Shown here: piece by piece, positions 1 through 64,000 of the stretch
How positions within the stretch are numbered: the first letter of the stretch is position 1
How the letters are laid out: the number at the start of each line of letters is the position of its first letter
Source: Leucoraja erinacea
Lineage: Eukaryota
Direction of reading: 5' to 3'
Assembly (NCBI RefSeq): GCF_028641065.1
Contig: NC_073383.1
Location: forward strand, 20,088,001 to 20,152,000
DNA: 64,000 nucleotides
The notes under the pieces: generated by a model
The model's input: only the letters and a program-made list of their open reading frames with translations
Told to the model about the DNA's origin: nothing
Databases searched by the model: none
Translations under genes and position numbers: made by a program

Positions 1-834
1 AGTAATCGGATCCCATTGGATGTGACGAAAATGTTGGAGGATTATGTGCTGTATGCGAGGCCTGATGGGGTGGAAGGTGAGGACAAGGGGGACTCTGTCT
101 TTGTTACGGATGGGGGGAGGAAGAGCAAGGGCGGAGCTGCGGGATATCGAGGAGATCCTAGTGAGAGCCTCATCTATAATGGTAGAGTGGAACCCCTGTT
201 ACCTAAAGAATGAGGACATCTCTGATGACCTGCTATGGAACACCTCATCCTGGGCGCAGATGCGGCGTAGACGGAGGAATTGAGAGTAGGAATAGTCTTT
301 ACAGGAAGCAGGGTGGTAAGAAGTTTAGTCTAAATAGCTGTGGGAGTCAGTGAGTTTGTAATAGATGTCAGTTGATAGTCTGTCTCCTGTGATGGAGACG
401 GTGAGATCTAGAAATGGTAGAGAAATGTCGGAGATGGTCCAAGCGAATTTGAGTGCAGAATGGAAACTAGTCATTAAGATTATGAAGTCAGTAAGTTCTG
501 CATGGGTGCAGGACGTAGCACCGATGCAGTTGTCAATGTAGCGCAGGTAGGGTTCTGGGATAGAGCCAGTGTACGCCTGCAACAGTGATTGTTCGACGTA
601 CCCTGCAAAGAGGCAGGCACAGCTGGGGCCCATGCGAGTGCCCACAGCTACGCCTTGCATTTGAAGGAAGTGGGAGGAGTCGAAGGAGAAGTTGTTAAGG
701 GTCAGGACCAGCTCTGCTAGGCGGACGAGAGTGTTAGTACCTGTAGATGGAAATTAGCTGGTTCTGCGGTCGAGGAAGAAATGGTGGGCTTTAAGACCTT
801 TCTGGTGCGGCATGGAGGTGGAGAGTGACTGAGC
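1..834 (-). mobile_element. Penelope-like retroelement RT fragment (degenerate, runs off window start)
   Basis: Minus strand reads QSLSTSMPHQKGL...ELVLTLNNFSFDSSHFLQMQGVAVGTRMGP...YLRYIDN...LPFLDL...TDIYYKLTDSHSYLD...YSQFLRLRRIC, which are PLE RT motifs. Stops and a frameshift present. Confidence 0.85.
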
Positions 835-1035
835 ATCTTATTACTCTTTGTTCTTTGTATTAAAATATCCCAAATATTCTGGGGTATGCTCTTAGTAAGA
901 AGAATTGAAGTTATAATCACTTTGAAGTGATATGTTTTGTGATTATGCATATGAACATATGCTTTTTGTCTCATCTTCGTTACTTCTTATGAATATCTTC
1001 TAAATGTATTCTTCATGGCATCTTGATTTTTATAG

Positions 1036-1317
1036 AACCACCATCATTTTCACGGAAGCTAGAGCCATCAAAATTATTGAAAAGTGGTGACTCGGCTCGG
1101 TTTGAATGTGAAGTAACTGGCACACCTGAAATTAAAGTGACATGGTATATGAAAGACAAGCAGATTCATCCCAGTGACAAATACCGAATGTCATTTGTTA
1201 ACTGTGTGTCAGTTCTTGAAATTCTTGATGGTGTTGTGGAAGACAGTGGTGAATACACCTGTGAAGCTAAGAATGAAGTTGGTAGTGAGAGTTGCAGTGT
1301 TACTGTAACTGTTAAAG
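1036..1317 (+). CDS. TTN: TTN Ig exon A1 (282 nt)
   Basis: tag|AACCA...AAAG|gtc; EPPSFSRKLEPSKLLK. Confidence 0.93.
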
Positions 1318-4300
1318 GTCTGTGAAAATACCACATAATTTTGTACTCTGTTTACATTCACAAGATATTTGTGGAGCTTATATATTTGGGTCTAGAGGTC
1401 AAATTACATTTTTAGATTGAATTTATTATTTGTTCTTTTGCAGAACCACCATCATTCATTAAAGGACTTGAATCTCTTGAGGTGATTAAAGCCTCTGATA
1501 TTATTCTTGAATGTGAGGTGGCTGGTACAGCCCCCTTTGAAATTTCTTGGTATAAAGACATGAAACAAATTAGGCCCAGCAAAAAGTACAAGACAATCTG
1601 TCAAAACTCTTTAGTTAGTTTGCATATTCTTAAATTTGATACCGTGGACGTTGGTGAATATCAATGCAAGGTATCAAATGAAGTTGGAGGTTGTTCATGC
1701 AGTTCTACAATGACTCTGAAAGGTTAGTGAAGCAAGAGTTCATTTTCCATTATATTACAATAAAACTAATTTTGTTTTTCCTATTTAAAAATTGACTTTG
1801 CACTGACTATTTAGAGAGTCTTATATTTTAAATGCTTCGTTTTAAAAACAGAACCGCCATCGTTTTTCAAGAAGATTGACAATATTACAGTACTTTTGGG
1901 AATGCCTGCTATGTTTCAAAGTACTGTGAAAGGTTCAAGCCCAATTTCCATTTCCTGGCAAAAAGATAAAGATGATATTACTGAAGATACTAATACTAAA
2001 ATATCTTTTGAAAAAGATATAGCAACACTGCAGATTACTACGGTAGAAAAACATCATGATGGAAAGTTTGTTTGTCAGGCAAAGAATGATGCTGGAATCA
2101 CAAAGTGTTTTGCAAATTTAACTGTGAAAGGTTAGTTTAAAGAATGCTATCCTCAGTGTTAATAATTCAGCTATTTCTAAAAATTAACAGCTTGCAGTGT
2201 TCTGAGTTATTTTAATTTTTGGAATGATGTTGTAAGACATTGAAAACAAATAATATAATTTTTAGAATGGTTAAACTATAAAGAAAGTCTTTGAAAAAGT
2301 AAATTTAGGGCTAGAGTGCTGAATGCATAAAACTTTGGGGATTTGAGGCAAGAAACATCGAAACATAGAAATTAGGTGCAGGAGTAGGCCCTTCGGCCCT
2401 TCGAGCCTGCACCGCCATTCAATATGATCATGGCTGATCATCCAACTCAGTATCCCGTACCTGCCTTCTCTCCATACCCCCTGATCCCCTTAGCCACAAG
2501 GGCCACATCTAACTCCCTCTTAAATATAGCCAATGAACTGGCCTCAACTACCCTCTGTGGCAGAGAGTTCCAGAGATTCACCACTCTCTGTGTGAAAAAA
2601 GTTCTTCTCATCTCAGTTTTAAAGGATTTCCCCCTTATCCTTAAGCTGTGACCCCTTGTCCTGGACTTCCCCAACATCAGGAACAATCTTCCTGCATCTA
2701 GCCTGTCCAACCCCTTAAGAATTTTGTAAGTTTCTATACGATCCCCTCTCAATCTCCTAAATTCTAGAGAGTATAAACCAAGTCTATCCAGTCTTTCTTC
2801 ATAAGACAGTCCTGACATCCCAGGAATCAGTCTGGTGAACCTTCTCTGCACTCCCTCTATGGCAATAATGTCCTTCCTCAGATTTGGAGACCAAAACTGT
2901 ACGCAATACTCCAGGTGTGGTCTCACCAAGACCCTGTACAACTGCAGTAGAACCTCCCTGCTCCTATACTCAAATCCTTTTGCAATGAAAGCTAACATAC
3001 CATTTGCTTTCGTCACTGCCTGCTGCACCTGCATGCCTACTTTCAATGACTGGTGTACCATGACACCAAGGTCTCGCTGCATCTCCCCCTTTCCCAACCT
3101 GCCACCCATTAGATGATAGTCTGCTTTCCCGTTTTTGCCACCAAAATGGATAACCTCACATTTATCCACATTATACTGCATCTGCCAGACATTTGCCCAC
3201 TCACCCAGCCTATCCAAGTCACCTTGCAGTCTCCTAGCATCCTCCTCACAGCTAACACTGCCCCCCAGCTTAGTGTCATCCACAAACTTGGAGATATTGC
3301 CTTCAATTTCCTCATCCAGATCATTAAAATATATTGTAAATAGCTGGGGTCCCAGCACTGAGCCTTGTGGTACCCCACTAGTCATTGCCTGCCATTGTGA
3401 AAAGGACCCATTTACTCCTACTCTTTGCAAAAGGAAAATATATGCTATTAGTTGTTGAAGTCATACATTGCTGGATGATTTGCACTAGGGTTTCATGTTG
3501 CAAGGGCATTTGAAATTATTTGATTTATGGTAGTGACATGAAGTTTAACCTTGGGTCAGAAAGGGATTATTCAATTAAAACTATTAACTTACTTGCAAGC
3601 AGTAAATTACTCAGAGATTTCAAAATGGTAGTTTTATTTCCTTCAAAAACTCCATTAATCTAATCTTTCTTTCAATCTATTTTTTAAATTATTTAATGTG
3701 TCCTTCCTTCATTCTGTTTCTTTCAATGTTGTTCCCTTTATTTCTTTATCAACCCTTATCTTTAAGTAGTATTTTAATAAGGCCACAGGTCAATGCTCAA
3801 AATGCCATATAACTTTCATATTACCATAATGGCATATAACATCCTAAAGGGTGTGAAAACAACTATTTTTTGTGTCTAACCTCTCTCACTATGAATACCC
3901 TTGCAGCCTATGGCTGTTTATCATAGTCCAATGGTTTGGAACAATTTTTAAATATATTTGAGAGTAAGTAATATTTAAAAAATAGTTAATTAGATTTAAT
4001 TATTTTAAAATGTAAAACAAAACTTAAAAACTGTAGGGCACTTAAAAACATTAAAGTAAAATGAAATTAAATAATTCATACATTTTTATTTAATTTAATT
4101 ATTTTAAATGTGTGTATTCAAAGAAATGAATTCTCCCTTGCACATTAACCAACTCCAACATAGAACTGAGGGAATAGTTACAAAATGCTGCTCTCCTTCC
4201 TCCACACCATTGCTTTGCCACAGGACTTGATAGAAAGCCTAGAATGGAGAAAGTTTAGATAGGTTGGTATGTATTTTGCAAAGCAGGTGGGAAAGTCTCA

Positions 4301-7300
4301 AACAAAGTGGGTCGCTAACAGTTGATGTGTATTGGCTCCCAACAACTTCAAGTCAATTCAGTTTGACACGATAAACGGAAACAACATTTGTTTGTCCATA
4401 TCTTCTGAACACAGGGAGGCTTGGATAAGCACTATAGCCTTTACAAAGATTGTCGAAGTGTGATTTTTTTTTAAATTAGTTCCATATTTCAGCTCGTGGC
4501 AGGAAAATTAATGGTCTTCTATTGTTTCTTATATTCTTGCTCTAATATGATTTTTTTATTGTCACAGAACCTGCAAGTATAATAGAAAAAGCAGACTCTA
4601 TTAGTGTAACTGCAGGAGAGCCAGCAACACTGGACTGCACTTTTACAGGAACACCAGAAATTAAAGCCAGATGGTTTAAGAATGGCACAGAGTTGATTAC
4701 TGGGAGAAAATACAAACTCAGCATTACAAATAAGGTTACTAGTTTAAAGATTCCATTCGCTGAGAAAGAGGATAGTGGTGAATATGCCTGTGAGGTCCAG
4801 AATGACGTTGGTAACAGCAGATGCAAAGCTTCCATTACAGTATTAGGTTGGTATTTTTACCCTTCCATTTCATTGCACATTGAAATAATTAAAAGAGTCT
4901 GCAAAGAATTTGGAAGAAATAATAATCTTTGATTTCCCACCATGTGTTGGACAGATCGCATAGTTCCACCAATATTCAAAAGAAACTTAAAAAATGTGGA
5001 TGGCATCAAATCTTCTTTTATTAAGATGGAATGCAAAATCACTGGTTCTCTTCCAATGAGTGTGCTTTGGTATAAGGACAATGAAGAATTATCAGCTACC
5101 GAAAAATATAAATTTTCTTACCATGATAACATTGCACAGTTGGAGATCCATCAATTAGAGATGACAGATGGTGGAACATACACTTGCAGAGCAACAAATG
5201 CTGCTGGAACTGATCAGAGCATTGGTGCCTTAACAGTGAAAGGTTTGAAATGTTGCAATCAATATCTTAATTGCTTCAAAATTAACAAGTTTGTCTAATA
5301 ACCTTCATCTGATTGACTAATAACCTTCAGTTATCCAAAACAGTACTTGTCATTCATTTAATTTAGTGTTTTAACAAACATGTTGAGAATGCATGTATTA
5401 CACATACCCATTTATTCTTATGCCACTCTTGGTATAACATTTCCATTTTCATAAAAAGTATTTTATTTTATTATATTGTGATAATGACTAGTTTTCCTCT
5501 GGAATTTTTAGAACAACCATATTTCACTGTGAAGCCTTTGTCTCAGGATGTTGTACCTGGTTCCAAAGTACAGTTAAGGAGTGCTATTAGTGGAACTCCA
5601 CCAATAACCATCAAATGGTTCAAGGACAAAAAGGAGTTGGTGCCGAGTAATTCACTTTACATTTCAAAAGAAGGTTCAACAAGTCTGCTCCAATTCCATT
5701 CAGCAAAAGTCGCTGATACTGGTGAATACACTTGCCGAGTCAGCAATGAAGTTGGCACTGAATCGTGCGTGGCAAGTCTTTTTGTCAAAGGTGTGGAATA
5801 TCTATTGATTCTTTGTAGCGATGTAAATGGTTTCATTTCATTGTTTCTTTTGAACAAATAACTTTGTGAAGATTCCTCTTTTTTTCAATTTATACTTATC
5901 CAGACTGCGTTCTATTCAGCCTGAATCTTCGTTCCACATTAATACTAATAGCTGTGTCTTACTTTATTAGACTGATGAACCATTTATATTTTTCTACCTT
6001 TTGTTGTTTATGTCTTTATGTAAACTGAGGCAATGGCATGCCCCATAATCTTTGTTTTTAATTGGAAATTTGAATTTGCTTTATATAAATTCAGGACTTT
6101 ATGGCCAAACTAATGGGCCTGTCCCACTTGGACGACTTTTTAGGTGACTGCTGGAGACTATGCAGTCGCAAAAATGGTCGCCACATGTTCGCGGGTGGTT
6201 GCCGGGGAGATGCCTTCATGGTCGTGAGGAGTTCCCGCATTCTGGGAACTAGTCGCGGCCTCATTATTGGTCGCTGTGAATTTCTCAACATGTTGAAAAA
6301 TTAGCAGCGACTAGAATGAAGCCGCCAGGAGGTCCTAGTGGGTTGCCAGGTGGTCGAAAGTCCTCGTAGGTTCGTGTAGGATGTAGCCGTTGCTGACCGG
6401 TGAATTTAATTGGCTCATTGGGGAAAAAAAACGTTAGCAGTAGTTTTCAGAACCAAGGATAACCGACCGGTAATGTTAAATGTCCGCCGAACTTCACAGC
6501 CGTGTGTCTCTGGCTTCTTAAAAGTTGTCTGACTTCTTTAAAGTTGTCTCCTTCTTCTCCCTTCGCCTCTCCCCACCCTTTGACCTCTTTTTAATGACTT
6601 ACCATACACTGTGCTTTAGCCATCTTAATTACAACACCAACCTTCCTTTTCATCGCGGTGTGTGTCTGTATCACCTTGGCTTTGGACCGTGTGAATTTTA
6701 GACAAAGCTCCCCCTGCTTGCCCTGTCCCCTGCCTTCGATGTGTTTGTGTTCCACTCTGACAGTCGCCGGCAGTCGCCTGAAAAATCGCCCATTAGGAGC
6801 TTGCACCATATGCTGCCTTTGAAATCTGCAAATTCAATATCTATTTATATTTTTCATCTTCAACTTTTTTTTATGTGAGCAAGTCAATGGAAAGCAGTCA
6901 GGAATATTTTATTTTTACAATTATTCTCTTGCTAGATAACAATTGTGCACTTCAATTATGTAAAAAATAAACCTTGCGCACATGCTATGGAACAAGATAA
7001 ACGTAAAGATTGTTTAGTGTCAAGTTCTTTAGTTAGAAAATCATTCCTTCTTGCAATTTTACTTCTATAATTAAATGTATATTTGAGTACACGGTGCTGA
7101 CCAATTCAATGCAGCATGAACAAAGACGTATAATTCACAGAACATTAAAGTTAAGATAGTAGAATTATCACAAAAGAAAACGTCATGAGAGGCAGTCCAT
7201 AAATGGGCATGATTTGATAGTGAGGCCGCAACTTGGGTTAACTGTTTTGCCCAATTTCTACTGCAGAGGTGCCATTCCAATCTTAATGGTACCAAGTCAT

Positions 7301-10300
7301 CCCTGTCGCATTGTATGTTCAGGAGGGTTTGCTGCTGTGTCTTTCCTTTGTTTTCTCACTCTTGTCTTTTTAAGAATTAAGGAGATATTCCCCTGAAATT
7401 AAGCAGAATAGTGTGACTCATATAAATTCATTTCAACAGATTATGCTCAAACCTTTGTTACAGTACTAACCTCAACAAACTCCTCTGGCAGCTTGTTCCA
7501 CCAGGTTCCTATTAAATCTTTCCGCTTTCACCTTAAACCTATGTCCTCTGGTGTTTGATTCCTCTACTCAAGGTAAAAGACTCCATGCATTCACCATAAC
7601 TTTTCCCCTCATGATTTTATATACCTATACGATTACCCCTCAGCCTCCTACACTTTGAGGAATAAAGTCCTAGACTGCCCAACCTCTCCCTATAGCTCAG
7701 GTTGTCAAGTCCTGGAAATATCCTGGTAAATCTTCTCTGCACTCTTAACATCCTTCCTATAACAAGTTGACCAGAACTGAACACAATACTCCAATGCGGC
7801 CTCACCAAGGTGTTGTTAGAAACATAGAAACATAGAAATTAGGTGCAGGAGTAGGCCATTCGGCCCTTCGAGCGTGCACCGCCATTCAATATGATCATGG
7901 CTGATCATCCAACTCAGTATCCCGTACCTGCCTTCTCTCCATACCTCCTGATCCCCTTAGCCACAAGGGCCACATCTAACTCCCTCTTAAATATAGCCAA
8001 TGAACTGGCCTCGACTACCTTCTGTGGCAGAGAGTTCCAGAGATTCACCACTCTCTGTGTGAAAAAGTTCTTCTCATCTCGGTTTTAAAGGATCTTATCT
8101 TGCACCCTTGTCCTGGACTTCCCTAACATCGGGAACAATCTTCCTGCATCTAGCCTGTCCAACCCCTTAAGAATTTTGTAAGTTTCTATAACATCCCCAA
8201 TCAATCTCTAAATTCTAGAGAGTATAAACCAAGTTCAGTTTTGTTCAACTGTAACAAAACATCTCAACTTCTATAATCAATATCCTGACTGAAGAAAGCC
8301 AATAAACCAAAAAGCAATCTTGACCATCCTATAAACCTGATGCTATTTTCCTAGATCTCTTTGCTCTACAACACTCCACAGGGCCCCACAATTCACCATG
8401 ATGGTCTTTCCCTGTTTGACCTCCCAAAATGCAAATGGCCTCCATTAAACTCTATTAGCTATTCCTCAACCCACTTGCCCAGCTGTCATTGTTTGAAAAT
8501 CATGATGTGAAAACCATGATAATCATGATAAGTGAAGATTAGTGCTGCATATCATTTGTGGAGATTAGGCACAGAGCTAAGATTTTGATATGGATGGATA
8601 GGACTCGAGGAAAACCATTTCCAAACTTTCCAAACCATTTTTAGCTTGTGATGTGTCATGTTTCAGTGGTCTTTACATGTGTTAGTGAATTGCATTTCAT
8701 GTCGTTTAAAATGTGAATCATAAATCAATGACAGATGACACATTTTCTACATGATCTTAATGATAATGCTTTTGTCATGCTAATCAACTATATTATTCCA
8801 ACGTATTTATTGAGTTTACATAAAATCTTTTGTTTTATTTTCTCATTAATTTCATTGCATTTTGGTTTATAGAGCCTCCGAGCTTCATTAAGAAACCAGA
8901 TCGTATAACATTATTGAAAAAAGGAAGTTCAACATCTCTAGAGTGTACGATAACTGGTACACCGGAGATTAAAGTAAATTGGTACAAGCAAGAAAGTGAA
9001 ATTCTCCCAAGTGACAAATTCAGGATGTCCTTTGTTGATTCAAAATCTGTTCTTGAACTTAATAATGTCAGTGTGGAAGACAGTGGATATTACACTTGTA
9101 GAGCAGAGAATGAAGCTGGCTTTGACAACTGCAATGTTACAGTTACTGTTAAAGGTGCGTGATCATAAAATGTAATGATAGATTTTGAAAACTAAATTTC
9201 CAGTGATATGTATTATCTGATCAGGTACCTTAATTATTTTCCTTTCTTTTTAAAAAAAAGAACCTCCTTCTTTTAGCAAGAAACTGCAACCTATTGAGGT
9301 AGTGAAAGGAAATGACATCAGTCTTGAATGTGACATTTCTGGTACAAGTCCATTTGATGTGACTTGGTATAAGGACAATAAACAAATTCAGTCAAGTATA
9401 AAATTCAAGATGACGACTGGAAAATCTTTATCTAGTCTTTTTATTCAGAAAGTTGATCATTCAGATGCTGGTGAATACCAGTGTGAAGCAACAAACGACG
9501 TGGGAAGTTGTACTTGTGCTGCTGTAGTCAGATTAAAAGGTCAGTTATTAAATGCCAGACATTTTATATTTTCATATTTTTAATATATCCATTTTGGATT
9601 TCATTGCTACTTGATTTTATGGCTGTAACATGCAAAGTTTCTGAGAGTCTGATTCTTTCATCGAATTAACACAATTCTTAACTCTAAATCAGAACCACCC
9701 TACTTTGTGAAAGGGATTGAAAATGTTACCACATTGTCTGGAAATTCAGCCAGTTTTAACAGCCAAATAAAAGGCTCAACTCCCATACATGTCACATGGA
9801 TGAAGGACAAAGATGAAATCAGAGAAGATGAAAATATTAAGATATCTTTTGAGAACAGTATTGCCGTACTGCACATTGCTTCTATTGAATCAAATCATAG
9901 TGGAAAGTACACATGTCAGGCTTCGAATGATGCAGGAACTGAGAAGTGTTTTGCAACTTTGTCAGTAACAGGTTGGTATAATGCACTTGACCTTTGTAAA
10001 TTTCAGTCATGTATGATGAGTGCAAGAGAAAAATGATTTTTTTTACATCATCAATTGAGAATGTATGGTTTTTCTTGCAGAACCTGCAAAAATTGTAGAG
10101 ATACCAGAGCCTTTAAGTGTAACCTCAGGAACAATGGCAATCTTGGAATGTGTTGTTGCTGGTACTCCAGAACTGAAGGTTCGATGGTTCAAGAATCAAA
10201 ATGAATTGGCATCCAGCAGGAAATATAAAGTGACTTTCTTGAATAAGGTGGCAGTCCTAAAGATACAGTCTGTTGATAAGGATGATAGTGGGGATTATGC

Positions 10301-13300
10301 TTTTGAAGTACAGAATGAGTTCGGACACAGCAGCTGCACAACTTCATTGACAGTGCTAGGTTGGTGATTTTCTATGTGTTGAAATTATTGATAGTACATT
10401 TTTATAATAGCAGCTGAAAGGGTTCAATATAATTTTAAGAGTCTAAGAAGATTATACTTTAAATACTTTTAAATCAAATTTATGTGTTCAACTTATATTG
10501 TCTTCTGAATCCACACAAAATGTATAACCAAAATCCTAATTTTAACGGATTTCGGTTATAGAGCACAGACCCCTGACTCGCATCACCTACCCAGCCGCCT
10601 AGAGCACAGGTTTCCGAGGGTCCTTGTCCGACGTAAGCCCTTCTTCGCCCACCCCGTGGTCCGGGTTATACTGCTGTTGTTGTGGCTCATGTAGCCCTGG
10701 GAACCATGCATTCTTCAGTCCGCCGCCACCTACAGGATGCGCTCGTTCACCATGGGGCTCACTCCCCTCTCACCTGCAGCTGCTTCTTCCATTTGGCGTT
10801 GGCTTTGTCCACTCCCTGCACAACCGCTGCTTCCTACTCCCATCGCTCTTACTCGGCCTCTCCGTAACACCTCCCCCCCCACTCTGGACCTCCGTCTCCT
10901 CCTCCCTTGAAGTCGCTGACAGACTCCACATTAGAAGCATTTATTGAGCTTTTATTGTCATTGGCAGCAGCCTGGAGAGAGAGCTGCACCCAGGGGCTAC
11001 AACATGAGCCACAATGAACTGTTGAAGAAGGGCCTGCTGGTGTAGAATAGTAGTATCGGCACCTAGTTTTAAGGTGAAGCGACACAAAGTGCTGGAGTAA
11101 CTCAGTAGACTGAATCTGTCTGAAGAAGGGTCTTGATATCACCTATCTGTGATCTCCAGCGAAGCTGCGTGACCTGCTGAATTACTCCAGCACTTTGTGT
11201 GCTTTTGTGTATTAACCATCATCTGCAGTTCTTTGTTTCAACTACATATAATTATAACACCTTGCTCGATTATGACGGAGAATTGGCAATATTGGACTTC
11301 ACCCCCCCCTCCCGATGGTCCGTTCCAGAGAAGGTTTACTGTGTATATAATGATCAGTACTGTCACAATTGTGCTCATCATTCAAGTGTTATTGAGTGGA
11401 GCATTTTTACCACCTCTCCTGCTCAATAGCTTATGGTATTCCATCGAATTACCAGTGTATCATGAGATCGGAAATTACATTACATCAGTTGACACACATT
11501 TAGGTCGCACTTCCACCTCTTACATTGTAATTCTGTTACCATCCAGTTTCTGATCGGGGGGATAACTCAAAAATCTTACAATGGATGTTTCAAGATTTTT
11601 ATTTTGTTCTGTGTTATACAGATCGGATAATTGCTCCATCTTTTACAAAAAGTTTAAAGAAAATGGATACTAATTTGGGATCCTTAATGCACATGGAGTG
11701 CAAAGTATCTGGTTCTCTTCCAATCAGCATATCTTGGTATAAAGATAACACAGAAATAATGACTAGTCACAAATATAACATTTCATTTGAAGAAAATGCT
11801 GCGTTTTTGGAGATCAAAGAACTTGAAATCACTGATGGTGGAAATTACTCTTGCAAAGCAACAAATGCTGCTGGAAGTAGTAAATGCAGTGGATTTCTAA
11901 CTGTAAAAGGTTTGAAGATACCCTTATTTTAATCAACTTCTGTGCTAATTTTTTTTGTTAAAATAGGCTGAAATTTGTTGGCTAAAAGCAGAGGCCCAGA
12001 ATCACTGCATTTATCTGTTTAAATGATCTGGACTCCATATAAACACAGGACCTGAGACTGTTAATTTCAATGGGCTTTGAAAGGCAATTTGCATTAGAAG
12101 GCAAATTGGCTGAGTTACTTGATTACTTAATGTTAGCTTAATACCTTTATTATCTCCCAGATATCTTTTAATTGTTTTCTTTTTTTAATTTATTTTATTA
12201 TTTCTGTAAACAGCTCAAAACTATTTAAGTCATTCGTGACCTTTACTGATGGCAGAGCTGTAGAGTGGGCTTTTGCTGCCTTTTCATGAATCATTGGCAG
12301 CTTTGCTATCATCCAAACCATGCCAGTGGAGTCTCGGATGCATCAGGCCAGCAAGTTATGTATTCCACATCCAGACAAATTAGTATGGATATGCAGTGAA
12401 ACCTGGGTGGGGGAATCAGATCTGCGATATTTCTCCCAATATTGTCCACTTCTTTGTTTTCTTTTCAATATAGATAAATTATACATATTTCAACTTCCTA
12501 AGATATTTTGACTTTGTGTTGAGTAACAAAGTGTTAGAGCAGTATAACTAATTTTAGAAGTATTAGTATTTTTACTTCTGTTTATCTTACTAAATAACAT
12601 TTTTTTAAATGACTTTTAGAACCACCGATCTTTATAGAAAAACCAGTGTCCCAAGATATTGTGCTTGGTTCTACGCTACAGTTTAAAAGCATTGTGAAAG
12701 GAACTCTTCCACTATTTGTTAAGTGGTTTAAGGATAATAGGGAATTGAAACCTGGCACAAGATGTTCGATCTGGAATGAAGAAACAACACACTTCTTTGA
12801 GCTAATTTCTACCAAAATTACTGATGCCGGTGTTTACAACTGTCAACTCGCCAATGAAGCTGGTTCAGTCATTAGTACTGCAAATGTATTCATCAAAGGT
12901 TTGCAATTTTTGTTAATTTCATTAGTAAATAAGTTCTGTGTTACATTTTTAACGCTGTTATTGATCCTTAGCTTTCTTACACTCAAAGATGAGTAACGTT
13001 TACCAGAAGGTGATTCCATAACCTTTGTCTACTTTATTTGACTTCGTAGTTCCACTATTCAAGTGTGCTACCTTTCATTTCTCAGAGCCTCCGATCTTTG
13101 TTACAAAATTACCTTCTTCATCAACTCTGAAGCAAGGAGAATTTGCACGTTTTGAGTGCAAAATTACTGGTTCACCTGAAATCACAGTAACATGGTATAG
13201 AAATAACCAAGATATTAGAACCAGTGACAAATATTCAATATCATTCCAAAACTCATTGGCAGTTCTTGAGATTGCTGATGTAAAGGAGGAAGATAGTGGA

Positions 13301-16300
13301 GATTACTCATGTGAAGCACAGAATGAAGCTGGTGTTAACAGCTGCAACATTGCGATTCAGGTTAAAGGTGTGTAAAGCAATATTTTAAACAGAAATTGAA
13401 CTCTTTGGCATTTGATTGTTTTCTAAGCCACATTGTTATCTTTTACTCTTCAGAACCTCCTTCATTTGTAAAGAAACTTGAATCTGTTGAGATAACTAAA
13501 GCTAGTGATATTACTCTTGAATGTGAGGTGACTGGTACAGCACCCTTTGATGTTTTGTGGTATAAGGACAATAAACAAATTCGACGCAGCAAAAAGTATA
13601 AAATGTTCTCTGACAATTCATTAGCCAATCTTTGCATTTTAACACCCGATACCTCGGATGTTGCTGAATACAAATGTACAGTAAAAAATGATGTGGGAAG
13701 TTGCTCATGCAATTCTACAGTCAGTATGAAAGGTTAGTTATTGTATTTGTGGAAATATATTTTTCTTCTATTTAAATCCAGTGCTCAATTATTTTTGAAG
13801 GAATTCTTACTATTGGATTAAAACATTTCAACAACATAATGAAAAGCCGAAATGAAATTTCATGTTTTATAATCCTTTGTTTTAAATTAGAACCCCCAGG
13901 ATTTATAAAGAAGATTGAAAATATAACCGTATTGTCAGGCAATTCAGTGGTATTCCAATGTCAAGTAAAAGGCTCAAAGCCTATTTACATAACTTGGATG
14001 AAAGATAGAAATATTATCCAAGAAGATGGTAATATTACTTTGTCTTTTGAGAATAATATTGCTGCTCTTCAAATAAATGCTGTTGGAGAAAATCATGCTG
14101 GAAAGTACACGTGCCAGGTCAAGAATGACGCAGGAACTGAGAAGTGCGTTGCCGCATTGTTGGTAGCAGGTCAGTGAGATATTGGTTAGCTATCAGTGAG
14201 TTCAGATTATTTTGAAATGCATCAACTAAAGCCAAATTAATTTTAGTAACATAATGAAGAGATTTATTTTTCCTCATAGAACCAGCAAAAATCACTGAAC
14301 AAGCACAGTCACTCAGTGTGACAGCAGGAAATACAGCAAACCTGGAATGTACTGTAACTGGTACACCAGAACTAAATGTTAAATGTCTTAAGGATGGCAA
14401 TGAAATGGTGTCTAGCAGAAAACACAAAATCAGCTTTGATCATAACGTGATCAGCCTGAAGATTCTTTCTGTTTCTAATGATGACACTGGTGACTATACT
14501 TTTGAAGTCAAGAATAAGTTTGGAATGAGCAGCTGTAAAGCTTCATTGACAGTATTAGGTTAGTGTTTTATTTGCTATTTGAATTTGACTAATTTAAATA
14601 ATGTAGTGCCAATTGACATTTTGCTTAAAACTAATGAAATTGTGTTCACATTGATCATCGGCAAATATAAAGGCTGTAGTTTTTTTTGGGAAACACTATA
14701 TAACAGATTCTTTCTGAATCGAGTATGTTGGTTAGGTCTCGCAACTCTCCAGGCAGTAAGGCATTACACTGGTATTCTTGGATGGTCTCTCGTTCAAGCA
14801 CTGCCAAGGTCGGAGCTTCTCAGCTGGGTACTCACAAGAAATACACAATGTTGCTCCAGATTCCAACATCAGCATGCTCTTTTGTCTTCATACGGTTTAT
14901 TGATCGCCATGGTCTTTGTAATAGCCCACATCCGCAGGGAAATATTGGATTCACCTCGAGAATAACTATTGGCAACTTTGCGATTTCCACACAGAGATGC
15001 AAGTCCTCACGTTTGGAGTCATCAATTCAAAGCCGTTTTTAAATTGAATATATGCCTGGAGACACGGGCAGTGTTTCTCCTTTTAAATTGTTGAAGGGAA
15101 ATTCAATATTCCCTTCAGCAATTTCAATCGAGAAACATTGAAGGAGTGAGGTATTTGAGGTAAATGATATATTGGAATCTATTTGAGTATTTTAGGCAGA
15201 TTCATTCTTTAAACTTTAAAAACATTTTTAACATTTTAAAATATTGAACTGTTTTAAAGTTCAAAAAGGTTTTCAATAGTTTAAAAAAAAAATCTGATTG
15301 TTTCTGTCTCAGCAACATTCAGCAAGAGTGTTTAGCAATTGGCACTTAATAAGCCAAGAATGAGGCATAGCAAGTTGTCAATTTTTTTTCAAGCTTTTCT
15401 GTGGGTAAGGCTATTTGGTTCCACTCTCTAATGCAATCCCATTGCATCACCATAGATTTGCTATCATGGAGAGTGTTGCCATGAGGGAATAAGCTGAATA
15501 CTCTTGTGTGGGAAATCCAATAAACAAATCCAAAATGTTGTATGGCAGTTAGCAATGAGGATGGTCATTGATGATTGCAAATTCCATGTTCCATAATAGT
15601 GGGATAATGAACATCAGCTGTTTTGGGATTTTATTTGAGTGCGTTATTGAAACATGCTAATACATACAAAAGTTTCTTACTCGGAACAAAAAAATAATTG
15701 ATTTAATTAATTTAAAGCATTTGCTCTTTAAGTTGATCAGCTGTGCTTTTGGTATCTTGGACAGATCAACTAATTCCTCCAGTGTTCACACGAAAATTAC
15801 GGAAAATGGACATTGTTTTAGGATCGTCTGTGCAAATGGAATGCAAAGTTTCTGGTTCTCTTCCAATGGTCTTTTCTTGGTATAAGGATTTCAAATTAAT
15901 AACATCTAGTGAAAAATACAAACTATTATATCAAGACAACACAACAACTTTGGAATTTGATCAACTAGAGATTTCAGATCGTGGAACTTATATTTGCAAA
16001 GCAACTAATTCAGTTGGAAGTGATGAATGCAGTGGTTTCTTAAATATAACAGGTTTGAAAGTTTAATTTACTTTCAGCTTAGTTTATATCTTATTCATAT
16101 TTATACGTTTCTACATTTTATGATGTTTGCTTGCTACCATAGCAACAAAAATTAACATGCCAAGCATTTAAACTTGCTTGCAGTTTATTTTAATTATTTT
16201 AATTAATTTTAGATCTGACCTTTAACAATAAAGGATCTATCTATCTATCTATCTAACTTTTCTTCATAAAATTGCAATGGTGTTTTTTTTTTACCTGACT

Positions 16301-19300
16301 TTCAGAGCCTCCAGGTTTTATAGAAAAACCTATGTCTCAGGAAAGCTTACCAGGTTCCACGGTGCGGTTTAGAAGTGTTGTGAAAGGAACAGCTCCAATA
16401 ACTATAAAATGGCTGAAGGATGGCAGGGAACTGATGTCTGGAGCTGACTGTTTCATTTTAAGTGAAGGCTCAACCAGTTTACTTGAGTTGTTTTCAGCCA
16501 AAGTTTCCGATTCGGGTGACTATATTTGTGAAATCAGCAACAGAGTTGGCAGTATCACTTGTGCAGCAAGACTCTTTATCAAAGGTGTGCAATTTATCTG
16601 TGCTTGTTTCACCATTGTGGAATGTTTACATGTGGGCATGAACTTTTTGATTTGTTATATAATTTTCTCTTTGTTATTTTTATTGTTATTTTTTTGCGCT
16701 TTCTTTTGTTCTTTCGTTCGTGTTTTCTTTTGTTCTTTTTGCATTGTCCACGTGGTTTTCTTTATGTTGAATGGATTCATCTTGGACACTTGTATGTATA
16801 GTTACATTTACAACGTTCTTTTCTACAGAGCCTCCATATTTTATTATGAAGTTAGAACCATCAGCAATATTTAAAAAAGGAGATACAGCAAGCTTTCAGT
16901 GTAAAATAACTGGCACACCTGAAATTAAAGTCACTTGGTTCAAGAATCAACATGAAATTAGTTTCAATGAAAAATATGAAATGTCATTTGTTGATTCTGT
17001 GGCATTCTTAGAGATTGTTGATGTAAGCTTGGATGACACAGGGAATTATTACTGTAAAGCCGAAAATGAAGCTGGCAGTGACTCTTGTGACATTGCGGTC
17101 ACAGTTAAAGGTGTGTAAAAATTCTCAGTTAATTGTTATCATTGGTCCACCATCTTTTTCCAGTCATATTGCAAAAACATTTAATTATGGAATAATGAGA
17201 ACCTTGACATAAGGAGCTGATTCTTATAAATTTTTGATTGGTACATTTATCATCTAATTGTTCATTTTTGATTCTGATGGATCCATAAAATAAGATATGA
17301 ATATTTTCTATAATGTTAAAAAATGATTTGATTTATCAATAGGAAGCTGGCTGAAGCAGTCCAGACTTCTGTTAGAAACATAGAAAATAGGAGCAAGAGT
17401 AGGCCATTCGGCTCTTCGAGCCAGCACTGCCATTCAATATGATCATGGCTGATCATCCAGAATCAGTAACCCGTTCCTGCTTTCTCCCCATATCACTTGA
17501 TTCCGTTAGCCCTAAGATCTATATCCAACTCTCTCTTGAATACATCACAACATCAGGACCTTTAGGTGATTTACTAAAGTTAGACACAAAACCTCTCCTT
17601 GCCGCTGAAACCCTCTAATCCAAGCATCATTCTGGTAAACCTAAGATAGACACAAAATGCTGGAGTAACTCAGCGGGTCAGGCATCATCTCTGGAGAAAA
17701 GGAATAGGTGCCGTTTCGGGTCGAGACCCTTCTTCAGAATGAGTCAGGGGAAAGGGAAACTAGATATATAGACGGTTTTATACATAGAAAAACTATACAT
17801 AGTTGGATGCCTTGGCATATTTTGAGTTATGGGTATCCCATCCATGAACTTTGAGGCTCAGAGTTTCTTTGGAGGCCAAAAGAAGTTCCATTTTTTCATT
17901 TTTGCCTCCACTCAGCCAGGTTCCACCAACTCTGGTTGAAAATGTCTTCCACAGATCTCGGCTAAATATCTTATTCTTTACCCAAAATCTTTGCTCTGTA
18001 GTTTTAGATAACTGCTATGTGAAAAATGTCCTACTATTTATCCAATCCATGCCCGTCATAACATTGAACATCATTATGAACCCCTACGTCCCCAGCCTCT
18101 TTTGCTCCAAGGAAGAGAAAAAATCACTCTATTCAATGTCCTGATAGCTGAAACACTCCATCCAAAGAAACATCTCTGTCAATTTTCTCTGCGCCATCCT
18201 TAGATAGTAACGCACCAGAACTGTGCCTCTGCTCTGGCTGGGACCTAACCAGTTCCACCAAAATATCTCTGCTCTTGTATCACGTCCTAGTTAATGAAGC
18301 CAAGTATTAAATATGCCACTTCAAGAATCCTTAGATTTGTACATTGAGATCTCTCTATTTTTAGTTCTCCCATCAGGTATATTCATTGCATTCCATATGT
18401 CCTGCCCTTTATTAGCCCTTCCAAGGTGCATCACCCAGACTCAGCAGTATTATGCTATTGTATTTATCCATTGGCAGTTGCAATGGGCATGCTGCTCCGG
18501 AGATCATTAAATTGTTATTTTAATCGTTTATGCATTGTAACATTCTTGCTGCCAATGGCTTTTTATGAGAGACATTGTGTAAACTTGGAAAAAGTGGGCT
18601 GTGATTCGTAAATCATGATATCATGTTTACTCTTCAGAACCTCCCACATTTACAAAGGAACTTGAACCTGTTGAGGTAGTTAAAGCCAGTGATGTTATTC
18701 TTGAATGTGAGGTGGCTGGTACAGCTCCTTTTGAAGTTTTGTGGTATAAGGACAATAAACAAATACGGCGAAGCAAAAAATACAAAATGATCTCTGACAG
18801 TTCTTTGGTCAGTCTTTGCATTCTAACGTCTGATGGCTCGGATGTTGGGGAATACAAGTGCATGGTAAAGAATGATGTGGGAAGTTGTTCCAGTAGTTCT
18901 GCAGTCAATTTGAAAGGTCAGTTCTAAGAAGTAATCGTAACTAGATGTTGTTTGATATTTATTCAATTATGTAATATTGTATGTTTCAAAGCAGAATATT
19001 TTAAATGATTAAATATCAGTAGTTTCATTTTAAGTTATAACCTGGTATATTCTCTTTACTTTAAACTAGAGCGACCAGCCTTCGTGCAAACAATAGAAAA
19101 TGCAACAGTATTTTCTGGAAATTCTGCTGTATTTCAATGTCTTGTAAGAGGCTCAGTTCCTATTATTACAAGCTGGAGAAAAGATGACAAACGTATCAAA
19201 GAGGATGATAATATTAAAATTTCCTTTCAAAACAATATGGCCACATTACAGATCGTCAAGGCTGAAGAAAATCACAGTGGAAATTATATTTGTCAGGCAA

Positions 19301-22300
19301 AAAATGATGCAGGAACAGCAAAATGCTTTGCCACATTGGCTGTAATGGGTTAGTAGGAAATTATAAACATAAATATTGCCCACAAATAATAATTTTGATT
19401 TGAGTATTTCTCACAGTAAAATTATTACAATTTTTGAATGAATTATATGAATATTAAAGTAAATATGTTATGTTATGGTTAACAAATGGAACATTTTCCA
19501 TGTTGAGTAGCCATTTACTAGGTTGCTTGGTAATATTTGGAATGTAGGTCCTTCTTATCTGGTACATGCCATTGACAAATCTTAGGAAAAGTGCTTCCAA
19601 TATAATAGTTTTGTTATTTTATTATTTTCCCTATAATATCTGTTTTGTGAGGCACTGTATGGTGAACGTATTAACAATGACCACATTCGGTCAGCATGTA
19701 GTAGAAACATTTATTATCATAGTATTATCTAATTTTGAAGATTTGAACCTTCAAGAGACCTACAAATCCACAGTGATGTTTATTCTCCACAAAATTTATT
19801 ATCATAATCTTGGAAAAATATTGCTTAATTTTTGATGTAAATAATATATTTTTCCCACAGAACCTGCAAATATCACAGAAAAAACTGAGTCTCTCACAGT
19901 AACTTCAGGAAATCCAGCTATTCTGGAATGTACAGTAGCTGGAACACCAGTATTAAATGTTGCATGGTTCAAAAATGGAAAGCAGCTAGAAACAAACAGA
20001 AGATATAGATTCAGTTTTGTGAATAAGGTGGCCTGTCTAAAAATGTTGGCTGTTGACATAAACGACAGTGGAGACTATACTTTTGAAGTCCAGAATGAGT
20101 TTGGAGCCAACCAATGTAGTATTTCTTTGACTGTGATAGGTCAGTATGCAAATTGTGTTGATGTTTTGTCTCTTATATCTTTTGATTGCCATAGTGTATT
20201 ACAAAGTTAGAAGTACATCATTGTTTTTTTTTATCATTTTGTTTCTTTATGTTGAGCAGAACAAATAATTCCTCCGTTGTTTACAAGAAAATTAAAGGAC
20301 GTGGGCAGTACTTTAGGGTATTTTGTGCGAATGGAAAGCAAAGTTTCTGGTTCTATTCCAATGAATATAACTTGGTGTAAAGAGGACAAAGAAATATCAG
20401 CTAGTAACAAATACAAGATGCTATTTCAAGAGAACACAATCTCATTAGAAATCAATGAACTAGACTTTTCAGATGGTGGAATTTACGTTTGCAAAGTAGC
20501 AAATTCAGCAGGAAAGGATGAATGCAGTGCTGTCTTAAGTATAAAAGGTTTGAATAGTTGCTTTCCTACATGCCTTTCTCAAATGTAAATACATTCTTTA
20601 CAAAGAGTTTCTATATGTAGTTTGACAAAGTACTGAAGTAGTTAAATAAATGATTTAACCATCTATCTTTATTTTAAGAACACTTAATCTTTTAAAGAAT
20701 ATATTAGTGCATCTTATTTGGAAAGTTAAATTTAATCTGATCATTTTTTCTAGTATAAATTTGAATCTGAGTTAATTGAATCTTTTTTAATTGATTTTTA
20801 GAACCCCCAAGCTTTATAGATAAAATAATATCTCAAGAAGTTATACTCGGTTCTACGGTACAATTTAGGGGTGTTGTGAAAGGAAGCACACCACTATCCA
20901 CAAAATGGTTCAAAGGGGACAGAGAATTGATGCATGGTGTGGCATATTCTATTTGGAATGAAGGCTCGACATACTTTCTAGAATTGCTCTCAGCCAAAAT
21001 ATCTGATGCGGGTAGCTACACCTGCCAAGTTAGCAACGAAGTTGGTAAAGATGACTGTTCTGCAAATCTCCTTGTTAAAGGTGCGCAATTCTGGCTTTTT
21101 ATACTCTGTTGTGAGTTGTATAAATAGTTTTTTTTTTTGCTTTGTTACCTTGAAAATTTAGTTACATTATTTTGTTTTCTTGACGGTTTGTTACCTCGTA
21201 CATTCAACAACATCATTTTATCTTCCTGATGGCTGACTGGATATTGCCAAAGAAATGCATACTTGCAAGAAAGAAGTGGGCTTGGTGGCCTTGTGGCATT
21301 CAAATGTCAGTTGATTGTCCGACTCAGTGCTTTTGGAAGTCCTGGAGTTTCCCCATTAACTGCAAGATAAAGCACGATTTAGTGGTGGAGAATTCTGTCT
21401 TGCTTCAGGAAACAAAAAGGAGAATTTTCCTCAGTGAAATTAAGGACAATGATGGAGATTTTAAGGATTCTTATAGCCTGGTCTCACATCACATGGCTGA
21501 GTAATAAACAATTTTACTGGATGCAGTTATGGGGAACATGAAAAAAGGAATATTGTTTCCCTGATTTAAGAGGGGGCTCAATTTGAGTAGGTTTGGAGAA
21601 TTTGATTAGTGTTTTGTGGCCAATTATTTATGCATACACATTCGTTGGTTTTGATTACCGTATAAATGTATGTTGAAATATATAATATTTTGGCTTTTAG
21701 AACCTCCAAGCTTCATTAAAAAGCTGCAATCGCCAACCGTCCTAAAAAAAGGAGTTTCAGCACATTTTGAGTGCAGTTTAAGGGGCACACCTAACATTAA
21801 AGTTACGTGGTACAAAAATGGCGATGAAATTATGGCCAGTGAAAAGTTTATGATGACATTTGATGATGCTGTGGCAGTTCTTGAGATTATTGATGTGATT
21901 CTGGACGACAGTGCGTGCTACATCTGTGAGGCACAAAATGAAGCTGGTAGTGAGAGCTGCAGCACTGAAGTTGAAGTTAAAGGTCTGTAATAATTCATTG
22001 AGACTATAAATTCTTTACTTTCTTGTTCAGGGATATTGATAGTATCTTGATTCATTAAGATGTTTTTTATTGTGATTACTTTTTAGAACCACCGAGCTTT
22101 AGACGAAAACTTCAATCCACTGAGATAGTTAAATCCAGTGATATTTCTCTTGAATGTGAGGTGGCTGGTACAGCTCCCTTTGAAGTTATGTGGTATAAAG
22201 ACAATAAACAAATTCGACGTAGTAAAAAATACAAAATGATCTCTGATGGTTCTTTAGTTAGTGTTTGCATTCTAAATTCTGATACCACAGATGTTGGTGA

Positions 22301-25300
22301 ATACAAATGCATCGTACAAAATGATGTGGGATGTTGTTCCTGCAGTTCTACAGTCAGTTTGAAAGGTCAGTTTTACAAGTCCATCAGAAAATATTTCCTT
22401 CTGAAGTGTGTGATGATGGCAGAATCATTTAATTATTTATTTGGAAATTCAATGCTGAACTATTTGTAAACTGTCATGAAAAGGCGATATAACTCCATTT
22501 AGTCATGTTATTATTTATTTTAAACTAGAACCCCCAGGATTTATAAAGAAGATTGAAAATATAACATCAGTATCAGGCAATTCAGTTGTATTTCACAGTC
22601 AAGTAAAAGGCTCAAAGCCTATTTATTTAACTTGGATGAAAGATAAAGATGTTATCGAAGAAGATGGTAATATTACTTTGTCTTTTGAGAATAATATTGC
22701 TACTCTTCAAATAAATGCTGTTGGAGAAACTCATGCTGGAAAGTACACGTGCCAGGTCAAGAATGACGCAGGAACTGAGAAGTGTTTTGCCACATTGTTG
22801 GTAGCAGGTCAGTGAGCAATTAATAGCTTGTTATTTCCCTGCATTTCATTTTTCTCATTATAATTCAATGCAGGTATTTTGCCATGCATTGACCAAAATG
22901 AAATTAATGGTAATGACATATAAAAGAGATTTTTATTCTCATAGAACCAGCAAAAATCACAGAACAAGCACAGTCAATCAGTGTGACGGCAGGAAATACA
23001 GCAAACCTGGAATGTGCTGTAACTGGTACACCAGAACTAAATGTTAAATGTTTTAAAGATGGTAACGAAATGGTGTCTTGTCGAAAACACAGAATCAGCT
23101 TTGAGAATAATGTGGTCAGCATAAAGATTTCTTCTGTGTCTAATGATGACACTGCTGAATATACTTTTGAAGTCAAGAATCAGTTTGGAATGAGCAGCTG
23201 TAAAGCTTCATTGACAGTATTAGGTTAGTATTTTATTTACAATTGGAAGTCAGCTAATCTACATAACTAATGCATTTAAATTAATGGTTATTAAATAAGG
23301 AAATTGCAATTGCATAAAACACAAATTTATATAAAGATAATGTTATAACTTTCCAATTGGAAATTAGTGATGATGGGATATCTAAGAGCCACTGCTGTGA
23401 GAAATTTGAAATTAATTTTGGCTTTCAGTAGTCACTATATATATCATATCAATATATCAATACACATGATAATTCTTAAAACTTTAAAAAGCATTATAGA
23501 TTTTGATTAATTTTAATATTTGCTGTATGAATTGATTGGCTGTGCTTTTATCATTTTACCTTGGACAGATCAACTAATTCCCCCATTGTTTAAACGAAAA
23601 TCACGCAAAATGAACAGTGTTTTAGGGTCTTTCATACAAATGGAATGCAAAGCTTCTGGTTCCCTTCCAATGAGCTTCTCATGGTATAAAGAACGCATTT
23701 TAATAACAACTAATGAGAAATACAAAATATTATCTCAAGATAACACAACAACTTTGGAAGTGAATCAACTAGAGATTTCAGATCATGGAACTTATATTTG
23801 CAAAGCAACCAATTCAGTGGGAAGTGATGAATGCAGTGCTTTCTTAAATATAACAGGTTTGAAAGATGAATTTGCTTCCAGCTTAATTTATATCTTTTTT
23901 GTATTTATACACTTAATTTTTTTGATTTTTGCCTCTTACTCTAAGGAAAGCTACTATATTTAGAGCTTAAAATTTGATTGCAAATTATTGTAATTTCTTA
24001 TTTTATTAGTAACTTTTTATTTTTTTTAATGTACAATATCGTATAAACAATGTACTCTTGGGAACCAATTGTATTTTTTCCACCTGACTTTCAGAGCCTC
24101 CAAGCTTTATAGAAAAACCTATGTCCCAGGAAAGCTTACCTGGTTCTACAGTGCATTTTAGAAGTGTTGTCACAGGAACTGCTCCAGTAACTATTAAATG
24201 GCTGAAGGATGGCAGGGAATTGATGTCCGGAGCTGATTGTTTCATTTTAAATGAAAGCTCAACAAGTTTACTTGAGTTGTTTTCAGCCAAAGTTTCTGAT
24301 TCAGGAGACTATATTTGTGAAGTCAGCAACAAAGTTGGCAGTATCACTTGTGCAGCAAGACTCTTTGTAAAAGGTGTGCAATTTGTCTTTACATGTTTAA
24401 CCATTCTGGAATGATTTTGAATGTTGTGTGCAGTATTTGTGTGTAATATGTTTTGTGATGTTTTTATTATTAATGTTCCTTTTGTGCCGCGCATTGTCTT
24501 CTTTCATTCTTTTTATTGTTTTATATGTATCTAAACTGTTTGTTATGTTGAATAGTTATCTTTTTGTATTTTAATATGTTTCATGATTTGTAATAACTTT
24601 GTTTTAACAGAACCTCCATATTTTATTAAGAAGTTAGATCCAACAGCAATATTAAAAAAAGGAGAGACAACAATTTTTGAGTGTAAAGTAACTGGCACAC
24701 CTGAAATCAAAGTAGCTTGGTTCAAGAATTATCGTGAAATTAGTATCGATGAAAAATGCAGAATGACATTTGTTGATTCGGTGGCAATTTTAGAGATTGC
24801 TGATATAAACTTGGATGACACTGGAAATTATTCCTGCAAAGCCCAAAATGAAGCTGGCAGTGAATCTTGCGACATTATGGTCACTGTTAAAGGTGTGTGA
24901 ATATTCCCATTTTCATTGTCCATGATTGGTCAATAAGTCTGTCCAGTCATGTTTCACCTTTTTGTTCAATTAGAACCTTTATTTTAAACACTGACTGTTC
25001 TGCTATTTGAAATGGGCATTAAAAGTAACAGCTTGACAATTGATTTGTGAACCTATATCTAATCATTTTAATAGAATGTTCCAAAACTGACTCCTAAAGA
25101 CTGAATTTAATTTCTGGAACACCGCTGGTTAAGTGGAAAGCCCTCATTTGGAGACCAAGACTTTCTTTATTGGGGCAGAAGGAGCTCTCCCACTTCTTCT
25201 GTACCTATATCGAAAGATATTTAAATTCTCTTGATGACGTTGCTACTTTCCTAGCAATATTTATTCATTTGCATCATTAGTTTCCTGTTGTCTGATATGA

Positions 25301-28300
25301 TATAAATTCCAATTCTTGCACTCGTATCCGCACCCTTCCCTAACTAATTTATATTGAAGATTCATGGGCACCCGAGGGAAAACTGATATGGCTAAATATT
25401 ATTTTAAAGTTGTGGAAATGTATGAAATAACAAAAAAGTTACCAGCATATTACATTTTATTAATCCATGTTGAATGATAGCTGTAGCTTATCCCTAACAC
25501 ATTAAAATAAAAATCATATGGACTTTTGCTTCAATGGTTGATGTTGGGAATCATTTTGTAAACCTGAACCTCAGCCCTTGTGATTTGTAAACTATATTAT
25601 CGTGTTTGCTCTTCAGAATCTCCTACATTTGTGAAGAAACTTGAACCTGCTGAGGTAGTTAAATCTAGTGATGTTACTCTTGAATGTGAGGTGGCTGGTA
25701 CAAGTCCTTTTGAAATTTTGTGGTATAAGGACAATAAACAACTTCGTCGCAGTAAAAAGTACAAAATGATCTCCGACATTTCTTTAGTCAGCCTTTGCAT
25801 TCTAACATCTGATACCTCAGATGTTGGCGAATACAAGTGTATTGTAAAAAATGATGTGGGAAGTTGTTCTTGCAGTTCTACTGTCAGTTTGAAAGGTCAG
25901 TCATGTCCTTATTCGAGTTTCATGGATATGCATGTTATTTATTTCATTAACAATTACATATTAAGTAATACTGACTTTTTTCATTCATGGTTTAAATATA
26001 ACAAGATATTTTTTTCAAATTAGAGCGACCAACCTTCATACAAACAATAGAAAATGCAACAGTATTTTCTGGAAATTCAGCTGTGTTTCAATGTCATGTA
26101 AGAGGATCAGGACCCATAAATACAAGTTGGAAAAAAGATGACAAACGTGTCAAGGAAGATGAAAATATTAAAATTTCCTTTGAAAATAATATTGCCACAT
26201 TGCAGATCATTAATGCTGAGGAAAATCACAATGGAAATTATATTTGTCAGGCAAAGAATGATGCAGGAACAACAAAATGCTTTGCTACTTTGATTGTAAT
26301 GGGTTAGTAAGAAATTATAAATACAAGTATTATCTGCATAATACGCATTTCATGGAATTTATATTACCACAAAAACTATTATAACAAAACTTAAATAGTG
26401 CGCAACAAAGTGAGGGATGTTGTAACTGGAAATGGGACATTTCCATGTTGAGTAGCTAGCACTGGATGCAGCATCATAAGTAGAATATTGTTTCATTTGT
26501 AATTTTCTATGGTACCCAATCAATCATCATCAAATCTTCAAAAGAGCACTGCCATTGTATCAAAGAGGCAATTTGTTCTTATTGCTCAAGTAATTTGAGG
26601 AAGGACATCCTTGTGATTGAGGCAGTGCAGCGTAGGTTCAGGAGATCATATGAGGAAAGATTGAAAAGACTTAGATTGTATTCACTGAAGTTTAGAAGGA
26701 TGAGGGGTAATCTTATAGAAACATATACAATTATAAAAGGACTGGACAAGCTAGATGCAGGAAAAAACTTTCCCAATGTTGGGTGAGTCCAGAACCAGGG
26801 GCCACAGTCTTAGAATAAAGGGGAAGTCATTTAAGACTGAGGTGAGAAAAAAGTTTTTCACCCAGAGAGTTGTAAATTTGTGGAATTCCATGCCACAGAG
26901 GGCAGTGGAGGCCAAATCACTGGACGGATTTAAGAGAGAGTTAGATAGAGCTCTAGGGGCTAGTGGAATCCAGGGATATGGGGTGAAGGCAGGCACGGGT
27001 TATTGATTGGGGATGATCAGCCATGATCACAATGAATGGCGGTGCTGGCTCAAAGGACCGAATGGTCTCTTCTTGCACCTATTTTCTATGTTTCTAAGTG
27101 TGTTTCTGAATGAGATTGATAACTGATTATCCGGTTAAGGCTAAATTTGTACAATCAGTGCAATGCTGCCAGCATCTTGACTGGGATTGCTAAATCTAAT
27201 TTAACGATGCACCTTCAGCAGGAATGCAAAATTACATAGGTCCTTATTTGTTGTGAGGAATCCCATCTATTGACAGCTTGCTCTGCTAAAATTTATTAGC
27301 TTACAAAAGCAATTCGATCAAATAGTAATGTTCTCGTGATTTAAATGATGTAATTTTTCCACAGAACCTGCAAATATCATAGAAAAAACGGAGCCACTCA
27401 CAGTGACTTCAGGAAACCCAGCAATTTTGGAATGTACCGTAGCTGGTACGCCAGTATTAAATGTTGCGTGGTTCAAAAATGGAAAACAACTGGAGTCAAA
27501 CAGAAGATATAAATTGAGTTTTGCAAATAAGATAGCCAGGTTAAAATTTTTGTCTGTTGAAATGGATGACAGTGGAGACTATACTTTTGAAGTCCAGAAT
27601 GAGTTTGGAGCTAACAGCTGCGATATTCCTATGACTGTATTAGGTCAGTAATTACTTCTTGTTAATAGCTTTTTTTTCCTAAAACATCAGATAATACTGG
27701 AATTTATCACAGATTTTGTAATATTTGACACAGAAACGTTAATGTTTTTATTTATCCCTTTATATGAACAGAACAAATAATTCCTCCATTGTTAACAAGA
27801 AAATTAAAGGAAATAAGCAGTACTTTAGGATCTTTAGTGCGAATGGAATTCAAAGTTTCTGGTTCTATACCAATGAGCATTACTTGGTACAAAGAGGACA
27901 ACGAAATACCGACTAGTAACAAATACAAAATGCTATTTCAAGAGAACATAATTTCATTAGAAATCATTGAACTAGACTTCTCAGATGATGGAATTTACAC
28001 TTGCAAAGCAGCAAATTCAGCAGGAAAAGATGAATGCAGTGCTGTCTTAAGTGTAAAAGGTTTGAAATATTCCTTTGTCGCATTTCTTTCTCGTCAATAT
28101 GAAAAGCAAATATTGGCTTTCTTTACAAAAGAGTTTGCATATGTCATTAGCTGCAGTATTGAAATATTTAAATAAGTGAATCCGCCAATTCTAAATTTTG
28201 TTTAGCATTCTTACTTTTGAAGGCTCTGTAATTCATAAATTTAACGATAATCTGAACATTTCATCCAGTTTATACATATATATATATATAACCCTGAGTT

Positions 28301-31300
28301 AATCAAACATTTTCTATTGATTTTTTTAGAGCCCCCAAGCTTTACAGATAAAATAATGTCCCAGGATGTTGTACTTGGTTCTTCAGTACAATTTAGAGGT
28401 GTTGTAAAAGGAAGCACACCGCTATCTACAAAATGGTTCAAAGGGGACAGAGAATTGATGCATAGTATGGCATATTCTATTTGGAATGAAGGCTCGTTAT
28501 ATTTCCTAGAATTGCCTTCATCTAAAATATCGGATGCGGGTAATTATACCTGCCAAGTTAGCAACGATATTGGTACAGATGCCTGTTCTGCAAACCTGCT
28601 TGTTAAAGGTGCGCAATTATGGCTTTGTTCTCCTGTTTTGATATATGCAAAACAGTTTTCTTGCTTTACCATCTTGAATGTTTAAATTTCTTTTTCTTGA
28701 CGGTTACTGTACTTAAGTGGCAGTATATTGCACTGCTGTCCATTGTGAGAATGAGGTATGGTAGTCTTAAAGCATTGAAATTTTTAGGCTTGTTATTCTA
28801 TATCATGCCATACTACAATTTTGTTCTGTTAACTAAGGCAAAGCACCATACCAATGTTGGGGAATACTATATAACCATATAACCATATAACAATTACAGC
28901 ACGGAAACAGGCCATCTCGGCCCTACAAGTCCATGCCAAACAAATTTTTTTTCCCCTTAGTCCCACCTGCCTGCACTCGTACCATAACCCTTCATTCCCT
29001 TCTCATCCATATGCCTATCCAATTTATTTTTAAATGATACTAATGAACCTGCCTCCACCACTTCCACTGGGAGCTCATTCCACACCGCCACCTCTCTCTG
29101 CGTAAAGAAGTTCCCCCTCATATTACCCCTAAACTTCTGTCCCTTAATTCTGAAGTCATGTCCTCTTGTTTGAATCTTCCCTATTCTCAAAGGGAAAAGC
29201 TTGTCCACATCAACTCTGTCTATCCCTCTCATCATTTTAAAGACCTCTATCAGGTCCCCCCCTTAACCTTCTGTGCTCCAGAGAATAAAGACCTAACTTA
29301 TTCAACCTATCTCTGTAACTTAGTTGTTGAAACCCAGGCAACATTCTAGTAAATCTAATATATAATGTTTAATTTTTGAAAAACTGGCAAATTAGACAGT
29401 GTCCAACATAGAACATAGAAAATAGGCACAGGAGGAGGCCACTTGGCCCTTCGAGCCAGCACCGCCATTCATTGTGATCATGGCTGATCGTCCTCAATAA
29501 CCCGTGCCTGCCTTCTCCCCATATCCCTTGACTCCACTAGCCCCTAAAGCTCTATCTAACTCTCTCTTAAATTGATCTCTTAAATCCATCCAGTGATTTG
29601 GCCTCCACTGCCCGCTGTGGCAAGGAATTCCATAAATTCACAACTCTCTGGGTGAAAAAGTTTTTTCTCATCTCAGTCTTAAATGACCTCCCCTTTATTC
29701 GAAGACTGTGGCCCCTGGATCTGTCCACTGTAATTTAATTGTACCATCCAATCCTAAAGTGACAATGATGACAATTTTGAAGAAATTTTACTAGACTGCC
29801 CCACTCCAACTGTTGAACCATAGGAAGCATTTTATCGGGATGCATCACAGCATGGTTTGGGAACAGCTCCATCTAAGACCCCATAAAATTGCAGCGAATT
29901 ATGGACGCAGCCTAGACCATCACATAAACCAACCTCCCTTCTATTAACTCCATTTATACCCCACTCTGCCTCAGCAAAGCCAGCAGCATAATCAGTTGCA
30001 CACCCTGGCCACTCTTTCTTCTCCCCACTCACATCAGGCAAAAGGTATAGAAGTGTGAAAACACACAGCTCCAGATTCAGGGACAGTTTCTACCCAGCAG
30101 TTATCAGGCAACTGAATTATCCTGCCACAACCAGAGAGCAGTGCTGAACTACTATCTACCTCTTTGATGACCCTCGGACTATCCTTAATCAGACTTTGCT
30201 AGCCTTACCTTGCACTGAACGTTATTCCGTTATGTATCTATACACTGTAAATGGATCGATTGTATCACGTATTGTCTTTCTGCTGACTGGTTAGCACACA
30301 ACAAAAGCTTTTCACCTCGGTATACCTGACCATAAACTAAACATTGAAGGAATCTTAATAGCATTTAAAAACAAAATACTGTTTGCTCTAGTTATGATAT
30401 TAAAACATGATTTTTATTAAATTAGTAACTTGAGCAGTCAATCTTGTTTAAACAGTTATTTATAATTGTTTCATTGGTTTCAAGTACTATTGAATATCCT
30501 TAATATGTTTTTTTTAATTTATAATATTTTGATTTCTAGAACCCCCTAGTTTCATTAAAAAACTGAATTCTTCAACAATAATGAAGGAAGGTGCCTCAGC
30601 ACGTTTTGAGTGTATTGTAACTGGAACACCTGATATCAAAGTTTCCTGGTATAAAAATGGTTCTGAAATTATTGCCAGTGCCAAATATACAACATCATTT
30701 GATGGTTCTGTGGCAATTCTTGAGATTATTGACATGATTCTAGAGGACAGTGCCCATTACGTGTGTGAAATACGAAATGAAGCCGGCAGTGACAACTGCA
30801 GCACCGAAGTTGAAATTAAAGGTCTGTAATAATGTCCAAATTCCTAACAAATGACATCAGCTACTTTTTTGAGCAAGGATAATGTTAGTTTCTGTGTTTT
30901 TTTAATTTTGATTTCTTTATCATGATTTTAGAACCTCCCAGTTTTAGAAGGAAACTTCAGTCTGCTGAGGTTATAAGAAACAATGGTGTTATTCTTGAAT
31001 GTGAATTGGCTGGTACAGGTCCCTTTGACGTAATGTGGTACAAGGACAATAAAAGAATTCCACCAAGTGAAAAATACAAGATGATCACAAAGAATGTTTT
31101 AAGTAGCCTTCATATTTTGAAGGTGGATGTCTCACTTGTTGGCGAATATAAATGCACAGCAAGCAATGATGTGGGAAGCTGTTCCTGCAGTTGTATTGTC
31201 AGTTTAAAAGGTTAGTTACATGGTGGTAGTGGTGTACCTTTTGTCATTTTTAATGAATGTATTTCAAGTAAAAAGGAATACACCAGTTTTAAGTAAAATG

Positions 31301-34300
31301 GAATACTGGAGGCATATTGCGATTTTTGCAGCTAACTTGTACATTTAATTTAAACTTTTTTAATGATCAGTTCCATAATGCAGCATATTTTGCCATTATA
31401 CTATAATTTGGAAAGAGGGTAGAGCATTTCATTCATATTTATATGTATACCTCTTTATCTTCAACTAGAACCCCCATCATTTGTGAAGAAGATTGAAAAT
31501 GTTACAACGTTTGTTGGAAATTCTACTGGCTTTCAGTGTCTTGTAAAAGGCTCAGAGCCTTTATCAATTAATTGGATGAAAAATAATGTAGATATCAAAG
31601 AAGATGAAAATATATCTATTTCCTTTGAAAACAATCATGCAATGCTGAAAATTGCAGCAGTTGAAGCAAAAGATGGTGGGAAATACATCTGCCAGGCCAA
31701 AAATGATGCAGGGATTGAGAAATCCTATGCCACATTGATAGTAACAGGTTGGTCAGGAATATTAACAAATATGATTGGCTGATGTGTAAATATTTTTTTT
31801 ATTTCTCTTCAAATTTATTTATCATACTAATGTTAAAAAGAAGACAGGATTAAAATATTAAATTACTCTAATCAATTAGCATAATATTTTCTCTTAACAG
31901 AACCTGCAAAAATTATTGAGAGAGCAAAATCATGCAACATAACTGTACAAAATCCAGCAGTTTTGGAGTGCACTGTGGCAGGCACACCAGATCTAAATGT
32001 TAAATGGTTTAAAGATGGAACGGAGCTCACATCCAGCAGAAAATGTAAATTGAGCTTTGAAAATAATGTGGCTAGTCTAAAGATTCAGTCAGTAGAGAAG
32101 TCGAATAGTGGTGAATATACTTTTGAGGTCCAGAATGAATTTGGAGTTGACAGCTGCAAAGCTTCCTTGGCTGTATTAGGTTAGTATTTTTATTTGTATG
32201 TGAAAAATAGAATACAGTAATCAAAGCAACTTTGCTCTTTTAGGTTGACTTTTGCATCTCAAGCTTACAAGTTGTGTTCTGTATTGTACAGATCAATTGA
32301 TTGCTCCAACATTTACAAAAAAATTGAAGGACTTGGGCATTGCACTAGGCTCTTCTGTGAGCATGGAGTGCAAAGTATCTGGCTCTGTTCCAATGACCAT
32401 TCTTTGGCGTAAAGATGGAAAGGAGATCATGGATAGTAATAAATATAAACTATCACAGCAAGATAACACCTTATCTTTGGAACTTAATCAACTAGAAATC
32501 GCTGATTGTGGAATTTATACCTGCAGAGTATCAAATATAGCAGGAACTGATGAATGCCGTAGCAAGCTGACTGTTAAAGGTGTGACTGCCTTTGCATTTT
32601 TACTCATACATTTGGCAAAATTTCGGATTTGTCATATTTTAACACTTAAATGTCTTATGATTGAAATAACTATTTTAAATTTATTAATGGTTCAAAATTC
32701 AAAATTTAGAAATTTATGCTCTTTCTTGCAACAAATATGTTTTTCTTCAATGAATTTTAGAGCCACCAAGATTTATTACAAAACCAATGTCACAGGAGGT
32801 TCCCCCACGCTCTACAGTGCTGTTCAAGAGTGATGCAAAAGGAACACCTCCTCTGTCTTTCAAATGGTTTAAGGATGACAAAGAGTTAAATCCTGATGGA
32901 ACATGTTGCATTGTGACAGAAGTTTCATCCAGTTTTGTGCAACTTTATTCAGTAAAACATTCTAATACGGGATATTACACTTGCCACGTCACCAATGATG
33001 TTGGCACAGATTCTTGTACAGCAAAATTGTTTGTAACAGGTGTGGAATTCTTTGTTGTGTGGGTGTATATTATCAGTGTCTTGTTTGTTATTTGCTGTTA
33101 ATGTCTTTTCAGATTCCAAGTCTTCCAATTTGTACAAATCTCGTTTTATGTGTATTCTTTGTTAGTGTCTTTTGTTCTTTGAGTTTAATTGTGTAATCAT
33201 CTTATTCTCTTTATCACATCAATTCTACATTATCTTTTTGTGCTCTTCGTGATCTCAATAATATAATGTACACTCTTCTTTAAATTTTCTTTATATGAAA
33301 TACAGTAAAATTCTAGTTAATATACATGGGCCTTTTCAAAACTTTTGGAGCATTCTCATATGATTTGTGTTAATGATTCAAATTCCTTCCAAATTTCACA
33401 ATTCTACTTTCCAAAACATAATCTTCTTGTAACTCAAGCACTAAATGTGTTGTATTTTGGTTTCCTAGAACCTCCGTCTTTCATCCAGAAACTGGAACCA
33501 TCCAAAGTCCTGAAGAAGGGAGAATCAGTGCATTTTGAGTGCAAAGTGACTGGCACACCTGAAATCAAAATTTCGTGGTTCAAGAATGATACTGAAATCA
33601 GAGATGGTGACAAATACAAAATACATTTTGATAATTCTATAGCAGTTCTTGAAATTAATGATACTGGTGTAGAAGACAGTGGTGATTACATTTGTGATGC
33701 TCAAAATGACGCTGGAAGTGTCAGCTGCAGTGTAGCACTAAATGTCAAAGGTAGGTAGTTATTTTCTGTTACAAATGATAAAGGCTTTCTTGGTTATAAA
33801 TAACTATGTCATCATAAATACAAAAATGATACAACTTATGCTCTTCTTCCAGAACAACCTGTTTTCAATAAAATGCTTGAGACAATGGATGTAATAAAAA
33901 GCTCTGATGTCATTCTGCAATGCGAATTCAGTGGTACATCTCCTTTTGAAGTTACTTGGTACAAAGATAAAAGGCAAATCCGAGGAAGTAAAAAGTACAA
34001 AATTACTTATGAAAATCATGTAGCAAGTCTTTATATTCTTAAAGTGGAGTCACCTGACATAGGGGAATACATGTGCATGGTCAAGAATGATGTGGGGAGT
34101 ATTAATTGCACTGGCACATTAAATCTAAAAGGTCAGTATATTTTCCATGTTTTATATTTAAATTTTGCTATACCAGTTTTGGGAAATAATTTCTGGAAGT
34201 TTATGTTGCACACTTAACATATACTTATTTAATTCTTCAGAACCACCCCTATTTGTGAAGAGACTTTCAAACATTTCTTCTGTGTTTGGAGAGTCTGCGA

Positions 34301-37300
34301 CATTACAAGCTACTATTAAAGGTTCAGAACCAATTGAAGTAACATGGTTCAAAGAAAAGAAAGAAGTTAAAAATGATGAGGACATAACTATCAGCCATGA
34401 ACAAAACATTGTGGCTTTGCATATTTCAAAAATGGAGCCAGCACATGCAGGAATGTATGTTTGCCAAATCAAAAATGATGCTGGAATGCAAGAGTGCTCT
34501 GCTGCATTATCATTCTTGGGTCAGTAGTTTACTGTCAATATATTTGATGTTCTTAGAATTTAGCTAATTCCTGAGAGCATTATCCTATATGCCAAAATAT
34601 AAGAATACTTTGTAAAAATTAATTTACTTCTTTCAGAACCTGCCATAATAGTGGAAAAAACAGAATCTGTCAGTGTAACTTCAGGAGATCCAGTGACTTT
34701 GGAATGCATTGTTAAAGGCACACCTGAGCTCAAAGTGAAATGGTTGAAAGAAGGACAAGAATTGGTATCTGGCAGAAAATACAAGATTAGTTTTCTTAAT
34801 GGAATTGCCATCCTAAAACTTATGTCCACAGAGAAGTTAGATGGTGGTGAATATACTTTTGAAGTCCAGAATAATGTTGGTAGCAGCAGCTGCAAATTAT
34901 CAATCAGCGTTCTAGGTTTGGCCTCCATTTTTTCTCTTTGTACACTTTCCTTAATTGCTTATTAAATCATTTTTTAAAATTGTGATCTAATCATGCTTAA
35001 TTGTTGTGATTTAAACAGACCGTATAATTCCACCAACATTTATTAGAAAATTAAAGAAAGTGGATGGTATCTTGGCTTCTCCCCTCCAAATGGAATGCAA
35101 AGTGTCTGGATCACCACCAATTGCAATGTCTTGGTTCAAAGATGGACATGAGATTGTCCATGGAGAAAAATATAATCTGATATTCGGTGAAAATAAGTGT
35201 GATTTGAAAATAAATACTTTGGAATTATCAGATGCTGGCAATTATGTATGTAAAGCAACCAATGCTGCAGGCAGCGATGAATGCAGTGGTACTTTAACTG
35301 TAAAAGGTTAGTTTAATTCTTAATGCAATTCAAATTGTTCATATTCTTTGTGTATGAGTCATGCTTTATAATTTCTAGCGTTCAGAATAATTTTTGTTTG
35401 ATATGCATACACATTGGAGTATACTTATTATAAATGCTGCATGGTGCTGAACCTAAACAGAGTAAAAAGGTCTCGGAGACATTCTAATTGATGAAAAGCT
35501 ATCAACTGCAAATGATGGAAATCTGAAATAAACAGAAACTGATTGAAATACATGTATCTTTGGAGAGAGAAATTATGTTTATGTTTCGGATTGACGATTT
35601 TTCATTAAATTCAGGCAGGTCAGAAATCAAAGATGTTTTAAGTTGTAGAAAAGAGAGGTGAATGGAGAGAAGTGAATTCTGTCACGGAGACCAAAAGATT
35701 CCAAAATGCACAGGTCAAGAGTGTTTTATTGTCATATGTCCCAACAGACCAATGACATTCTTACTTTCAGCTTTCAGCAGCACAGCAGAATATGTAAACA
35801 TAGTACTTTGTAAACATAATAATAGTGCAATTATAGTGCAACAAGACAAAACCAATGCCCCCAAGTCTATGTAGTTCAGAGTTTATTTGGAGGTTGTAGT
35901 GTTTAATAGCCTGCTGTTCCTGAACCTGGATGTTAAAGTTTTCAAGGTGCTATATCTTCTTTCCGATGGTAGGAGTGAAATAAGTGTGTGGCCAGGGTGA
36001 TGTGGGTTTCTGATGATGCTGGATGCTTTTTTAAGGCAACAACTCCTGTATACCCTTTGAAGTTATTTAACTAATTACGGTTAATTTGTCTGGAGGGGCT
36101 GTATTGGTATTGGTATTATTAGTTTATTATTGTCATGTGTACCAATGTATAGTGAAAAGCTTTGCTTGAATTCTGTCCAGTCAAATCATATTATACACGA
36201 GTACTATCTATGATACATGAAAGCAATGTAGCACAAAGAGAAAAATACTAAGATGCAGAATATAGTGTTAAAGCATTTTAGCCTTACAGTTACTGAGAAA
36301 ATGCAGATTAAAAAAATGCAAGGTCCGTAATGAAGATCAGCCTAACACCCAAGCTCATTAGAGGACAATTCAGTAATCTGATAACACTGAGGATGAAGCT
36401 GTACCAGAATCTTGTGGTACATGCTTTCAAGCGTTTGTATCTTCTGCCCACTGGGAGGGACTGACTCCGGTGAAAATGGTCCTTGATTATGTTAACTGCT
36501 TTCAGAAAGCAGCGTAAAGGAATCGAGGAGGGAGAGGCAAGTTTGTATGATGGGTTGGGCTATATCCACACCTCTCTGCAATTTCTAGCTCTCTCAGAGT
36601 TGTTTCCAAACCAAACTCTGATGGCTCCCAAAAGGATGATTTCACCTGTACATCTGTAGGTTGTTAAGAGTCATTGGGGATATGCCAAATTTTCTTCTTC
36701 TTCTATGGAATTAGAGGCGTTAGTGTGCTTCCTTTGCCGCAACATCATGGTAAATTGTTGGTGATAATAATAGCAAGGAACTTGATGCTCTTTGCTATCT
36801 CACTTTAGCACCATTGATACTGATAGTCAAATGGCCTGATTATGCTAATCTTCTAGGCTTAGACCTAAAGAAAAAATTAATGTAATTTTGTTTATAGCAA
36901 AATGCTTGGATTTTAAATTCCCCGTTCATTTTAAACATCTTATATCTTATTTTGTTTCCACCTCTTTAGAACCAGCCTCATTTGTGAGCAAACCTGATCC
37001 TCAGGAAGTGTTACCTGGGTCAACAGTGAAATTTACATGTGTTGTTACTGGGACAGCACCATTGAAAGTAAAATGGTTTAGAGGGAACACTGAACTAGTA
37101 ACAGGAAGAAAATGTCGAATTTCTTTCAGTGACTCAATATCAATACTTGAGCTACTAAATGTAGAACCTTCCCAAAGCGAAGATTACATTTGCCGAGTCA
37201 GGAACGAAGCTGGTGAAGATTCTTGTACAACAAAATTGTTTGTGAAAGGTTTGTGAATAGAGTTTTAAAGAAGAACGAGACCAAGTGGGACCTGTTGGGT

Positions 37301-40300
37301 CCCGTTCCCCCAACACAATATTCCACCACTCACCTGTTCCCCCAACGCAACCCGTTCCACCAACGCAATATCCTACCGCTCACCCGCCCCCAACTGCACA
37401 GGTGCGACAGATTCCCACTCATTCCCCAGCACTCCCTCCCCCGGGTCCTGTTCCCCAATGCAATATTCCACCACTCACCCGTTCCCCCAATGCATTTGCT
37501 CCACCAACGCAATATTCCACCACTCACCAATACCCCCCCCCATCTGCGCAGGTGCGGCTCATTTCACCTCATCCCCAGCACTCCCCTTCCTCTTCTTCAC
37601 CCTCCCTCTTTTTAAATTTTAAAACATTTACTTTTTACTTTTAAAAATACAATTCTCCTTCCCCTGCCCCTGCCCATTACAAAGTTACAAATGACAGGAC
37701 TCAGTGTCCTGTCAATTGTACCATTTTAACGGGATAAAATGTGAATAACTTGTAAAGTAAAACATGAATCTGAACAAATCTTTGGTACACAACACCACAG
37801 GGCAATGGTGAGTATGGTGGTCCAAAATTTGTAGTGCTATCGTGTACTGTTTTGCCATAATTTCAGGATCACACACACATACACACACACACACACACAC
37901 ACTCACAGACATAATAACAAACAAGATGAGAGTTTTAGTAATATATATTACTAGACCAAGTGGTACCAGTTGCGTCCCGTTCCCCCAACACAATATTCCA
38001 CCACTCATCCGTTCCCCCAACACAACCCATTCCACCAACACAATATTCCATCACTCACCCATAGCCCCCAACTGTGCAGGTGCGGCTCATTTCCCCTCAT
38101 CCCCAGCACTTCCTCCCCCTCCTCTTCACCCTCCCTCTTTTTAAGTTTTAAAAGATTGACTAAAATCCAATTCAACTACCCCTGCCCCTGCCCCTGCCCG
38201 TTACAATGTTACAAATGACAGGACTCAGTGTCCTGTCATTTGTAACATTGCAAAGGCAGGGGCAGATAAAGTGCAATTGAATTTTTTTGTGAAAAGTTAA
38301 ATTTTTAAAGTTTAAAATGTGAATAACTTGTAAAATATATCTGAACAAAACTTTGATATACCATACCACAGGACGCTGGTGAATAAGGTCATCCAAATAT
38401 TGTAGCGCTATCATGTACAGTTTTGGCGTAATTTCAGGATCACACTCATCACAGCCAAACAGACAGACAAACAGACAAAATCACAGACATAATAACAAAC
38501 AAGAGGAGAGTTTTAATAATGTATAGATGTGGGTAACATCATTTTGCTGGAGTTACAAGTATATATTTTTGCAACTGTTTTCCTCTCTATCTTCACCAGA
38601 ACCAGCAGTATTCCAGAAAAAATTGAAAGATTCTATTGTGATACTGGGAAAATCAGTTTGTCTTGACTGCATATACTCTGGTACCCCAGAAATCAAAGTA
38701 CATTGGAAGAAGAATGGGTTAGATATAGTCCAGTCTGAAAAGCATATTATAACTACCACTGAAACCTCTTGTATTTTGGAGATTCTCAACACCATCAGAG
38801 ACGATGGTGCAACATATATGTGTGAAGTAGAAAATGATGCTGGAACTGACACTTGTCATGCTGAAGTGAACATATTGGGTTTGTTTCCTTTCAATTTCTT
38901 TTAGCTGCAGATTAAAAATCAAAGCTTTTCTCGTTTCTTTAAAAAAATATTTGATGTACATTTTCTTCAATCACTGATACGTTTTTTTTCTTCTTAGAAC
39001 CACCAACATTTGTCCAAAATTTAGAGCCTCTGGAAATAACAGTTGGTGATTCAGGATCTTTTCAATGCACACTTAGTGGAACACCTGAAATTAAAGTAGC
39101 TTGGTACAAAGGAGACACAAAACTGAGAGCCACCCCAAATTGCAAAATGGAATTTGTAAACAATATTGCAAAATTGGAATTGAAGAAAGTAACAATGAAT
39201 GACTGTGGAGAATTTATGTGCAAAGCTGAAAACAAAATAGGTGTATGTTCATCAAAGGCGGTGTTCACTGTACAAGGTGATGTTCTTTGGTAGATTAATT
39301 GGTATTTGTGGAGAATGTATATATTTATGCTGGAGCTCTTTGAACTTTTAAAGCTTTATAATCTCATTATATTAATTCATTCCATTCCGGTTTATTTTAC
39401 AGAACGCAAAACGGCACCTTCTTTTGTAAGAAAACTTAAGAATATGGAAGTAACTCTTGGTCTTCCAATAACATTCGAGTGTTGCACGACTGGTTCAGCT
39501 CCTATTGAAACTTCTTGGTTTAAGGATGGTATAAAACTGCTCCCTGGAGAAAACTTAAATATATCTTTCATGGAGAATGTAGCATCTCTTCAAATTCTTA
39601 AAACCGAGTTGGATCATGCTGGTGAATACAGTTGCAAAGCATCTAACATAATAGGAGATGCTTCATGCAGTTCCAGATTAATTCTTAAAGGTAAAATGGG
39701 TTAAATAATTACTAATTTGACTTCTTCAATGTTATAATATTGACATTTTAGTATCTGCTTTCATCTAACATTGCTAGATGTTAGTACAGTGTACCTTGCT
39801 GTTTATACTTTTACAATCAAATATAATTATATTTTTGTTATGTCTTTAGAGCCTAGAGTTGCCCCTGTATTTGACAAAAGATTACAACCAGTGGAAGTTA
39901 CAGCTGGGCAAAGTGTGGATCTTGAATGCCACTTAACTGGCTCTCCACCAGTTAAAGTTACTTGGTTGAAGGATGGCAAAGAGATGCGATCAGGTGGCAA
40001 TTACAAGATATCTTATGTTGAAAATACACCTCACCTAATTATTCTGAAAGCAGACAAGGGAGATGCTTGTCAATACATTTGTGAGGCCAGCAATGATATT
40101 GGAAAGGATTCATGCGAAACTGACGTGACTGTGAAAGGTATCAATCAATAACAAATACAACTCTTTATATATACTCTGAGAGCCCAGACTTAACTAATTT
40201 CAAAGGGTAATGTTTTTTTCACATCTTCAATATGATTCGCACTGGTTACTTGTTCAAGAAAGATTGCAGATGCTGGAAAAATCGAAGGTAGACAAAAATG

Positions 40301-43300
40301 CTGGAGAAACTCAGTGGGTGAGGCAGCATCTATGGAGCTAAGGAATAGCTATTCCTTTGCTCCATAGATGCTGCCTCACCCGCTGAATTTCTCCAGCATT
40401 TTTGTCTACCTTACTGGTTACTTGGTCAATTTTTATTATGTTGTCCATGTGCAATTTTTATTTTGCTTTTCCTGAATACATTTGAAGACACTTAAAAAAT
40501 AATCAAACTTTGTAAAATAGTCAAAGGTAGTGGAATTATTTTAATGCTGATCTTCAAATATGTATTTTACTGTCATATCAGTCTGAAAAATTAATTTCCT
40601 GAGGCATATTATTAGTTTTCAACAACCAAAACAATATGAGGTTTACAATTAGGAGAACAAAATAGCCTGTTCCCCCATTAAAGAAGAACAAAGTTTAACT
40701 TTTCTATTGACTTCAATTTCCTGCACCTTCCCATAACTCTTCATTTCAATGGACCCAATAAGCATTGACCTTGGTCTTGAATATATTCAGTTTTCAAGCA
40801 ATTACATTTGTCCTGTGAAAGAATAATATCACAAAATAATTTAGAAATATATAGATAGATCATATTATGTTAATCTGCCCACTTGCCTGAATCAGCCCTT
40901 AACAGGGTCTAATGTAGAGAGCCTACCTTAATGGTTCTCTACCTATTGAGTAGGAAGCATTCTATGGAACAGTAAGGATGCTCTAAGGAACTCTTGCCAA
41001 CTGACAAAATTGGGAGTGGTGCTTTACTGGCTATATTAGTTGTAATTGACCTTTTTCATTTAAAAAGTGTCTGATATTCAGAGACTGTTAAAATAAACCT
41101 ACTGGAATAGGTGATTATTTTAAAAAAAGGGATGAACAAAGTCATCAAGCAAACATAAAACTACCTTAAAACAATTAAAAACAAATTTAATGGTAATGCA
41201 TGCCTCTTTACTGCCTTAATTTTTTTCTCTACAATCCCTATTAAAAGTATTAGGATATCAGAATTTTCACAAAATTAGATCTTGTGCCTGATCTAAGAAC
41301 CGACTTCCCGACCATAAATGTGTTGAAAACCCATGGTAAAGTTAACTATTCATAAGTCCACATCAATAAGTCCACAGATGTTGACAATGCACCTCCATTT
41401 CAAAGACTAAAGGGCCTGTCCCACTTGGGCGTCATTTGTGCGCCATTTATGCTACATCATTTACGTGCCACGATGCATGGCGCGTGGCGTGCATGTTGCG
41501 TGGTGAGGTGTGGTGGCATAGGCGCGGTGATGCGCGGTAGCGCGCGGCGCCCCAGGATTTGGGGATTCTCAAAATCCTCGCCCGCCACCTGCGTGATGCG
41601 CAAATGACGCCCAAGTGGGACAGGCCCTTAATTGGAAACTGTCCCAGTTAGCAAAAGTTAGCATGCTTCAGCAAGCTGGTTGTTTAAGATATTCATAGTG
41701 CTACTCCTGTCTGTTACAGATCGTAAAGTTCCACCAAGCTTTACTAAAAAACCTATTGAAACAATACAGGAAACAGAAGGGAAATTTATAAAAATTGAAG
41801 CTCGTGTTTCTGGTTCACAACCATTGTCTATAACTTGGTTCAAAGATGAGCAAGAGATCTTGCAATCTGAAAATTATGAACTATCTTTTAAAAATAATAT
41901 AGTAATATTGAACATCAAGAATGCACAGCATTCTGATTCTGGTGTTTATACATGTGAAGCATCCAATGAAACAGGCACTGCAAAGTTTAATGTGACTGTA
42001 CTGATCCAAGGTTAGTAATGGCTACTTGTGATTACAAAGGTCGGGGAAGCTTATACCTGTAAATTTCATTGTTTGTTTGTAAAATAATTGCACTATTTTC
42101 AAAATCTTGATATTATTCAGTTATAAGAAGCATGCAATGAGTATTATTCTAATTTCCAGTTGCCTGCTGTCAGTTGTTTTTACCCATATCCATTTAGTTT
42201 TTGTCTTTCAACTAACAATAGAGAATCTATACAATCAGTCTTCATTATCAGTCTGACGAAGGGTCTCGACCCAAAACGTCACTCATTCCTTCTCTCCAGA
42301 GATGCTGCCAGTTTACCCCCAGCTTTTTGTGTCTATCTTCATTATTAGTGTATTTGCTCTCCATCTAATCATAATGTTGTCCCCTATCTTAATTATTTTT
42401 GGACAAATATCAGTGTGCATATATATATATTGAGGCACAATCAATGTATAAATATAGTGATAAAACCAGGCCACTTTGACCAAGTAGCTCCCTGCTATGC
42501 TCTGTTCTACTATGATGCAGTGTTCGCTCACACAGTTGCATCATGTGACTTCAAATTTTGCAAGTATAATCGCATTCAATTGAAGTAACTAATATCATTG
42601 GCTTATAGGTATTTAAACAAACTGATGCGAGTGAATGTTTTTAGAACATTATAGGGTAAATGTATGTTTATTTGGAGAGTTATATTAAAGAGAGTGCCTT
42701 AGTGATGTTCACATTTTTTGTTATACTTGGGAAGTCCCTGCAACCTATCACTTGTGAATAATGAAGACAGTGCAGAAGTTCAGTCAGAGATGCTGAGACA
42801 GGTAAATGCAGTGCATTGTGCACACTGACGGGCAGGAACTGTCTGAGATAATATTAAGCTTTGCAAGTGATTTGTCATGGGTGGAGGTTACAACCGGGCA
42901 AAGTGTGGACCTTGAATGCCATTTAATTGGCTCTCCTCCAATTAAAGTTACTTGGCTGAAAGATGACAAAGAGATTTTCTTATGAGCCTATGCTTTATGA
43001 ATTTCACAGGAGAATGTTTCTTTTGCAATCTCAAAATTATGCTAACAAATCATGGTCAGTTTTTATTTTGCATGTAGAATTCTTATTTTGGCTTTCCTGG
43101 TAACAGCTTAAAAAACAAATCTATGAAAAGTAATATAACAAAATAGAGGTAATATTTTAATATCATTAATTCTTTATTTTGTTAACGTATCAGTTTCTAT
43201 TTATTTCCTGATGTGTATGCTTAATTTTTAAGAACCAAGAATGAAAGCAAGATGAGGGCATACAGTCTGCTCCATCAGTTAATAAGAAAAAGGCTGAACT

Positions 43301-46300
43301 TATGTATCTCATCCAATTTCCTGTCCAATTTCTTAGTCCTCTTTGTTTTGAAAGTGCCCAGTGCAGGTTATCCCTACATTACGAGGGGAGGTGGGAGTTG
43401 TTGCCATATTGGTATTTTGGTATTTTCCAGTATGTGATGCTGCAAAACTTTGGGTGGTGATTAGTGAATTCAGTAAGGACAAATTTTCACAACATGGCAA
43501 GAGCTGCTTGTAATTTGTACGCCTTAGCCGTGAATGTATACAGTGAGTGGGCGAGTGATCACATTTCAGTCATAAAGTATAATATCACTGAAAAAATAAA
43601 AAATATCTAAGGATCCGATTATCTAATCTGGTTCCTACCTAATTTGCTGTTGCTTTAACCAGGGTCCAAAACAAAGATCCTATCCTAATGATATTCCACA
43701 CTGTGGAGTCCAGCAGCATTCGTATTCGATTGTTCAAAAAAAGAGGCCCTTTTCTGGAAACGTGCTATCAGCTGGCAACAGGTTTTACCAACTGAAGTGC
43801 TTGTCAATTATTTTATTAGTTTTTAATTGGCAGACATTTAAAGGTAGATTAAAAACTGTTAAATTGAAGTAAATAATGAATTATTTAAAAAAAACATTTT
43901 AATCGTAAAATAATTAAAAAATATAAATGTTACCTAAAACACATCAAAGCACTCAAAAGAACTAAAGGAAATACAAAATTAAAAATGACAATTTTAGCTA
44001 CAAACCTTTCGCTCTGCAATTCTCGTTAAAATGAACATTGTGTCAGATCTTGCAGCAAGTCTGAACCTTGCCCATGATCCAAGAAACAACTTCCCCAACA
44101 TAATGTCAAATTCTGCTTCTTGGGTTGAGCATTACAGTGAACGAACAAGAAGTTCATGTTAATACTCTGGAAACTGAAAAGTATAATTTCAATGATTGAC
44201 TACCAATTGTTCAAGCGAAAACATCAGTAAAAGTCAGTTTACCTTAGGCCGGTTAGTTCTATATGATATTCACAATGCTACTTCTTTCTGTTGCAGATTA
44301 TTTAATTCCACCAAACTTTACCAAAAAACCTCATCAAACAATACAGGAATCAGAAGGACAATCCATAAAAATTGAAGCCCGTGTTTCAGGTTCACAACCA
44401 TTATCTATAACCTGGTTCAAAGATGAGCAAGAAATTTTGCAAACTGAAAATTACATATTATTATTTAAAAATAATGTAGTACAATTGAACATTAAGAAAG
44501 CACAGCTTGCTGACTGTGGTGTCTATACATGTGAAGCATCCAATGAAGCAGGCACTGCAGAAGTTAATGTGTCTGTTCTGATTCAAGGTTAGTGAAAGGA
44601 TTAGTTATTGTAAGGGTTACAAATGCTTTTGTTTCTTCAGTCATATTTATTGGTATTTGTGTTTAAGTATTGTTAGAAATATATTCCTTTTAAGATACAA
44701 AACCCAAAAGGCAAAGTGATTAATCCATGGTTCACAAGAGAAATTGAAGACATTATCAAATAAAATGAAGAGCCTTATATACATGACAGAAATTTCAGTA
44801 AGCTTGAAAATTGTGAGCATTTTAGAACTTAGTAAAGCTAGGTTCAGTAAAGAAATTGATCAAGAAAGACAACATGGATTTGTGAGTAGACTGTAAAGAA
44901 ACATAAAAATGGATTCTAAAGACATTGAAGGTTAGGTTAAAAAAAATATGGCAAAATGTGGGCCTTTACAGACTGAGGGAGCAGAAATTTATATTGGGAA
45001 ATAAGGAAATGGAAGAGACACTTTGCACCTGTCTTCATAAAAGAAGATACACAACCTATAATAGAGTGTCCAGCAAAAATGCAGGACTGAAAGCACAGTA
45101 TTACAGTATTGGACAAGAAAAAGTACTAAAAGAGTCAGTGAACTTGAAAGATGATAAATACAAAGGAACGGATGATCTACATCTTTTTTGAGATTTGAAG
45201 GAAGTGGATTTAGAAGCAAGGATTCTGAAGAAGGGTCTCGACCCAAAACATCACCCATTCCTTCTCTCCAGAGATACTGCCTAGTCCTGCTGAGTTACTG
45301 CAGCAACCTTAGAAGCAGGGATAGTTCTGCTTATCATTTTTTACAGCTGAATTCTGGGCCTAGTGCTATGGATTGGAGAGTAGCAAATATGGCATAACTA
45401 TGTAAGAAAGGAGAGTGAGAGGAACAGGGTACTACTGTTAGCCTAACATCGGTGGTAGAAAAAGTACCGGAAACGACATTGAAAGATTTAATAACAGAAC
45501 ACCTTGAGAAGGATAATCAATAAGGATTTATGAAAGGAAAATTATATTTGACTAATTCACTGGACTTCTTTAAGGATGTGACCAGTAGAATAGATAAAGA
45601 CAAACGAGTGGATTAGATTTATGCTTTCATTAAGGCAGTTGGTCAATAAGATCAGAGCACATGGATTTTAGAGTAATATGATGACATGGATTGAGAATTA
45701 ATTATCGGACAGAAAGCAAGGGATGTGAATCAACAGTTCTTTCTCAGGTTGACAGGCTTCAATTAGGTAGTAGCACTATCCAGTAATAACACTACAACTG
45801 ATGCTTGGGCACCAGCTATTCACAATCTATATCAGCAATTTGGGTGAGGGGCCAAACACTGAATTCCAAAATTTGTTGATGATAGTAAACTAGGGGAGAT
45901 TGTGTTCATTGGACTATGTCATATGGGGAAGCTATGTACGAGCTGAAAGAGCGGGCATGAATGTTGCAAGTGGAATATAATGTGGAAAGGTGTGAGGTCA
46001 TCCATTGTGGCGAACGTAGCAGATAAGTAGAGTATTTGTTAAATTGAGAGAGATTGAGTGGTATTAATGATCAATGGGACCTGTGTGTGCTTGTACAAAG
46101 CCACTGAAGACCAACATGCAAGAGTAGCATGTGATGGGGTTAGCCTTCACAATGGGAGAATTGCATCACAGGAGTAAGGAACTCTTATTGCAATTGTATA
46201 GTTGGTGAAATCGCACCTGAAGAATTGGTTACAGTTTTGATCTCCTTACTCAACAAAGGTGTACTTGCCAAAGAGAGAATGAAAGAAAAATTCACTAAAC

Positions 46301-49300
46301 TGATTCCAAGAATTCCGCTTTCATCGAATGAAGAGAGATGGGATTATGTCCTGTAGAATTTAAAAGAATGAAAAGTGATGTTTCAAGAATTTTTTAAAAA
46401 TGATTTGAAATGAAGACTGTTTTCCCTGATTGAGGAGTCTAAACCACAATGTTTCGGCCTCAAATAAGACATTTCAGCTGAGATGAGGAAATATTATTCT
46501 AGTGTGGTGAACCTTTGAAATCCTCCAGCCCAGAGGACTGTGAAGTCTCAATTGTTATGTTCATTCAAAACATCGCTGAATGCTGGAGCAGGTGCAAGGG
46601 ACTGAATTGCCTATTCCTGCTCCTGTTAATTGTGTTTTCCATTATTCATTATACTGGTGTACAATGAATTTTTATATCCTTGCCTATTGTAAACACCTCT
46701 TGTCAACATTCCATTTAAATAGTATTTTTCAACCAGTGATTTACTACAGAATATAAGTAGAAATTATTTTTATTTCAGGATTGGGCATAACTAGGAAGGC
46801 CAATAATTATTGTCCATCCCTAATGGCCCTTGATAAGGTGGTGGTTATTCACCTTCTTGAACATGCCATAGATTTCCAGAAAAGGCAGCTGATAATGCCA
46901 TTGGGGATTCCATAAATTAAACTCAGTGATTATGACAGCAATATCTTTCAAGTCAAAGTATTGTGAGATTTGGACAGGTGCCATGCTCTTTCTTGAACTC
47001 TACTCGAGTTCATGGCTTTAGCAGATACTGTCTGATTTGCCTTGGCAAGTGATTGCAGTGTATTTTGTAGATGACACACACTGCAGTCACAGTGCCGTGA
47101 TGTTGTTTGGAATTTAGAAGGATGAGAGGGAATCTTATAGAAACATATTTCCTGCATCTAGCCTTAAAGGACTGGACAGGATAGATGTAGGAAAAATGTT
47201 CCTGATGTTATAAAAGGCAGTGGAGGCCAATTCACTGGATGTTTTCAAGAGAGAGTTAGATTTAGCTTTTAGGGCTAAAGGCATCAAGGGATATGGGGGA
47301 AAAGCAGGGACGGGATACCGATTTTAGATGATCAACCTTATATTGAATGGCGGCTCGAAGGGCCGAATGGCCTACTCCTGCACCTATTTTCTATGTTTCT
47401 ATGGAATTAATGTTTAAATTGGCTTATCGTGGTTGGCTGCATTGTACAAGTGGATGTCAAGCTTCTTACCTGTTGCTTTCATAGTACGCGACCGTCAGTG
47501 TGAAGATCTCAAAATCTTTGTACATGAATCACTGAGCATTAGGATGGTTGAATGGTCTTACTCCATGACTATTTTTATTTTACAGAGCATAAAACTCCAC
47601 CTTCTTTCTTAAGAGAAATGGAGAATATGGAAGTAACTCTTGATTTACCAGCCACATTTGAGTGTTGTATAGCTGGTTCAGCTCCAATTGAAACTTCTTG
47701 GTTTAAAGACGGTGTAAAATTGCTGCCTGGAACAAACTTAATTACATCTTTCATAGAGAATGAAGCAACTCTTAAAATTCTTAATACTGAGATGAATCAT
47801 GCTGGTGAATACACTTGCAAAGCTTCCAACATAGTTGGAGTTGCTTCATGTAGTTCGACACTAGCTCTCAAAGGTATGTAGGGTTAAATATTTATCAAGG
47901 CACCTATAATTAATGACCATTGATCTTAACTTTAATATTTGCTTTGATCTGTCATTGACAGACCTTATTGTAATTCACACTTTTGTAATAACTCTTACAA
48001 CTCTTTTCTATAATGTTTCCGGTGTATAGAGTTGCCCCTCTATGTTTGGTTAAATATATGCTTGTTCTGATTCTTTGCTTAATTAGCAGTTACCTTAATT
48101 TTCTGGTATTTACTCTTCAATATCTGCTTTCCACACTTATTGCTGTATGTTATTATTTTACTGTTTATACATTTACAATAGAATACAATTCTTGTTATTT
48201 TTTCAGAGTCTCGAGTTGCTCCTCTATTTGACAAAAAGCTAGAACCAGCGGAAGTTACAATTGGGAAAACTGTGGACCTTGAATGCCACTTAGTTGGCTC
48301 TTCCCCAATTAAAGTTACTTGGTCGAAAGATCGCAAAGAGATTCGATCGGGTGCCAATTACAACATAACTTATGTGGAAAATACAGCTCATTTGATAATT
48401 CTGAAAGCAGACAAGGGAGATGCTGGCCAATACATTTGTGAGGCCAGCAATGATCTTGGAAAGGATTCCTGCAAAACTCAAGTGACCGTGAAAGGTTATT
48501 GCTCAATAATAATTATACCTTACTGTCTAGTATATCTTATGAGAACAGGGTTTATTATTTATTAAAAAAATATTTCATTTTACATCTTTTTAATTTATTT
48601 TGGCCAGTTATTTAACCAGTTTTGTTATGTTTGTAAGTGGAATGCCAATGGGTTAAAAACGCTAATCTATGAGATATAACATTAAAAGTAAAGAGATTTT
48701 CTTTATATTAATTATTCTTTACTTTAAAAAGACACCTTCTTCAACCATTCTTTCTTGAGGTACAATTATAATGTTTAAGGATGAAAAAATAATGGCAGTA
48801 CTAAACCAAATAACATGCTCAACAAGAACAAGGCTGAAATTCTGATACCAATACTTTTCTCATGGAAGATTAATACCTCTGATGATATGAGATCAATAAT
48901 CTATGGATCATATTGTGCATGAGACACTGACAGTAGTCTTTCTGCGTCTTACTAACACTCATTGCAGAGGCTCCAATTTGTTCGTCTTCATTCTGGAGTC
49001 CTATAATATTTCATCAGGTGGCAGAGGAAAAATGCCCTGCCTCTAAAATTCCTGGCAGGTTACAAAGCTGGAGATGAAATACATTGATACTATTTTTAAA
49101 TGCAAGTAATTATAAAGATGACAAAATTATTTTTAACTTAATCAAAAATAAAGATGTTAACTAAACACACAAAAGTATTTAGAAATAATTATAAACATAA
49201 AAATAAAGCAGATACAAAATTAAAAAGTAACACATTTCCTCCTAAAATTTTTACCTAACAATCTGCATTAAGTCTATACAGTTCTGCAGTTGGCTTGATC

Positions 49301-52300
49301 TTTTGTTGAATCCAAGAAGCAATTTCCCCAACTTAAATGACAGTAAGATGGAACATTAGTTGAACTGCCATTTCATTGGCGGCAGATCCAATTGAAACTA
49401 CTGTACTGACAAAAGTTAGCATGATCCAGGCCCATTAGAATTGTCTGATATTTATAATGCTACTCTTTTCTCCAACAGATCGTAAAATTCCACCAAGCTT
49501 TACTAAAAAACCTCTTGAAACAATACAGGATTCAGAAGGAAAATCTATAAAAATTGAAGCTCGTGCTTCAGGTTCACAACCATTATCTGTAACCTGGTTC
49601 AAAGATGAGCAAGAGATCTTGGAAACTGGAAATTATGAATTATCCTTTAAAAATAATCTTGTCATTTTGAACATTAAGAAAGCACAGATTGTTGATTCTG
49701 GTATCTACATATGTGAAGTGGCGAATGATGCAGGCACAGCAAAGTTTAATGTGTCCGTACTAATCAAAGGTCAGTGATGGATATTCATCATTATATGGAA
49801 TGGGGAAGTTTACACTGGCAAATTCTGTTTTGTTGAATCGTTTTTTGTTTAGTCTTGATACCATTTATTATTCTAATGTCGAATGGACATTCTTAAATCT
49901 TTGCACGTTGTTAACTTTTCTTGTACAGATTTTTTGAAAGTCTGCCTTTTAATCAATAACGCTGTGGAAATTATATAGAAATTATATGTTGTTCATTTTT
50001 CAGAGTTTGTGTATTGGTAAGGCCAGCATTTATGGTGCATCCCCAATGTCACTTTTTAGGTTGTGGTGAGTAATGTTCTTGAGGAACTCTAGCTAGTCTC
50101 ATTCTGCCATTGACAGGGGCATCGTACTATGTCATCTACTTTTTGTTGTTGGCCACTTTTCATCATTTCCTGGATAGGTCATAGAAACATAGAAAATAGG
50201 TGCAGGAGGAGGTCATTCGGCCCTTCGAGCCAGCACCGCCATTTATTGTGATCGCAGCTGATCGTCCCCAATCAATAACCCGTGCCTGCCTTCTCCCCAT
50301 ATCCCTTGATTCCACTAGCCCCTAGGTCAGTAGTTGAAATTCTGTGTAGTGGATGAGTTCTAAAGGATAACATAAATGTATTGCCTGACAAAAATGCATA
50401 TATCCCTTGCATTATTGAAGGCCATTTATAATATTGAGCAAGTCTGCCGCTAAGCTGAAAAGAAAAATGGATTGTCTGGAAATGGCAAAATCTCAAGGGG
50501 AAGAGGGAATAAAAGTGATAATGAAATTTTAATGTATTAACTATTGACATTTATTTTGTTTTAGAACTGAAGAAACCACCTGTCTTTGATATTCCACTTA
50601 AACCAATGACAATAACAGAAGGAGAGTTATTGCAGCTAAAATGTCATGTTCATGGGTCGGAACCAATTAATGTCCAATGGTTCAAAGATAGGAAAGAAAT
50701 AAAACCATCTGAAAAACTGAACATGACTTTCATAGATGGCACAGCCACAGTTGAAATTAAAACAGTTGCCAAAACAGATAGTGGTGACTTCCTGTGTAAA
50801 GCCACAAATGAGGCTGGAACTGACAATTCCAAAGCCAAGCTAACAATCCAAGGTATGAATTAAATTGTTATTTGTTATGATGCGAGTGATGTATGGATGC
50901 CACAAATTTGTAAAATCATGGTTTGCTAAACATTCAACTTCTTGAACTTTTATGTATTAAGGCAAAATTGAAGTTGCCTTGAGATACAGTATCTTTATTG
51001 TATTGAAAGACAAAGGAAGATTCCTCGGTCATGTAGTTTTGATCTTGATGGATGAAACAACCAACAATCAATGATCATATTTATGAAATGAATTCAATTC
51101 ACAAATTGAATTCATAAACTAATTGTGCCACATGTCGTTCCTTGACTTGATGATTCTAAAGAGTAATCATATATAGTCTTTATGCCGACTGGTTAGCATG
51201 CAACAAAAAAGCTTTTCACTGTACCTCGGTACATGTGGCAATAAACTAAACTAAACCAGATGGTGTAACTGCATAGGCCAAGACCCCTTTGCTGTTTTGT
51301 GATACCTAATAAAAAAAGAACATTGCCTCGTGCTTATGAATTCATAAAGAACTATTATGACATTATTGCATTTTTTGACCTGATTTTTAATCACAATTTG
51401 TTTTTACTTGTTGTTAGATAGCCAATGTGGTTTATTACTGAGCTAATGCATTTTATATTCTGTGTCATAGAGAAGACAGATTTATATTTAATTGTAGCTC
51501 TGTTCATTACAAAGCTCAATATCATCGCTTCTATGTTTCAATACTTACTAAATGTTTTTCATATTGCAGCAGAAATCTTTTTTTAGTTGCAATACCGAAG
51601 AATTTTATGTTCTTTTTGTTTGCTAAGCATAAAACAAAACATAACTAATTCTTGTTATGAAATGTTGATGCATATAATTTTAAAGCATGAGATATATCAT
51701 ATAAGTAATTATTAACATGTTCACAGTAGTACAATTTCATGTTCAAGTGTAATTATTTTTTATATACCTTGATGAATTATTTGTATATCGATAACTGGTG
51801 GACACATATGTCCACTACACATATATATCAAAATAGATAAGAGCGCAATATTTTTGATTTGTAAAACATGGGGGTAGGTCTGCCCACCACCTTCTTACAA
51901 TTAATGTAATTACAATGTGTAGCTATTGTGTTGGTACAACCACAAAGACCCAATTGCCTTTCTGAATGGGAATTTATATGACTGCAAATGTAATTTTGCA
52001 TATAACCCAACATGTCCCAGCCATTGCCAAGTCGTAACAAATATATGGATGTGTGGCTGATTCCTTATTCTCATTAATTGAATCTTTCTCTATTGTTCCT
52101 GAATGGCTTTATCAATAATATCTATATTAATTAAATATTACAATTAGATCCACACCACGATAGAAAGATGGGGAAAGAAATACTTGAATTGTAACTATGT
52201 AGAGAAAATGCGTGAGTTTTATGCCAAACGATGTACTGATGTGAATTTGTAAAATTGCAATCTGTTGGGGATTCAAGAGTGGTACAATGATTATTTTAAA

Positions 52301-55300
52301 TATTAATTGCTAAAATCCAATAGGTAGTGTTTGGTTCAGAGGTTAAAGTGCACAACATCAGGAGCATTTTGAACGTACCCTCTTCCATTTTTATGGGAGA
52401 TAGGATAAAGGACAAGGAGGTGGCCCTAGAAATCATGGCTGCATTGGTGATCATTTTCCAATGTTCTCTCAACTTTGGATCAGTTCCTGTGGACTGGAGG
52501 GTATATCGATAACTGGTGGACACGTATGTCAATGTAACCGCACTGTTTAAGAAAGGAGGGATAGAGATCGGTCAAAGTGACAGGATCGGTCAAAGTCAGC
52601 ATGATTAATGAAGGGAAAACCATGCATCACTAATCTTGCGGAATTGTTTGAGGATGTAACAAGTATAATGGATAAGGGAAAGCCAGTGGATGTGGTGTAT
52701 CTGGACTTTCAAAAAGCCTTTGACAGAGTCCCACACTAGAGATTAGTGTGCAAAATTAGAGCACATGATATCGGGGTAGGGTATTGACATGGATTGATTG
52801 GCAGTCAGGAAGCAAACAGTAGGAATTAATGGGTCCTTTTCAGAATGGCAGGCAGTGACTAGTAGTGTGCCACAGGGCTCGGTGCTGGGACCCCAGTTAT
52901 TTACAACGATTTAGACGAGGGAATTAAATATGACATCTCCCAAGTTTGCGGATAACACAACGCTGGGTGGCAGTATGAGCTGCGATGAGGATGTTTTGAG
53001 GCTGAAGGGTGACTTGGGTAGGTTGGGTGAGTGGGCAGATGCATGGCAGATGCAGTATAATGTGGATAAATGTGACGTTATCCACTTTGGTGGCAGAACA
53101 GGAAGGCATATTATTATCTAAATGGTGTCAGATTAGGAAAAGGGGAGGTGGAACGAGATCTGGCTGTGCTTGTAAATCAGTCACTGAAAGTAAGCATGCA
53201 GGTACAGCAGGCAGTGAAGAAAGTTATTGGCCTTCATTGCGGGAGGATTTGAGTTTAAAAGCACGGAGGTCCTGTTATAGTTGAACAGGGCCCTGGTACG
53301 ACCGCACCAGGAGTATTGTGTGCAATTTTGATCTCCTAATTTGAGGAAAGACATTATTGATATTGAGGGAATGCAGCGTGGGTTCACCGGGTTAATTCTT
53401 GGGATGGCAAGCTGACATATGATGAAAGAATGGGTTGACTGGGCTTGTGTTCATTGGAATTTAGAAGGATGAGAGGATATCTTATAGAAACATATACAAT
53501 TCTTAAAGGATTGGACAAGCTAGATGCAGGAAAAATATTCCCGATGTTGGGTCAGGGGTCACAGTTTAAGAATAAGGGGTAGGCCATTTAGGACTGAGAT
53601 GAGGAAAAACTTCTTAACCCAGAGAGTTGTGAACCTGTGGAATTCTCTGCCACAGAAAACAGTGTGGGCCAATTCACTGGACGTTTTCAAGCGAGAGTTA
53701 GATTTAGCTCTTAGGGCTAAAGGAATCAAGGGATATGGGGAAAAAGCAGGAATGGGGTACTGATTTTAGATGATCAGCCATGATCATATTGAATGGTGGT
53801 GCTGACTTGAAGGGCTGAATAGCCTACTCCTGCACCTATGTTTCTATGTTCAGCACAAACATGGTGGGCCGAAGGGCCTATTCCCATGCTGTACTGTTCC
53901 ATGTTCCATGGTCTTTCATACAGGGCATGCATCAGAATAAATTAGCGATTTGCATTTCTAATATACAATATATGCAATATATCTTCATAAGCACAGTAAT
54001 AACTTTTTAAACTTTATATTTTAGTAACCTAATTCTACATCGCATGAAAAAATCCTGTCATCATTGCAAAGATAAATTAGCAATGAGGGCAAATGAACAA
54101 TCCATTCTTCCAAATTGTCCTTGCTTGTGGTTCATCTAGTCAATTAAAATTATATTGAACTGGTCTGTACTTTCAAATCTGAATTTTTGTCAAAGGTGCA
54201 ATGATGTCAGGTGAATTCAAAAATATTCAAAAAAGAGGTAATGATACAAAATTGAACGTGAATGGACAAAATAGGAATGGTCAACCTGTGAATATGATTT
54301 AGATGGACCATTGATTGAAAAGAAATGAGATGAAATATAAAGTCAAATGGCTTACCATTTCCACATAAAGAAAATCATAACATTATTCTAAATATGTTGC
54401 AAATATATTATCAACCCTGATTGTTGAATTGATGATCAGTATTTAGATCAGAGATGAATTAAACCATGAATTATAAGATGGAGATCTATATGCAAGTATT
54501 ACTTTTTATAATTATAGAAACATAGAAAATAGGTGCAGGAGTAGGCCATTCGGCCCTTCGAGCCTGCACCGCCATTCAATATGATCATGGCTGATCATCC
54601 AACTCAGTATCCTGTTCCTGCCTTCTCTCCATACCCCCTGATCCCCTTAGCCACAAGGGCCACATCTAACTCCCTCTTAAATATAGCCAATGAACTGTGG
54701 CCTCAACTACCCTCTGTGGCAGAGAGTTCTAGAGATTCACCACTCTGTGTGTGAAAAAAGTTCTTCTCATCTCGGTTTTAAAGGATTTCCCCCTTATCTT
54801 TAAGCTGTGACCCCTTGTCCTGGACTTCCCCAACATTGGGAACAATCTTCCTGCATCTAGCCTGTCCAACCCCTTAAGAATTTTGTAAGTTTCTATAAGA
54901 TCCCCCCTCAATCTTCTAAATTCTAGCGAGTACAAACCGAGTCTATCCAGTCTTTCTTCATCTGAAAGTCCTGACATCCCAGGAATCAGTCTGGTGAACC
55001 TTCTCTGTACTCCCTCTATGGCAAGAATGTCTTTCCTCAGATTAGGAGACCAAAACTGTACACAATACTCCAGGTGTGGTCTCACCAAGACCCTGTACAA
55101 TTGCAGTAGAACCTCCGTGGTTCTATGGTGGTATACAGAGGTTCATGCAATGTAAATCTAAACTGAGGAACTGACCTGATCACATACTTAAGTATAAGAA
55201 AACTCTCTGGAATATAAAGTTGTGCTCTTCCTCTCAGGGTATAGGTCAGGCAAAATCGACAAATTTACATTGGCATAGAAACTATTTTGTACCACAATCA

Positions 55301-57780
55301 AAATGATGGTACTAATGTTCTAAACTTTTTTGCATTCACGCTTGATAAATTTGATTTTTGTGCAGAGCATACATTCATAATACTTACTTTTGAGAAATGA
55401 TGTACTGAATTACAGTAGAATTGGACCTATGAAATTTATTTAATTTGTTCTGATTTAGAAAAAACGGCAATAAAGAAAGTGGTTTCTCCACCACAACCTG
55501 ACCAGATCTTCTTCATTGAGAAACCAAAGAACTTTAAAGGAATAGAAAGTAAGTTGAACATTTTTCCTGTTATTGTGTTTGTTAAAAAGAAATATTTTTG
55601 CAAGATGCAAGATATTTAAATGTCCTTTTTACATTTCAGGGGAAATAGCAACATTTATTGCCAAGGTTGGTGGTGATCCAATTCCAAATGTCAAATGGAT
55701 GAAAGGCAAATGGAGGCAAATGAACCATGGTGGTCGATTTATTATCCAACAAAAGGGGCAAGAGGCCAAACTAGAAATCAAAGATGTAATAAAAACTGAC
55801 TCTGGACATTACAGATGTGTTGCATCCAATAAATTTGGTGAAATTGAAAGTGGTATGAATTTAGAAGTTGAAGAGAAAAAAGAAATTATAGTTGAAACAG
55901 ACTTTAGAGCAAAGTTGAAGAAGTAAGTATTTTGATTTAGGTATCACTAACAAAGTTTTGATTTTTCATTACTTGATTCTTACTTGATTATTTGCATAAT
56001 GTGACTGAATCTCTCTTCAATTTAATATTTTTCTTCATGATGACCTATTTAATGGAGTTTCATTTAAGTGACAAATTGATGATAATAGACTGAATTTAGT
56101 ATTGATACATTGATTTATGTACCTTTGGGCATGCAATTATTAAAATAGAACAATAATGAATTAATTTTGCCATTTATCTCAAAAGAACACCATCCAAGAA
56201 AAGGGAAGAAGAAGCAGATAAGGATATTGATATTGTAGAACTTTTAAGGAATGTTGATCCGAAGGAATATGAAAAGTATGCTCGTATGTATGGGATTACT
56301 GATTTCCGTGGTCTCCTCCAAGCCATTGAACTGTTGAAAGCCAGCAAAGGAGATGAAACTCACAGATTGGTGCGTAGGATTATGTTTATCAGTGCCATAT
56401 GACATTATACAGTTAGGGAGAATAGGTGTCTTACATTAATGCTTTTTCGTAACTATCTTTAATTGGTGTTTTATTAAGGAGGTGGAAGAGCTGGACCGAG
56501 GTCCTGAAGAAGAGGAGTTTAATGAATTAATTCAATATATCCAGCATAGAATAGAAAAAGTTGAGGTAAGATTTCCATCATTATAAATCCTAAAATCATA
56601 TTCCATTGGGGTGTTCCCTTTTTGAAATAAATATTTATTTATTCTCTCTACAGCCTATTGAATTAATCAAGGATATTAAAGATCTGGTTGTACGTACAAA
56701 TGCAGATGCAGAATTTGAATGTGCCATAAAAATAAATTATCCTGAAATTAAACTTTCCTGGTATAAAGGGACTGAAAAATTGGAATCGAATAGCAAGTAT
56801 GAAATTAGCATTGATGGTGACATTCATCGTCTAAAGATTAAAGACTGTGCTCTGCACGATCAAGGCAACTTCCGCATTGTCTGCGGCCCACATATCTCAA
56901 GTGCAAAACTAACTGTTGTTGGTAAGTTGTTATTATATTTTATAATATTATACGGGAACTTGACCAGTTCCTTTTGTGCCTGGAGTGAAGTGGACTGTCT
57001 CACCCTGAACACAACTAAGACTAAAGAGATGGTGGTTAACTTTGGCAGGTCCAAGCTCCCCCTTCAGCCGGTCAACGATGCTGGGGCTGACATTGAGGTG
57101 GTGCAGACATATAAATACCTTGGAGTGCACCTTGATAACAAACTGGACTGGTCTGTCAACTCTGACTCCCTCTAGAAAAAAGGCCAGAGCAGACTCTTTT
57201 TCCTCAGAAGGCTCAAATCCTTCAATATGTGTAATGACATGCTGCACATGTTTTACAACACTGTGGTTGCAAGTGTTATTTTCTACGCTGTTGTCTGCTG
57301 GGGCAACAGCATTAGTGCAAAAAACAACAAGAAGCTGGTCAAACTGGTTAAACAAGCTAGCTCAGTGCTGGAGGGGAGAGTAGACTCTGGGATGGATGTG
57401 CTTGAGAGGCGTATGAGGCACAAGATGCAGGTCATCCTGAAAAACCCCGGGCATCCCCTCCATGTAATTCTGGAGAGTCAAAAGAGCACTCGGAACAACA
57501 ACCGGCTCCTCTCCCTGCCCTGTAGAATGGAGCGGTCCAGGAGATCCTTCACCCCTGCAGCCATTAGATTTTATAATTTGGACCGCTAGGCTGTAGGGGG
57601 ATGCATTCTTGCAATTTTTAATTTTTAATTGTTAATTATTGGTCTTTTTAAGTATTTATTGCTCTCAGGTAGTGTCCACAGTGTATTCTATGTATTTTCT
57701 GTCTGCGTTCGTTTTGAATCTGTGGGTTTGTTGGTTGGGGGCTTCTGGACATCTGAATTTCCCTGAGGGGATCAATAAAG

Positions 57781-57830
<50 letters not shown>

Positions 57831-60800
57831 TATATTTTAATTTCTAAATGTTGTTTGGAAACTTTTGAACTCATCTAATTTACTTAAATCGGTTTGTGTT
57901 CTCCAGAACCTATTGTTGAACAGCATCTTGAAAATCTTTCCGGAAAGGAAGGCCATATTTGTATCATGGTTTGCCAGTTTTCCTTACCAAATCTAAAAAC
58001 TGAGTGGTTTAAAAATGGGAGGAGAATTGAGGGGCAGGCCAGATATTCCATAGATGTTGTGGATAAGTTGCAGAAAGTCACTATTAGTGACTTGAAACCA
58101 GAGGACCAAGGCCGATTTACTTGCAGGTTTGAAGATCAAGAGACAACTGCTGATTTGAATGTTCAAGGTTTGTAGCTCTATAAAATGGGGTTATTCTAAT
58201 CGTATTTTGAGAGTGGATTTTTAATATGAATTTTTGTTTTTGTTTTTATGTGTTATAGCTCACCCAATTGAATTCACAAAGACAATTCAGGATATTGTAG
58301 TGAAAGAACATGAGTCAGCTGTGTTTGAGTGTGAAGTGTCTTTTGATGATGCCATTGTAACCTGGTTTAAAGATACGGTGGTGCTGAAAGAAAGTGCAAA
58401 ATACAGCTTCAGAAGAGTAGGGCGCCGGCATTTTATGACTATCCATAGTGTCACAACAGAAGACGAAGGTTTGTTCATTGTCATAATTTAATCTTATTTC
58501 CATTACTGTGGTTATTTATTTTGTTTTTTACCTCCTGAGGCTAACTTGCAGTGAGCCAAAATGAATCAGAGAAATTATGTTAAATTTAATTTGAACCTTG
58601 ATCAGCACTGAGAAGTACAAAAATGATTTACAAAATGAAGGCAGAACTTGTTATCGGAATAAGAAAGAATGACTAAGTGTAACGAGTGACCCGATAGAGG
58701 TATTCGGAAGTAAGTAAGAAGAATATAAATAATGGATAAGATGTCGTATGTGAGGAATTCCAAAATAGAAGCCATTAGAATAATCAAATAAGGAGATTGG
58801 GAGAAGTTCTTTACATATAAGTCTTGAAATTTGTTACCACCTCCCTTGACATCATTAAGGCCTTTTGTTTCAGTGCTATATGTATTATGCAATTCTATGA
58901 AATACTATTTTCCATTGAAATATAGATAAATATCATAGTACAAAATTAATTTCTTTAGGTGTTTATTCTGTAATTGCTCAACTTGAACCAAGGGGTGAAG
59001 CTAAAAGTACTGCAGAACTCTACGTATCAAGTCAAGGTAGGAACATTTGACAATTAAAAAAAATTCAGTGATACAGTAATGTTTCTTTAACTAATATATC
59101 ATTTAAAATCTGATTATTACAGAAATCAATTTACAGCAAAGGAAAACTGGTATGTATTCATACAAATTTCATATTCCTATTATCAAATTTTCAGTAAGGT
59201 AGGGATAAATTATGAACAGTATTAGTTCTATTTGTCATCTATTTTTGTTTACCTTTTCTCAAAATAATGGAAATTTAATATTTTGCTAAAAATCATTCAA
59301 AAATATAGAGAAAATAAATCCACATGATCAACAAGTAAAAAATCTTGCTTTTGTATTCTTTAGATGTTCCTGATATTGGAATTCCATTAGAAAGAAAACC
59401 ATCTCCAGGTAAAACTTAGGAATCTTACTTAGGAATCTAACATCAAATACATTTGGCCTCAACTGAAACATTTATTGTATTGTAATTTGGATAGAAAGCA
59501 GCTATTGATAGGATACTACTGTACCAATTAGATGAATAAATGTGCCCAATGTACTTTGGCATATTAGGTACTGGTAGTATGGGCAAGACTAGTGGAAGGG
59601 AATTGGGATTATAAAGAAATTATAAATTCTGCCATTTTCCTTATTTCCAGTTAACTACCAAAGAAGGCCAAGTAATTGAGTATTTTAAAAGTGGAGACTG
59701 ATAGGTTTTTGATTAATAAGGGCGCTAAAGGTTACAGGGAGAAGGTGGGAGAATAGGGTTGAGAGAGAAAACTATATCAGCCATGATCGAATGGCGGAAC
59801 AGGCTAAATGGCCTAATTCTGCTCCCATGTCTTAACAACTAATTATCTATCTGCATTTCTTTAGTGTCTTTGGTCTTTGGCCTTCTTGCACCCCTTACAC
59901 ACTTCAATCTCAGTTGACAAGTAATGGTTGCAGAACTTTCTTAAAACAAGGCAAGAGATGTATTTAGATGATGACATTGTAGGATTCTCGGTGTAGAAGC
60001 TGCAGTTAATGATTGCATTTTCTCAAAACATGTACTGTATTGCACAAGTTTGAAAGATGACACCAAAAATTGGTTGGCATCAGGGGTGGATGGTTGCTGC
60101 CGCCTTGAGAGAGAATATATAAGTTCATGCTTCGTACACCTACTGCTACTCTGTCCAACCAGCACCCCAGCAATCGTAGTAAATCTGTCAGAGATATGAT
60201 TGTTAACTTTACATGCATAGCAATGGCTGGCCTTGTTCTTCCACTCGAAGTCTCTGAGTCATTACTGCTGTTACTACTTTAGAAGAAGCAGCATTGCCCT
60301 TTTAAATGTTGAATTGTGATTGGACCTGAAAGCTGCTCATGGGATGGTCCACTACTTCAATTCTGGAAAGTATGGAGTCTAATTCAGCATAAAAATTTGG
60401 TACATTGGTGCATGCACATCAACATTTGCAATGATTTTCCGTCATTGTTCTCTTTGGGTTAAATATTTCATTAGATATGCCCTTCAACCATTAAAGAGTG
60501 ATGGGCGTGAATACATATTTTAACATCAAAGTCTATTCGTGCATTTGTAACTATCTGGGAATGGCGGCCTCTTTCTGCTTTCCAACTCCTCCACTAGGGC
60601 CGCAAATATAGTTCAAATGTTTGTTCCTTGCTCTCTCCCTGGCCATTCTTCACATTTGCTACATCAGCTTTACTCACAGGCTCAACACACATATTGATCC
60701 TCTTGGGTAGACACAGAATGCTGGAGTAACTCAACGGGATAGGCAGCATCTCTGGAGAGAAGGAATGGGTGACATTTCGGGTCGAGACCCTTCTTCAGAC

Positions 60801-62618
60801 TTGATCCTCGTATGATTTTGGTGTCATCAAATTGAGGACCCATTGTAATTTATTCGTAAATTTATTTTGCAAAAAGTGTATCTAAGAACTACAATTTGGA
60901 TTTAGGATGCTTCTTTAGCTGTAGTTTTGAAGTTACTATTTTTCCTGTACCTCCCAATGTATTCTTTTTAGTTAGCTGTGTCTATACATCCACTTGAATT
61001 ATGTTGGTGTCATTAAATATTGACATAGTTTTACTTTTTTTTTACAGAAGAATGGACAGAAGAAATAGGTAACATATTTGATTATTTGGTTCAGTATCAG
61101 AAAGCATTATGTATATATCCAAGTTGGACACAAAATGCTGGAGTAGCTCAGCCACAACCCATGCATTCCGTTCCCAACCTTGCCTTCAACAGCCAGCATG
61201 TCTATCCACTCATGCACTCTTGGAACACTTGTTTATCCAGTTGGCCCCAATAGCATCCATGCCCAATTCAAAATATTTGAGTCAATTGATGATAAACAGA
61301 AATTAAACTTGCCAAAAATTGGGCCCCATGCCCAAACTCAATAAAATCAATAATATGCATCCTCCAAATTAGTGACCCAAAACAGCTCCTAAATTAGAGC
61401 CCTGGGAAATGTTATATGGGCTTACATGAGTCAGATATGCATGGTGAGGCTAATTGACTATGGGTGAACACAGACATATGATGACCTGAAGCATTGCCAT
61501 AGAAGGTTGTAGAGGCCAAGTCAATGGATATTTTTAAGGCAGAGATAGATAGATTCATGATTGGTATGGATGTCAGGAGTTATGGGGAAAAGGCAGGAGA
61601 ATGGGGATGAGAGGGAAAGATAGATCAGCCATGATTGAATGGCGGTGTAGACTTAATGGGCTGAATGGCCTAATTCTGCTCTTATCACATGAACTTTTTG
61701 CACCCCTAAGCCAATCTTTATCAACTTTTACTCATTGCTTTATGTCATGAAGAGGTCACTAAAGCCATAAAAATTGAAGTGAGCTTTGGAATGCTTAAAA
61801 ATGCATTAGTTGCATTAATATGACTCCCAGCTGAAAGGGTTGGCTTCCACAGAGAAATTGCTGTCCTTGCCTCATATTTTATGCCTCAGAGTCCAATCTG
61901 GCAGACACAAAGGCTATCTCTGCGTTATTCATCTTTCAAAGATTTCAATTCTTATCATTAGAAACCTGCTCTAATAATATGGATATGCAAATGGAGATCC
62001 TACGCTTGTTTATTAAAGACATGATTTTACCATTTCAGTAGTTTAATATATCATTTTGCCAGTAAAACCTGAGGTATAATTTCTGCTATTTGATAGCTGA
62101 TTTTCTTAGTAGGTGTCATATTTTTAACGTATGATTTTATTCTAAGAACACTTTCCTTTCAACAAGAATGCAAGTCAGTGAGAAAACTGACCTTGCAGAG
62201 TCACTGAGTGTGACTATAGTAAGGCTGAATTATTTGAAATAAGACGTGCCCATGTAAGCTTTAGTTGGTGATAATTTATTTATCTCTATTAATATTAATT
62301 TAGTTATTCTCTTTACTTCCCCGAAGACAGTTCCTCATCTGAGATGACCATTTGCTATCACACATATATCTTAGAACAAATGAACATAAATAGAAGAGGG
62401 TCAAAATAGTATTTTGCTCAAATTAAATTGATAAATTTAAAGATATGTTATTTCCGTAAACTTATACTGCCTCGTCTCAAGTGTTGTCATGCATGAAACA
62501 TATTGTTACTGATATAAACTAACAGAATATATCTCTTTTAAAGTCACTGAAATATCCAAGAGTTATGAAGAAGTTTCTTACACAATTCTGGAGGGAGATG
62601 AAGTTGATTATCAGAAAG
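1036..62618 (+). CDS. TTN: Titin (connectin), partial multi-exon gene: middle I-band tandem Ig segment, N2A element and start of PEVK region; continues beyond both window ends
   Basis: About 70 GT-AG exons joining in frame. Tandem I-set Ig domains (EPPxF...C...W.K...D.G.Y.C.A.N..G). Diagnostic N2A sequences ATFIAKVGGDPIPNVKWMKGKWRQ, NVDPKEYEKYARMYGITDFRGLLQA, KINYPEIKLSWYKGTEKLE, FECEVSFDDAIVTW. Confidence 0.98.
1444..1722 (+). CDS. TTN: TTN Ig exon A2 (279 nt)
   Basis: cag|...AAAG|gtt; EPPSFIKGLESLEVIK. Confidence 0.93.
1852..2130 (+). CDS. TTN: TTN Ig exon A3 (279 nt)
   Basis: cag|...AAAG|gtt; EPPSFFKKIDNITVLLG. Confidence 0.93.
2351..3427 (-). mobile_element. CR1-clade LINE, 5'-truncated young copy (RT C-terminal half plus 3' tail)
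   Basis: Uninterrupted 327-aa ORF with [31 protein letters not shown]; (TTTCTATG)n-type tail. Confidence 0.92.
4568..4846 (+). CDS. TTN: TTN Ig exon A4 (279 nt)
   Basis: cag|...TTAG|gtt; EPASIIEKADSISVTAG. Confidence 0.93.
4955..5242 (+). CDS. TTN: TTN Ig exon A5 (288 nt)
   Basis: cag|...AAAG|gtt; DRIVPPIFKRNLKNVDG. Confidence 0.93.
5512..5790 (+). CDS. TTN: TTN Ig exon A6 (279 nt)
   Basis: tag|...AAAG|gtg; EQPYFTVKPLSQDVVPG. Confidence 0.93.
6114..6792. mobile_element. Non-autonomous DNA transposon, PIF/Harbinger-like
   Basis: Left TIR GGGCCTGTCCCACTT. Inner inverted repeat 6130-6159 vs 6762-6791. Flanked by TAA and TTA. Outer right TIR deleted. Confidence 0.6.
7450..8486 (-). mobile_element. 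Older CR1 fragment with a younger CR1 3' end nested at 7818-8233
   Basis: VRPHW...RVQRRFTRIFPGL on minus strand, interrupted by AGAAACATAGAAACATAGAAA tail and a copy nearly identical to 2351-2780. Confidence 0.8.
8873..9154 (+). CDS. TTN: TTN Ig exon B1 (282 nt)
   Basis: EPPSFIKKPDRITLLKKG; GT-AG. Confidence 0.93.
9261..9539 (+). CDS. TTN: TTN Ig exon B2 (279 nt)
   Basis: EPPSFSKKLQPIEVVKG; AAG acceptor. Confidence 0.9.
9693..9971 (+). CDS. TTN: TTN Ig exon B3 (279 nt)
   Basis: EPPYFVKGIENVTTLSG; GT-AG. Confidence 0.93.
10081..10359 (+). CDS. TTN: TTN Ig exon B4 (279 nt)
   Basis: EPAKIVEIPEPLSVTSG; GT-AG. Confidence 0.93.
10523..11342. mobile_element. Possible degenerate Tigger/pogo-like DNA transposon with GC-rich interior
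   Basis: Ends resemble decayed inverted CAGTAAACC...AACGGA termini; GC-rich interior unlike flanks. Confidence 0.3.
11081..11240 (+). mobile_element. PLE-type short element with degenerate hammerhead core and inverted partial copy
   Basis: CTGAAGAAGGGTCTTGA at 11120 with CCCGAAA missing; 24-bp inverted repeat 11082-11105 / 11177-11200. Confidence 0.6.
11622..11909 (+). CDS. TTN: TTN Ig exon B5 (288 nt)
   Basis: DRIIAPSFTKSLKKMD; GT-AG. Confidence 0.93.
12620..12898 (+). CDS. TTN: TTN Ig exon B6 (279 nt)
   Basis: EPPIFIEKPVSQDIVLG; GT-AG. Confidence 0.93.
13086..13367 (+). CDS. TTN: TTN Ig exon C1 (282 nt)
   Basis: EPPIFVTKLPSSSTLKQG; GT-AG. Confidence 0.93.
13454..13732 (+). CDS. TTN: TTN Ig exon C2 (279 nt)
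   Basis: EPPSFVKKLESVEITKAS; GT-AG. Confidence 0.93.
13891..14169 (+). CDS. TTN: TTN Ig exon C3 (279 nt)
   Basis: EPPGFIKKIENITVLSG; GT-AG. Confidence 0.93.
14280..14558 (+). CDS. TTN: TTN Ig exon C4 (279 nt; core Trp replaced by Cys)
   Basis: EPAKITEQAQSLSVTAG...LNVKCLKDG; GT-AG. Confidence 0.9.
15765..16052 (+). CDS. TTN: TTN Ig exon C5 (288 nt)
   Basis: DQLIPPVFTRKLRKMD; GT-AG. Confidence 0.93.
16306..16584 (+). CDS. TTN: TTN Ig exon C6 (279 nt)
   Basis: EPPGFIEKPMSQESLPG; GT-AG. Confidence 0.93.
16829..17110 (+). CDS. TTN: TTN Ig exon D1 (282 nt)
   Basis: EPPYFIMKLEPSAIFKKG; GT-AG. Confidence 0.93.
17373..17546 (-). mobile_element. CR1 3' end fragment
   Basis: TAGAAACATAGAAAATAGG tail and 3'UTR similar to the 2351 copy. 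Confidence 0.8.
17642..17780 (-). mobile_element. PLE-type short element with hammerhead-like core (antisense to TTN)
   Basis: Minus strand CTGAAGA-A-GGGTCTCGACCC-GAAAC-GGC-ACCTATTCC; cleavage triplet GTC changed to GGC. Confidence 0.65.
18638..18916 (+). CDS. TTN: TTN Ig exon D2 (279 nt)
   Basis: EPPTFTKELEPVEVVKAS; GT-AG. Confidence 0.93.
19070..19348 (+). CDS. TTN: TTN Ig exon D3 (279 nt)
   Basis: ERPAFVQTIENATVFSG; GT-AG. Confidence 0.93.
19861..20139 (+). CDS. TTN: TTN Ig exon D4 (279 nt)
   Basis: EPANITEKTESLTVTSG; GT-AG. Confidence 0.93.
20260..20547 (+). CDS. TTN: TTN Ig exon D5 (288 nt)
   Basis: EQIIPPLFTRKLKDVG; GT-AG. Confidence 0.93.
20802..21080 (+). CDS. TTN: TTN Ig exon D6 (279 nt)
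   Basis: EPPSFIDKIISQEVILG; GT-AG. Confidence 0.93.
21701..21982 (+). CDS. TTN: TTN Ig exon E1 (282 nt)
   Basis: EPPSFIKKLQSPTVLKKG; GT-AG. Confidence 0.93.
22087..22365 (+). CDS. TTN: TTN Ig exon E2 (279 nt; chimeric junction exon)
   Basis: EPPSFRRKLQSTEIVKSS; GT-AG. Confidence 0.93.
22529..22807 (+). CDS. TTN: TTN Ig exon E3 (279 nt; absent from ORF track)
   Basis: Read manually, open frame EPPGFIKKIENITSVSG...CFATLLVA; GT-AG. Confidence 0.92.
22945..23223 (+). CDS. TTN: TTN Ig exon E4 (279 nt; core Trp replaced by Cys)
   Basis: EPAKITEQAQSISVTAG...LNVKCFKDG; GT-AG. Confidence 0.9.
23569..23856 (+). CDS. TTN: TTN Ig exon E5 (288 nt)
   Basis: DQLIPPLFKRKSRKMN; GT-AG. Confidence 0.93.
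24095..24373 (+). CDS. TTN: TTN Ig exon E6 (279 nt)
   Basis: EPPSFIEKPMSQESLPG; GT-AG. Confidence 0.93.
24611..24892 (+). CDS. TTN: TTN Ig exon F1 (282 nt)
   Basis: EPPYFIKKLDPTAILKKG; GT-AG. Confidence 0.93.
25617..25895 (+). CDS. TTN: TTN Ig exon F2 (279 nt)
   Basis: ESPTFVKKLEPAEVVKSS; GT-AG. Confidence 0.93.
26024..26302 (+). CDS. TTN: TTN Ig exon F3 (279 nt)
   Basis: ERPTFIQTIENATVFSG; GT-AG. Confidence 0.93.
26590..27096 (+). mobile_element. CR1 3' fragment (sense)
   Basis: RKDILVIEAVQRRF...[26 protein letters not shown] tail. Confidence 0.88.
27365..27643 (+). CDS. TTN: TTN Ig exon F4 (279 nt)
   Basis: EPANIIEKTEPLTVTSG; GT-AG. Confidence 0.93.
27772..28059 (+). CDS. TTN: TTN Ig exon F5 (288 nt)
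   Basis: EQIIPPLLTRKLKEIS; GT-AG. Confidence 0.93.
28330..28608 (+). CDS. TTN: TTN Ig exon F6 (279 nt)
   Basis: EPPSFTDKIMSQDVVLG; GT-AG. Confidence 0.93.
28866..29357 (-). mobile_element. CR1 3' fragment of a second family, (TATATGGT)n tail
   Basis: RGIDRVDVDKLFP...FFTQREVAVWNELP; ACCATATA repeats. Confidence 0.85.
29405..29720 (-). mobile_element. CR1 3' fragment
   Basis: Reverse complement of about 26795-27096. Confidence 0.85.
29815..30342 (+). mobile_element. Rex1/Babar-clade LINE 3' fragment
   Basis: TIGSILSGCITAWFGNSS..KLQRIMDAA..HPGHSFFSPL.SG motifs; ACTAA tail. Confidence 0.7.
30540..30821 (+). CDS. TTN: TTN Ig exon G1 (282 nt)
   Basis: EPPSFIKKLNSSTIMKEG; GT-AG. Confidence 0.93.
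30932..31210 (+). CDS. TTN: TTN Ig exon G2 (279 nt)
   Basis: EPPSFRRKLQSAEVIRNN; GT-AG. Confidence 0.93.
31469..31747 (+). CDS. TTN: TTN Ig exon G3 (279 nt)
   Basis: EPPSFVKKIENVTTFVG; GT-AG. Confidence 0.93.
31901..32179 (+). CDS. TTN: TTN Ig exon G4 (279 nt)
   Basis: EPAKIIERAKSCNITVQ; GT-AG. Confidence 0.93.
32292..32579 (+). CDS. TTN: TTN Ig exon G5 (288 nt)
   Basis: DQLIAPTFTKKLKDLG; GT-AG. Confidence 0.93.
32761..33039 (+). CDS. TTN: TTN Ig exon G6 (279 nt)
   Basis: EPPRFITKPMSQEVPPRS; GT-AG. Confidence 0.93.
33469..33750 (+). CDS. TTN: TTN Ig exon H1 (282 nt; start of 10-Ig super-repeat, I68-like)
   Basis: EPPSFIQKLEPSKVLKKG; GT-AG. Confidence 0.93.
33853..34131 (+). CDS. TTN: TTN Ig exon H2 (279 nt)
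   Basis: EQPVFNKMLETMDVIKS; GT-AG. Confidence 0.93.
34241..34519 (+). CDS. TTN: TTN Ig exon H3 (279 nt; I70-like)
   Basis: EPPLFVKRLSNISSVFGESATLQATIKG; GT-AG. Confidence 0.93.
34637..34915 (+). CDS. TTN: TTN Ig exon H4 (279 nt)
   Basis: EPAIIVEKTESVSVTSG; GT-AG. Confidence 0.93.
35019..35306 (+). CDS. TTN: TTN Ig exon H5 (288 nt)
   Basis: DRIIPPTFIRKLKKVDG; GT-AG. Confidence 0.93.
35690..36830 (-). mobile_element. Two degenerate Rex1/Babar-type LINE 3' fragments (about 35690-36055 and 36105-36830)
   Basis: Minus strand KKASSIIRNPHHPGHTLISLLPSERRY; AAGCTTTTCAC...GACAATAA tail shared with the ~30300 and ~51200 copies. Confidence 0.6.
36970..37248 (+). CDS. TTN: TTN Ig exon H6 (279 nt)
   Basis: EPASFVSKPDPQEVLPG; GT-AG. 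Confidence 0.93.
37276..38527 (-). mobile_element. Two head-to-tail non-autonomous Helitron copies (37276-37949 and 37951-38527)
   Basis: Minus strand A|TCTAT...GGGACCC-AAC-AGGTCCC hairpin-ACTTGGTCTAG|T; internal CA/GACA microsatellites and tandem subrepeats. Confidence 0.75.
38600..38878 (+). CDS. TTN: TTN Ig exon H7 (279 nt; I74-like)
   Basis: EPAVFQKKLKDSIVILG; GT-AG. Confidence 0.93.
38998..39276 (+). CDS. TTN: TTN Ig exon H8 (279 nt; I75-like; absent from ORF track)
   Basis: EPPTFVQNLEPLEITVGDSG...WYKGDTKLR; GT-AG. Confidence 0.92.
39403..39690 (+). CDS. TTN: TTN Ig exon H9 (288 nt; I76-like, copy 1)
   Basis: ERKTAPSFVRKLKNMEV; GT-AG. Confidence 0.93.
39850..40137 (+). CDS. TTN: TTN Ig exon H10 (288 nt; I77-like, copy 1)
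   Basis: EPRVAPVFDKRLQPVEV; GT-AG. Confidence 0.93.
40253..40412. mobile_element. Palindromic insertion of the PLE-type short element, 12-bp TSD
   Basis: 64-bp arms 40285-40348 / 40349-40412 with 3 differences; TSD ACTGGTTACTTG at 40241 and 40413. Confidence 0.85.
41411..41628. mobile_element. PIF/Harbinger-type MITE (218 bp)
   Basis: 28-bp perfect TIRs AGGGCCTGTCCCACTTGGGCGTCATTTG; TAA TSD on both sides. Confidence 0.88.
41720..42010 (+). CDS. TTN: TTN Ig exon I78-like copy 1 (291 nt)
   Basis: DRKVPPSFTKKPIETIQETEG; GT-AG. Confidence 0.92.
42249..42335 (+). mobile_element. PLE-type short element with hammerhead-like core (sense; GAAA changed to AAAA), 10-bp TSD
   Basis: CAGT-CTGACGA-A-GGGTCTCGACCC-AAAAC-GTC-ACT; TSD TCTTCATTAT at 42239 and 42336. 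Confidence 0.7.
42881..42975 (+). pseudogene. TTN: Pseudo-exon fragment of an I77-like Ig exon (copy 2)
   Basis: VEVTTGQSVDLECHLIGSPPIKVTWLKDDKEI matches 39891-39985; truncated both sides, no splice sites, stop follows. Confidence 0.85.
44297..44587 (+). CDS. TTN: TTN Ig exon I78-like copy 2 (291 nt)
   Basis: DYLIPPNFTKKPHQTIQESEG; GT-AG, open frame. Confidence 0.88.
44690..46635 (+). mobile_element. Old, heavily decayed CR1 LINE
   Basis: Remnant motifs PWFT, GKLYLTN, QLFTIYI, KFVDDSKLG, EYNVERCEVIH; many stops and frameshifts. Confidence 0.75.
45224..45308 (+). mobile_element. PLE-type short element with hammerhead-like core (sense; GAAA changed to AAAA) nested in CR1, 14-bp TSD
   Basis: T-CTGAAGA-A-GGGTCTCGACCC-AAAAC-ATC; TSD TTAGAAGCA(A/G)GGAT at 45210 and 45309. 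Confidence 0.7.
47108..47403 (+). mobile_element. CR1 3' fragment with internal deletions
   Basis: [28 protein letters not shown] tail. Confidence 0.8.
47586..47873 (+). CDS. TTN: TTN Ig exon I76-like, last copy (288 nt)
   Basis: EHKTPPSFLREMENMEV; GT-AG. Confidence 0.92.
48207..48494 (+). CDS. TTN: TTN Ig exon I77-like, last copy (288 nt)
   Basis: ESRVAPLFDKKLEPAEV; GT-AG. Confidence 0.92.
49479..49769 (+). CDS. TTN: TTN Ig exon I78-like copy 3 (291 nt)
   Basis: DRKIPPSFTKKPLETIQDSEG; GT-AG. Confidence 0.92.
50180..50325 (-). mobile_element. CR1 3' end fragment
   Basis: CATAGAAACATAGAAAATAGG tail. Confidence 0.8.
50565..50852 (+). CDS. TTN: TTN Ig exon I79-like (288 nt)
   Basis: ELKKPPVFDIPLKPMTITEG; GT-AG. 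Confidence 0.93.
52405..53910 (+). mobile_element. CR1 LINE, RT half with frameshifts, followed by a second CR1 tail
   Basis: [46 protein letters not shown] tail. Confidence 0.88.
54514..55116 (-). mobile_element. CR1 3' fragment, same young subfamily as 2351-3427
   Basis: [23 protein letters not shown]; near identical to 2360-2957. Confidence 0.9.
55459..55548 (+). CDS. TTN: TTN N2A exon, I80 first part (90 nt)
   Basis: tag|EKTAIKKVVSPPQPDQIFFIEKPKNFKGIE|gtaagt. Confidence 0.85.
55640..55922 (+). CDS. TTN: TTN N2A exon, I80 second part (283 nt)
   Basis: EIATFIAKVGGDPIPNVKW...DFRAKLK|gtaagt. Confidence 0.95.
56186..56369 (+). CDS. TTN: TTN UN2A unique-sequence exon 1 (184 nt; MARP-binding region in mammals)
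   Basis: TPSKKREEEADKDIDIVELLRNVDPKEYEKYARMYGITDFRGLLQAIELLK; phase matches neighbours. Confidence 0.95.
56479..56565 (+). CDS. TTN: TTN UN2A exon 2 (87 nt)
   Basis: EVEELDRGPEEEEFNELIQYIQHRIEKVE|gtaaga. Confidence 0.9.
56654..56921 (+). CDS. TTN: TTN I81 exon (268 nt)
   Basis: PIELIKDI...KINYPEIKLSWYKGTEKLE...CGPHISSAKLTVV|gtaagt. Confidence 0.95.
56943..57830 (+). mobile_element. Rex1/Babar-clade LINE 3' part with (TTA)n tail and ~10-bp TSD
   Basis: LTLNTTKTKEMVVNF, YKYLGVHLDNKLDW, FYNTVVASVIFYAVVCWG; AATAAA at 57774; TSD TTATATTTTA at 56933 and 57830. Confidence 0.88.
57784..57830. repeat. (TTA)n microsatellite, LINE tail
   Basis: Direct reading. Confidence 0.95.
57907..58167 (+). CDS. 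TTN: TTN I82 exon (261 nt)
   Basis: EPIVEQHLENLSGKEG...CQFSLPNLKTEWF. Confidence 0.94.
58259..58468 (+). CDS. TTN: TTN I83 first part (210 nt)
   Basis: AHPIEFTKTIQDIVVKEHESAVFECEVSFDDAIVTW. Confidence 0.94.
58959..59036 (+). CDS. TTN: TTN I83 second part (78 nt)
   Basis: GVYSVIAQLEPRGEAKSTAELYVSSQ. Confidence 0.93.
59123..59149 (+). CDS. TTN: TTN microexon (27 nt) after I83
   Basis: cag|EINLQQRKT|gtatgt; phase 1-1; positional match to human EIKLELKPP. Confidence 0.75.
59364..59408 (+). CDS. TTN: TTN small exon (45 nt), PEVK entry
   Basis: tag|DVPDIGIPLERKPSP|gtaaaa; similar to human DIPDSRVP. Confidence 0.75.
59665..59835 (+). mobile_element. CR1 3' end remnant
   Basis: GGCCAAGT...GATAGG...CAGCCATGATCGAATGGCGG...GGCCTAATTCTGCTCC. 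Confidence 0.65.
60703..60800 (-). mobile_element. PLE-type short element with the most intact hammerhead-like core (antisense), 9-bp TSD
   Basis: Minus strand GT-CTGAAGA-A-GGGTCTCGACCC-GAAAT-GTC-AC; TSD TTGATCCTC at 60694 and 60801. Confidence 0.75.
61048..61068 (+). CDS. TTN: Putative TTN microexon (21 nt)
   Basis: Strong poly-T tract, cag|EEWTEEI|gtaaca; phase 1-1. Confidence 0.6.
   Translation, partial: KNGQKK
61495..61695 (+). mobile_element. CR1 3' end remnant
   Basis: TTGCCATAGAAGGTTGTAGAGGCCAAGTCAATGG...GGCCTAATTCTGCT. Confidence 0.7.
62544..62618 (+). CDS. TTN: Putative TTN E/Y-rich small exon (75 nt)
   Basis: aag|VTEISKSYEEVSYTILEGDEVDYQK|gtagag; phase 1-1. Confidence 0.6.
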
Positions 62619-63349
62619 GTAGAGACACAATTATGTTACCTTGATTAATAGTGCATATTGTCTAGAATTACATTTGAAGAATGAATATTAGGATGGGATG
62701 TCAAAGAGCTGCTGTCACTGATGGATTATAGGCAAAATTATTCAAGTTTCAGGTATTCATTGCCCAATTCAGTGATTTTATTTGATCAGATATATTGTAA
62801 CAAATAAGCATCTTATTTCTTTAATATGTTTGCAAATGTCTTTTGTCTGAATTATTAGTAACATAAACATTTTTAAATTTTAATTTGCTGAGGCTGAACA
62901 TATCACCTACGAAGAGGAAGCTTATGCAAAAGATAGTTCCAAGTGACTAGAACTTTTATATATTTTAATATGTTTATTTAATCATTTTATTCTTTAAGAT
63001 TCTTTTTTCTTCAAATAATGCCCATCTTGAAATTATTCTTTATCTTCTGCAAGAGAGTACCTAACAGAATGCCAAAAATTGCACTTTAGGGTTTCATAAA
63101 GCAAAAGTTTAACCTGTCCAATTTGGTTCCACTTTTCCCACCTATTTTTTAATCTCAAGTAGCCTTCCATGTGGTGCAATATTGTGAACCAGAAATTTAT
63201 TTATGCAACATCAACAGACCATCGCTATCCAGTCTTTCAGAAACTTTCTCAACGAACTCAATGAATTTAATGAAGTAGAAATCCTGTTTGTTGAAGCCAT
63301 GTTAGGAATCTCAACAATTTATGCATTTCTGCACAAGAATTCTCTCATA

Positions 63350-63691
63350 TCTATTAATATATAAAACTCTCGTGCCATCCGACCGGCTGCCGTCCGGCTG
63401 CCTTTCTGCCTTTTGATTCGTTGATGGCTGCTCCTTCCTATCAGCTTCCAACACACTTCGAAACAAAGTTGCAAGACAGGAACACTCTGAACTTTTCACT
63501 GCTGCAGCAGGCAGGGTAGGTGCAATTGGATTTTTTTTTTAATCCACTGCTGAGGGAGGCAGGGGAGTGCTGGAATCTTACATTTGGGAACGGCTTCAGT
63601 TCCATTGGAGGAGACGGGTGCATGGTGAAATATTGGGTTGGGGGATCACACCATTGGGGGAGCAGACCCAACGGGTCTGCACTTGGTCTAG
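63350..63691 (+). mobile_element. Non-autonomous Helitron (342 bp)
   Basis: A|TCTATTAATATATAAAACTCTC...GCAGACCC-AAC-GGGTCTGC hairpin, ACTTGGTCTAG|T; no TSD. Confidence 0.8.
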
Positions 63692-64000
63692 TATAATTTA
63701 AAACTTGACAAGTATACAATTCGCAGGACATTATTTCCAATGTTTTTAATCTATTGAAATCAGTGCAGACTTCAGGAACTATATATAAAAATGAATCACT
63801 GACTTGCATACATAATCACCTTAATCATGTATAATCAGTACCACAAGATATTTGTTTAAGAAAACACATATGGTTGGGTTCTATTTTAATAGAGGTGCAC
63901 TCTGTCCTCTTACTGTCTCAAGCATTTTGATTTGCAATTTAATTCTAATTTCTCCTTTTTTGAAAATACGATGTTGTATTAGTATTTTCTTTCATGAAAG

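What the first reader, a model, noticed from the sequence alone, without database searches (positions are those of the whole stretch)
11081..60800. Family of ~90-bp mobile elements that begin at a hammerhead-ribozyme-like core, scattered in titin introns
Seen: five copies (11118 +, 17642-17780 -, 42249-42335 +, 45224-45308 +, 60703-60800 -), plus core-less relatives at 40253 and 61125. Consensus is GT-CTGANGA-A-GGGTCTCGACCC-GAAAC-GTC-ACC(T/C)ATTCC...GAGTTACTCCAGCA. The three TSD-bounded copies (9, 10 and 14 bp TSDs) start within 1-4 nt of CTGA, so the unit seems to move by itself. Established: CUGANGA/stem II/GAAA/NUH is the hammerhead core; an extra A after A9 is tolerated (CChMVd viroid); minimal type I hammerheads with a palindromic stem III (AC-GU) that work as dimers are typical of Penelope-like elements and retrozymes. 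Inference: a non-autonomous, retrozyme-like element mobilised by a PLE RT such as the one at 1-834. Caveat: stem I is only 2-3 bp here, so cleavage activity is uncertain.
Basis: partly seen in the sequence, partly recalled or inferred. Interest (0 to 1): 0.75.

Follow-up and report, generated by a model that had tools for sequence, protein, structure and literature searches.

The report
Short end-stubs of Penelope jumping genes
These ~95-base repeats in titin introns are the end piece of a known kind of jumping gene (a Penelope-like element), present in very many copies across the genome, and most of them start just before a small, mostly decayed ribozyme motif, likely because copying runs off the front end of the element's RNA rather than because the ribozyme cuts there.

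Summary
The copies, the three TSDs and the minimal-hammerhead motif are real. The unit is not a separate retrozyme: it is the terminal ~95 nt (plus an optional ~37-nt tail) of Neptune/Nematis-type Penelope-like elements (PLEs). The RT gene at 1-834 runs off the window through a GIY-YIG domain and ends in this very unit; 15 of 20 RT-selected loci do the same; near-full-length PLEs also begin with it. In 790 kb of arbitrary regions there are 245 insertions (about 680,000 if extrapolated): 53 head-to-head, only 2 simple tandems. But it lies about 30 nt upstream of the cut site, which shows no peak (7 of 314). Short copies form no lineage of their own. Only 1 of 5 window copies keeps an intact core; stem I is 2 bp. 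Likely mechanism: internally primed reverse transcription of the PLE RNA's front end. The scan found this pattern before in other genomes.

The parts
1..834 (-). 5'-truncated, broken Penelope-like element (RT core and thumb). It continues left of the window (locus L031) through a Cys linker, GIY-YIG domain and ~110-nt pyrimidine-rich 3'UTR and ends in the same ~95-bp unit (L031:8877-8782, minus strand).
   Evidence: window:325-753 is 60% identical (79 of 132 aa) to P0002, an 889-aa RVT_1 + GIY-YIG protein
835..846 (-). Upstream copy of the 12-bp TSD of that PLE insertion; the other copy follows the unit in L031
   Evidence: read from the printed flanks
11081..11234 (.). Old head-to-head pair: short arm 11081-11105 (-), long arm 11117-11234 (+) with tail; GAAA box deleted; no TSD found
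17636..17790 (-). Copy extending upstream into a PLE 3'UTR, i.e. an ordinary 5'-truncated PLE end; NUH triplet broken; no TSD found; upstream limit approximate
40258..40412 (.). Head-to-head pair of core-less arms (subfamily B), one arm tailed; 17-bp TSD with one mismatch at 40241-40257 and 40413-40429
42249..42335 (+). Short copy starting at -3; G12 changed to A; internal deletion; 10-bp TSD
45224..45308 (+). Short copy starting at 0; G12 and stem III G changed to A; 3' end short (about +81); 14-bp TSD with one mismatch
60703..60800 (-). Short copy starting at -1; the only window copy with all core bases (stem III U-G); 9-bp TSD; no tail
61111..61152 (-). Core-less 3' fragment of the unit
1038..1316 (+). 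One of the titin Ig exons of the host gene (context only)

Best explanation
The unit is the terminal ~95 nt of Neptune/Nematis-type Penelope-like elements, and the short copies are likely by-products of the PLE's own enzyme, which would start copying at an internal site on the front end of the element's RNA and run off its 5' end just before the hammerhead core. Shown: the same unit ends PLE insertions and also begins near-full-length ones, followed by a ~37-nt tail and the start of the ORF; copies end at either about +94 or +132; 5' ends pile up at -3..+2; head-to-head pairs mostly join one tailed and one untailed arm inside one TSD. Inferred: (1) the two 3' ends are the two internal RT start sites measured for the anole PLE; (2) a dimeric enzyme primes both cut DNA strands, one at each site, giving the fold-back pairs; (3) the pile-up marks a transcription start (initiator-like TCAGT, mode at the A at -2) in the pLTR; (4) the RNA that is copied is uncut, so the hammerhead is a passenger in these copies and decays after insertion.
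For: Linkage: the window's own PLE ends in the unit with a 12-bp TSD; 15 of 20 RT-selected loci, the window's own included, carry it downstream on the same strand, 14 of them at 1.35-1.58 kb; 4 of 20 loci picked with the ORF's N-terminal part show unit-tail-ORF start. Two 3' ends: 153 hits end at +84..100, 101 at +119..132, 17 between, 43 shorter, of 314; this matches the two RT start sites and 30-40-nt tail of PMC11167929. Hotspot: of 170 hits reaching +8, 73 stop with unique flank, 49 in an inverted junction, 2 in a tandem, 46 run upstream; of 45 extended hits with a measured length, 18 end between 25 and 95 nt upstream, about 10% per 14 nt against about 73% at the hotspot (my arithmetic). 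First matching base in 66 non-inverted copies: -2 in 15, -1 in 11, 0 in 10, +1 in 8, +2 in 12, -3 in 2, -4 or beyond in 8. No peak at the cut: 7 of 314 hits start at +27..31, against 8 and 14 in the neighbouring 5-nt bins. Pairs: 33 of 43 have one tail, 1 has two (7.1 expected), chi-square p 1e-4; 21 of 43 have a TSD vs 47 of 1500 controls. No separate lineage. Decay: 63 of 170 cores intact; G12, in a CpG, kept in 71% like other CpG bases (69-75%). Literature: hammerhead mutants do not affect insertion in vitro (PMC11167929); the pLTR holds the transcription start and an internal promoter in D. virilis Penelope (PMC2377424).
Against: The transcription-start step has no direct support. No excess of a cap-derived G at the junction (16 vs 13.3 expected of 56, p 0.24). 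No pile-up of RNA ends in four RNA runs of another organism label (poly(A) or single-cell libraries swamped by passive copies, so weak either way). Of 10 copies that hold the ORF start and reach the core without inversion, 5 run further upstream (read by eye; one is the query, two are near-duplicates), so not all template RNAs start at -2. In D. virilis the start lies 46 nt before a 75-nt intron that ends at helix I, not at the core. The nearest-neighbour test rests on 80 nt of old copies and cannot exclude short master copies inside a subfamily. Classes are imperfect both ways (some 'extended' are nested or inverted copies, some 'unique' have short pyrimidine-rich extensions), and both arms of a pair are counted.
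Confidence: 0.7

Rival explanations
1. Same identity (PLE terminus), but the fixed 5' end is a stall or release point of the RT on a longer RNA (bound protein, RNA fold, or the new cDNA folding back on itself), not a transcription start.
For: Many templates run upstream of -2 (46 of 170 hits; 5 of 10). The predicted fold is a long hairpin whose base begins at position 0 and pairs with +45..48; G10 pairs downstream with mean probability 0.5-0.85 in the four subfamilies. Cap-G test negative.
Against: The hairpin is no more stable than shuffles (z -0.56, -0.03, +0.68). RTs usually pause at the 3' foot of a template hairpin, not after finishing it (my knowledge). The upstream limit is fairly sharp at the A of an initiator-like motif (15 at -2, 2 at -3).
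Confidence: 0.25
2. One reading: an independent non-autonomous, retrozyme- or SINE-like family in which short genomic copies are themselves transcribed and re-copied by PLE RT.
For: Short TSD-flanked copies are the largest class (73 of 170; TSDs). Penelope promoters are internal, so a stub that begins at the start site could in principle be transcribed. Unit-matching reads are about 0.46% of a poly(A) library of another organism label (59,591 of 12.9 million). Non-autonomous PLE derivatives exist (Xenopus retrozymes; Chlamys MRC1).
Against: No head-to-tail arrays (2 simple tandems of 245 events); no clustering of short copies; all four subfamilies have UTR-extended members; the reads lie on both strands about equally in the bulk libraries, as passive transcription would give; in the anole element the enzyme needs ORF sequence downstream of the start sites, which untailed stubs lack.
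Confidence: 0.12
3. The boundary is a 3' splice site: pyrimidine tract plus CAG just before the core, as in D. virilis Penelope where an intron ends at helix I; splicing or a splicing intermediate would set the end and could supply a better helix I.
For: All subfamilies keep a pyrimidine-rich stretch and CAG before the core despite unlike UTRs; precedent in PMC4209133; a donor-like site lies at +161.
Against: Most copies keep one to three bases of the would-be intron (36 of 46 that reach position 0 also match at -1); TSDs abut the start with no exon between (16 of 20 within -2..+5); no spliced junction among 179 core starts, tested against subfamily-A references only.
Confidence: 0.07
4. Hammerhead self-cleavage makes the RNA ends that define the element.
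For: Core boxes, the extra base after A9, G10.1-C11.1 and the palindromic stem III are kept in the majority sequence of all four subfamilies, so active lineages probably needed the motif.
Against: The cut would give 5' ends at +29: 7 of 314. Stem I is 2 bp or less in 53 of 57 descriptor hits; stem II has probability near 0 in the predicted ensemble (1 of 160 copies above 0.5). Published minimal hammerheads cleave poorly or only with protein.
Confidence: 0.03

Closest known systems
5'-truncated and inverted insertions of EN+ Penelope-like elements, Neptune/Nematis type (PMC8557442, passages; PMC3846280, passages)
   Same: RT then CX2-5CxxC linker then GIY-YIG with CCHH; pLTR; heavy 5' truncation; adjacent inverted truncated copy; one-sided 30-40-bp tail; variable TSDs; hammerhead in the pLTR.
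   Different: Here the bare ~95/132-nt stub is the main product (about 680,000 insertions if extrapolated, 3.4% of sampled bases), and 5' ends are concentrated at one spot; I found no paper stating that.
Minimal hammerheads (min-HHR) of metazoan PLE pLTRs (PMC4209133, results and discussion read)
   Same: Conserved boxes, extra base between 9 and 10.1, G10.1-C11.1, palindromic 15.2-16.2; mostly single, dispersed and 'probably related to truncated PLEs'.
   Different: Helix I is 2 bp (4-5 bp in S. mansoni; 2 bp has precedent in D. virilis) and helix II is 4 bp rather than 6-8.
Anole Poseidon element PAc (PMC11167929, main text read)
   Same: Hammerhead near the ORF start, two internal RT start sites bounding the tail, both DNA strands cut and extended, cleavage not needed for insertion.
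   Different: Different clade. In PAc the ORF starts inside the hammerhead; here the frame is open through the unit in subfamily A, but the first in-frame ATG lies at about +164, so the unit is probably 5'UTR.
Metazoan non-LTR retrozymes (PMC7229834, passages; bioRxiv 10.64898/2026.07.22.740005, parts 1-3 of 5)
   Same: Type I hammerhead, homology to PLE pLTRs, moved by PLE enzymes, many dispersed monomers.
   Different: Retrozymes are head-to-tail repeats (150-450 bp) with canonical hammerheads that yield circular RNA; here arrays are nearly absent, the motif is minimal, and the unit is the PLE end itself.

Membership tests
EN+ Penelope-like element (parent) | Single ORF with PLE-type RT followed by C-terminal GIY-YIG | tested here: met
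   Broken copies translate to RT and GIY-YIG in that order; 60% and 40% identity to P0002, which carries RVT_1 and a sub-threshold GIY-YIG match; P0006 passes both. Pfam found nothing in the three decayed pieces themselves.
EN+ Penelope-like element (parent) | CCHH motif with two Cys between GIY and YIG | tested here: met
   CxxC between LIY and YIG and two downstream His in translations of L031, L061, L065; definition.
Neptune/Nematis clades | CX2-5CxxC linker before the endonuclease | tested here: met
   C-x4-C-x2-C present in L031, L061, L065; definition.
Neptune/Nematis clades | Placement in the RT tree with named Neptune elements | not tested
   No named reference set was at hand; Neptune rather than Nematis rests on recall.
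EN+ Penelope-like element (insertion anatomy) | pLTR at both ends, optional 30-40-bp tail, inverted truncated copy, TSD | tested here: met
   (unit at both ends, e.g. L142).
Minimal type I hammerhead of PLEs | Core boxes, extra base after A9, G10.1-C11.1, palindromic stem III | tested here: met
   Majority of all four subfamilies; 57 descriptor hits vs 0 in shuffles; only 63 of 170 copies still intact.
Minimal type I hammerhead of PLEs | Helix I and II supported by two-sided compensatory change | tested here: inconclusive
   Common changes are one-sided (U-A to U-G at II.4 and I.1); the third pair of helix I forms in 27 of 160; predicted folds favour another hairpin.
Minimal type I hammerhead of PLEs | Self-cleavage after NUH | not testable with these tools
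   Needs an assay; genomic 5' ends and RNA reads show no peak at +29.
Non-LTR retrozyme | Head-to-tail tandem repeats, each with a hammerhead | tested here: not met
   2 simple tandems and 6 complex clusters among 245 events; 53 head-to-head.
Non-LTR retrozyme | Canonical type I hammerhead (6-bp helix I, loop contacts) | tested here: not met
   Stem I 2 bp or less in 53 of 57 hits.
Non-LTR retrozyme | Monomeric linear and circular RNAs | not testable with these tools
   Only poly(A) and single-cell libraries of another organism label were laid.
Independent non-autonomous PLE derivative | Own lineage of short copies apart from autonomous copies | tested here: inconclusive
   No clustering (0.444 vs 0.446 +/- 0.080, 147 copies), but low resolution.

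The most novel reading that the evidence does not exclude
The fixed start is the PLE's transcription start and the stubs carry its internal promoter, so part of this huge population re-copies itself as a promoter-plus-priming-site mini-element of a kind not yet described; and the chimeric loci (unit, tail, ORF start, then the end of a PLE of another subfamily, each with its own junction) record template jumps between RNAs, the missing step that would rebuild pseudo-LTRs.
Probability: 0.2. Interest if true: 0.6.

Novelty: new member of a known kind. Interest (0 to 1): 0.3.

Why it matters
As an object it is ordinary: dead PLE ends in introns, of a pattern in print since 2013-2014. Its use is as a very large natural record of PLE insertion, whose steps after priming are still open (PMC11167929, PMC8557442). 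Three measurable rules come out of it: a fixed 5' stop just before the hammerhead and not at its cut; one tailed plus one untailed arm in fold-back pairs; and one-off chimeric junctions between the ORF start and another PLE end. Each can be tested in the existing in vitro PLE system. It also warns annotators: about 3% of this genome is a ~100-bp repeat that could be filed as a SINE or retrozyme.

Tried and rejected
Rfam scan of the window at E<=10: no hammerhead model; the miRNA-like matches at 40285-40410 are the fold-back pair. Pfam on three decayed ORF pieces: 0 of 3 matched; identity came from homologues instead. Cleavage-defined 5' end: no peak. Cap-derived extra G: not enriched. Spliced copies joined at the CAG before the core: none among 179 starts, subfamily-A references only. 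Stable hammerhead fold in monomer or two-molecule folding of four real copies: not predicted; the competing hairpin is not better than shuffles. Shared breakpoints among the mini-PLE chimeras (an amplified deletion family): junctions differ in 20 of 22 loci, two being near-duplicates. My first idea that the unit encodes the first ~43 codons: the frame is open in subfamily A, but an in-frame ATG at about +164 and the short N-termini of homologues make 5'UTR more likely. Sequencing runs: no RNA holder was listed for the stretch; four raw RNA runs of another organism label showed no places where many molecules begin or end; only the top rows of the joint tables were visible. Look-up of earlier notes by sequence: nothing. 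Literature searches gave no paper on this family or on a fixed start at the core; Repbase, Dfam, subscription journals and the supplements of the bioRxiv preprint (which lists retrozyme families of one chondrichthyan) were not seen and may already hold it.
Full report
Numbering. Positions in the unit are counted from the C of CUGA (+1). The predicted hammerhead cut lies after +28, so a cut product would begin at +29.

1. The observation. The five copies and two core-less relatives are present, and the three TSDs are as stated. The host gene is titin. The motif is not chance: a minimal type I hammerhead descriptor hits 57 times in 1.10 Mb of fetched DNA and 0 times in three shuffles. In the window only the copy at 60703-60800 keeps all core bases; two have G12 changed to A, one has lost the U of the cleavage triplet, one the GAAA box. 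Two of the seven sites are head-to-head pairs; the one at 40258-40412 has a 17-bp TSD. Rfam reports no hammerhead at E<=10.

2. What it is. The RT at 1-834 (minus strand) continues past the left edge through a Cys linker, a GIY-YIG domain and a ~110-nt pyrimidine-rich UTR, and ends in this very unit; a 12-bp TSD encloses the ~2-kb insertion. Of 20 loci chosen only for the RT sequence, 15 (the window's own included) carry the unit downstream on the same strand, 14 at 1.35-1.58 kb and one at 1.0 kb; five do not within the fetched flank. Of 20 loci chosen for the N-terminal ORF region, 4 reach the 5' end, and there the order is unit, tail, ORF start; L142 has the unit at both ends. The ORF pieces are 60% and 40% identical to an 889-aa RT + GIY-YIG protein and show the CX2-5CxxC linker and CCHH motif that mark Neptune/Nematis PLEs. 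The unit is thus the distal part of the PLE pseudo-LTR. The genome is probably a cartilaginous fish; that rests on recall and on earlier scan notes about look-alike elements, not on a test.

3. Genome-wide anatomy. In 79 regions of 10 kb taken at round-number coordinates (790 kb) there are 314 hits forming 245 events: 183 single, 53 head-to-head, 2 tandem, 1 tail-to-tail, 6 complex; 3.4% of bases; about 680,000 events if extrapolated. 3' ends fall in two groups, +84..100 (153 hits) and +119..132 (101), with 17 between and 43 shorter: the optional 30-40-bp tail of PLEs. Of 170 hits that reach +8 (one more lacked flank), 73 stop there with unique flanks, 49 at an inverted junction, 2 in a tandem, and 46 run on upstream, mostly into one of several PLE UTRs (classes are imperfect both ways and both arms of a pair count). 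Among 45 extended hits with a measured length, 18 end between 25 and 95 nt upstream: about 10% per 14 nt, against about 73% at the hotspot. TSD scores >=7 occur in 20 of 64 short copies whose 3' end reaches +83 (9 of 73 dropped as shorter) versus 34 of 1500 controls, and 16 of the 20 abut the start within -2..+5. But only 7 of 314 hits begin at +27..31, no more than in neighbouring bins (8 and 14): the ribozyme cut does not set the end.

4. Not a separate family. Four subfamilies defined by diagnostic bases each hold short, inverted and extended copies (short/inverted/extended: A 23/24/14, B 10/2/7, C 13/9/14, D 26/9/9). The three nearest neighbours of a short copy are short in 44.4% of cases, against 44.6 +/- 8.0% after shuffling labels (147 copies). 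The test is coarse and cannot exclude short masters inside a subfamily. Head-to-tail arrays, the defining form of non-LTR retrozymes, are nearly absent.

5. The ribozyme. The majority of every subfamily keeps the boxes, the extra base after A9, G10.1-C11.1 and the palindromic stem III listed for PLE minimal hammerheads, so active lineages probably kept the motif. Inserted copies decay: 63 of 170 cores are intact, 31 with stems II and III as well, and G12 is lost at the rate of other CpG bases. Stem I is 2 bp or less in 53 of 57 hits; its third pair forms in 27 of 160. Folding programs favour a purine/pyrimidine hairpin from 0 to +48 over stem II, but that hairpin is no better than shuffles. 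Activity is untested; in the anole PLE cleavage needed protein and was not needed for insertion.

6. How it likely works. Established for the anole element in vitro: the enzyme cuts and extends both DNA strands and starts reverse transcription at two internal sites that bound the tail (PMC11167929). Inferred here: +94 and +132 are those sites. Priming on the downstream repeat of the RNA gives ordinary truncated PLEs. Priming on the upstream repeat gives a cDNA that reaches the RNA's 5' end after about 95 or 132 nt, hence the stubs. Priming from both cut strands gives fold-back pairs: 33 of 43 pairs with both arms reaching +83 (10 of 53 dropped) have exactly one tail and 1 has two, where 7.1 are expected (p 1e-4; three untailed pairs may be copies of one composite), and 21 of 43 sit in a TSD against 47 of 1500 controls. 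I ran this pair test after reading note e1-9987643; the one-sided tail is also in print (PMC3846280). The weakest step is why copying stops at -3..+2. The mode is the A of an initiator-like TCAGT (15 at -2, 2 at -3 of 66), and D. virilis Penelope starts transcription in its pLTR from an internal promoter. Against: no cap-derived G, no pile-up of RNA ends in runs of another organism label, and 5 of 10 ORF-start copies run further upstream. A stall on a longer RNA is the main rival; a splice-site explanation is less likely.

7. An extra class. Of 30 loci picked for the tail-to-ORF junction, 22 have a second unit 125-341 nt after the tail, often with a piece of UTR from another subfamily and with junctions that differ between loci except for one near-duplicate pair. 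They look like template jumps from the end of one cDNA onto another RNA; this is inference, and the query biased the breakpoints seen.

8. Comparison and novelty. It works like, and is a member of, the truncated and inverted insertions of EN+ PLEs (PMC8557442 and PMC3846280, passages seen). Dispersed single minimal hammerheads were already ascribed to truncated PLEs in 2014 (PMC4209133, results and discussion read). A 2026 preprint ties retrozymes to pLTRs, but defines them by tandem arrays (parts 1-3 of 5 read, supplements not seen). Seven literature searches found no description of this family or of the fixed start; repeat databases and subscription journals were out of reach. The scan's own notes report the same pattern in other genomes; my reading was fixed before I saw them, and they are not independent evidence.

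9. Verdict. Observation confirmed; interpretation partly supported. New member of a known kind; interest 0.3. Identity as a PLE terminus is near certain; the full mechanism including the transcription-start step is about even odds.

Noticed in passing
L159-L186 (22 of 30 loci), also L008: Mini-PLE chimeras: unit, tail, 125-340 nt of ORF start and spacer, then a second unit on the same strand, often preceded by 60-110 nt of 3'UTR from different subfamilies; junctions differ from locus to locus. They look like template jumps between RNAs. The query demanded coverage to about +270, which biases the breakpoints seen.
   Followed up: partly
L046:2640-3170 (-) and L073:7090-7540 (+): A unit nested inside another repeat, with 2-3 internal tandem copies of its ~65-nt 3' part; a join of this form is the commonest 'goes back' joint in the RNA reads.
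   Followed up: partly
unit positions -25..-1, +35..+49 and +161: Splice-like signals: pyrimidine tract plus CAG before the core, a second pyrimidine tract plus AG at about +47, and a donor-like site with an in-frame ATG at about +161..+166. Sense copies in titin introns (11118, 42249, 45224) may offer cryptic acceptors; untested.
   Followed up: partly
window 2351-3428, 7818-8130, 17372-17546, 26646-27104, 29412-29723, 50182-50355, 52812-53842, 54508-55125: A second, longer dispersed repeat family in the introns on both strands, some copies 95-98% alike; CR1-type LINE ends by recall, not tested.
   Followed up: no
window 38171-38281: A near-perfect palindrome of about 70-110 bp, unrelated to the unit.
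   Followed up: no
window 1000-51000: Titin Ig exons recur in blocks, 7-8 copies of the same exon types at 3-8 kb spacing, some 83-93% alike, suggesting duplications of the I-band super-repeat.
   Followed up: no
L055:1088-2308 vs P0001-P0033: The RT's closest longer relatives are 44-58% identical; the few named ones are from a sea anemone, a coral and a tick. Horizontal transfer was not tested.
   Followed up: no

What the first reader, a model, noticed from the sequence alone, without database searches (positions are those of the whole stretch)
13454..31210. 12-exon tandem duplication with a chimeric junction exon
Seen: exon pairs 12 apart are close paralogues (C3/E3, C4/E4, C5/E5, C6/E6, D1/F1 to D6/F6, E1/G1), including splice-flank sequence, while pairs 6 apart are far more divergent. 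E2 (22087-22365) begins like G2 (EPPSFRRKLQS, with a similar short upstream intron starting gtctgtaataa) and continues like C2 (EI.K.SDI.LECEV...IRRSKKYKM.SD). Inference: unequal crossover about 11-13 codons into a position-2 exon added two 6-Ig super-repeats (3372 coding nt) to the titin spring.
Basis: partly seen in the sequence, partly recalled or inferred. Interest (0 to 1): 0.7.

Follow-up and report, generated by a model that had tools for sequence, protein, structure and literature searches.

The report
Old 12-exon doubling in ray titin
The muscle-spring gene titin of this ray-like fish carries two back-to-back, spliced copies of a 12-exon block with a hybrid exon at the seam, likely left by one misaligned crossover; it is an ordinary way for titin to lengthen and likely explains why a shark has eight six-domain repeats where a chimaera has six.

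Summary
The duplication is real. The window holds titin's middle-Ig spring. Eleven exon pairs 12 apart (C3/E3 to E1/G1) are 76-93% identical against a median of 66%, and 12 intron pairs align in register. Trees pair the copies, Mobula has both, and the chimaera's single copy falls outside. With one more repeat upstream there are eight 6-Ig repeats, as published for whale shark (elephant shark six; PMC12241362).

E2 is a mosaic: upstream intron and first 27 nt G2-type, the rest C2/D2/F2-type, switch at 22114-22126. It is spliced in RNA-like contigs of two studies.

- C2, D2, E2 and F2 are all 81-87% alike, so not all 6-apart pairs are divergent.
- The E2 body cannot be assigned to C2 specifically (83% against 87% to D2/F2).
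- E1/G1 is much more diverged than the other pairs.

An intra-exonic unequal crossover is most likely (0.62); later gene conversion over a G2 copy is not excluded. The repeat count is published; the 12-exon step and the seam are not in that paper's text. The scan noted this duplication before in other genomes.

The parts
13481..22113 (+). First copy of the duplicated unit (about 8.6 kb): body of C2, C3-C6, D1-D6, E1 and the first ~27 nt of E2
22114..30958 (+). Second copy (about 8.8 kb): body of E2, E3-E6, F1-F6, G1 and the first ~27 nt of G2
13454..13732 (+). Exon C2, position-2 Ig exon; candidate donor of the E2 body; 83% identical to D2
13891..16584 (+). Exons C3 (13891-14169), C4 (14280-14558), C5 (15765-16052), C6 (16306-16584)
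16829..21080 (+). Exons D1 (16829-17110), D2 (18638-18916), D3 (19070-19348), D4 (19861-20139), D5 (20260-20547), D6 (20802-21080)
21701..21982 (+). Exon E1, paralogue of G1; the most diverged of the 11 pairs (76% DNA, 67% protein)
21983..22086 (+). 104-nt intron E1-E2, homologous to G1-G2 (30822-30931)
22087..22365 (+). Exon E2, mosaic Ig exon: G2-type start, C2/D2/F2-type body; spliced to E1 and E3
22114..22126 (+). Interval of the ancestry switch (exon nt 28-40); in the model, the gap between strands A and A' or strand A' itself
22366..22528 (+). 163-nt intron E2-E3: last 70 nt C2-C3-like, first 60-70 nt not assignable
22529..24373 (+). Exons E3 (22529-22807), E4 (22945-23223), E5 (23569-23856), E6 (24095-24373)
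24611..28608 (+). Exons F1 (24611-24892), F2 (25617-25895), F3 (26024-26302), F4 (27365-27643), F5 (27772-28059), F6 (28330-28608)
30540..31210 (+). Exons G1 (30540-30821) and G2 (30932-31210); G2 is the donor type of the E2 start

Best explanation
This titin gene holds two head-to-tail, spliced copies of a 12-exon Ig block with a mosaic exon (E2) at the seam, likely made in one step by an unequal crossover between the position-2 exons C2 and G2 about 10-14 codons into the exon. SHOWN: collinear copies with introns; both copies in Mobula; single chimaera orthologues outside the pairs; eight 6-Ig repeats here; ancestry switch at E2 nt 28-40; splicing of E2. INFERRED: chromatids of a six-repeat array (Z A B C D G) mispaired by two repeats. 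All exons are phase 1 and both partners are 279 nt, so a crossover inside them kept the frame and made a foldable hybrid domain with a G-type strand A and a C-type core. The result is 1124 more residues in the extensible middle-Ig segment, which would give long muscle isoforms more slack. C2 and D2 had likely been homogenised by gene conversion before or around the event, which is why the E2 body resembles C2, D2 and F2 alike; some later conversion likely kept inner exons closer than the edge pair E1/G1. The event postdates the chimaera split and predates the split from Mobula; that it is the same event as in sharks is likely but not shown.
For: Identities and background. Intron pairs in register, with the switch from G-type to C-type flanks across E2. 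Protein trees join C/E at positions 3-6 and D/F at positions 1 and 3-6 in starred clades; the chimaera domain lies outside D6+F6 (96/98) and E1+G1 (90/93). Mobula hypostoma has both D4-E1 (P0168) and F4-G1 (P0001); copies group by orthology (100/99, 97/96) and joining the window's two copies is rejected, p-AU 7e-9. An upstream repeat Z brings the count to eight, as in whale shark, against six in elephant shark (PMC12241362). At 42 sites where C2=D2=F2 differ from G2 and E2 matches one side, E2 is G-type at nt 10, 19, 27 and then C/D/F-type at 36 of 39; the 3 G-type sites in the body equal the 2-3 seen in control exons; permutation p 0.004. GT..AG joints E1-E2 and E2-E3 in 3 of 3 RNA-like runs, and one contig of run X9 spans 20906-22555. 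The E2 model is a complete Ig fold, pLDDT 95.
Against: The E2 body is closer to D2/F2 (86.5-86.9%) than to C2 (83.1%), and its donor site reads like D2/F2. The first 60-70 nt of the E2-E3 intron are not C-like (z -0.5 to 0.5). AU does not reject E2+G2 for the body either (p 0.10). In DNA the first 13 codons of E2 are no closer to G2 (74%) than those of D2 are (74%); the likeness is in amino-acid-changing sites. The exon-only mosaic test is liberal: 51 of 1512 triplets reach p<=0.01, and E2/F2/G2 ranks second, not first. A single event predicts equal ages, yet E1/G1 is an outlier. The one shark fragment (Mustelus) falls outside both ray copies (87/87).
Confidence: 0.62

Rival explanations
1. 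Same 12-exon duplication, but the crossover lay downstream, in the 5' part of the intron after exon 2 or late in the exon. E2 began as a full G2 copy and its body was later overwritten by gene conversion from D2, F2 or C2, with the tract starting at nt 28-40.
For: C2 and D2, six apart and not products of this duplication, are 83% alike, so conversion at position 2 did occur. The E2 body is closer to D2/F2. C-type intron similarity begins only in the last 70 nt of E2-E3. The Mustelus fragment ends in a wholly G2-type exon that could be an unconverted E2; its copy identity is unresolved.
Against: Needs one more event. The D/F excess is mostly C2-private change (18 sites); sites that E2 shares with only one exon are C 5, D 5, F 3. 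No patch of G-type sites remains in the body (3 of 38, as in controls). E2+C2 is not rejected (p-AU 0.15).
Confidence: 0.27
2. The ray duplication is independent of the shark one: rays and whale shark each reached eight repeats on their own.
For: Mustelus lies outside both ray copies in the tree of four joined domains (87/87; 91/89 without E1/G1). At positions 3-6 the window's paralogues (80-84% protein) are as close as or closer than window-Mustelus pairs (74-82%).
Against: Placing Mustelus with either copy is not rejected (p-AU 0.06-0.08). At position 2 Mustelus groups with F2 (92/79). E1/G1 (67%) is as deep as window-Mustelus (71-74%). The same count of eight in whale shark is simplest as one event followed by homogenisation.
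Confidence: 0.15
3. Two separate 6-exon duplications, or a transposon-mediated copy as proposed for 6-Ig blocks in PMC12241362.
For: The paper describes duplication in six-domain blocks and suggests a transposon. High-copy repeats lie in the D1-D2, F3-F4 and F6-G1 introns.
Against: Similarity peaks at offset 12 (11 of 42 domain pairs at 70% or more) and not at offset 6 (3 of 48, position 2). The seam is flanked by introns of 104 and 163 nt without high read depth. The repeats seen are in one copy only, judged by intron lengths. A long-decayed element cannot be excluded.
Confidence: 0.04
4. Assembly artefact (haplotype or mis-join shown as a tandem copy).
For: None found.
Against: Copies differ by 7-24% with different intron lengths; both occur in Mobula; a contig of run X9 spans the seam and spliced contigs join D6-E1-E2-E3.
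Confidence: 0.005

Closest known systems
6-Ig super-repeat expansion in the middle-Ig segment of cartilaginous-fish connectin/titin (Hanashima et al. 2025, PMC12241362)
   Same: Same segment, one Ig domain per exon, eight 6-Ig plus one 10-Ig super-repeat as reported for whale shark (elephant shark six, human and zebrafish three).
   Different: The text speaks of six-domain blocks and suggests a transposon; it has no hit for 'gene conversion', 'crossing', 'twelve', '12-ig' or 'skate'. Here the step is 12 exons out of register with the repeat (starting inside position 2), with a mosaic exon at the seam and homogenised position-2 exons. Its Fig. 4 tree was not visible to me and may already show the pairing.
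Triplicated PEVK exon block of human TTN (LINE-1-associated; passages of PMC6469411 and PMC12241362)
   Same: Multi-exon tandem gain in titin's elastic region.
   Different: Recent, PEVK exons, LINE-1 at the block; here old (76-93% identity), Ig exons, no element seen at the seam.
Mammalian triplication of the 10-Ig super-repeat; solved fragment PDB 3B43
   Same: Same exon classes; E2 matches the fifth domain of 3B43 best (93 bits).
   Different: An independent gain in another lineage with a ten-domain unit.
Non-allelic homologous recombination that makes hybrid exons in tandem arrays (general mechanism, recalled)
   Same: Head-to-tail copies, one hybrid unit at the seam, later homogenisation that spares the edges.
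   Different: Here the homology used is coding sequence of same-class exons about 70% alike today.

Membership tests
Titin/connectin middle-Ig 6-Ig super-repeats | One I-set Ig domain per symmetric exon | tested here: met
   Phase-1 exons of 279/282/288 nt, open frames; Ig fold for E2
Titin/connectin middle-Ig 6-Ig super-repeats | Six exon classes repeating in fixed order | tested here: met
   Offset-6 mean identity 55% against 31% for neighbours; orthologues by class
Titin/connectin middle-Ig 6-Ig super-repeats | Homology to titin and place before the 10-Ig super-repeat and terminal Ig pair | tested here: met
   Best PDB hit titin 3B43; named titin-like hits; repeats Z, A, B, G match Callorhinchus fragments in order; H1-H6 plus four exons follow
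Titin/connectin middle-Ig 6-Ig super-repeats | Included in skeletal muscle, skipped in heart | not testable with these tools
   Exons are spliced together in RNA-like contigs but no tissue is on record
Tandem duplication by unequal crossover | Collinear head-to-tail copies including introns | tested here: met
Tandem duplication by unequal crossover | Outgroup with a single copy | tested here: met
   Chimaera domains outside D6/F6 and E1/G1 and six repeats in the paper; only 2 of the 12 positions had a chimaera orthologue, the C3-D5 orthologues were not retrieved
Tandem duplication by unequal crossover | One seam where ancestry switches from the downstream to the upstream unit | tested here: met
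   G-type up to E2 nt 27, C-type from the last 70 nt of the E2-E3 intron at the latest
Tandem duplication by unequal crossover | The 3' part of the hybrid descends from C2 specifically | tested here: inconclusive
   p-AU E2+C2 0.15, E2+D2 0.13, E2+F2 0.32, E2+G2 0.10
Concerted evolution (gene conversion) among exon copies | Copies group by species, or non-sister copies are abnormally alike | tested here: inconclusive
   C2/D2 83%. Species against orthologue site patterns: C6/E6 3:1, D6/F6 2:0, D5/F5 2:4, D4/F4 0:4, D1/F1 1:7, E1/G1 0:11. Long identical tracts significant in 1 of 21 pairs
Transposon-mediated exon-block duplication | Element at the unit boundaries | tested here: not met
   Seam introns 104 and 163 nt, no high-depth repeat there; no repeat library was searched

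The most novel reading that the evidence does not exclude
The position-2 exon is a recurrent, transposon-free recombination substrate that resizes the elasmobranch titin spring: it was homogenised across C2-F2, hosted the seam of a 12-exon jump, and may have hosted the same jump twice, once in rays and once in sharks. The 12-domain step keeps nearly all close twins 12 domains apart and no neighbours above 46% identity.
Probability: 0.2. Interest if true: 0.55.

Novelty: new variant of a known kind. Interest (0 to 1): 0.3.

Why it matters
It gives the concrete step behind a published difference (six against eight 6-Ig super-repeats) and argues against six-domain, transposon-driven steps for this gain. 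It shows a natural hybrid Ig domain kept in a force-bearing chain, with the seam at the A/A' break of the fold. The interest is for specialists in titin and repeat-protein evolution; the mechanism is familiar and no new function is implied.

Tried and rejected
- Three homologue searches and one representative search gave seven cartilaginous-fish fragments.
- No RNA holder listed on record. X1-X4 are guessed RNA and X4 is flagged 'probably DNA', though it shows GT..AG joints. Raw RNA run X15 gave almost no exon cover and is uninformative.
- In one search the joint table was flooded by intronic repeats, so C-repeat joints were not seen. In one search, 12 of 13 introns appear as GT..AG joints; E4-E5 only as loose ends. 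The joint 'goes back 6442' is read as F3 spliced to F4, which lies outside the laid stretch (inference).
- The DNA tree of position-2 bodies had no starred branch.
- Longest-identical-tract test: 1 of 21 pairs at p<0.05 (D4/F4, 0.019), no better than chance.
- Convergence of the E2 N-terminus on G2 was considered and judged unlikely because the upstream intron, acceptor and AGY serine codon are also G-type.
- Look-ups of earlier findings by place and by sequence returned nothing.
- Paper searches found no description of a 12-exon unit or hybrid exon in elasmobranch titin; the library lacks most subscription papers. The one supplement of PMC12241362 was listed but not read, and its figures are not held; Fig. 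4 may bear on novelty.
Full report
What the window is. The + strand carries a run of one-domain Ig exons, all phase 1, with AG/GT ends and lengths 279, 282 or 288 nt in a period of six (exon A3 was found separately). The best solved match of exon E2 is titin 3B43. Named homologues are titin-like fragments of Mobula (75-91% best identity per domain), Mustelus (67-87%) and Callorhinchus (64-79%), so the organism is likely a ray or skate. One more six-exon repeat (Z) lies just upstream in L001 and matches the first chimaera repeat. The array is thus Z, A-G (eight 6-Ig repeats) followed by H1-H6 and four more exons, a 10-Ig repeat. Hanashima et al. 2025 (PMC12241362; parts 1-3 of 5 read: abstract to methods; figures not held; supplement not read) report six 6-Ig repeats in elephant shark, eight in whale shark and three in human and zebrafish.

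The duplication. Eleven exon pairs 12 apart are 76-93% identical in DNA; the median of 216 same-position pairs is 66%. Among domain pairs, 11 of 42 at offset 12 reach 70% protein identity, 3 of 48 at offset 6, 1 of 36 at offset 18, and 0 of 53 neighbours (maximum 46%). All 12 intron pairs align at one end at least, while four control pairs outside the unit give z of 3.1 or less. Per-position protein trees place C with E and D with F, and E1 with G1. The unit codes 3372 nt, 1124 residues, and spans about 8.6 and 8.8 kb.

Age. Mobula hypostoma has both D4-E1 (P0168) and E6-G3 (P0001), and Mobula birostris has a C3-D1 fragment whose last domain is only 71% like the M. hypostoma F1. In a tree of four joined domains the copies group by orthology (100/99 and 97/96), and holding the window's two copies together is rejected (p-AU 7e-9). 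The chimaera's single domains fall outside D6+F6 and E1+G1; only these 2 of 12 positions had a chimaera orthologue. So the event lies after the chimaera split and before the split from Mobula. The one shark fragment sits outside both ray copies at 87/87, but joining it to either copy is not rejected (p 0.06-0.08). A shared event with sharks is therefore likely from the whale-shark count, not shown.

The seam. Upstream of E2 everything is G-type: intron D6-E1 matches F6-G1, exon E1 matches G1, intron E1-E2 matches G1-G2 and not C1-C2. Downstream, the last 70 nt of intron E2-E3 match C2-C3 and E3 matches C3. Inside E2, at sites where C2, D2 and F2 agree against G2, E2 is G-type at nt 10, 19 and 27, then C/D/F-type at 36 of 39 (permutation p 0.004). 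The first of those, nt 29, is a single silent site and the run becomes solid at nt 41, so the switch lies in nt 28-40 (22114-22126). The exon-only test is liberal (51 of 1512 triplets at p<=0.01), so the case rests on the flanks as much as on the exon. In the AlphaFold model (pLDDT 95) strands run 3-6 and 11-13, so the switch (residues 9-13) falls in the gap after strand A or in A' (strand names recalled). That a swap of strand A alone is easy to tolerate is my inference.

It is real and used. Spliced contigs join E1-E2 (255 letters on the shorter side) and E2-E3 (26 letters) at GT..AG in 3 of 3 RNA-like runs from two studies, and 12 of 13 introns between D2 and F3 appear as such joints; intron-only bins have no cover in X1 and X2. 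A 1652-nt contig of run X9 spans 20906-22555 with 8 other letters and 2 gaps. The runs are RNA by guess only and have no tissue on record.

Position-2 exons C2, D2, E2 and F2 are all 81-87% alike, though C2 and D2 are not products of this duplication; the Mobula and Mustelus F2-type domains share the same body type, so this homogenisation is old. As a result the E2 body is 83.1% like C2, 86.5% like D2 and 86.9% like F2. Most of that gap is C2-private change (18 sites); sites shared with a single exon are 5, 5 and 3, and AU tests reject no parent. A crossover inside E2 needs one event and fits; conversion over a former G2 copy needs two but is of a kind that evidently happened here. I put these at about 0.62 and 0.27. 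E1/G1 is more diverged than the other ten pairs (21 of 62 conserved codons differ at the third base, against 6-21%; p 0.002). This suggests that inner exons were partly homogenised later; site patterns hint at this for position 6 (C6/E6 3:1, D6/F6 2:0) but not for D1, D4, D5 or E1, and the counts are small.

Function. The added domains lengthen the serially linked Ig spring by 12 folded domains, roughly 50 nm at about 4 nm each (figure recalled). In elephant shark this segment is kept in skeletal muscle and skipped in heart, so the gain would act on long skeletal isoforms; not tested here. The paper cites a coaggregation risk for adjacent domains above about 70% identity; a 12-domain step avoids that, as one search shows.

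Known and new. The count is published; the text I read describes six-domain blocks and suggests a transposon and does not mention conversion, crossing over or a 12-domain unit. Six paper searches found no such description. Of PMC9529554 and PMC6469411 I saw only passages. The scan's own notes record the same 12-exon doubling and hybrid exon in other shark- and ray-type genomes; I saw them after my analysis, they are unchecked AI notes, and I did not use them as support. Verdict: a real, well-mapped case of a known way in which titin grows; new in detail, modest in interest (0.3).

Noticed in passing
window 39403-49769: The last two exons of the 10-Ig repeat and the next Ig exon are repeated: 39403/47586 (82%), 39850/48207 (86%), and 41720/44297/49479 (84-86%). 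The middle copy keeps only its third exon intact plus a 95-nt fragment of the second at 42881-42975, so a triplicated trio has partly decayed here.
   Followed up: partly
window 14280-14558 and 22945-23223: C4 and E4 have cysteine where the other Ig exons have the core tryptophan (NVKCLKDG, NVKCFKDG); the Mobula birostris orthologue has it too.
   Followed up: no
window 15765-16052, 20260-20547, 23569-23856, 27772-28059: Position-5 exons C5/D5/E5/F5 are about 75% alike across classes with low synonymous difference (0.28-0.35), perhaps an older homogenisation like that at position 2.
   Followed up: no
window 13454-13732, 18638-18916, 22087-22365, 25617-25895: The homogenised position-2 domains share an extra cysteine in the (S/N)LCIL or SVCIL motif, kept in Mobula and Mustelus; E2 has six cysteines, the most of the 54 domains counted.
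   Followed up: no
window 1852-2130 (A3) and 31469-31747 (G3): In the control scan A3 sided with G3 at 11 of 11 informative sites in its first 35 nt (p about 0.001 before correction), a possible older mosaic or chance.
   Followed up: no
window 17373-18211, 26591-27100, 28876-30340; also about 2450-3460 (-) and 56950-57590: High-copy SINE/LINE-like repeats in introns, present in one copy of the duplication only; reverse-transcriptase-like reading frames elsewhere in the window (class names recalled).
   Followed up: no

What the first reader, a model, noticed from the sequence alone, without database searches (positions are those of the whole stretch)
39403..49769. Triplicated I76-I77-I78 unit with a half-dead middle copy
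Seen: order is I76, I77, I78, [95-nt I77 relic at 42881], I78, I76, I77, I78, I79. Intron homology supports three units (40425-40500 vs 43054-43130; TC(C/T)AAGAA..ACTTCCC at about 41290, 44080 and 49310). From my recollection of human TTN, these domains are single-copy just before N2A. Inference: lineage-specific gain of four intact Ig domains next to the N2A signalling hub, with exon death visible in the middle unit, where I76 is lost, I77 is a fragment and I78 is still open.
Basis: partly seen in the sequence, partly recalled or inferred. Interest (0 to 1): 0.7.

Follow-up and report, generated by a model that had tools for sequence, protein, structure and literature searches.

The report
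Tripled titin exons, middle copy cut
The gene for the muscle spring protein titin in this animal (likely a cartilaginous fish) carries a three-exon block in three copies; close relatives splice the middle copy into RNA, but this genome lacks most of two of its exons, likely through a very recent deletion or else an assembly error, which would put two 77%-identical domains side by side.

Summary
Eight open Ig exons and a 96-nt I77 relic lie as described, and the introns support three I76-I77-I78 units. [quoted passage not shown] The copies are old (dS 0.28-0.42) and under purifying selection (dN/dS 0.39, CI 0.25-0.57).

The 'slow exon death' reading fails. A public protein (P0009) is the whole middle I77 exon, matching the relic 32/32 and the intron behind it 41/41. 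A spliced contig joins that exon to the middle I78. Three of three genomic runs leave the window at exactly 42880 with 376 more letters. So relatives have the middle unit intact (I76b inferred). This genome lacks two pieces: at least 417 nt, and 195 nt. No laid run shows either junction, so a recent deletion allele (about 0.6) and an assembly error (about 0.3) both remain.

If real, I78a and I78b become neighbours at 77% identity; the other 56 neighbour pairs reach at most 45%. This is a new unit of a known kind of titin expansion, not found in five paper searches. Interest is moderate.

The parts
38998..39276 (+). I75-equivalent exon (class H of the last 10-Ig super-repeat), single copy, 5' flank of the block
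39403..39690 (+). I76a, Ig exon, unit a, intact
   Evidence: spliced to I77a in contigs of X1 and X4; identical to P0011
39850..40137 (+). I77a, Ig exon, unit a, intact
   Evidence: table 8; identical to P0008
41292..41309 (+). 18-nt intronic motif, 14 of 18 columns the same in all three I77-I78 introns (copies at 44078 and 49311); possible splicing element, untested
41720..42010 (+). I78a, Ig exon, unit a, intact
42880..42881 (+). Junction 1: relatives have at least 376 more letters here plus the first 41 nt of I77b; the gap likely also held I76b and its intron
   Evidence: tables 7 and 8 (X11, X14, X16); (P0009); I76b inferred tables 2 and 3
42881..42976 (+). Island of I77b: 32 in-frame codons without acceptor or donor
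   Evidence: the last 27 nt lie with 0 differences on a spliced contig of X1
42976..42978 (+). Junction 2: 65 codons' worth (195 nt: rest of I77b, its donor and about 44 nt of intron) present in P0009 and absent here, with one base in their place
   Evidence: loose ends before 42978 in X14 and X16
42978..44296 (+). Remainder of the I77b-I78b intron, homologous to the I77-I78 introns of units a and c
44297..44587 (+). I78b, Ig exon, unit b, open with intact splice sites; covered in 4 of 4 RNA-type runs, all of which differ from the window at 44379 (silent) and 44516 (window Cys, runs Ser, in the D-S-G-x-Y motif)
47586..47873 (+). I76c, Ig exon, unit c, intact
48207..48494 (+). I77c, Ig exon, unit c, intact
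49479..49769 (+). I78c, Ig exon, unit c, intact
50565..50852 (+). I79-equivalent exon, single copy, 3' flank; followed by I80 (to 55923) and UN2A (from about 56186)

Best explanation
This is an old tandem triplication of the titin exons I76-I77-I78, whose middle unit is spliced into RNA in close relatives and has lost two pieces in this genome, likely by a very recent deletion. Shown: three units with homologous introns; single copy in bony vertebrates; purifying selection on the copies; a whole I77b in a near-identical genome; spliced contigs running I77b-I78b-I76c-I77c-I78c-I79-I80; two gaps in the window that leave a 96-nt island. Inferred: two rounds of unequal crossing-over, with c splitting first and a and b later. 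Because every exon is phase 1-1, each round added three Ig domains in frame and lengthened the middle-Ig spring from 63 domains (whale-shark pattern) to 69. Copying three exons at a time kept like domains three apart. The deletion in this genome removed I76b and both splice sites of I77b, so I78a would splice straight to I78b in frame, giving 67 domains with one 77%-identical neighbour pair that is predicted to be prone to strand-swapped misfolding.
For: Units and identities. [quoted passage not shown] Tree: window I76a+c 95/89; I77a+b+c 97/97 with a+b 96/90; I78a+b+c 92/88 with a+b 87/76. dN/dS a vs c over 286 codons 0.39 (bootstrap 0.25-0.57); I78 pairs 0.35-0.41. P0009 holds the relic's 32 residues and the 41 read-through intron codons exactly, with 65 residues between them that the window lacks. 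X1 record: relic's last 27 nt with 0 differences, then 149 letters, then I78b, then I76c to I80. X11, X14 and X16 each run on 376 letters beyond 42880. For a real allele: two sharp junctions with an in-order island, no N in the window, flanks that are not paralog chimeras, and the missing pieces not found elsewhere in the assembly. Neighbour identity: 74/96 for I78a-I78b; the next highest of 57 pairs is 45%, median 31%.
Against: 0 of the 4 runs laid on the junctions bridge either one as the window does. X11, the closest DNA holder, shows two alleles just upstream (depth 12.9 and 10) and only the undeleted continuation (depth 20.8). No reads of the assembled animal were seen. I76b was never seen as a sequence: it rests on an X1 contig of depth 5.08 that lies on I78a and on the first 100 nt of I76a, and a protein search found no I76b ORF. 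The order a+b versus c is well supported only for I77 and the intron; I78 distances are nearly equal (dS 0.33-0.38). No shark or ray protein was retrieved, so the date rests on the paper's domain counts. The runs' kinds are guesses by the tool, and all are contigs. Misfolding was not tested.
Confidence: 0.58

Rival explanations
1. The triplication is real and fully intact in this species too; the missing I76b and the I77 relic are an assembly or polishing error, and the true gene has nine intact exons here.
For: 0 of 4 laid runs show either junction; 3 of 3 genomic runs diverge at exactly 42880 and 2 of 3 at 42978. P0009 equals the window over 41 intron codons, so its source may be this very species. 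The relic shows no decay. Paralogous exons at 82-86% identity can draw mis-mapped reads during polishing (own knowledge).
Against: The junction flanks are unique intron sequence, and the island is the true b sequence (27/27 to X1, 23/27 to a and to c), not a collapse onto a paralog. No displaced copy lies elsewhere in the assembly. Only 7 of 17 listed runs were laid, few individuals, so a rare allele would be missed.
Confidence: 0.32
2. One reading: the middle unit has been decaying for a long time, fixed in the lineage, with I76b lost, I77b a relic and I78b on its way out.
For: I78b has the longest branch among the I78 copies (12 nonsynonymous and 9 synonymous changes by parsimony, against 5/6 and 10/6; 0.19). 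The window alone has Cys for Ser in the D-S-G-x-Y motif of I78b.
Against: Whole I77b in P0009 and in spliced RNA; relic in frame with no stop and identical to P0009; I78b covered in 4 of 4 RNA-type runs at a depth like its neighbours; dN/dS of I78b pairs 0.39-0.41 with intervals below 1. The branch differences are too small to mean anything, and 9 codons were ambiguous and left out.
Confidence: 0.05
3. The copies serve as alternatives (mutually exclusive or tissue-specific units) rather than as a longer spring.
For: Tandem exon copies often become alternatives (PMC9741552 and PMC9013439, search listing only). An 18-nt intronic motif is kept upstream of all three I78 copies. The joint table hid 282 rows, so skipping joins cannot be excluded.
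Against: One X1 contig holds I77b, I78b, I76c, I77c, I78c, I79 and I80 in a row, and X7 joins I78b to I76c. All exons are phase 1-1, so joint inclusion keeps the frame. Depths of X1 contigs over unit a (11.5) and over units b and c (10.3) are alike, though contig depth is a poor measure.
Confidence: 0.05

Closest known systems
Titin (connectin) middle-Ig super-repeat expansions: 6-Ig repeats in elephant shark (six) and whale shark (eight), 10-Ig triplication in mammals (PMC12241362; abstract, results, discussion and methods read, parts 1-3 of 5)
   Same: Multi-exon tandem duplication of one-exon-one-domain, phase 1-1 Ig exons that lengthens the I-band spring. This genome has 3 + eight 6-Ig + one 10-Ig repeat upstream, the whale-shark pattern.
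   Different: The unit is three domains, not six or ten. It crosses the end of the last 10-Ig repeat (classes I and J plus I78), a part the paper finds single in all four species. In elephant shark heart i28-i69 are spliced out, so the matching domains (e74-e76) stay in the heart isoform, unlike the 6-Ig repeats.
Triplicated PEVK exon block of human TTN (as described in PMC12241362 discussion; PMC6469411 seen as search listing only)
   Same: Three tandem copies of a block of in-frame titin exons, lineage-specific.
   Different: That block is PEVK, nine exons, and 1-3 million years old per the paper. This one is folded Ig domains with dS about 0.3-0.4 and introns diverged to 47-59% identity.
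Strand-swapped misfolding of like neighbours in titin, I27-I27 versus I27-I28 (PMC4660218; abstract and passages read)
   Same: The window's haplotype would place two close paralogous Ig domains next to each other.
   Different: Those were engineered identical tandems; natural neighbours at 24% gave no stable misfold. I78a-I78b would be a natural pair at 77%, above the roughly 70% threshold cited in PMC12241362. Misfolding was not tested here.

Membership tests
Titin middle-Ig segment (I76-I79 before N2A) | I-set Ig domains most like titin I-band domains | tested here: met
   Best PDB hits of the I79 exon are titin entries 3B43, 2RIK and 2RJM; homologues are named titin
Titin middle-Ig segment (I76-I79 before N2A) | Position between the last 10-Ig super-repeat and I80-UN2A | tested here: met
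   collinear with tortoise P0004, UN2A 78% identical
Lineage-specific tandem multi-exon duplication | Copies group together to the exclusion of orthologues, and introns are homologous | tested here: met
   (supports 95/89, 97/97, 92/88; the last is below the tool's star threshold)
Lineage-specific tandem multi-exon duplication | Single copy in outgroups, including other cartilaginous fishes | tested here: inconclusive
   Met for tortoise, frog and a teleost. For elephant shark and whale shark taken from PMC12241362, not re-tested; no shark protein was retrieved
Functional (expressed) exon duplicates | Spliced into mRNA and under purifying selection | tested here: met
   Exon-to-exon contigs in X1, X2, X4 and X7; dN/dS 0.39. 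The runs are of relatives or unknown conspecifics; tissue unknown
6-Ig or 10-Ig super-repeat of titin | Unit of classes A-F or A-J | tested here: not met
   The unit is I, J and I78; it works like a super-repeat expansion but is neither of these
Decayed pseudo-exon | Stops, frameshifts or neutral divergence, shared across the lineage | tested here: not met
   Relic has no stop, is identical to P0009, and is whole in relatives
Real deletion allele | Reads or contigs that bridge the junctions | tested here: inconclusive
   0 of 4 runs bridge them; the assembled animal's own reads were not seen
Mutually exclusive tandem exons | Only one copy per transcript | tested here: not met
   I78b and I78c on one spliced contig of X1; a contig is not a single molecule
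Misfolding-prone tandem (like neighbours) | Long-lived strand-swapped state on refolding | not testable with these tools
   Only the identity (74/96) was measured

The most novel reading that the evidence does not exclude
A three-domain titin block was triplicated in one cartilaginous-fish lineage in the part of the spring that the heart keeps, nearly doubling the cardiac middle-Ig segment. A natural in-frame deletion allele now segregates that breaks the rule of unlike neighbours by joining two 77%-identical Ig domains. This would be a wild test of whether misfolding between like neighbours is what forces titin to grow by multi-domain blocks.
Probability: 0.3. Interest if true: 0.6.

Novelty: new variant of a known kind. 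Interest (0 to 1): 0.36.

Why it matters
Titin's spring length sets passive muscle stiffness, and it is known to grow by 6-Ig and 10-Ig blocks. This adds a third unit size, at a site reported as single-copy in four vertebrates. By the elephant-shark splicing pattern the site is kept in the heart isoform, so the gain would soften the cardiac spring as well (inferred; tissue not tested). If the deletion is real, it gives a natural neighbour pair at 77% identity for testing the misfolding explanation of block-wise growth. If it is an assembly error, the gene model here is two exons short and should be corrected. It also warns that a 'dying exon' seen in one assembly may be whole in the species.

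Tried and rejected
No listed holder was on record as RNA. The kinds are the tool's guesses; I relied on exon-to-exon joins. Of 17 listed runs I laid 7 (X1, X2, X4, X7, X11, X14, X16). Laying 18 kb at once flooded the joint table with repeat reads (282 rows hidden), so I78a-to-I78b or other skipping joins could not be looked for. X11 has no listed contig over 42978-44780 apart from two short repeat pieces, and no genomic contig was listed on the relic; a filter drops some records, so these holes were not used. A search with an I76a+I76c profile found only the window's own I76a (1 of 13 candidates), so there is no direct I76b sequence. The search with I78a for longer proteins (7 of 41 candidates) and the representative search (150 listed) gave no cartilaginous-fish titin. 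No AG/GT pair within 180 nt upstream and 400 nt in length would make the relic an open in-frame exon. No homology was found between the I75-I76a or I76-I77 introns and 42011-42880, so no trace of I76b remains in the window. A chimeric origin of unit b (5' from a, 3' from c) was rejected because I78b-I78c is the least alike pair (241/291). A role in N2A signalling has no support: I80-I83 are single-copy here. Earlier scan findings: none returned. Not in print as far as five paper searches show (open-licence library only). The one supplement of PMC12241362 was not read and might list further species. No structure or complex prediction was run.
Full report
Observation. The stretch is part of a titin gene. 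The I79 exon's best solved relatives are titin I-band tandems. The exons behind it encode I80, UN2A and I81-I83 (these names are recalled; UN2A is 78% identical to tortoise P0004). Counting back from I80, the exons at 39403-50852 are I76a, I77a, I78a, I78b, I76c, I77c, I78c and I79. All are open, AG/GT-bounded and phase 1-1. A 96-nt piece of an I77 exon lies at 42881-42976. Copies are 82-86% identical in DNA and 73-77% in protein. The three I77-I78 introns align far above shuffled controls, a-b best. The intron behind I78b (46644-46860) matches that behind I78c (49863-50082), so the unit reaches at least about 310 nt past the I78 donor. Searches of the assembly found no other copy.

Lineage. 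Tortoise P0004 runs I75-I76-I77-I78-I79-UN2A with one of each. Xenopus P0006 has one each of I75-I78, and Albula P0001 one I76 and one I77 before it ends in I78. [quoted passage not shown] With 50 kb of upstream DNA, this genome shows three domains, eight 6-Ig repeats and one 10-Ig repeat. That is the whale-shark count, so the animal is likely an elasmobranch, and the triplication likely arose after its split from the whale-shark line. In a tree of 24 domains the window's copies group by class and apart from bony-vertebrate orthologues, and I77a and I77b are sisters (96/90). I retrieved no shark protein myself.

Selection. Nei-Gojobori dN/dS is 0.39 (bootstrap 0.25-0.57) for units a and c over 286 codons, and 0.35-0.41 for the three I78 pairs; dS is 0.28-0.42. 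The copies are old and constrained. I78b has the most changes by parsimony (12 nonsynonymous, 9 synonymous; 9 codons ambiguous and left out), which is not distinguishable from the others.

The middle unit is whole in relatives. Seventeen runs were listed; I laid seven. In one search (X1, X2, X4, X7; three organism labels, three studies) I78b is covered in 4 of 4. One X1 contig joins I78b-I76c-I77c-I78c-I79-I80, and one X7 contig joins I78b-I76c. In one search the same X1 contig begins with the relic's last 27 nt (0 differences; I77a and I77c match 23 of 27), then has 149 letters absent from the window at that place, then I78b. The genomic runs X11, X14 and X16 follow the window to 42880 and each go on for 376 other letters; X14 and X16 have 96 and 88 other letters before 42978. 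The public ORF P0009 (Logan, two contigs) is a whole 95-residue I77 exon read into its intron. It holds the relic's 32 residues and the window's next 41 intron codons exactly, with 65 residues between them, so the second gap is 195 nt. The first gap is at least 376 + 41 nt. I76b is inferred, not seen. An X1 contig of depth 5.08 lies on I78a and on the first 100 nt of I76a with its own letter at 39476 (tables 2 and 3; the contig itself is not displayed), and I76c is only 80/102 like I76a there. Neither the 30 letters behind 42880 nor a whole I77b was found elsewhere in the assembly.

Real or artefact. None of the four runs laid on the junctions bridges either one. X11 shows two alleles upstream and only the undeleted continuation. 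X11's alleles differ from the window by 3 and 5 letters in 127, so it may or may not be the same species. For a real allele: sharp junctions in unique sequence, an in-order island of true b sequence, and no N. The window also differs from all four RNA-type runs at two letters in I78b, one turning D-S-G into D-C-G; one change proves nothing. I put a recent deletion at about 0.6 and an assembly error at about 0.3.

How it would work. Each exon encodes one I-set domain in phase 1-1, so whole-unit duplication adds three domains in frame. The intact haplotype would have 69 middle-Ig domains against 63 in whale shark; the window's would have 67. In elephant shark ventricle i28-i69 are spliced out, which leaves the equivalents of I76-I78 in the heart isoform. 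The block would therefore lengthen the cardiac spring too; this is inferred and untested here. In the window the relic has no usable splice sites, so I78a would join I78b. They share 74 of 96 residues, while the other 56 of 57 neighbour pairs among the window's 58 exons reach at most 45%, median 31%. With I77b in place, I78b's neighbour shares 35 residues. PMC4660218 (abstract and passages) reports long-lived strand-swapped misfolds for identical titin neighbours and none for neighbours at 24%. PMC12241362 cites about 70% as the risk level and offers this as the reason titin grows in blocks. The intact triplication obeys that rule; the window's form would break it. N2A proper is I80-I83 (PMC8553726, passages) and is untouched.

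Verdict. The triplication is real, old, spliced in relatives and was not found in five paper searches. It is a new variant of a known kind of titin expansion. The 'half-dead copy' is not slow decay but a fresh loss or an assembly error, seen only in this genome. Interest 0.36.

Noticed in passing
window 13086-21080 vs 21701-28608: A younger duplication of two 6-Ig repeats together (a 12-exon unit), with introns still alignable at 76-81% identity. The total of eight 6-Ig repeats equals the whale-shark count; whether it arose independently was not tested.
   Followed up: partly
window 41292-41309, 44078-44095, 49311-49328: An 18-nt intronic motif has 14 of 18 columns the same in all three units against a background of 0.34 (P per window 1.7e-4, 49 non-overlapping windows, chosen after the fact). 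It lies about 170-220 nt before each I78 acceptor once a 220-nt insertion in unit a is discounted. Possible splicing element.
   Followed up: partly
window 41410-41629: A GC-rich insertion of about 220 nt with 32-nt terminal inverted repeats (31 of 32), like a miniature DNA transposon, in the I77a-I78a intron only.
   Followed up: no
window 40279-40413: Two short repeat fragments in inverted orientation, back to back, in the I77a-I78a intron; the same repeat lies at 42250-42340 and 45224-45305.
   Followed up: no
window 37275-38525: A local tandem duplication of intronic DNA (units of about 570-675 nt, 74-89% identical) between the I73- and I74-equivalent exons.
   Followed up: no
window 44516: The window has Cys where all four RNA-type runs have Ser in the D-S-G-x-Y motif of I78b; either a private allele or a consensus error.
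   Followed up: partly
window 44800-46600 and 52390-53850: Decayed LINE-like (reverse transcriptase-type; class recalled) insertions in the I78b-I76c and I79-I80 introns, 58% alike over 1.1 kb; whether they helped the unequal crossing-over was not tested.
   Followed up: no
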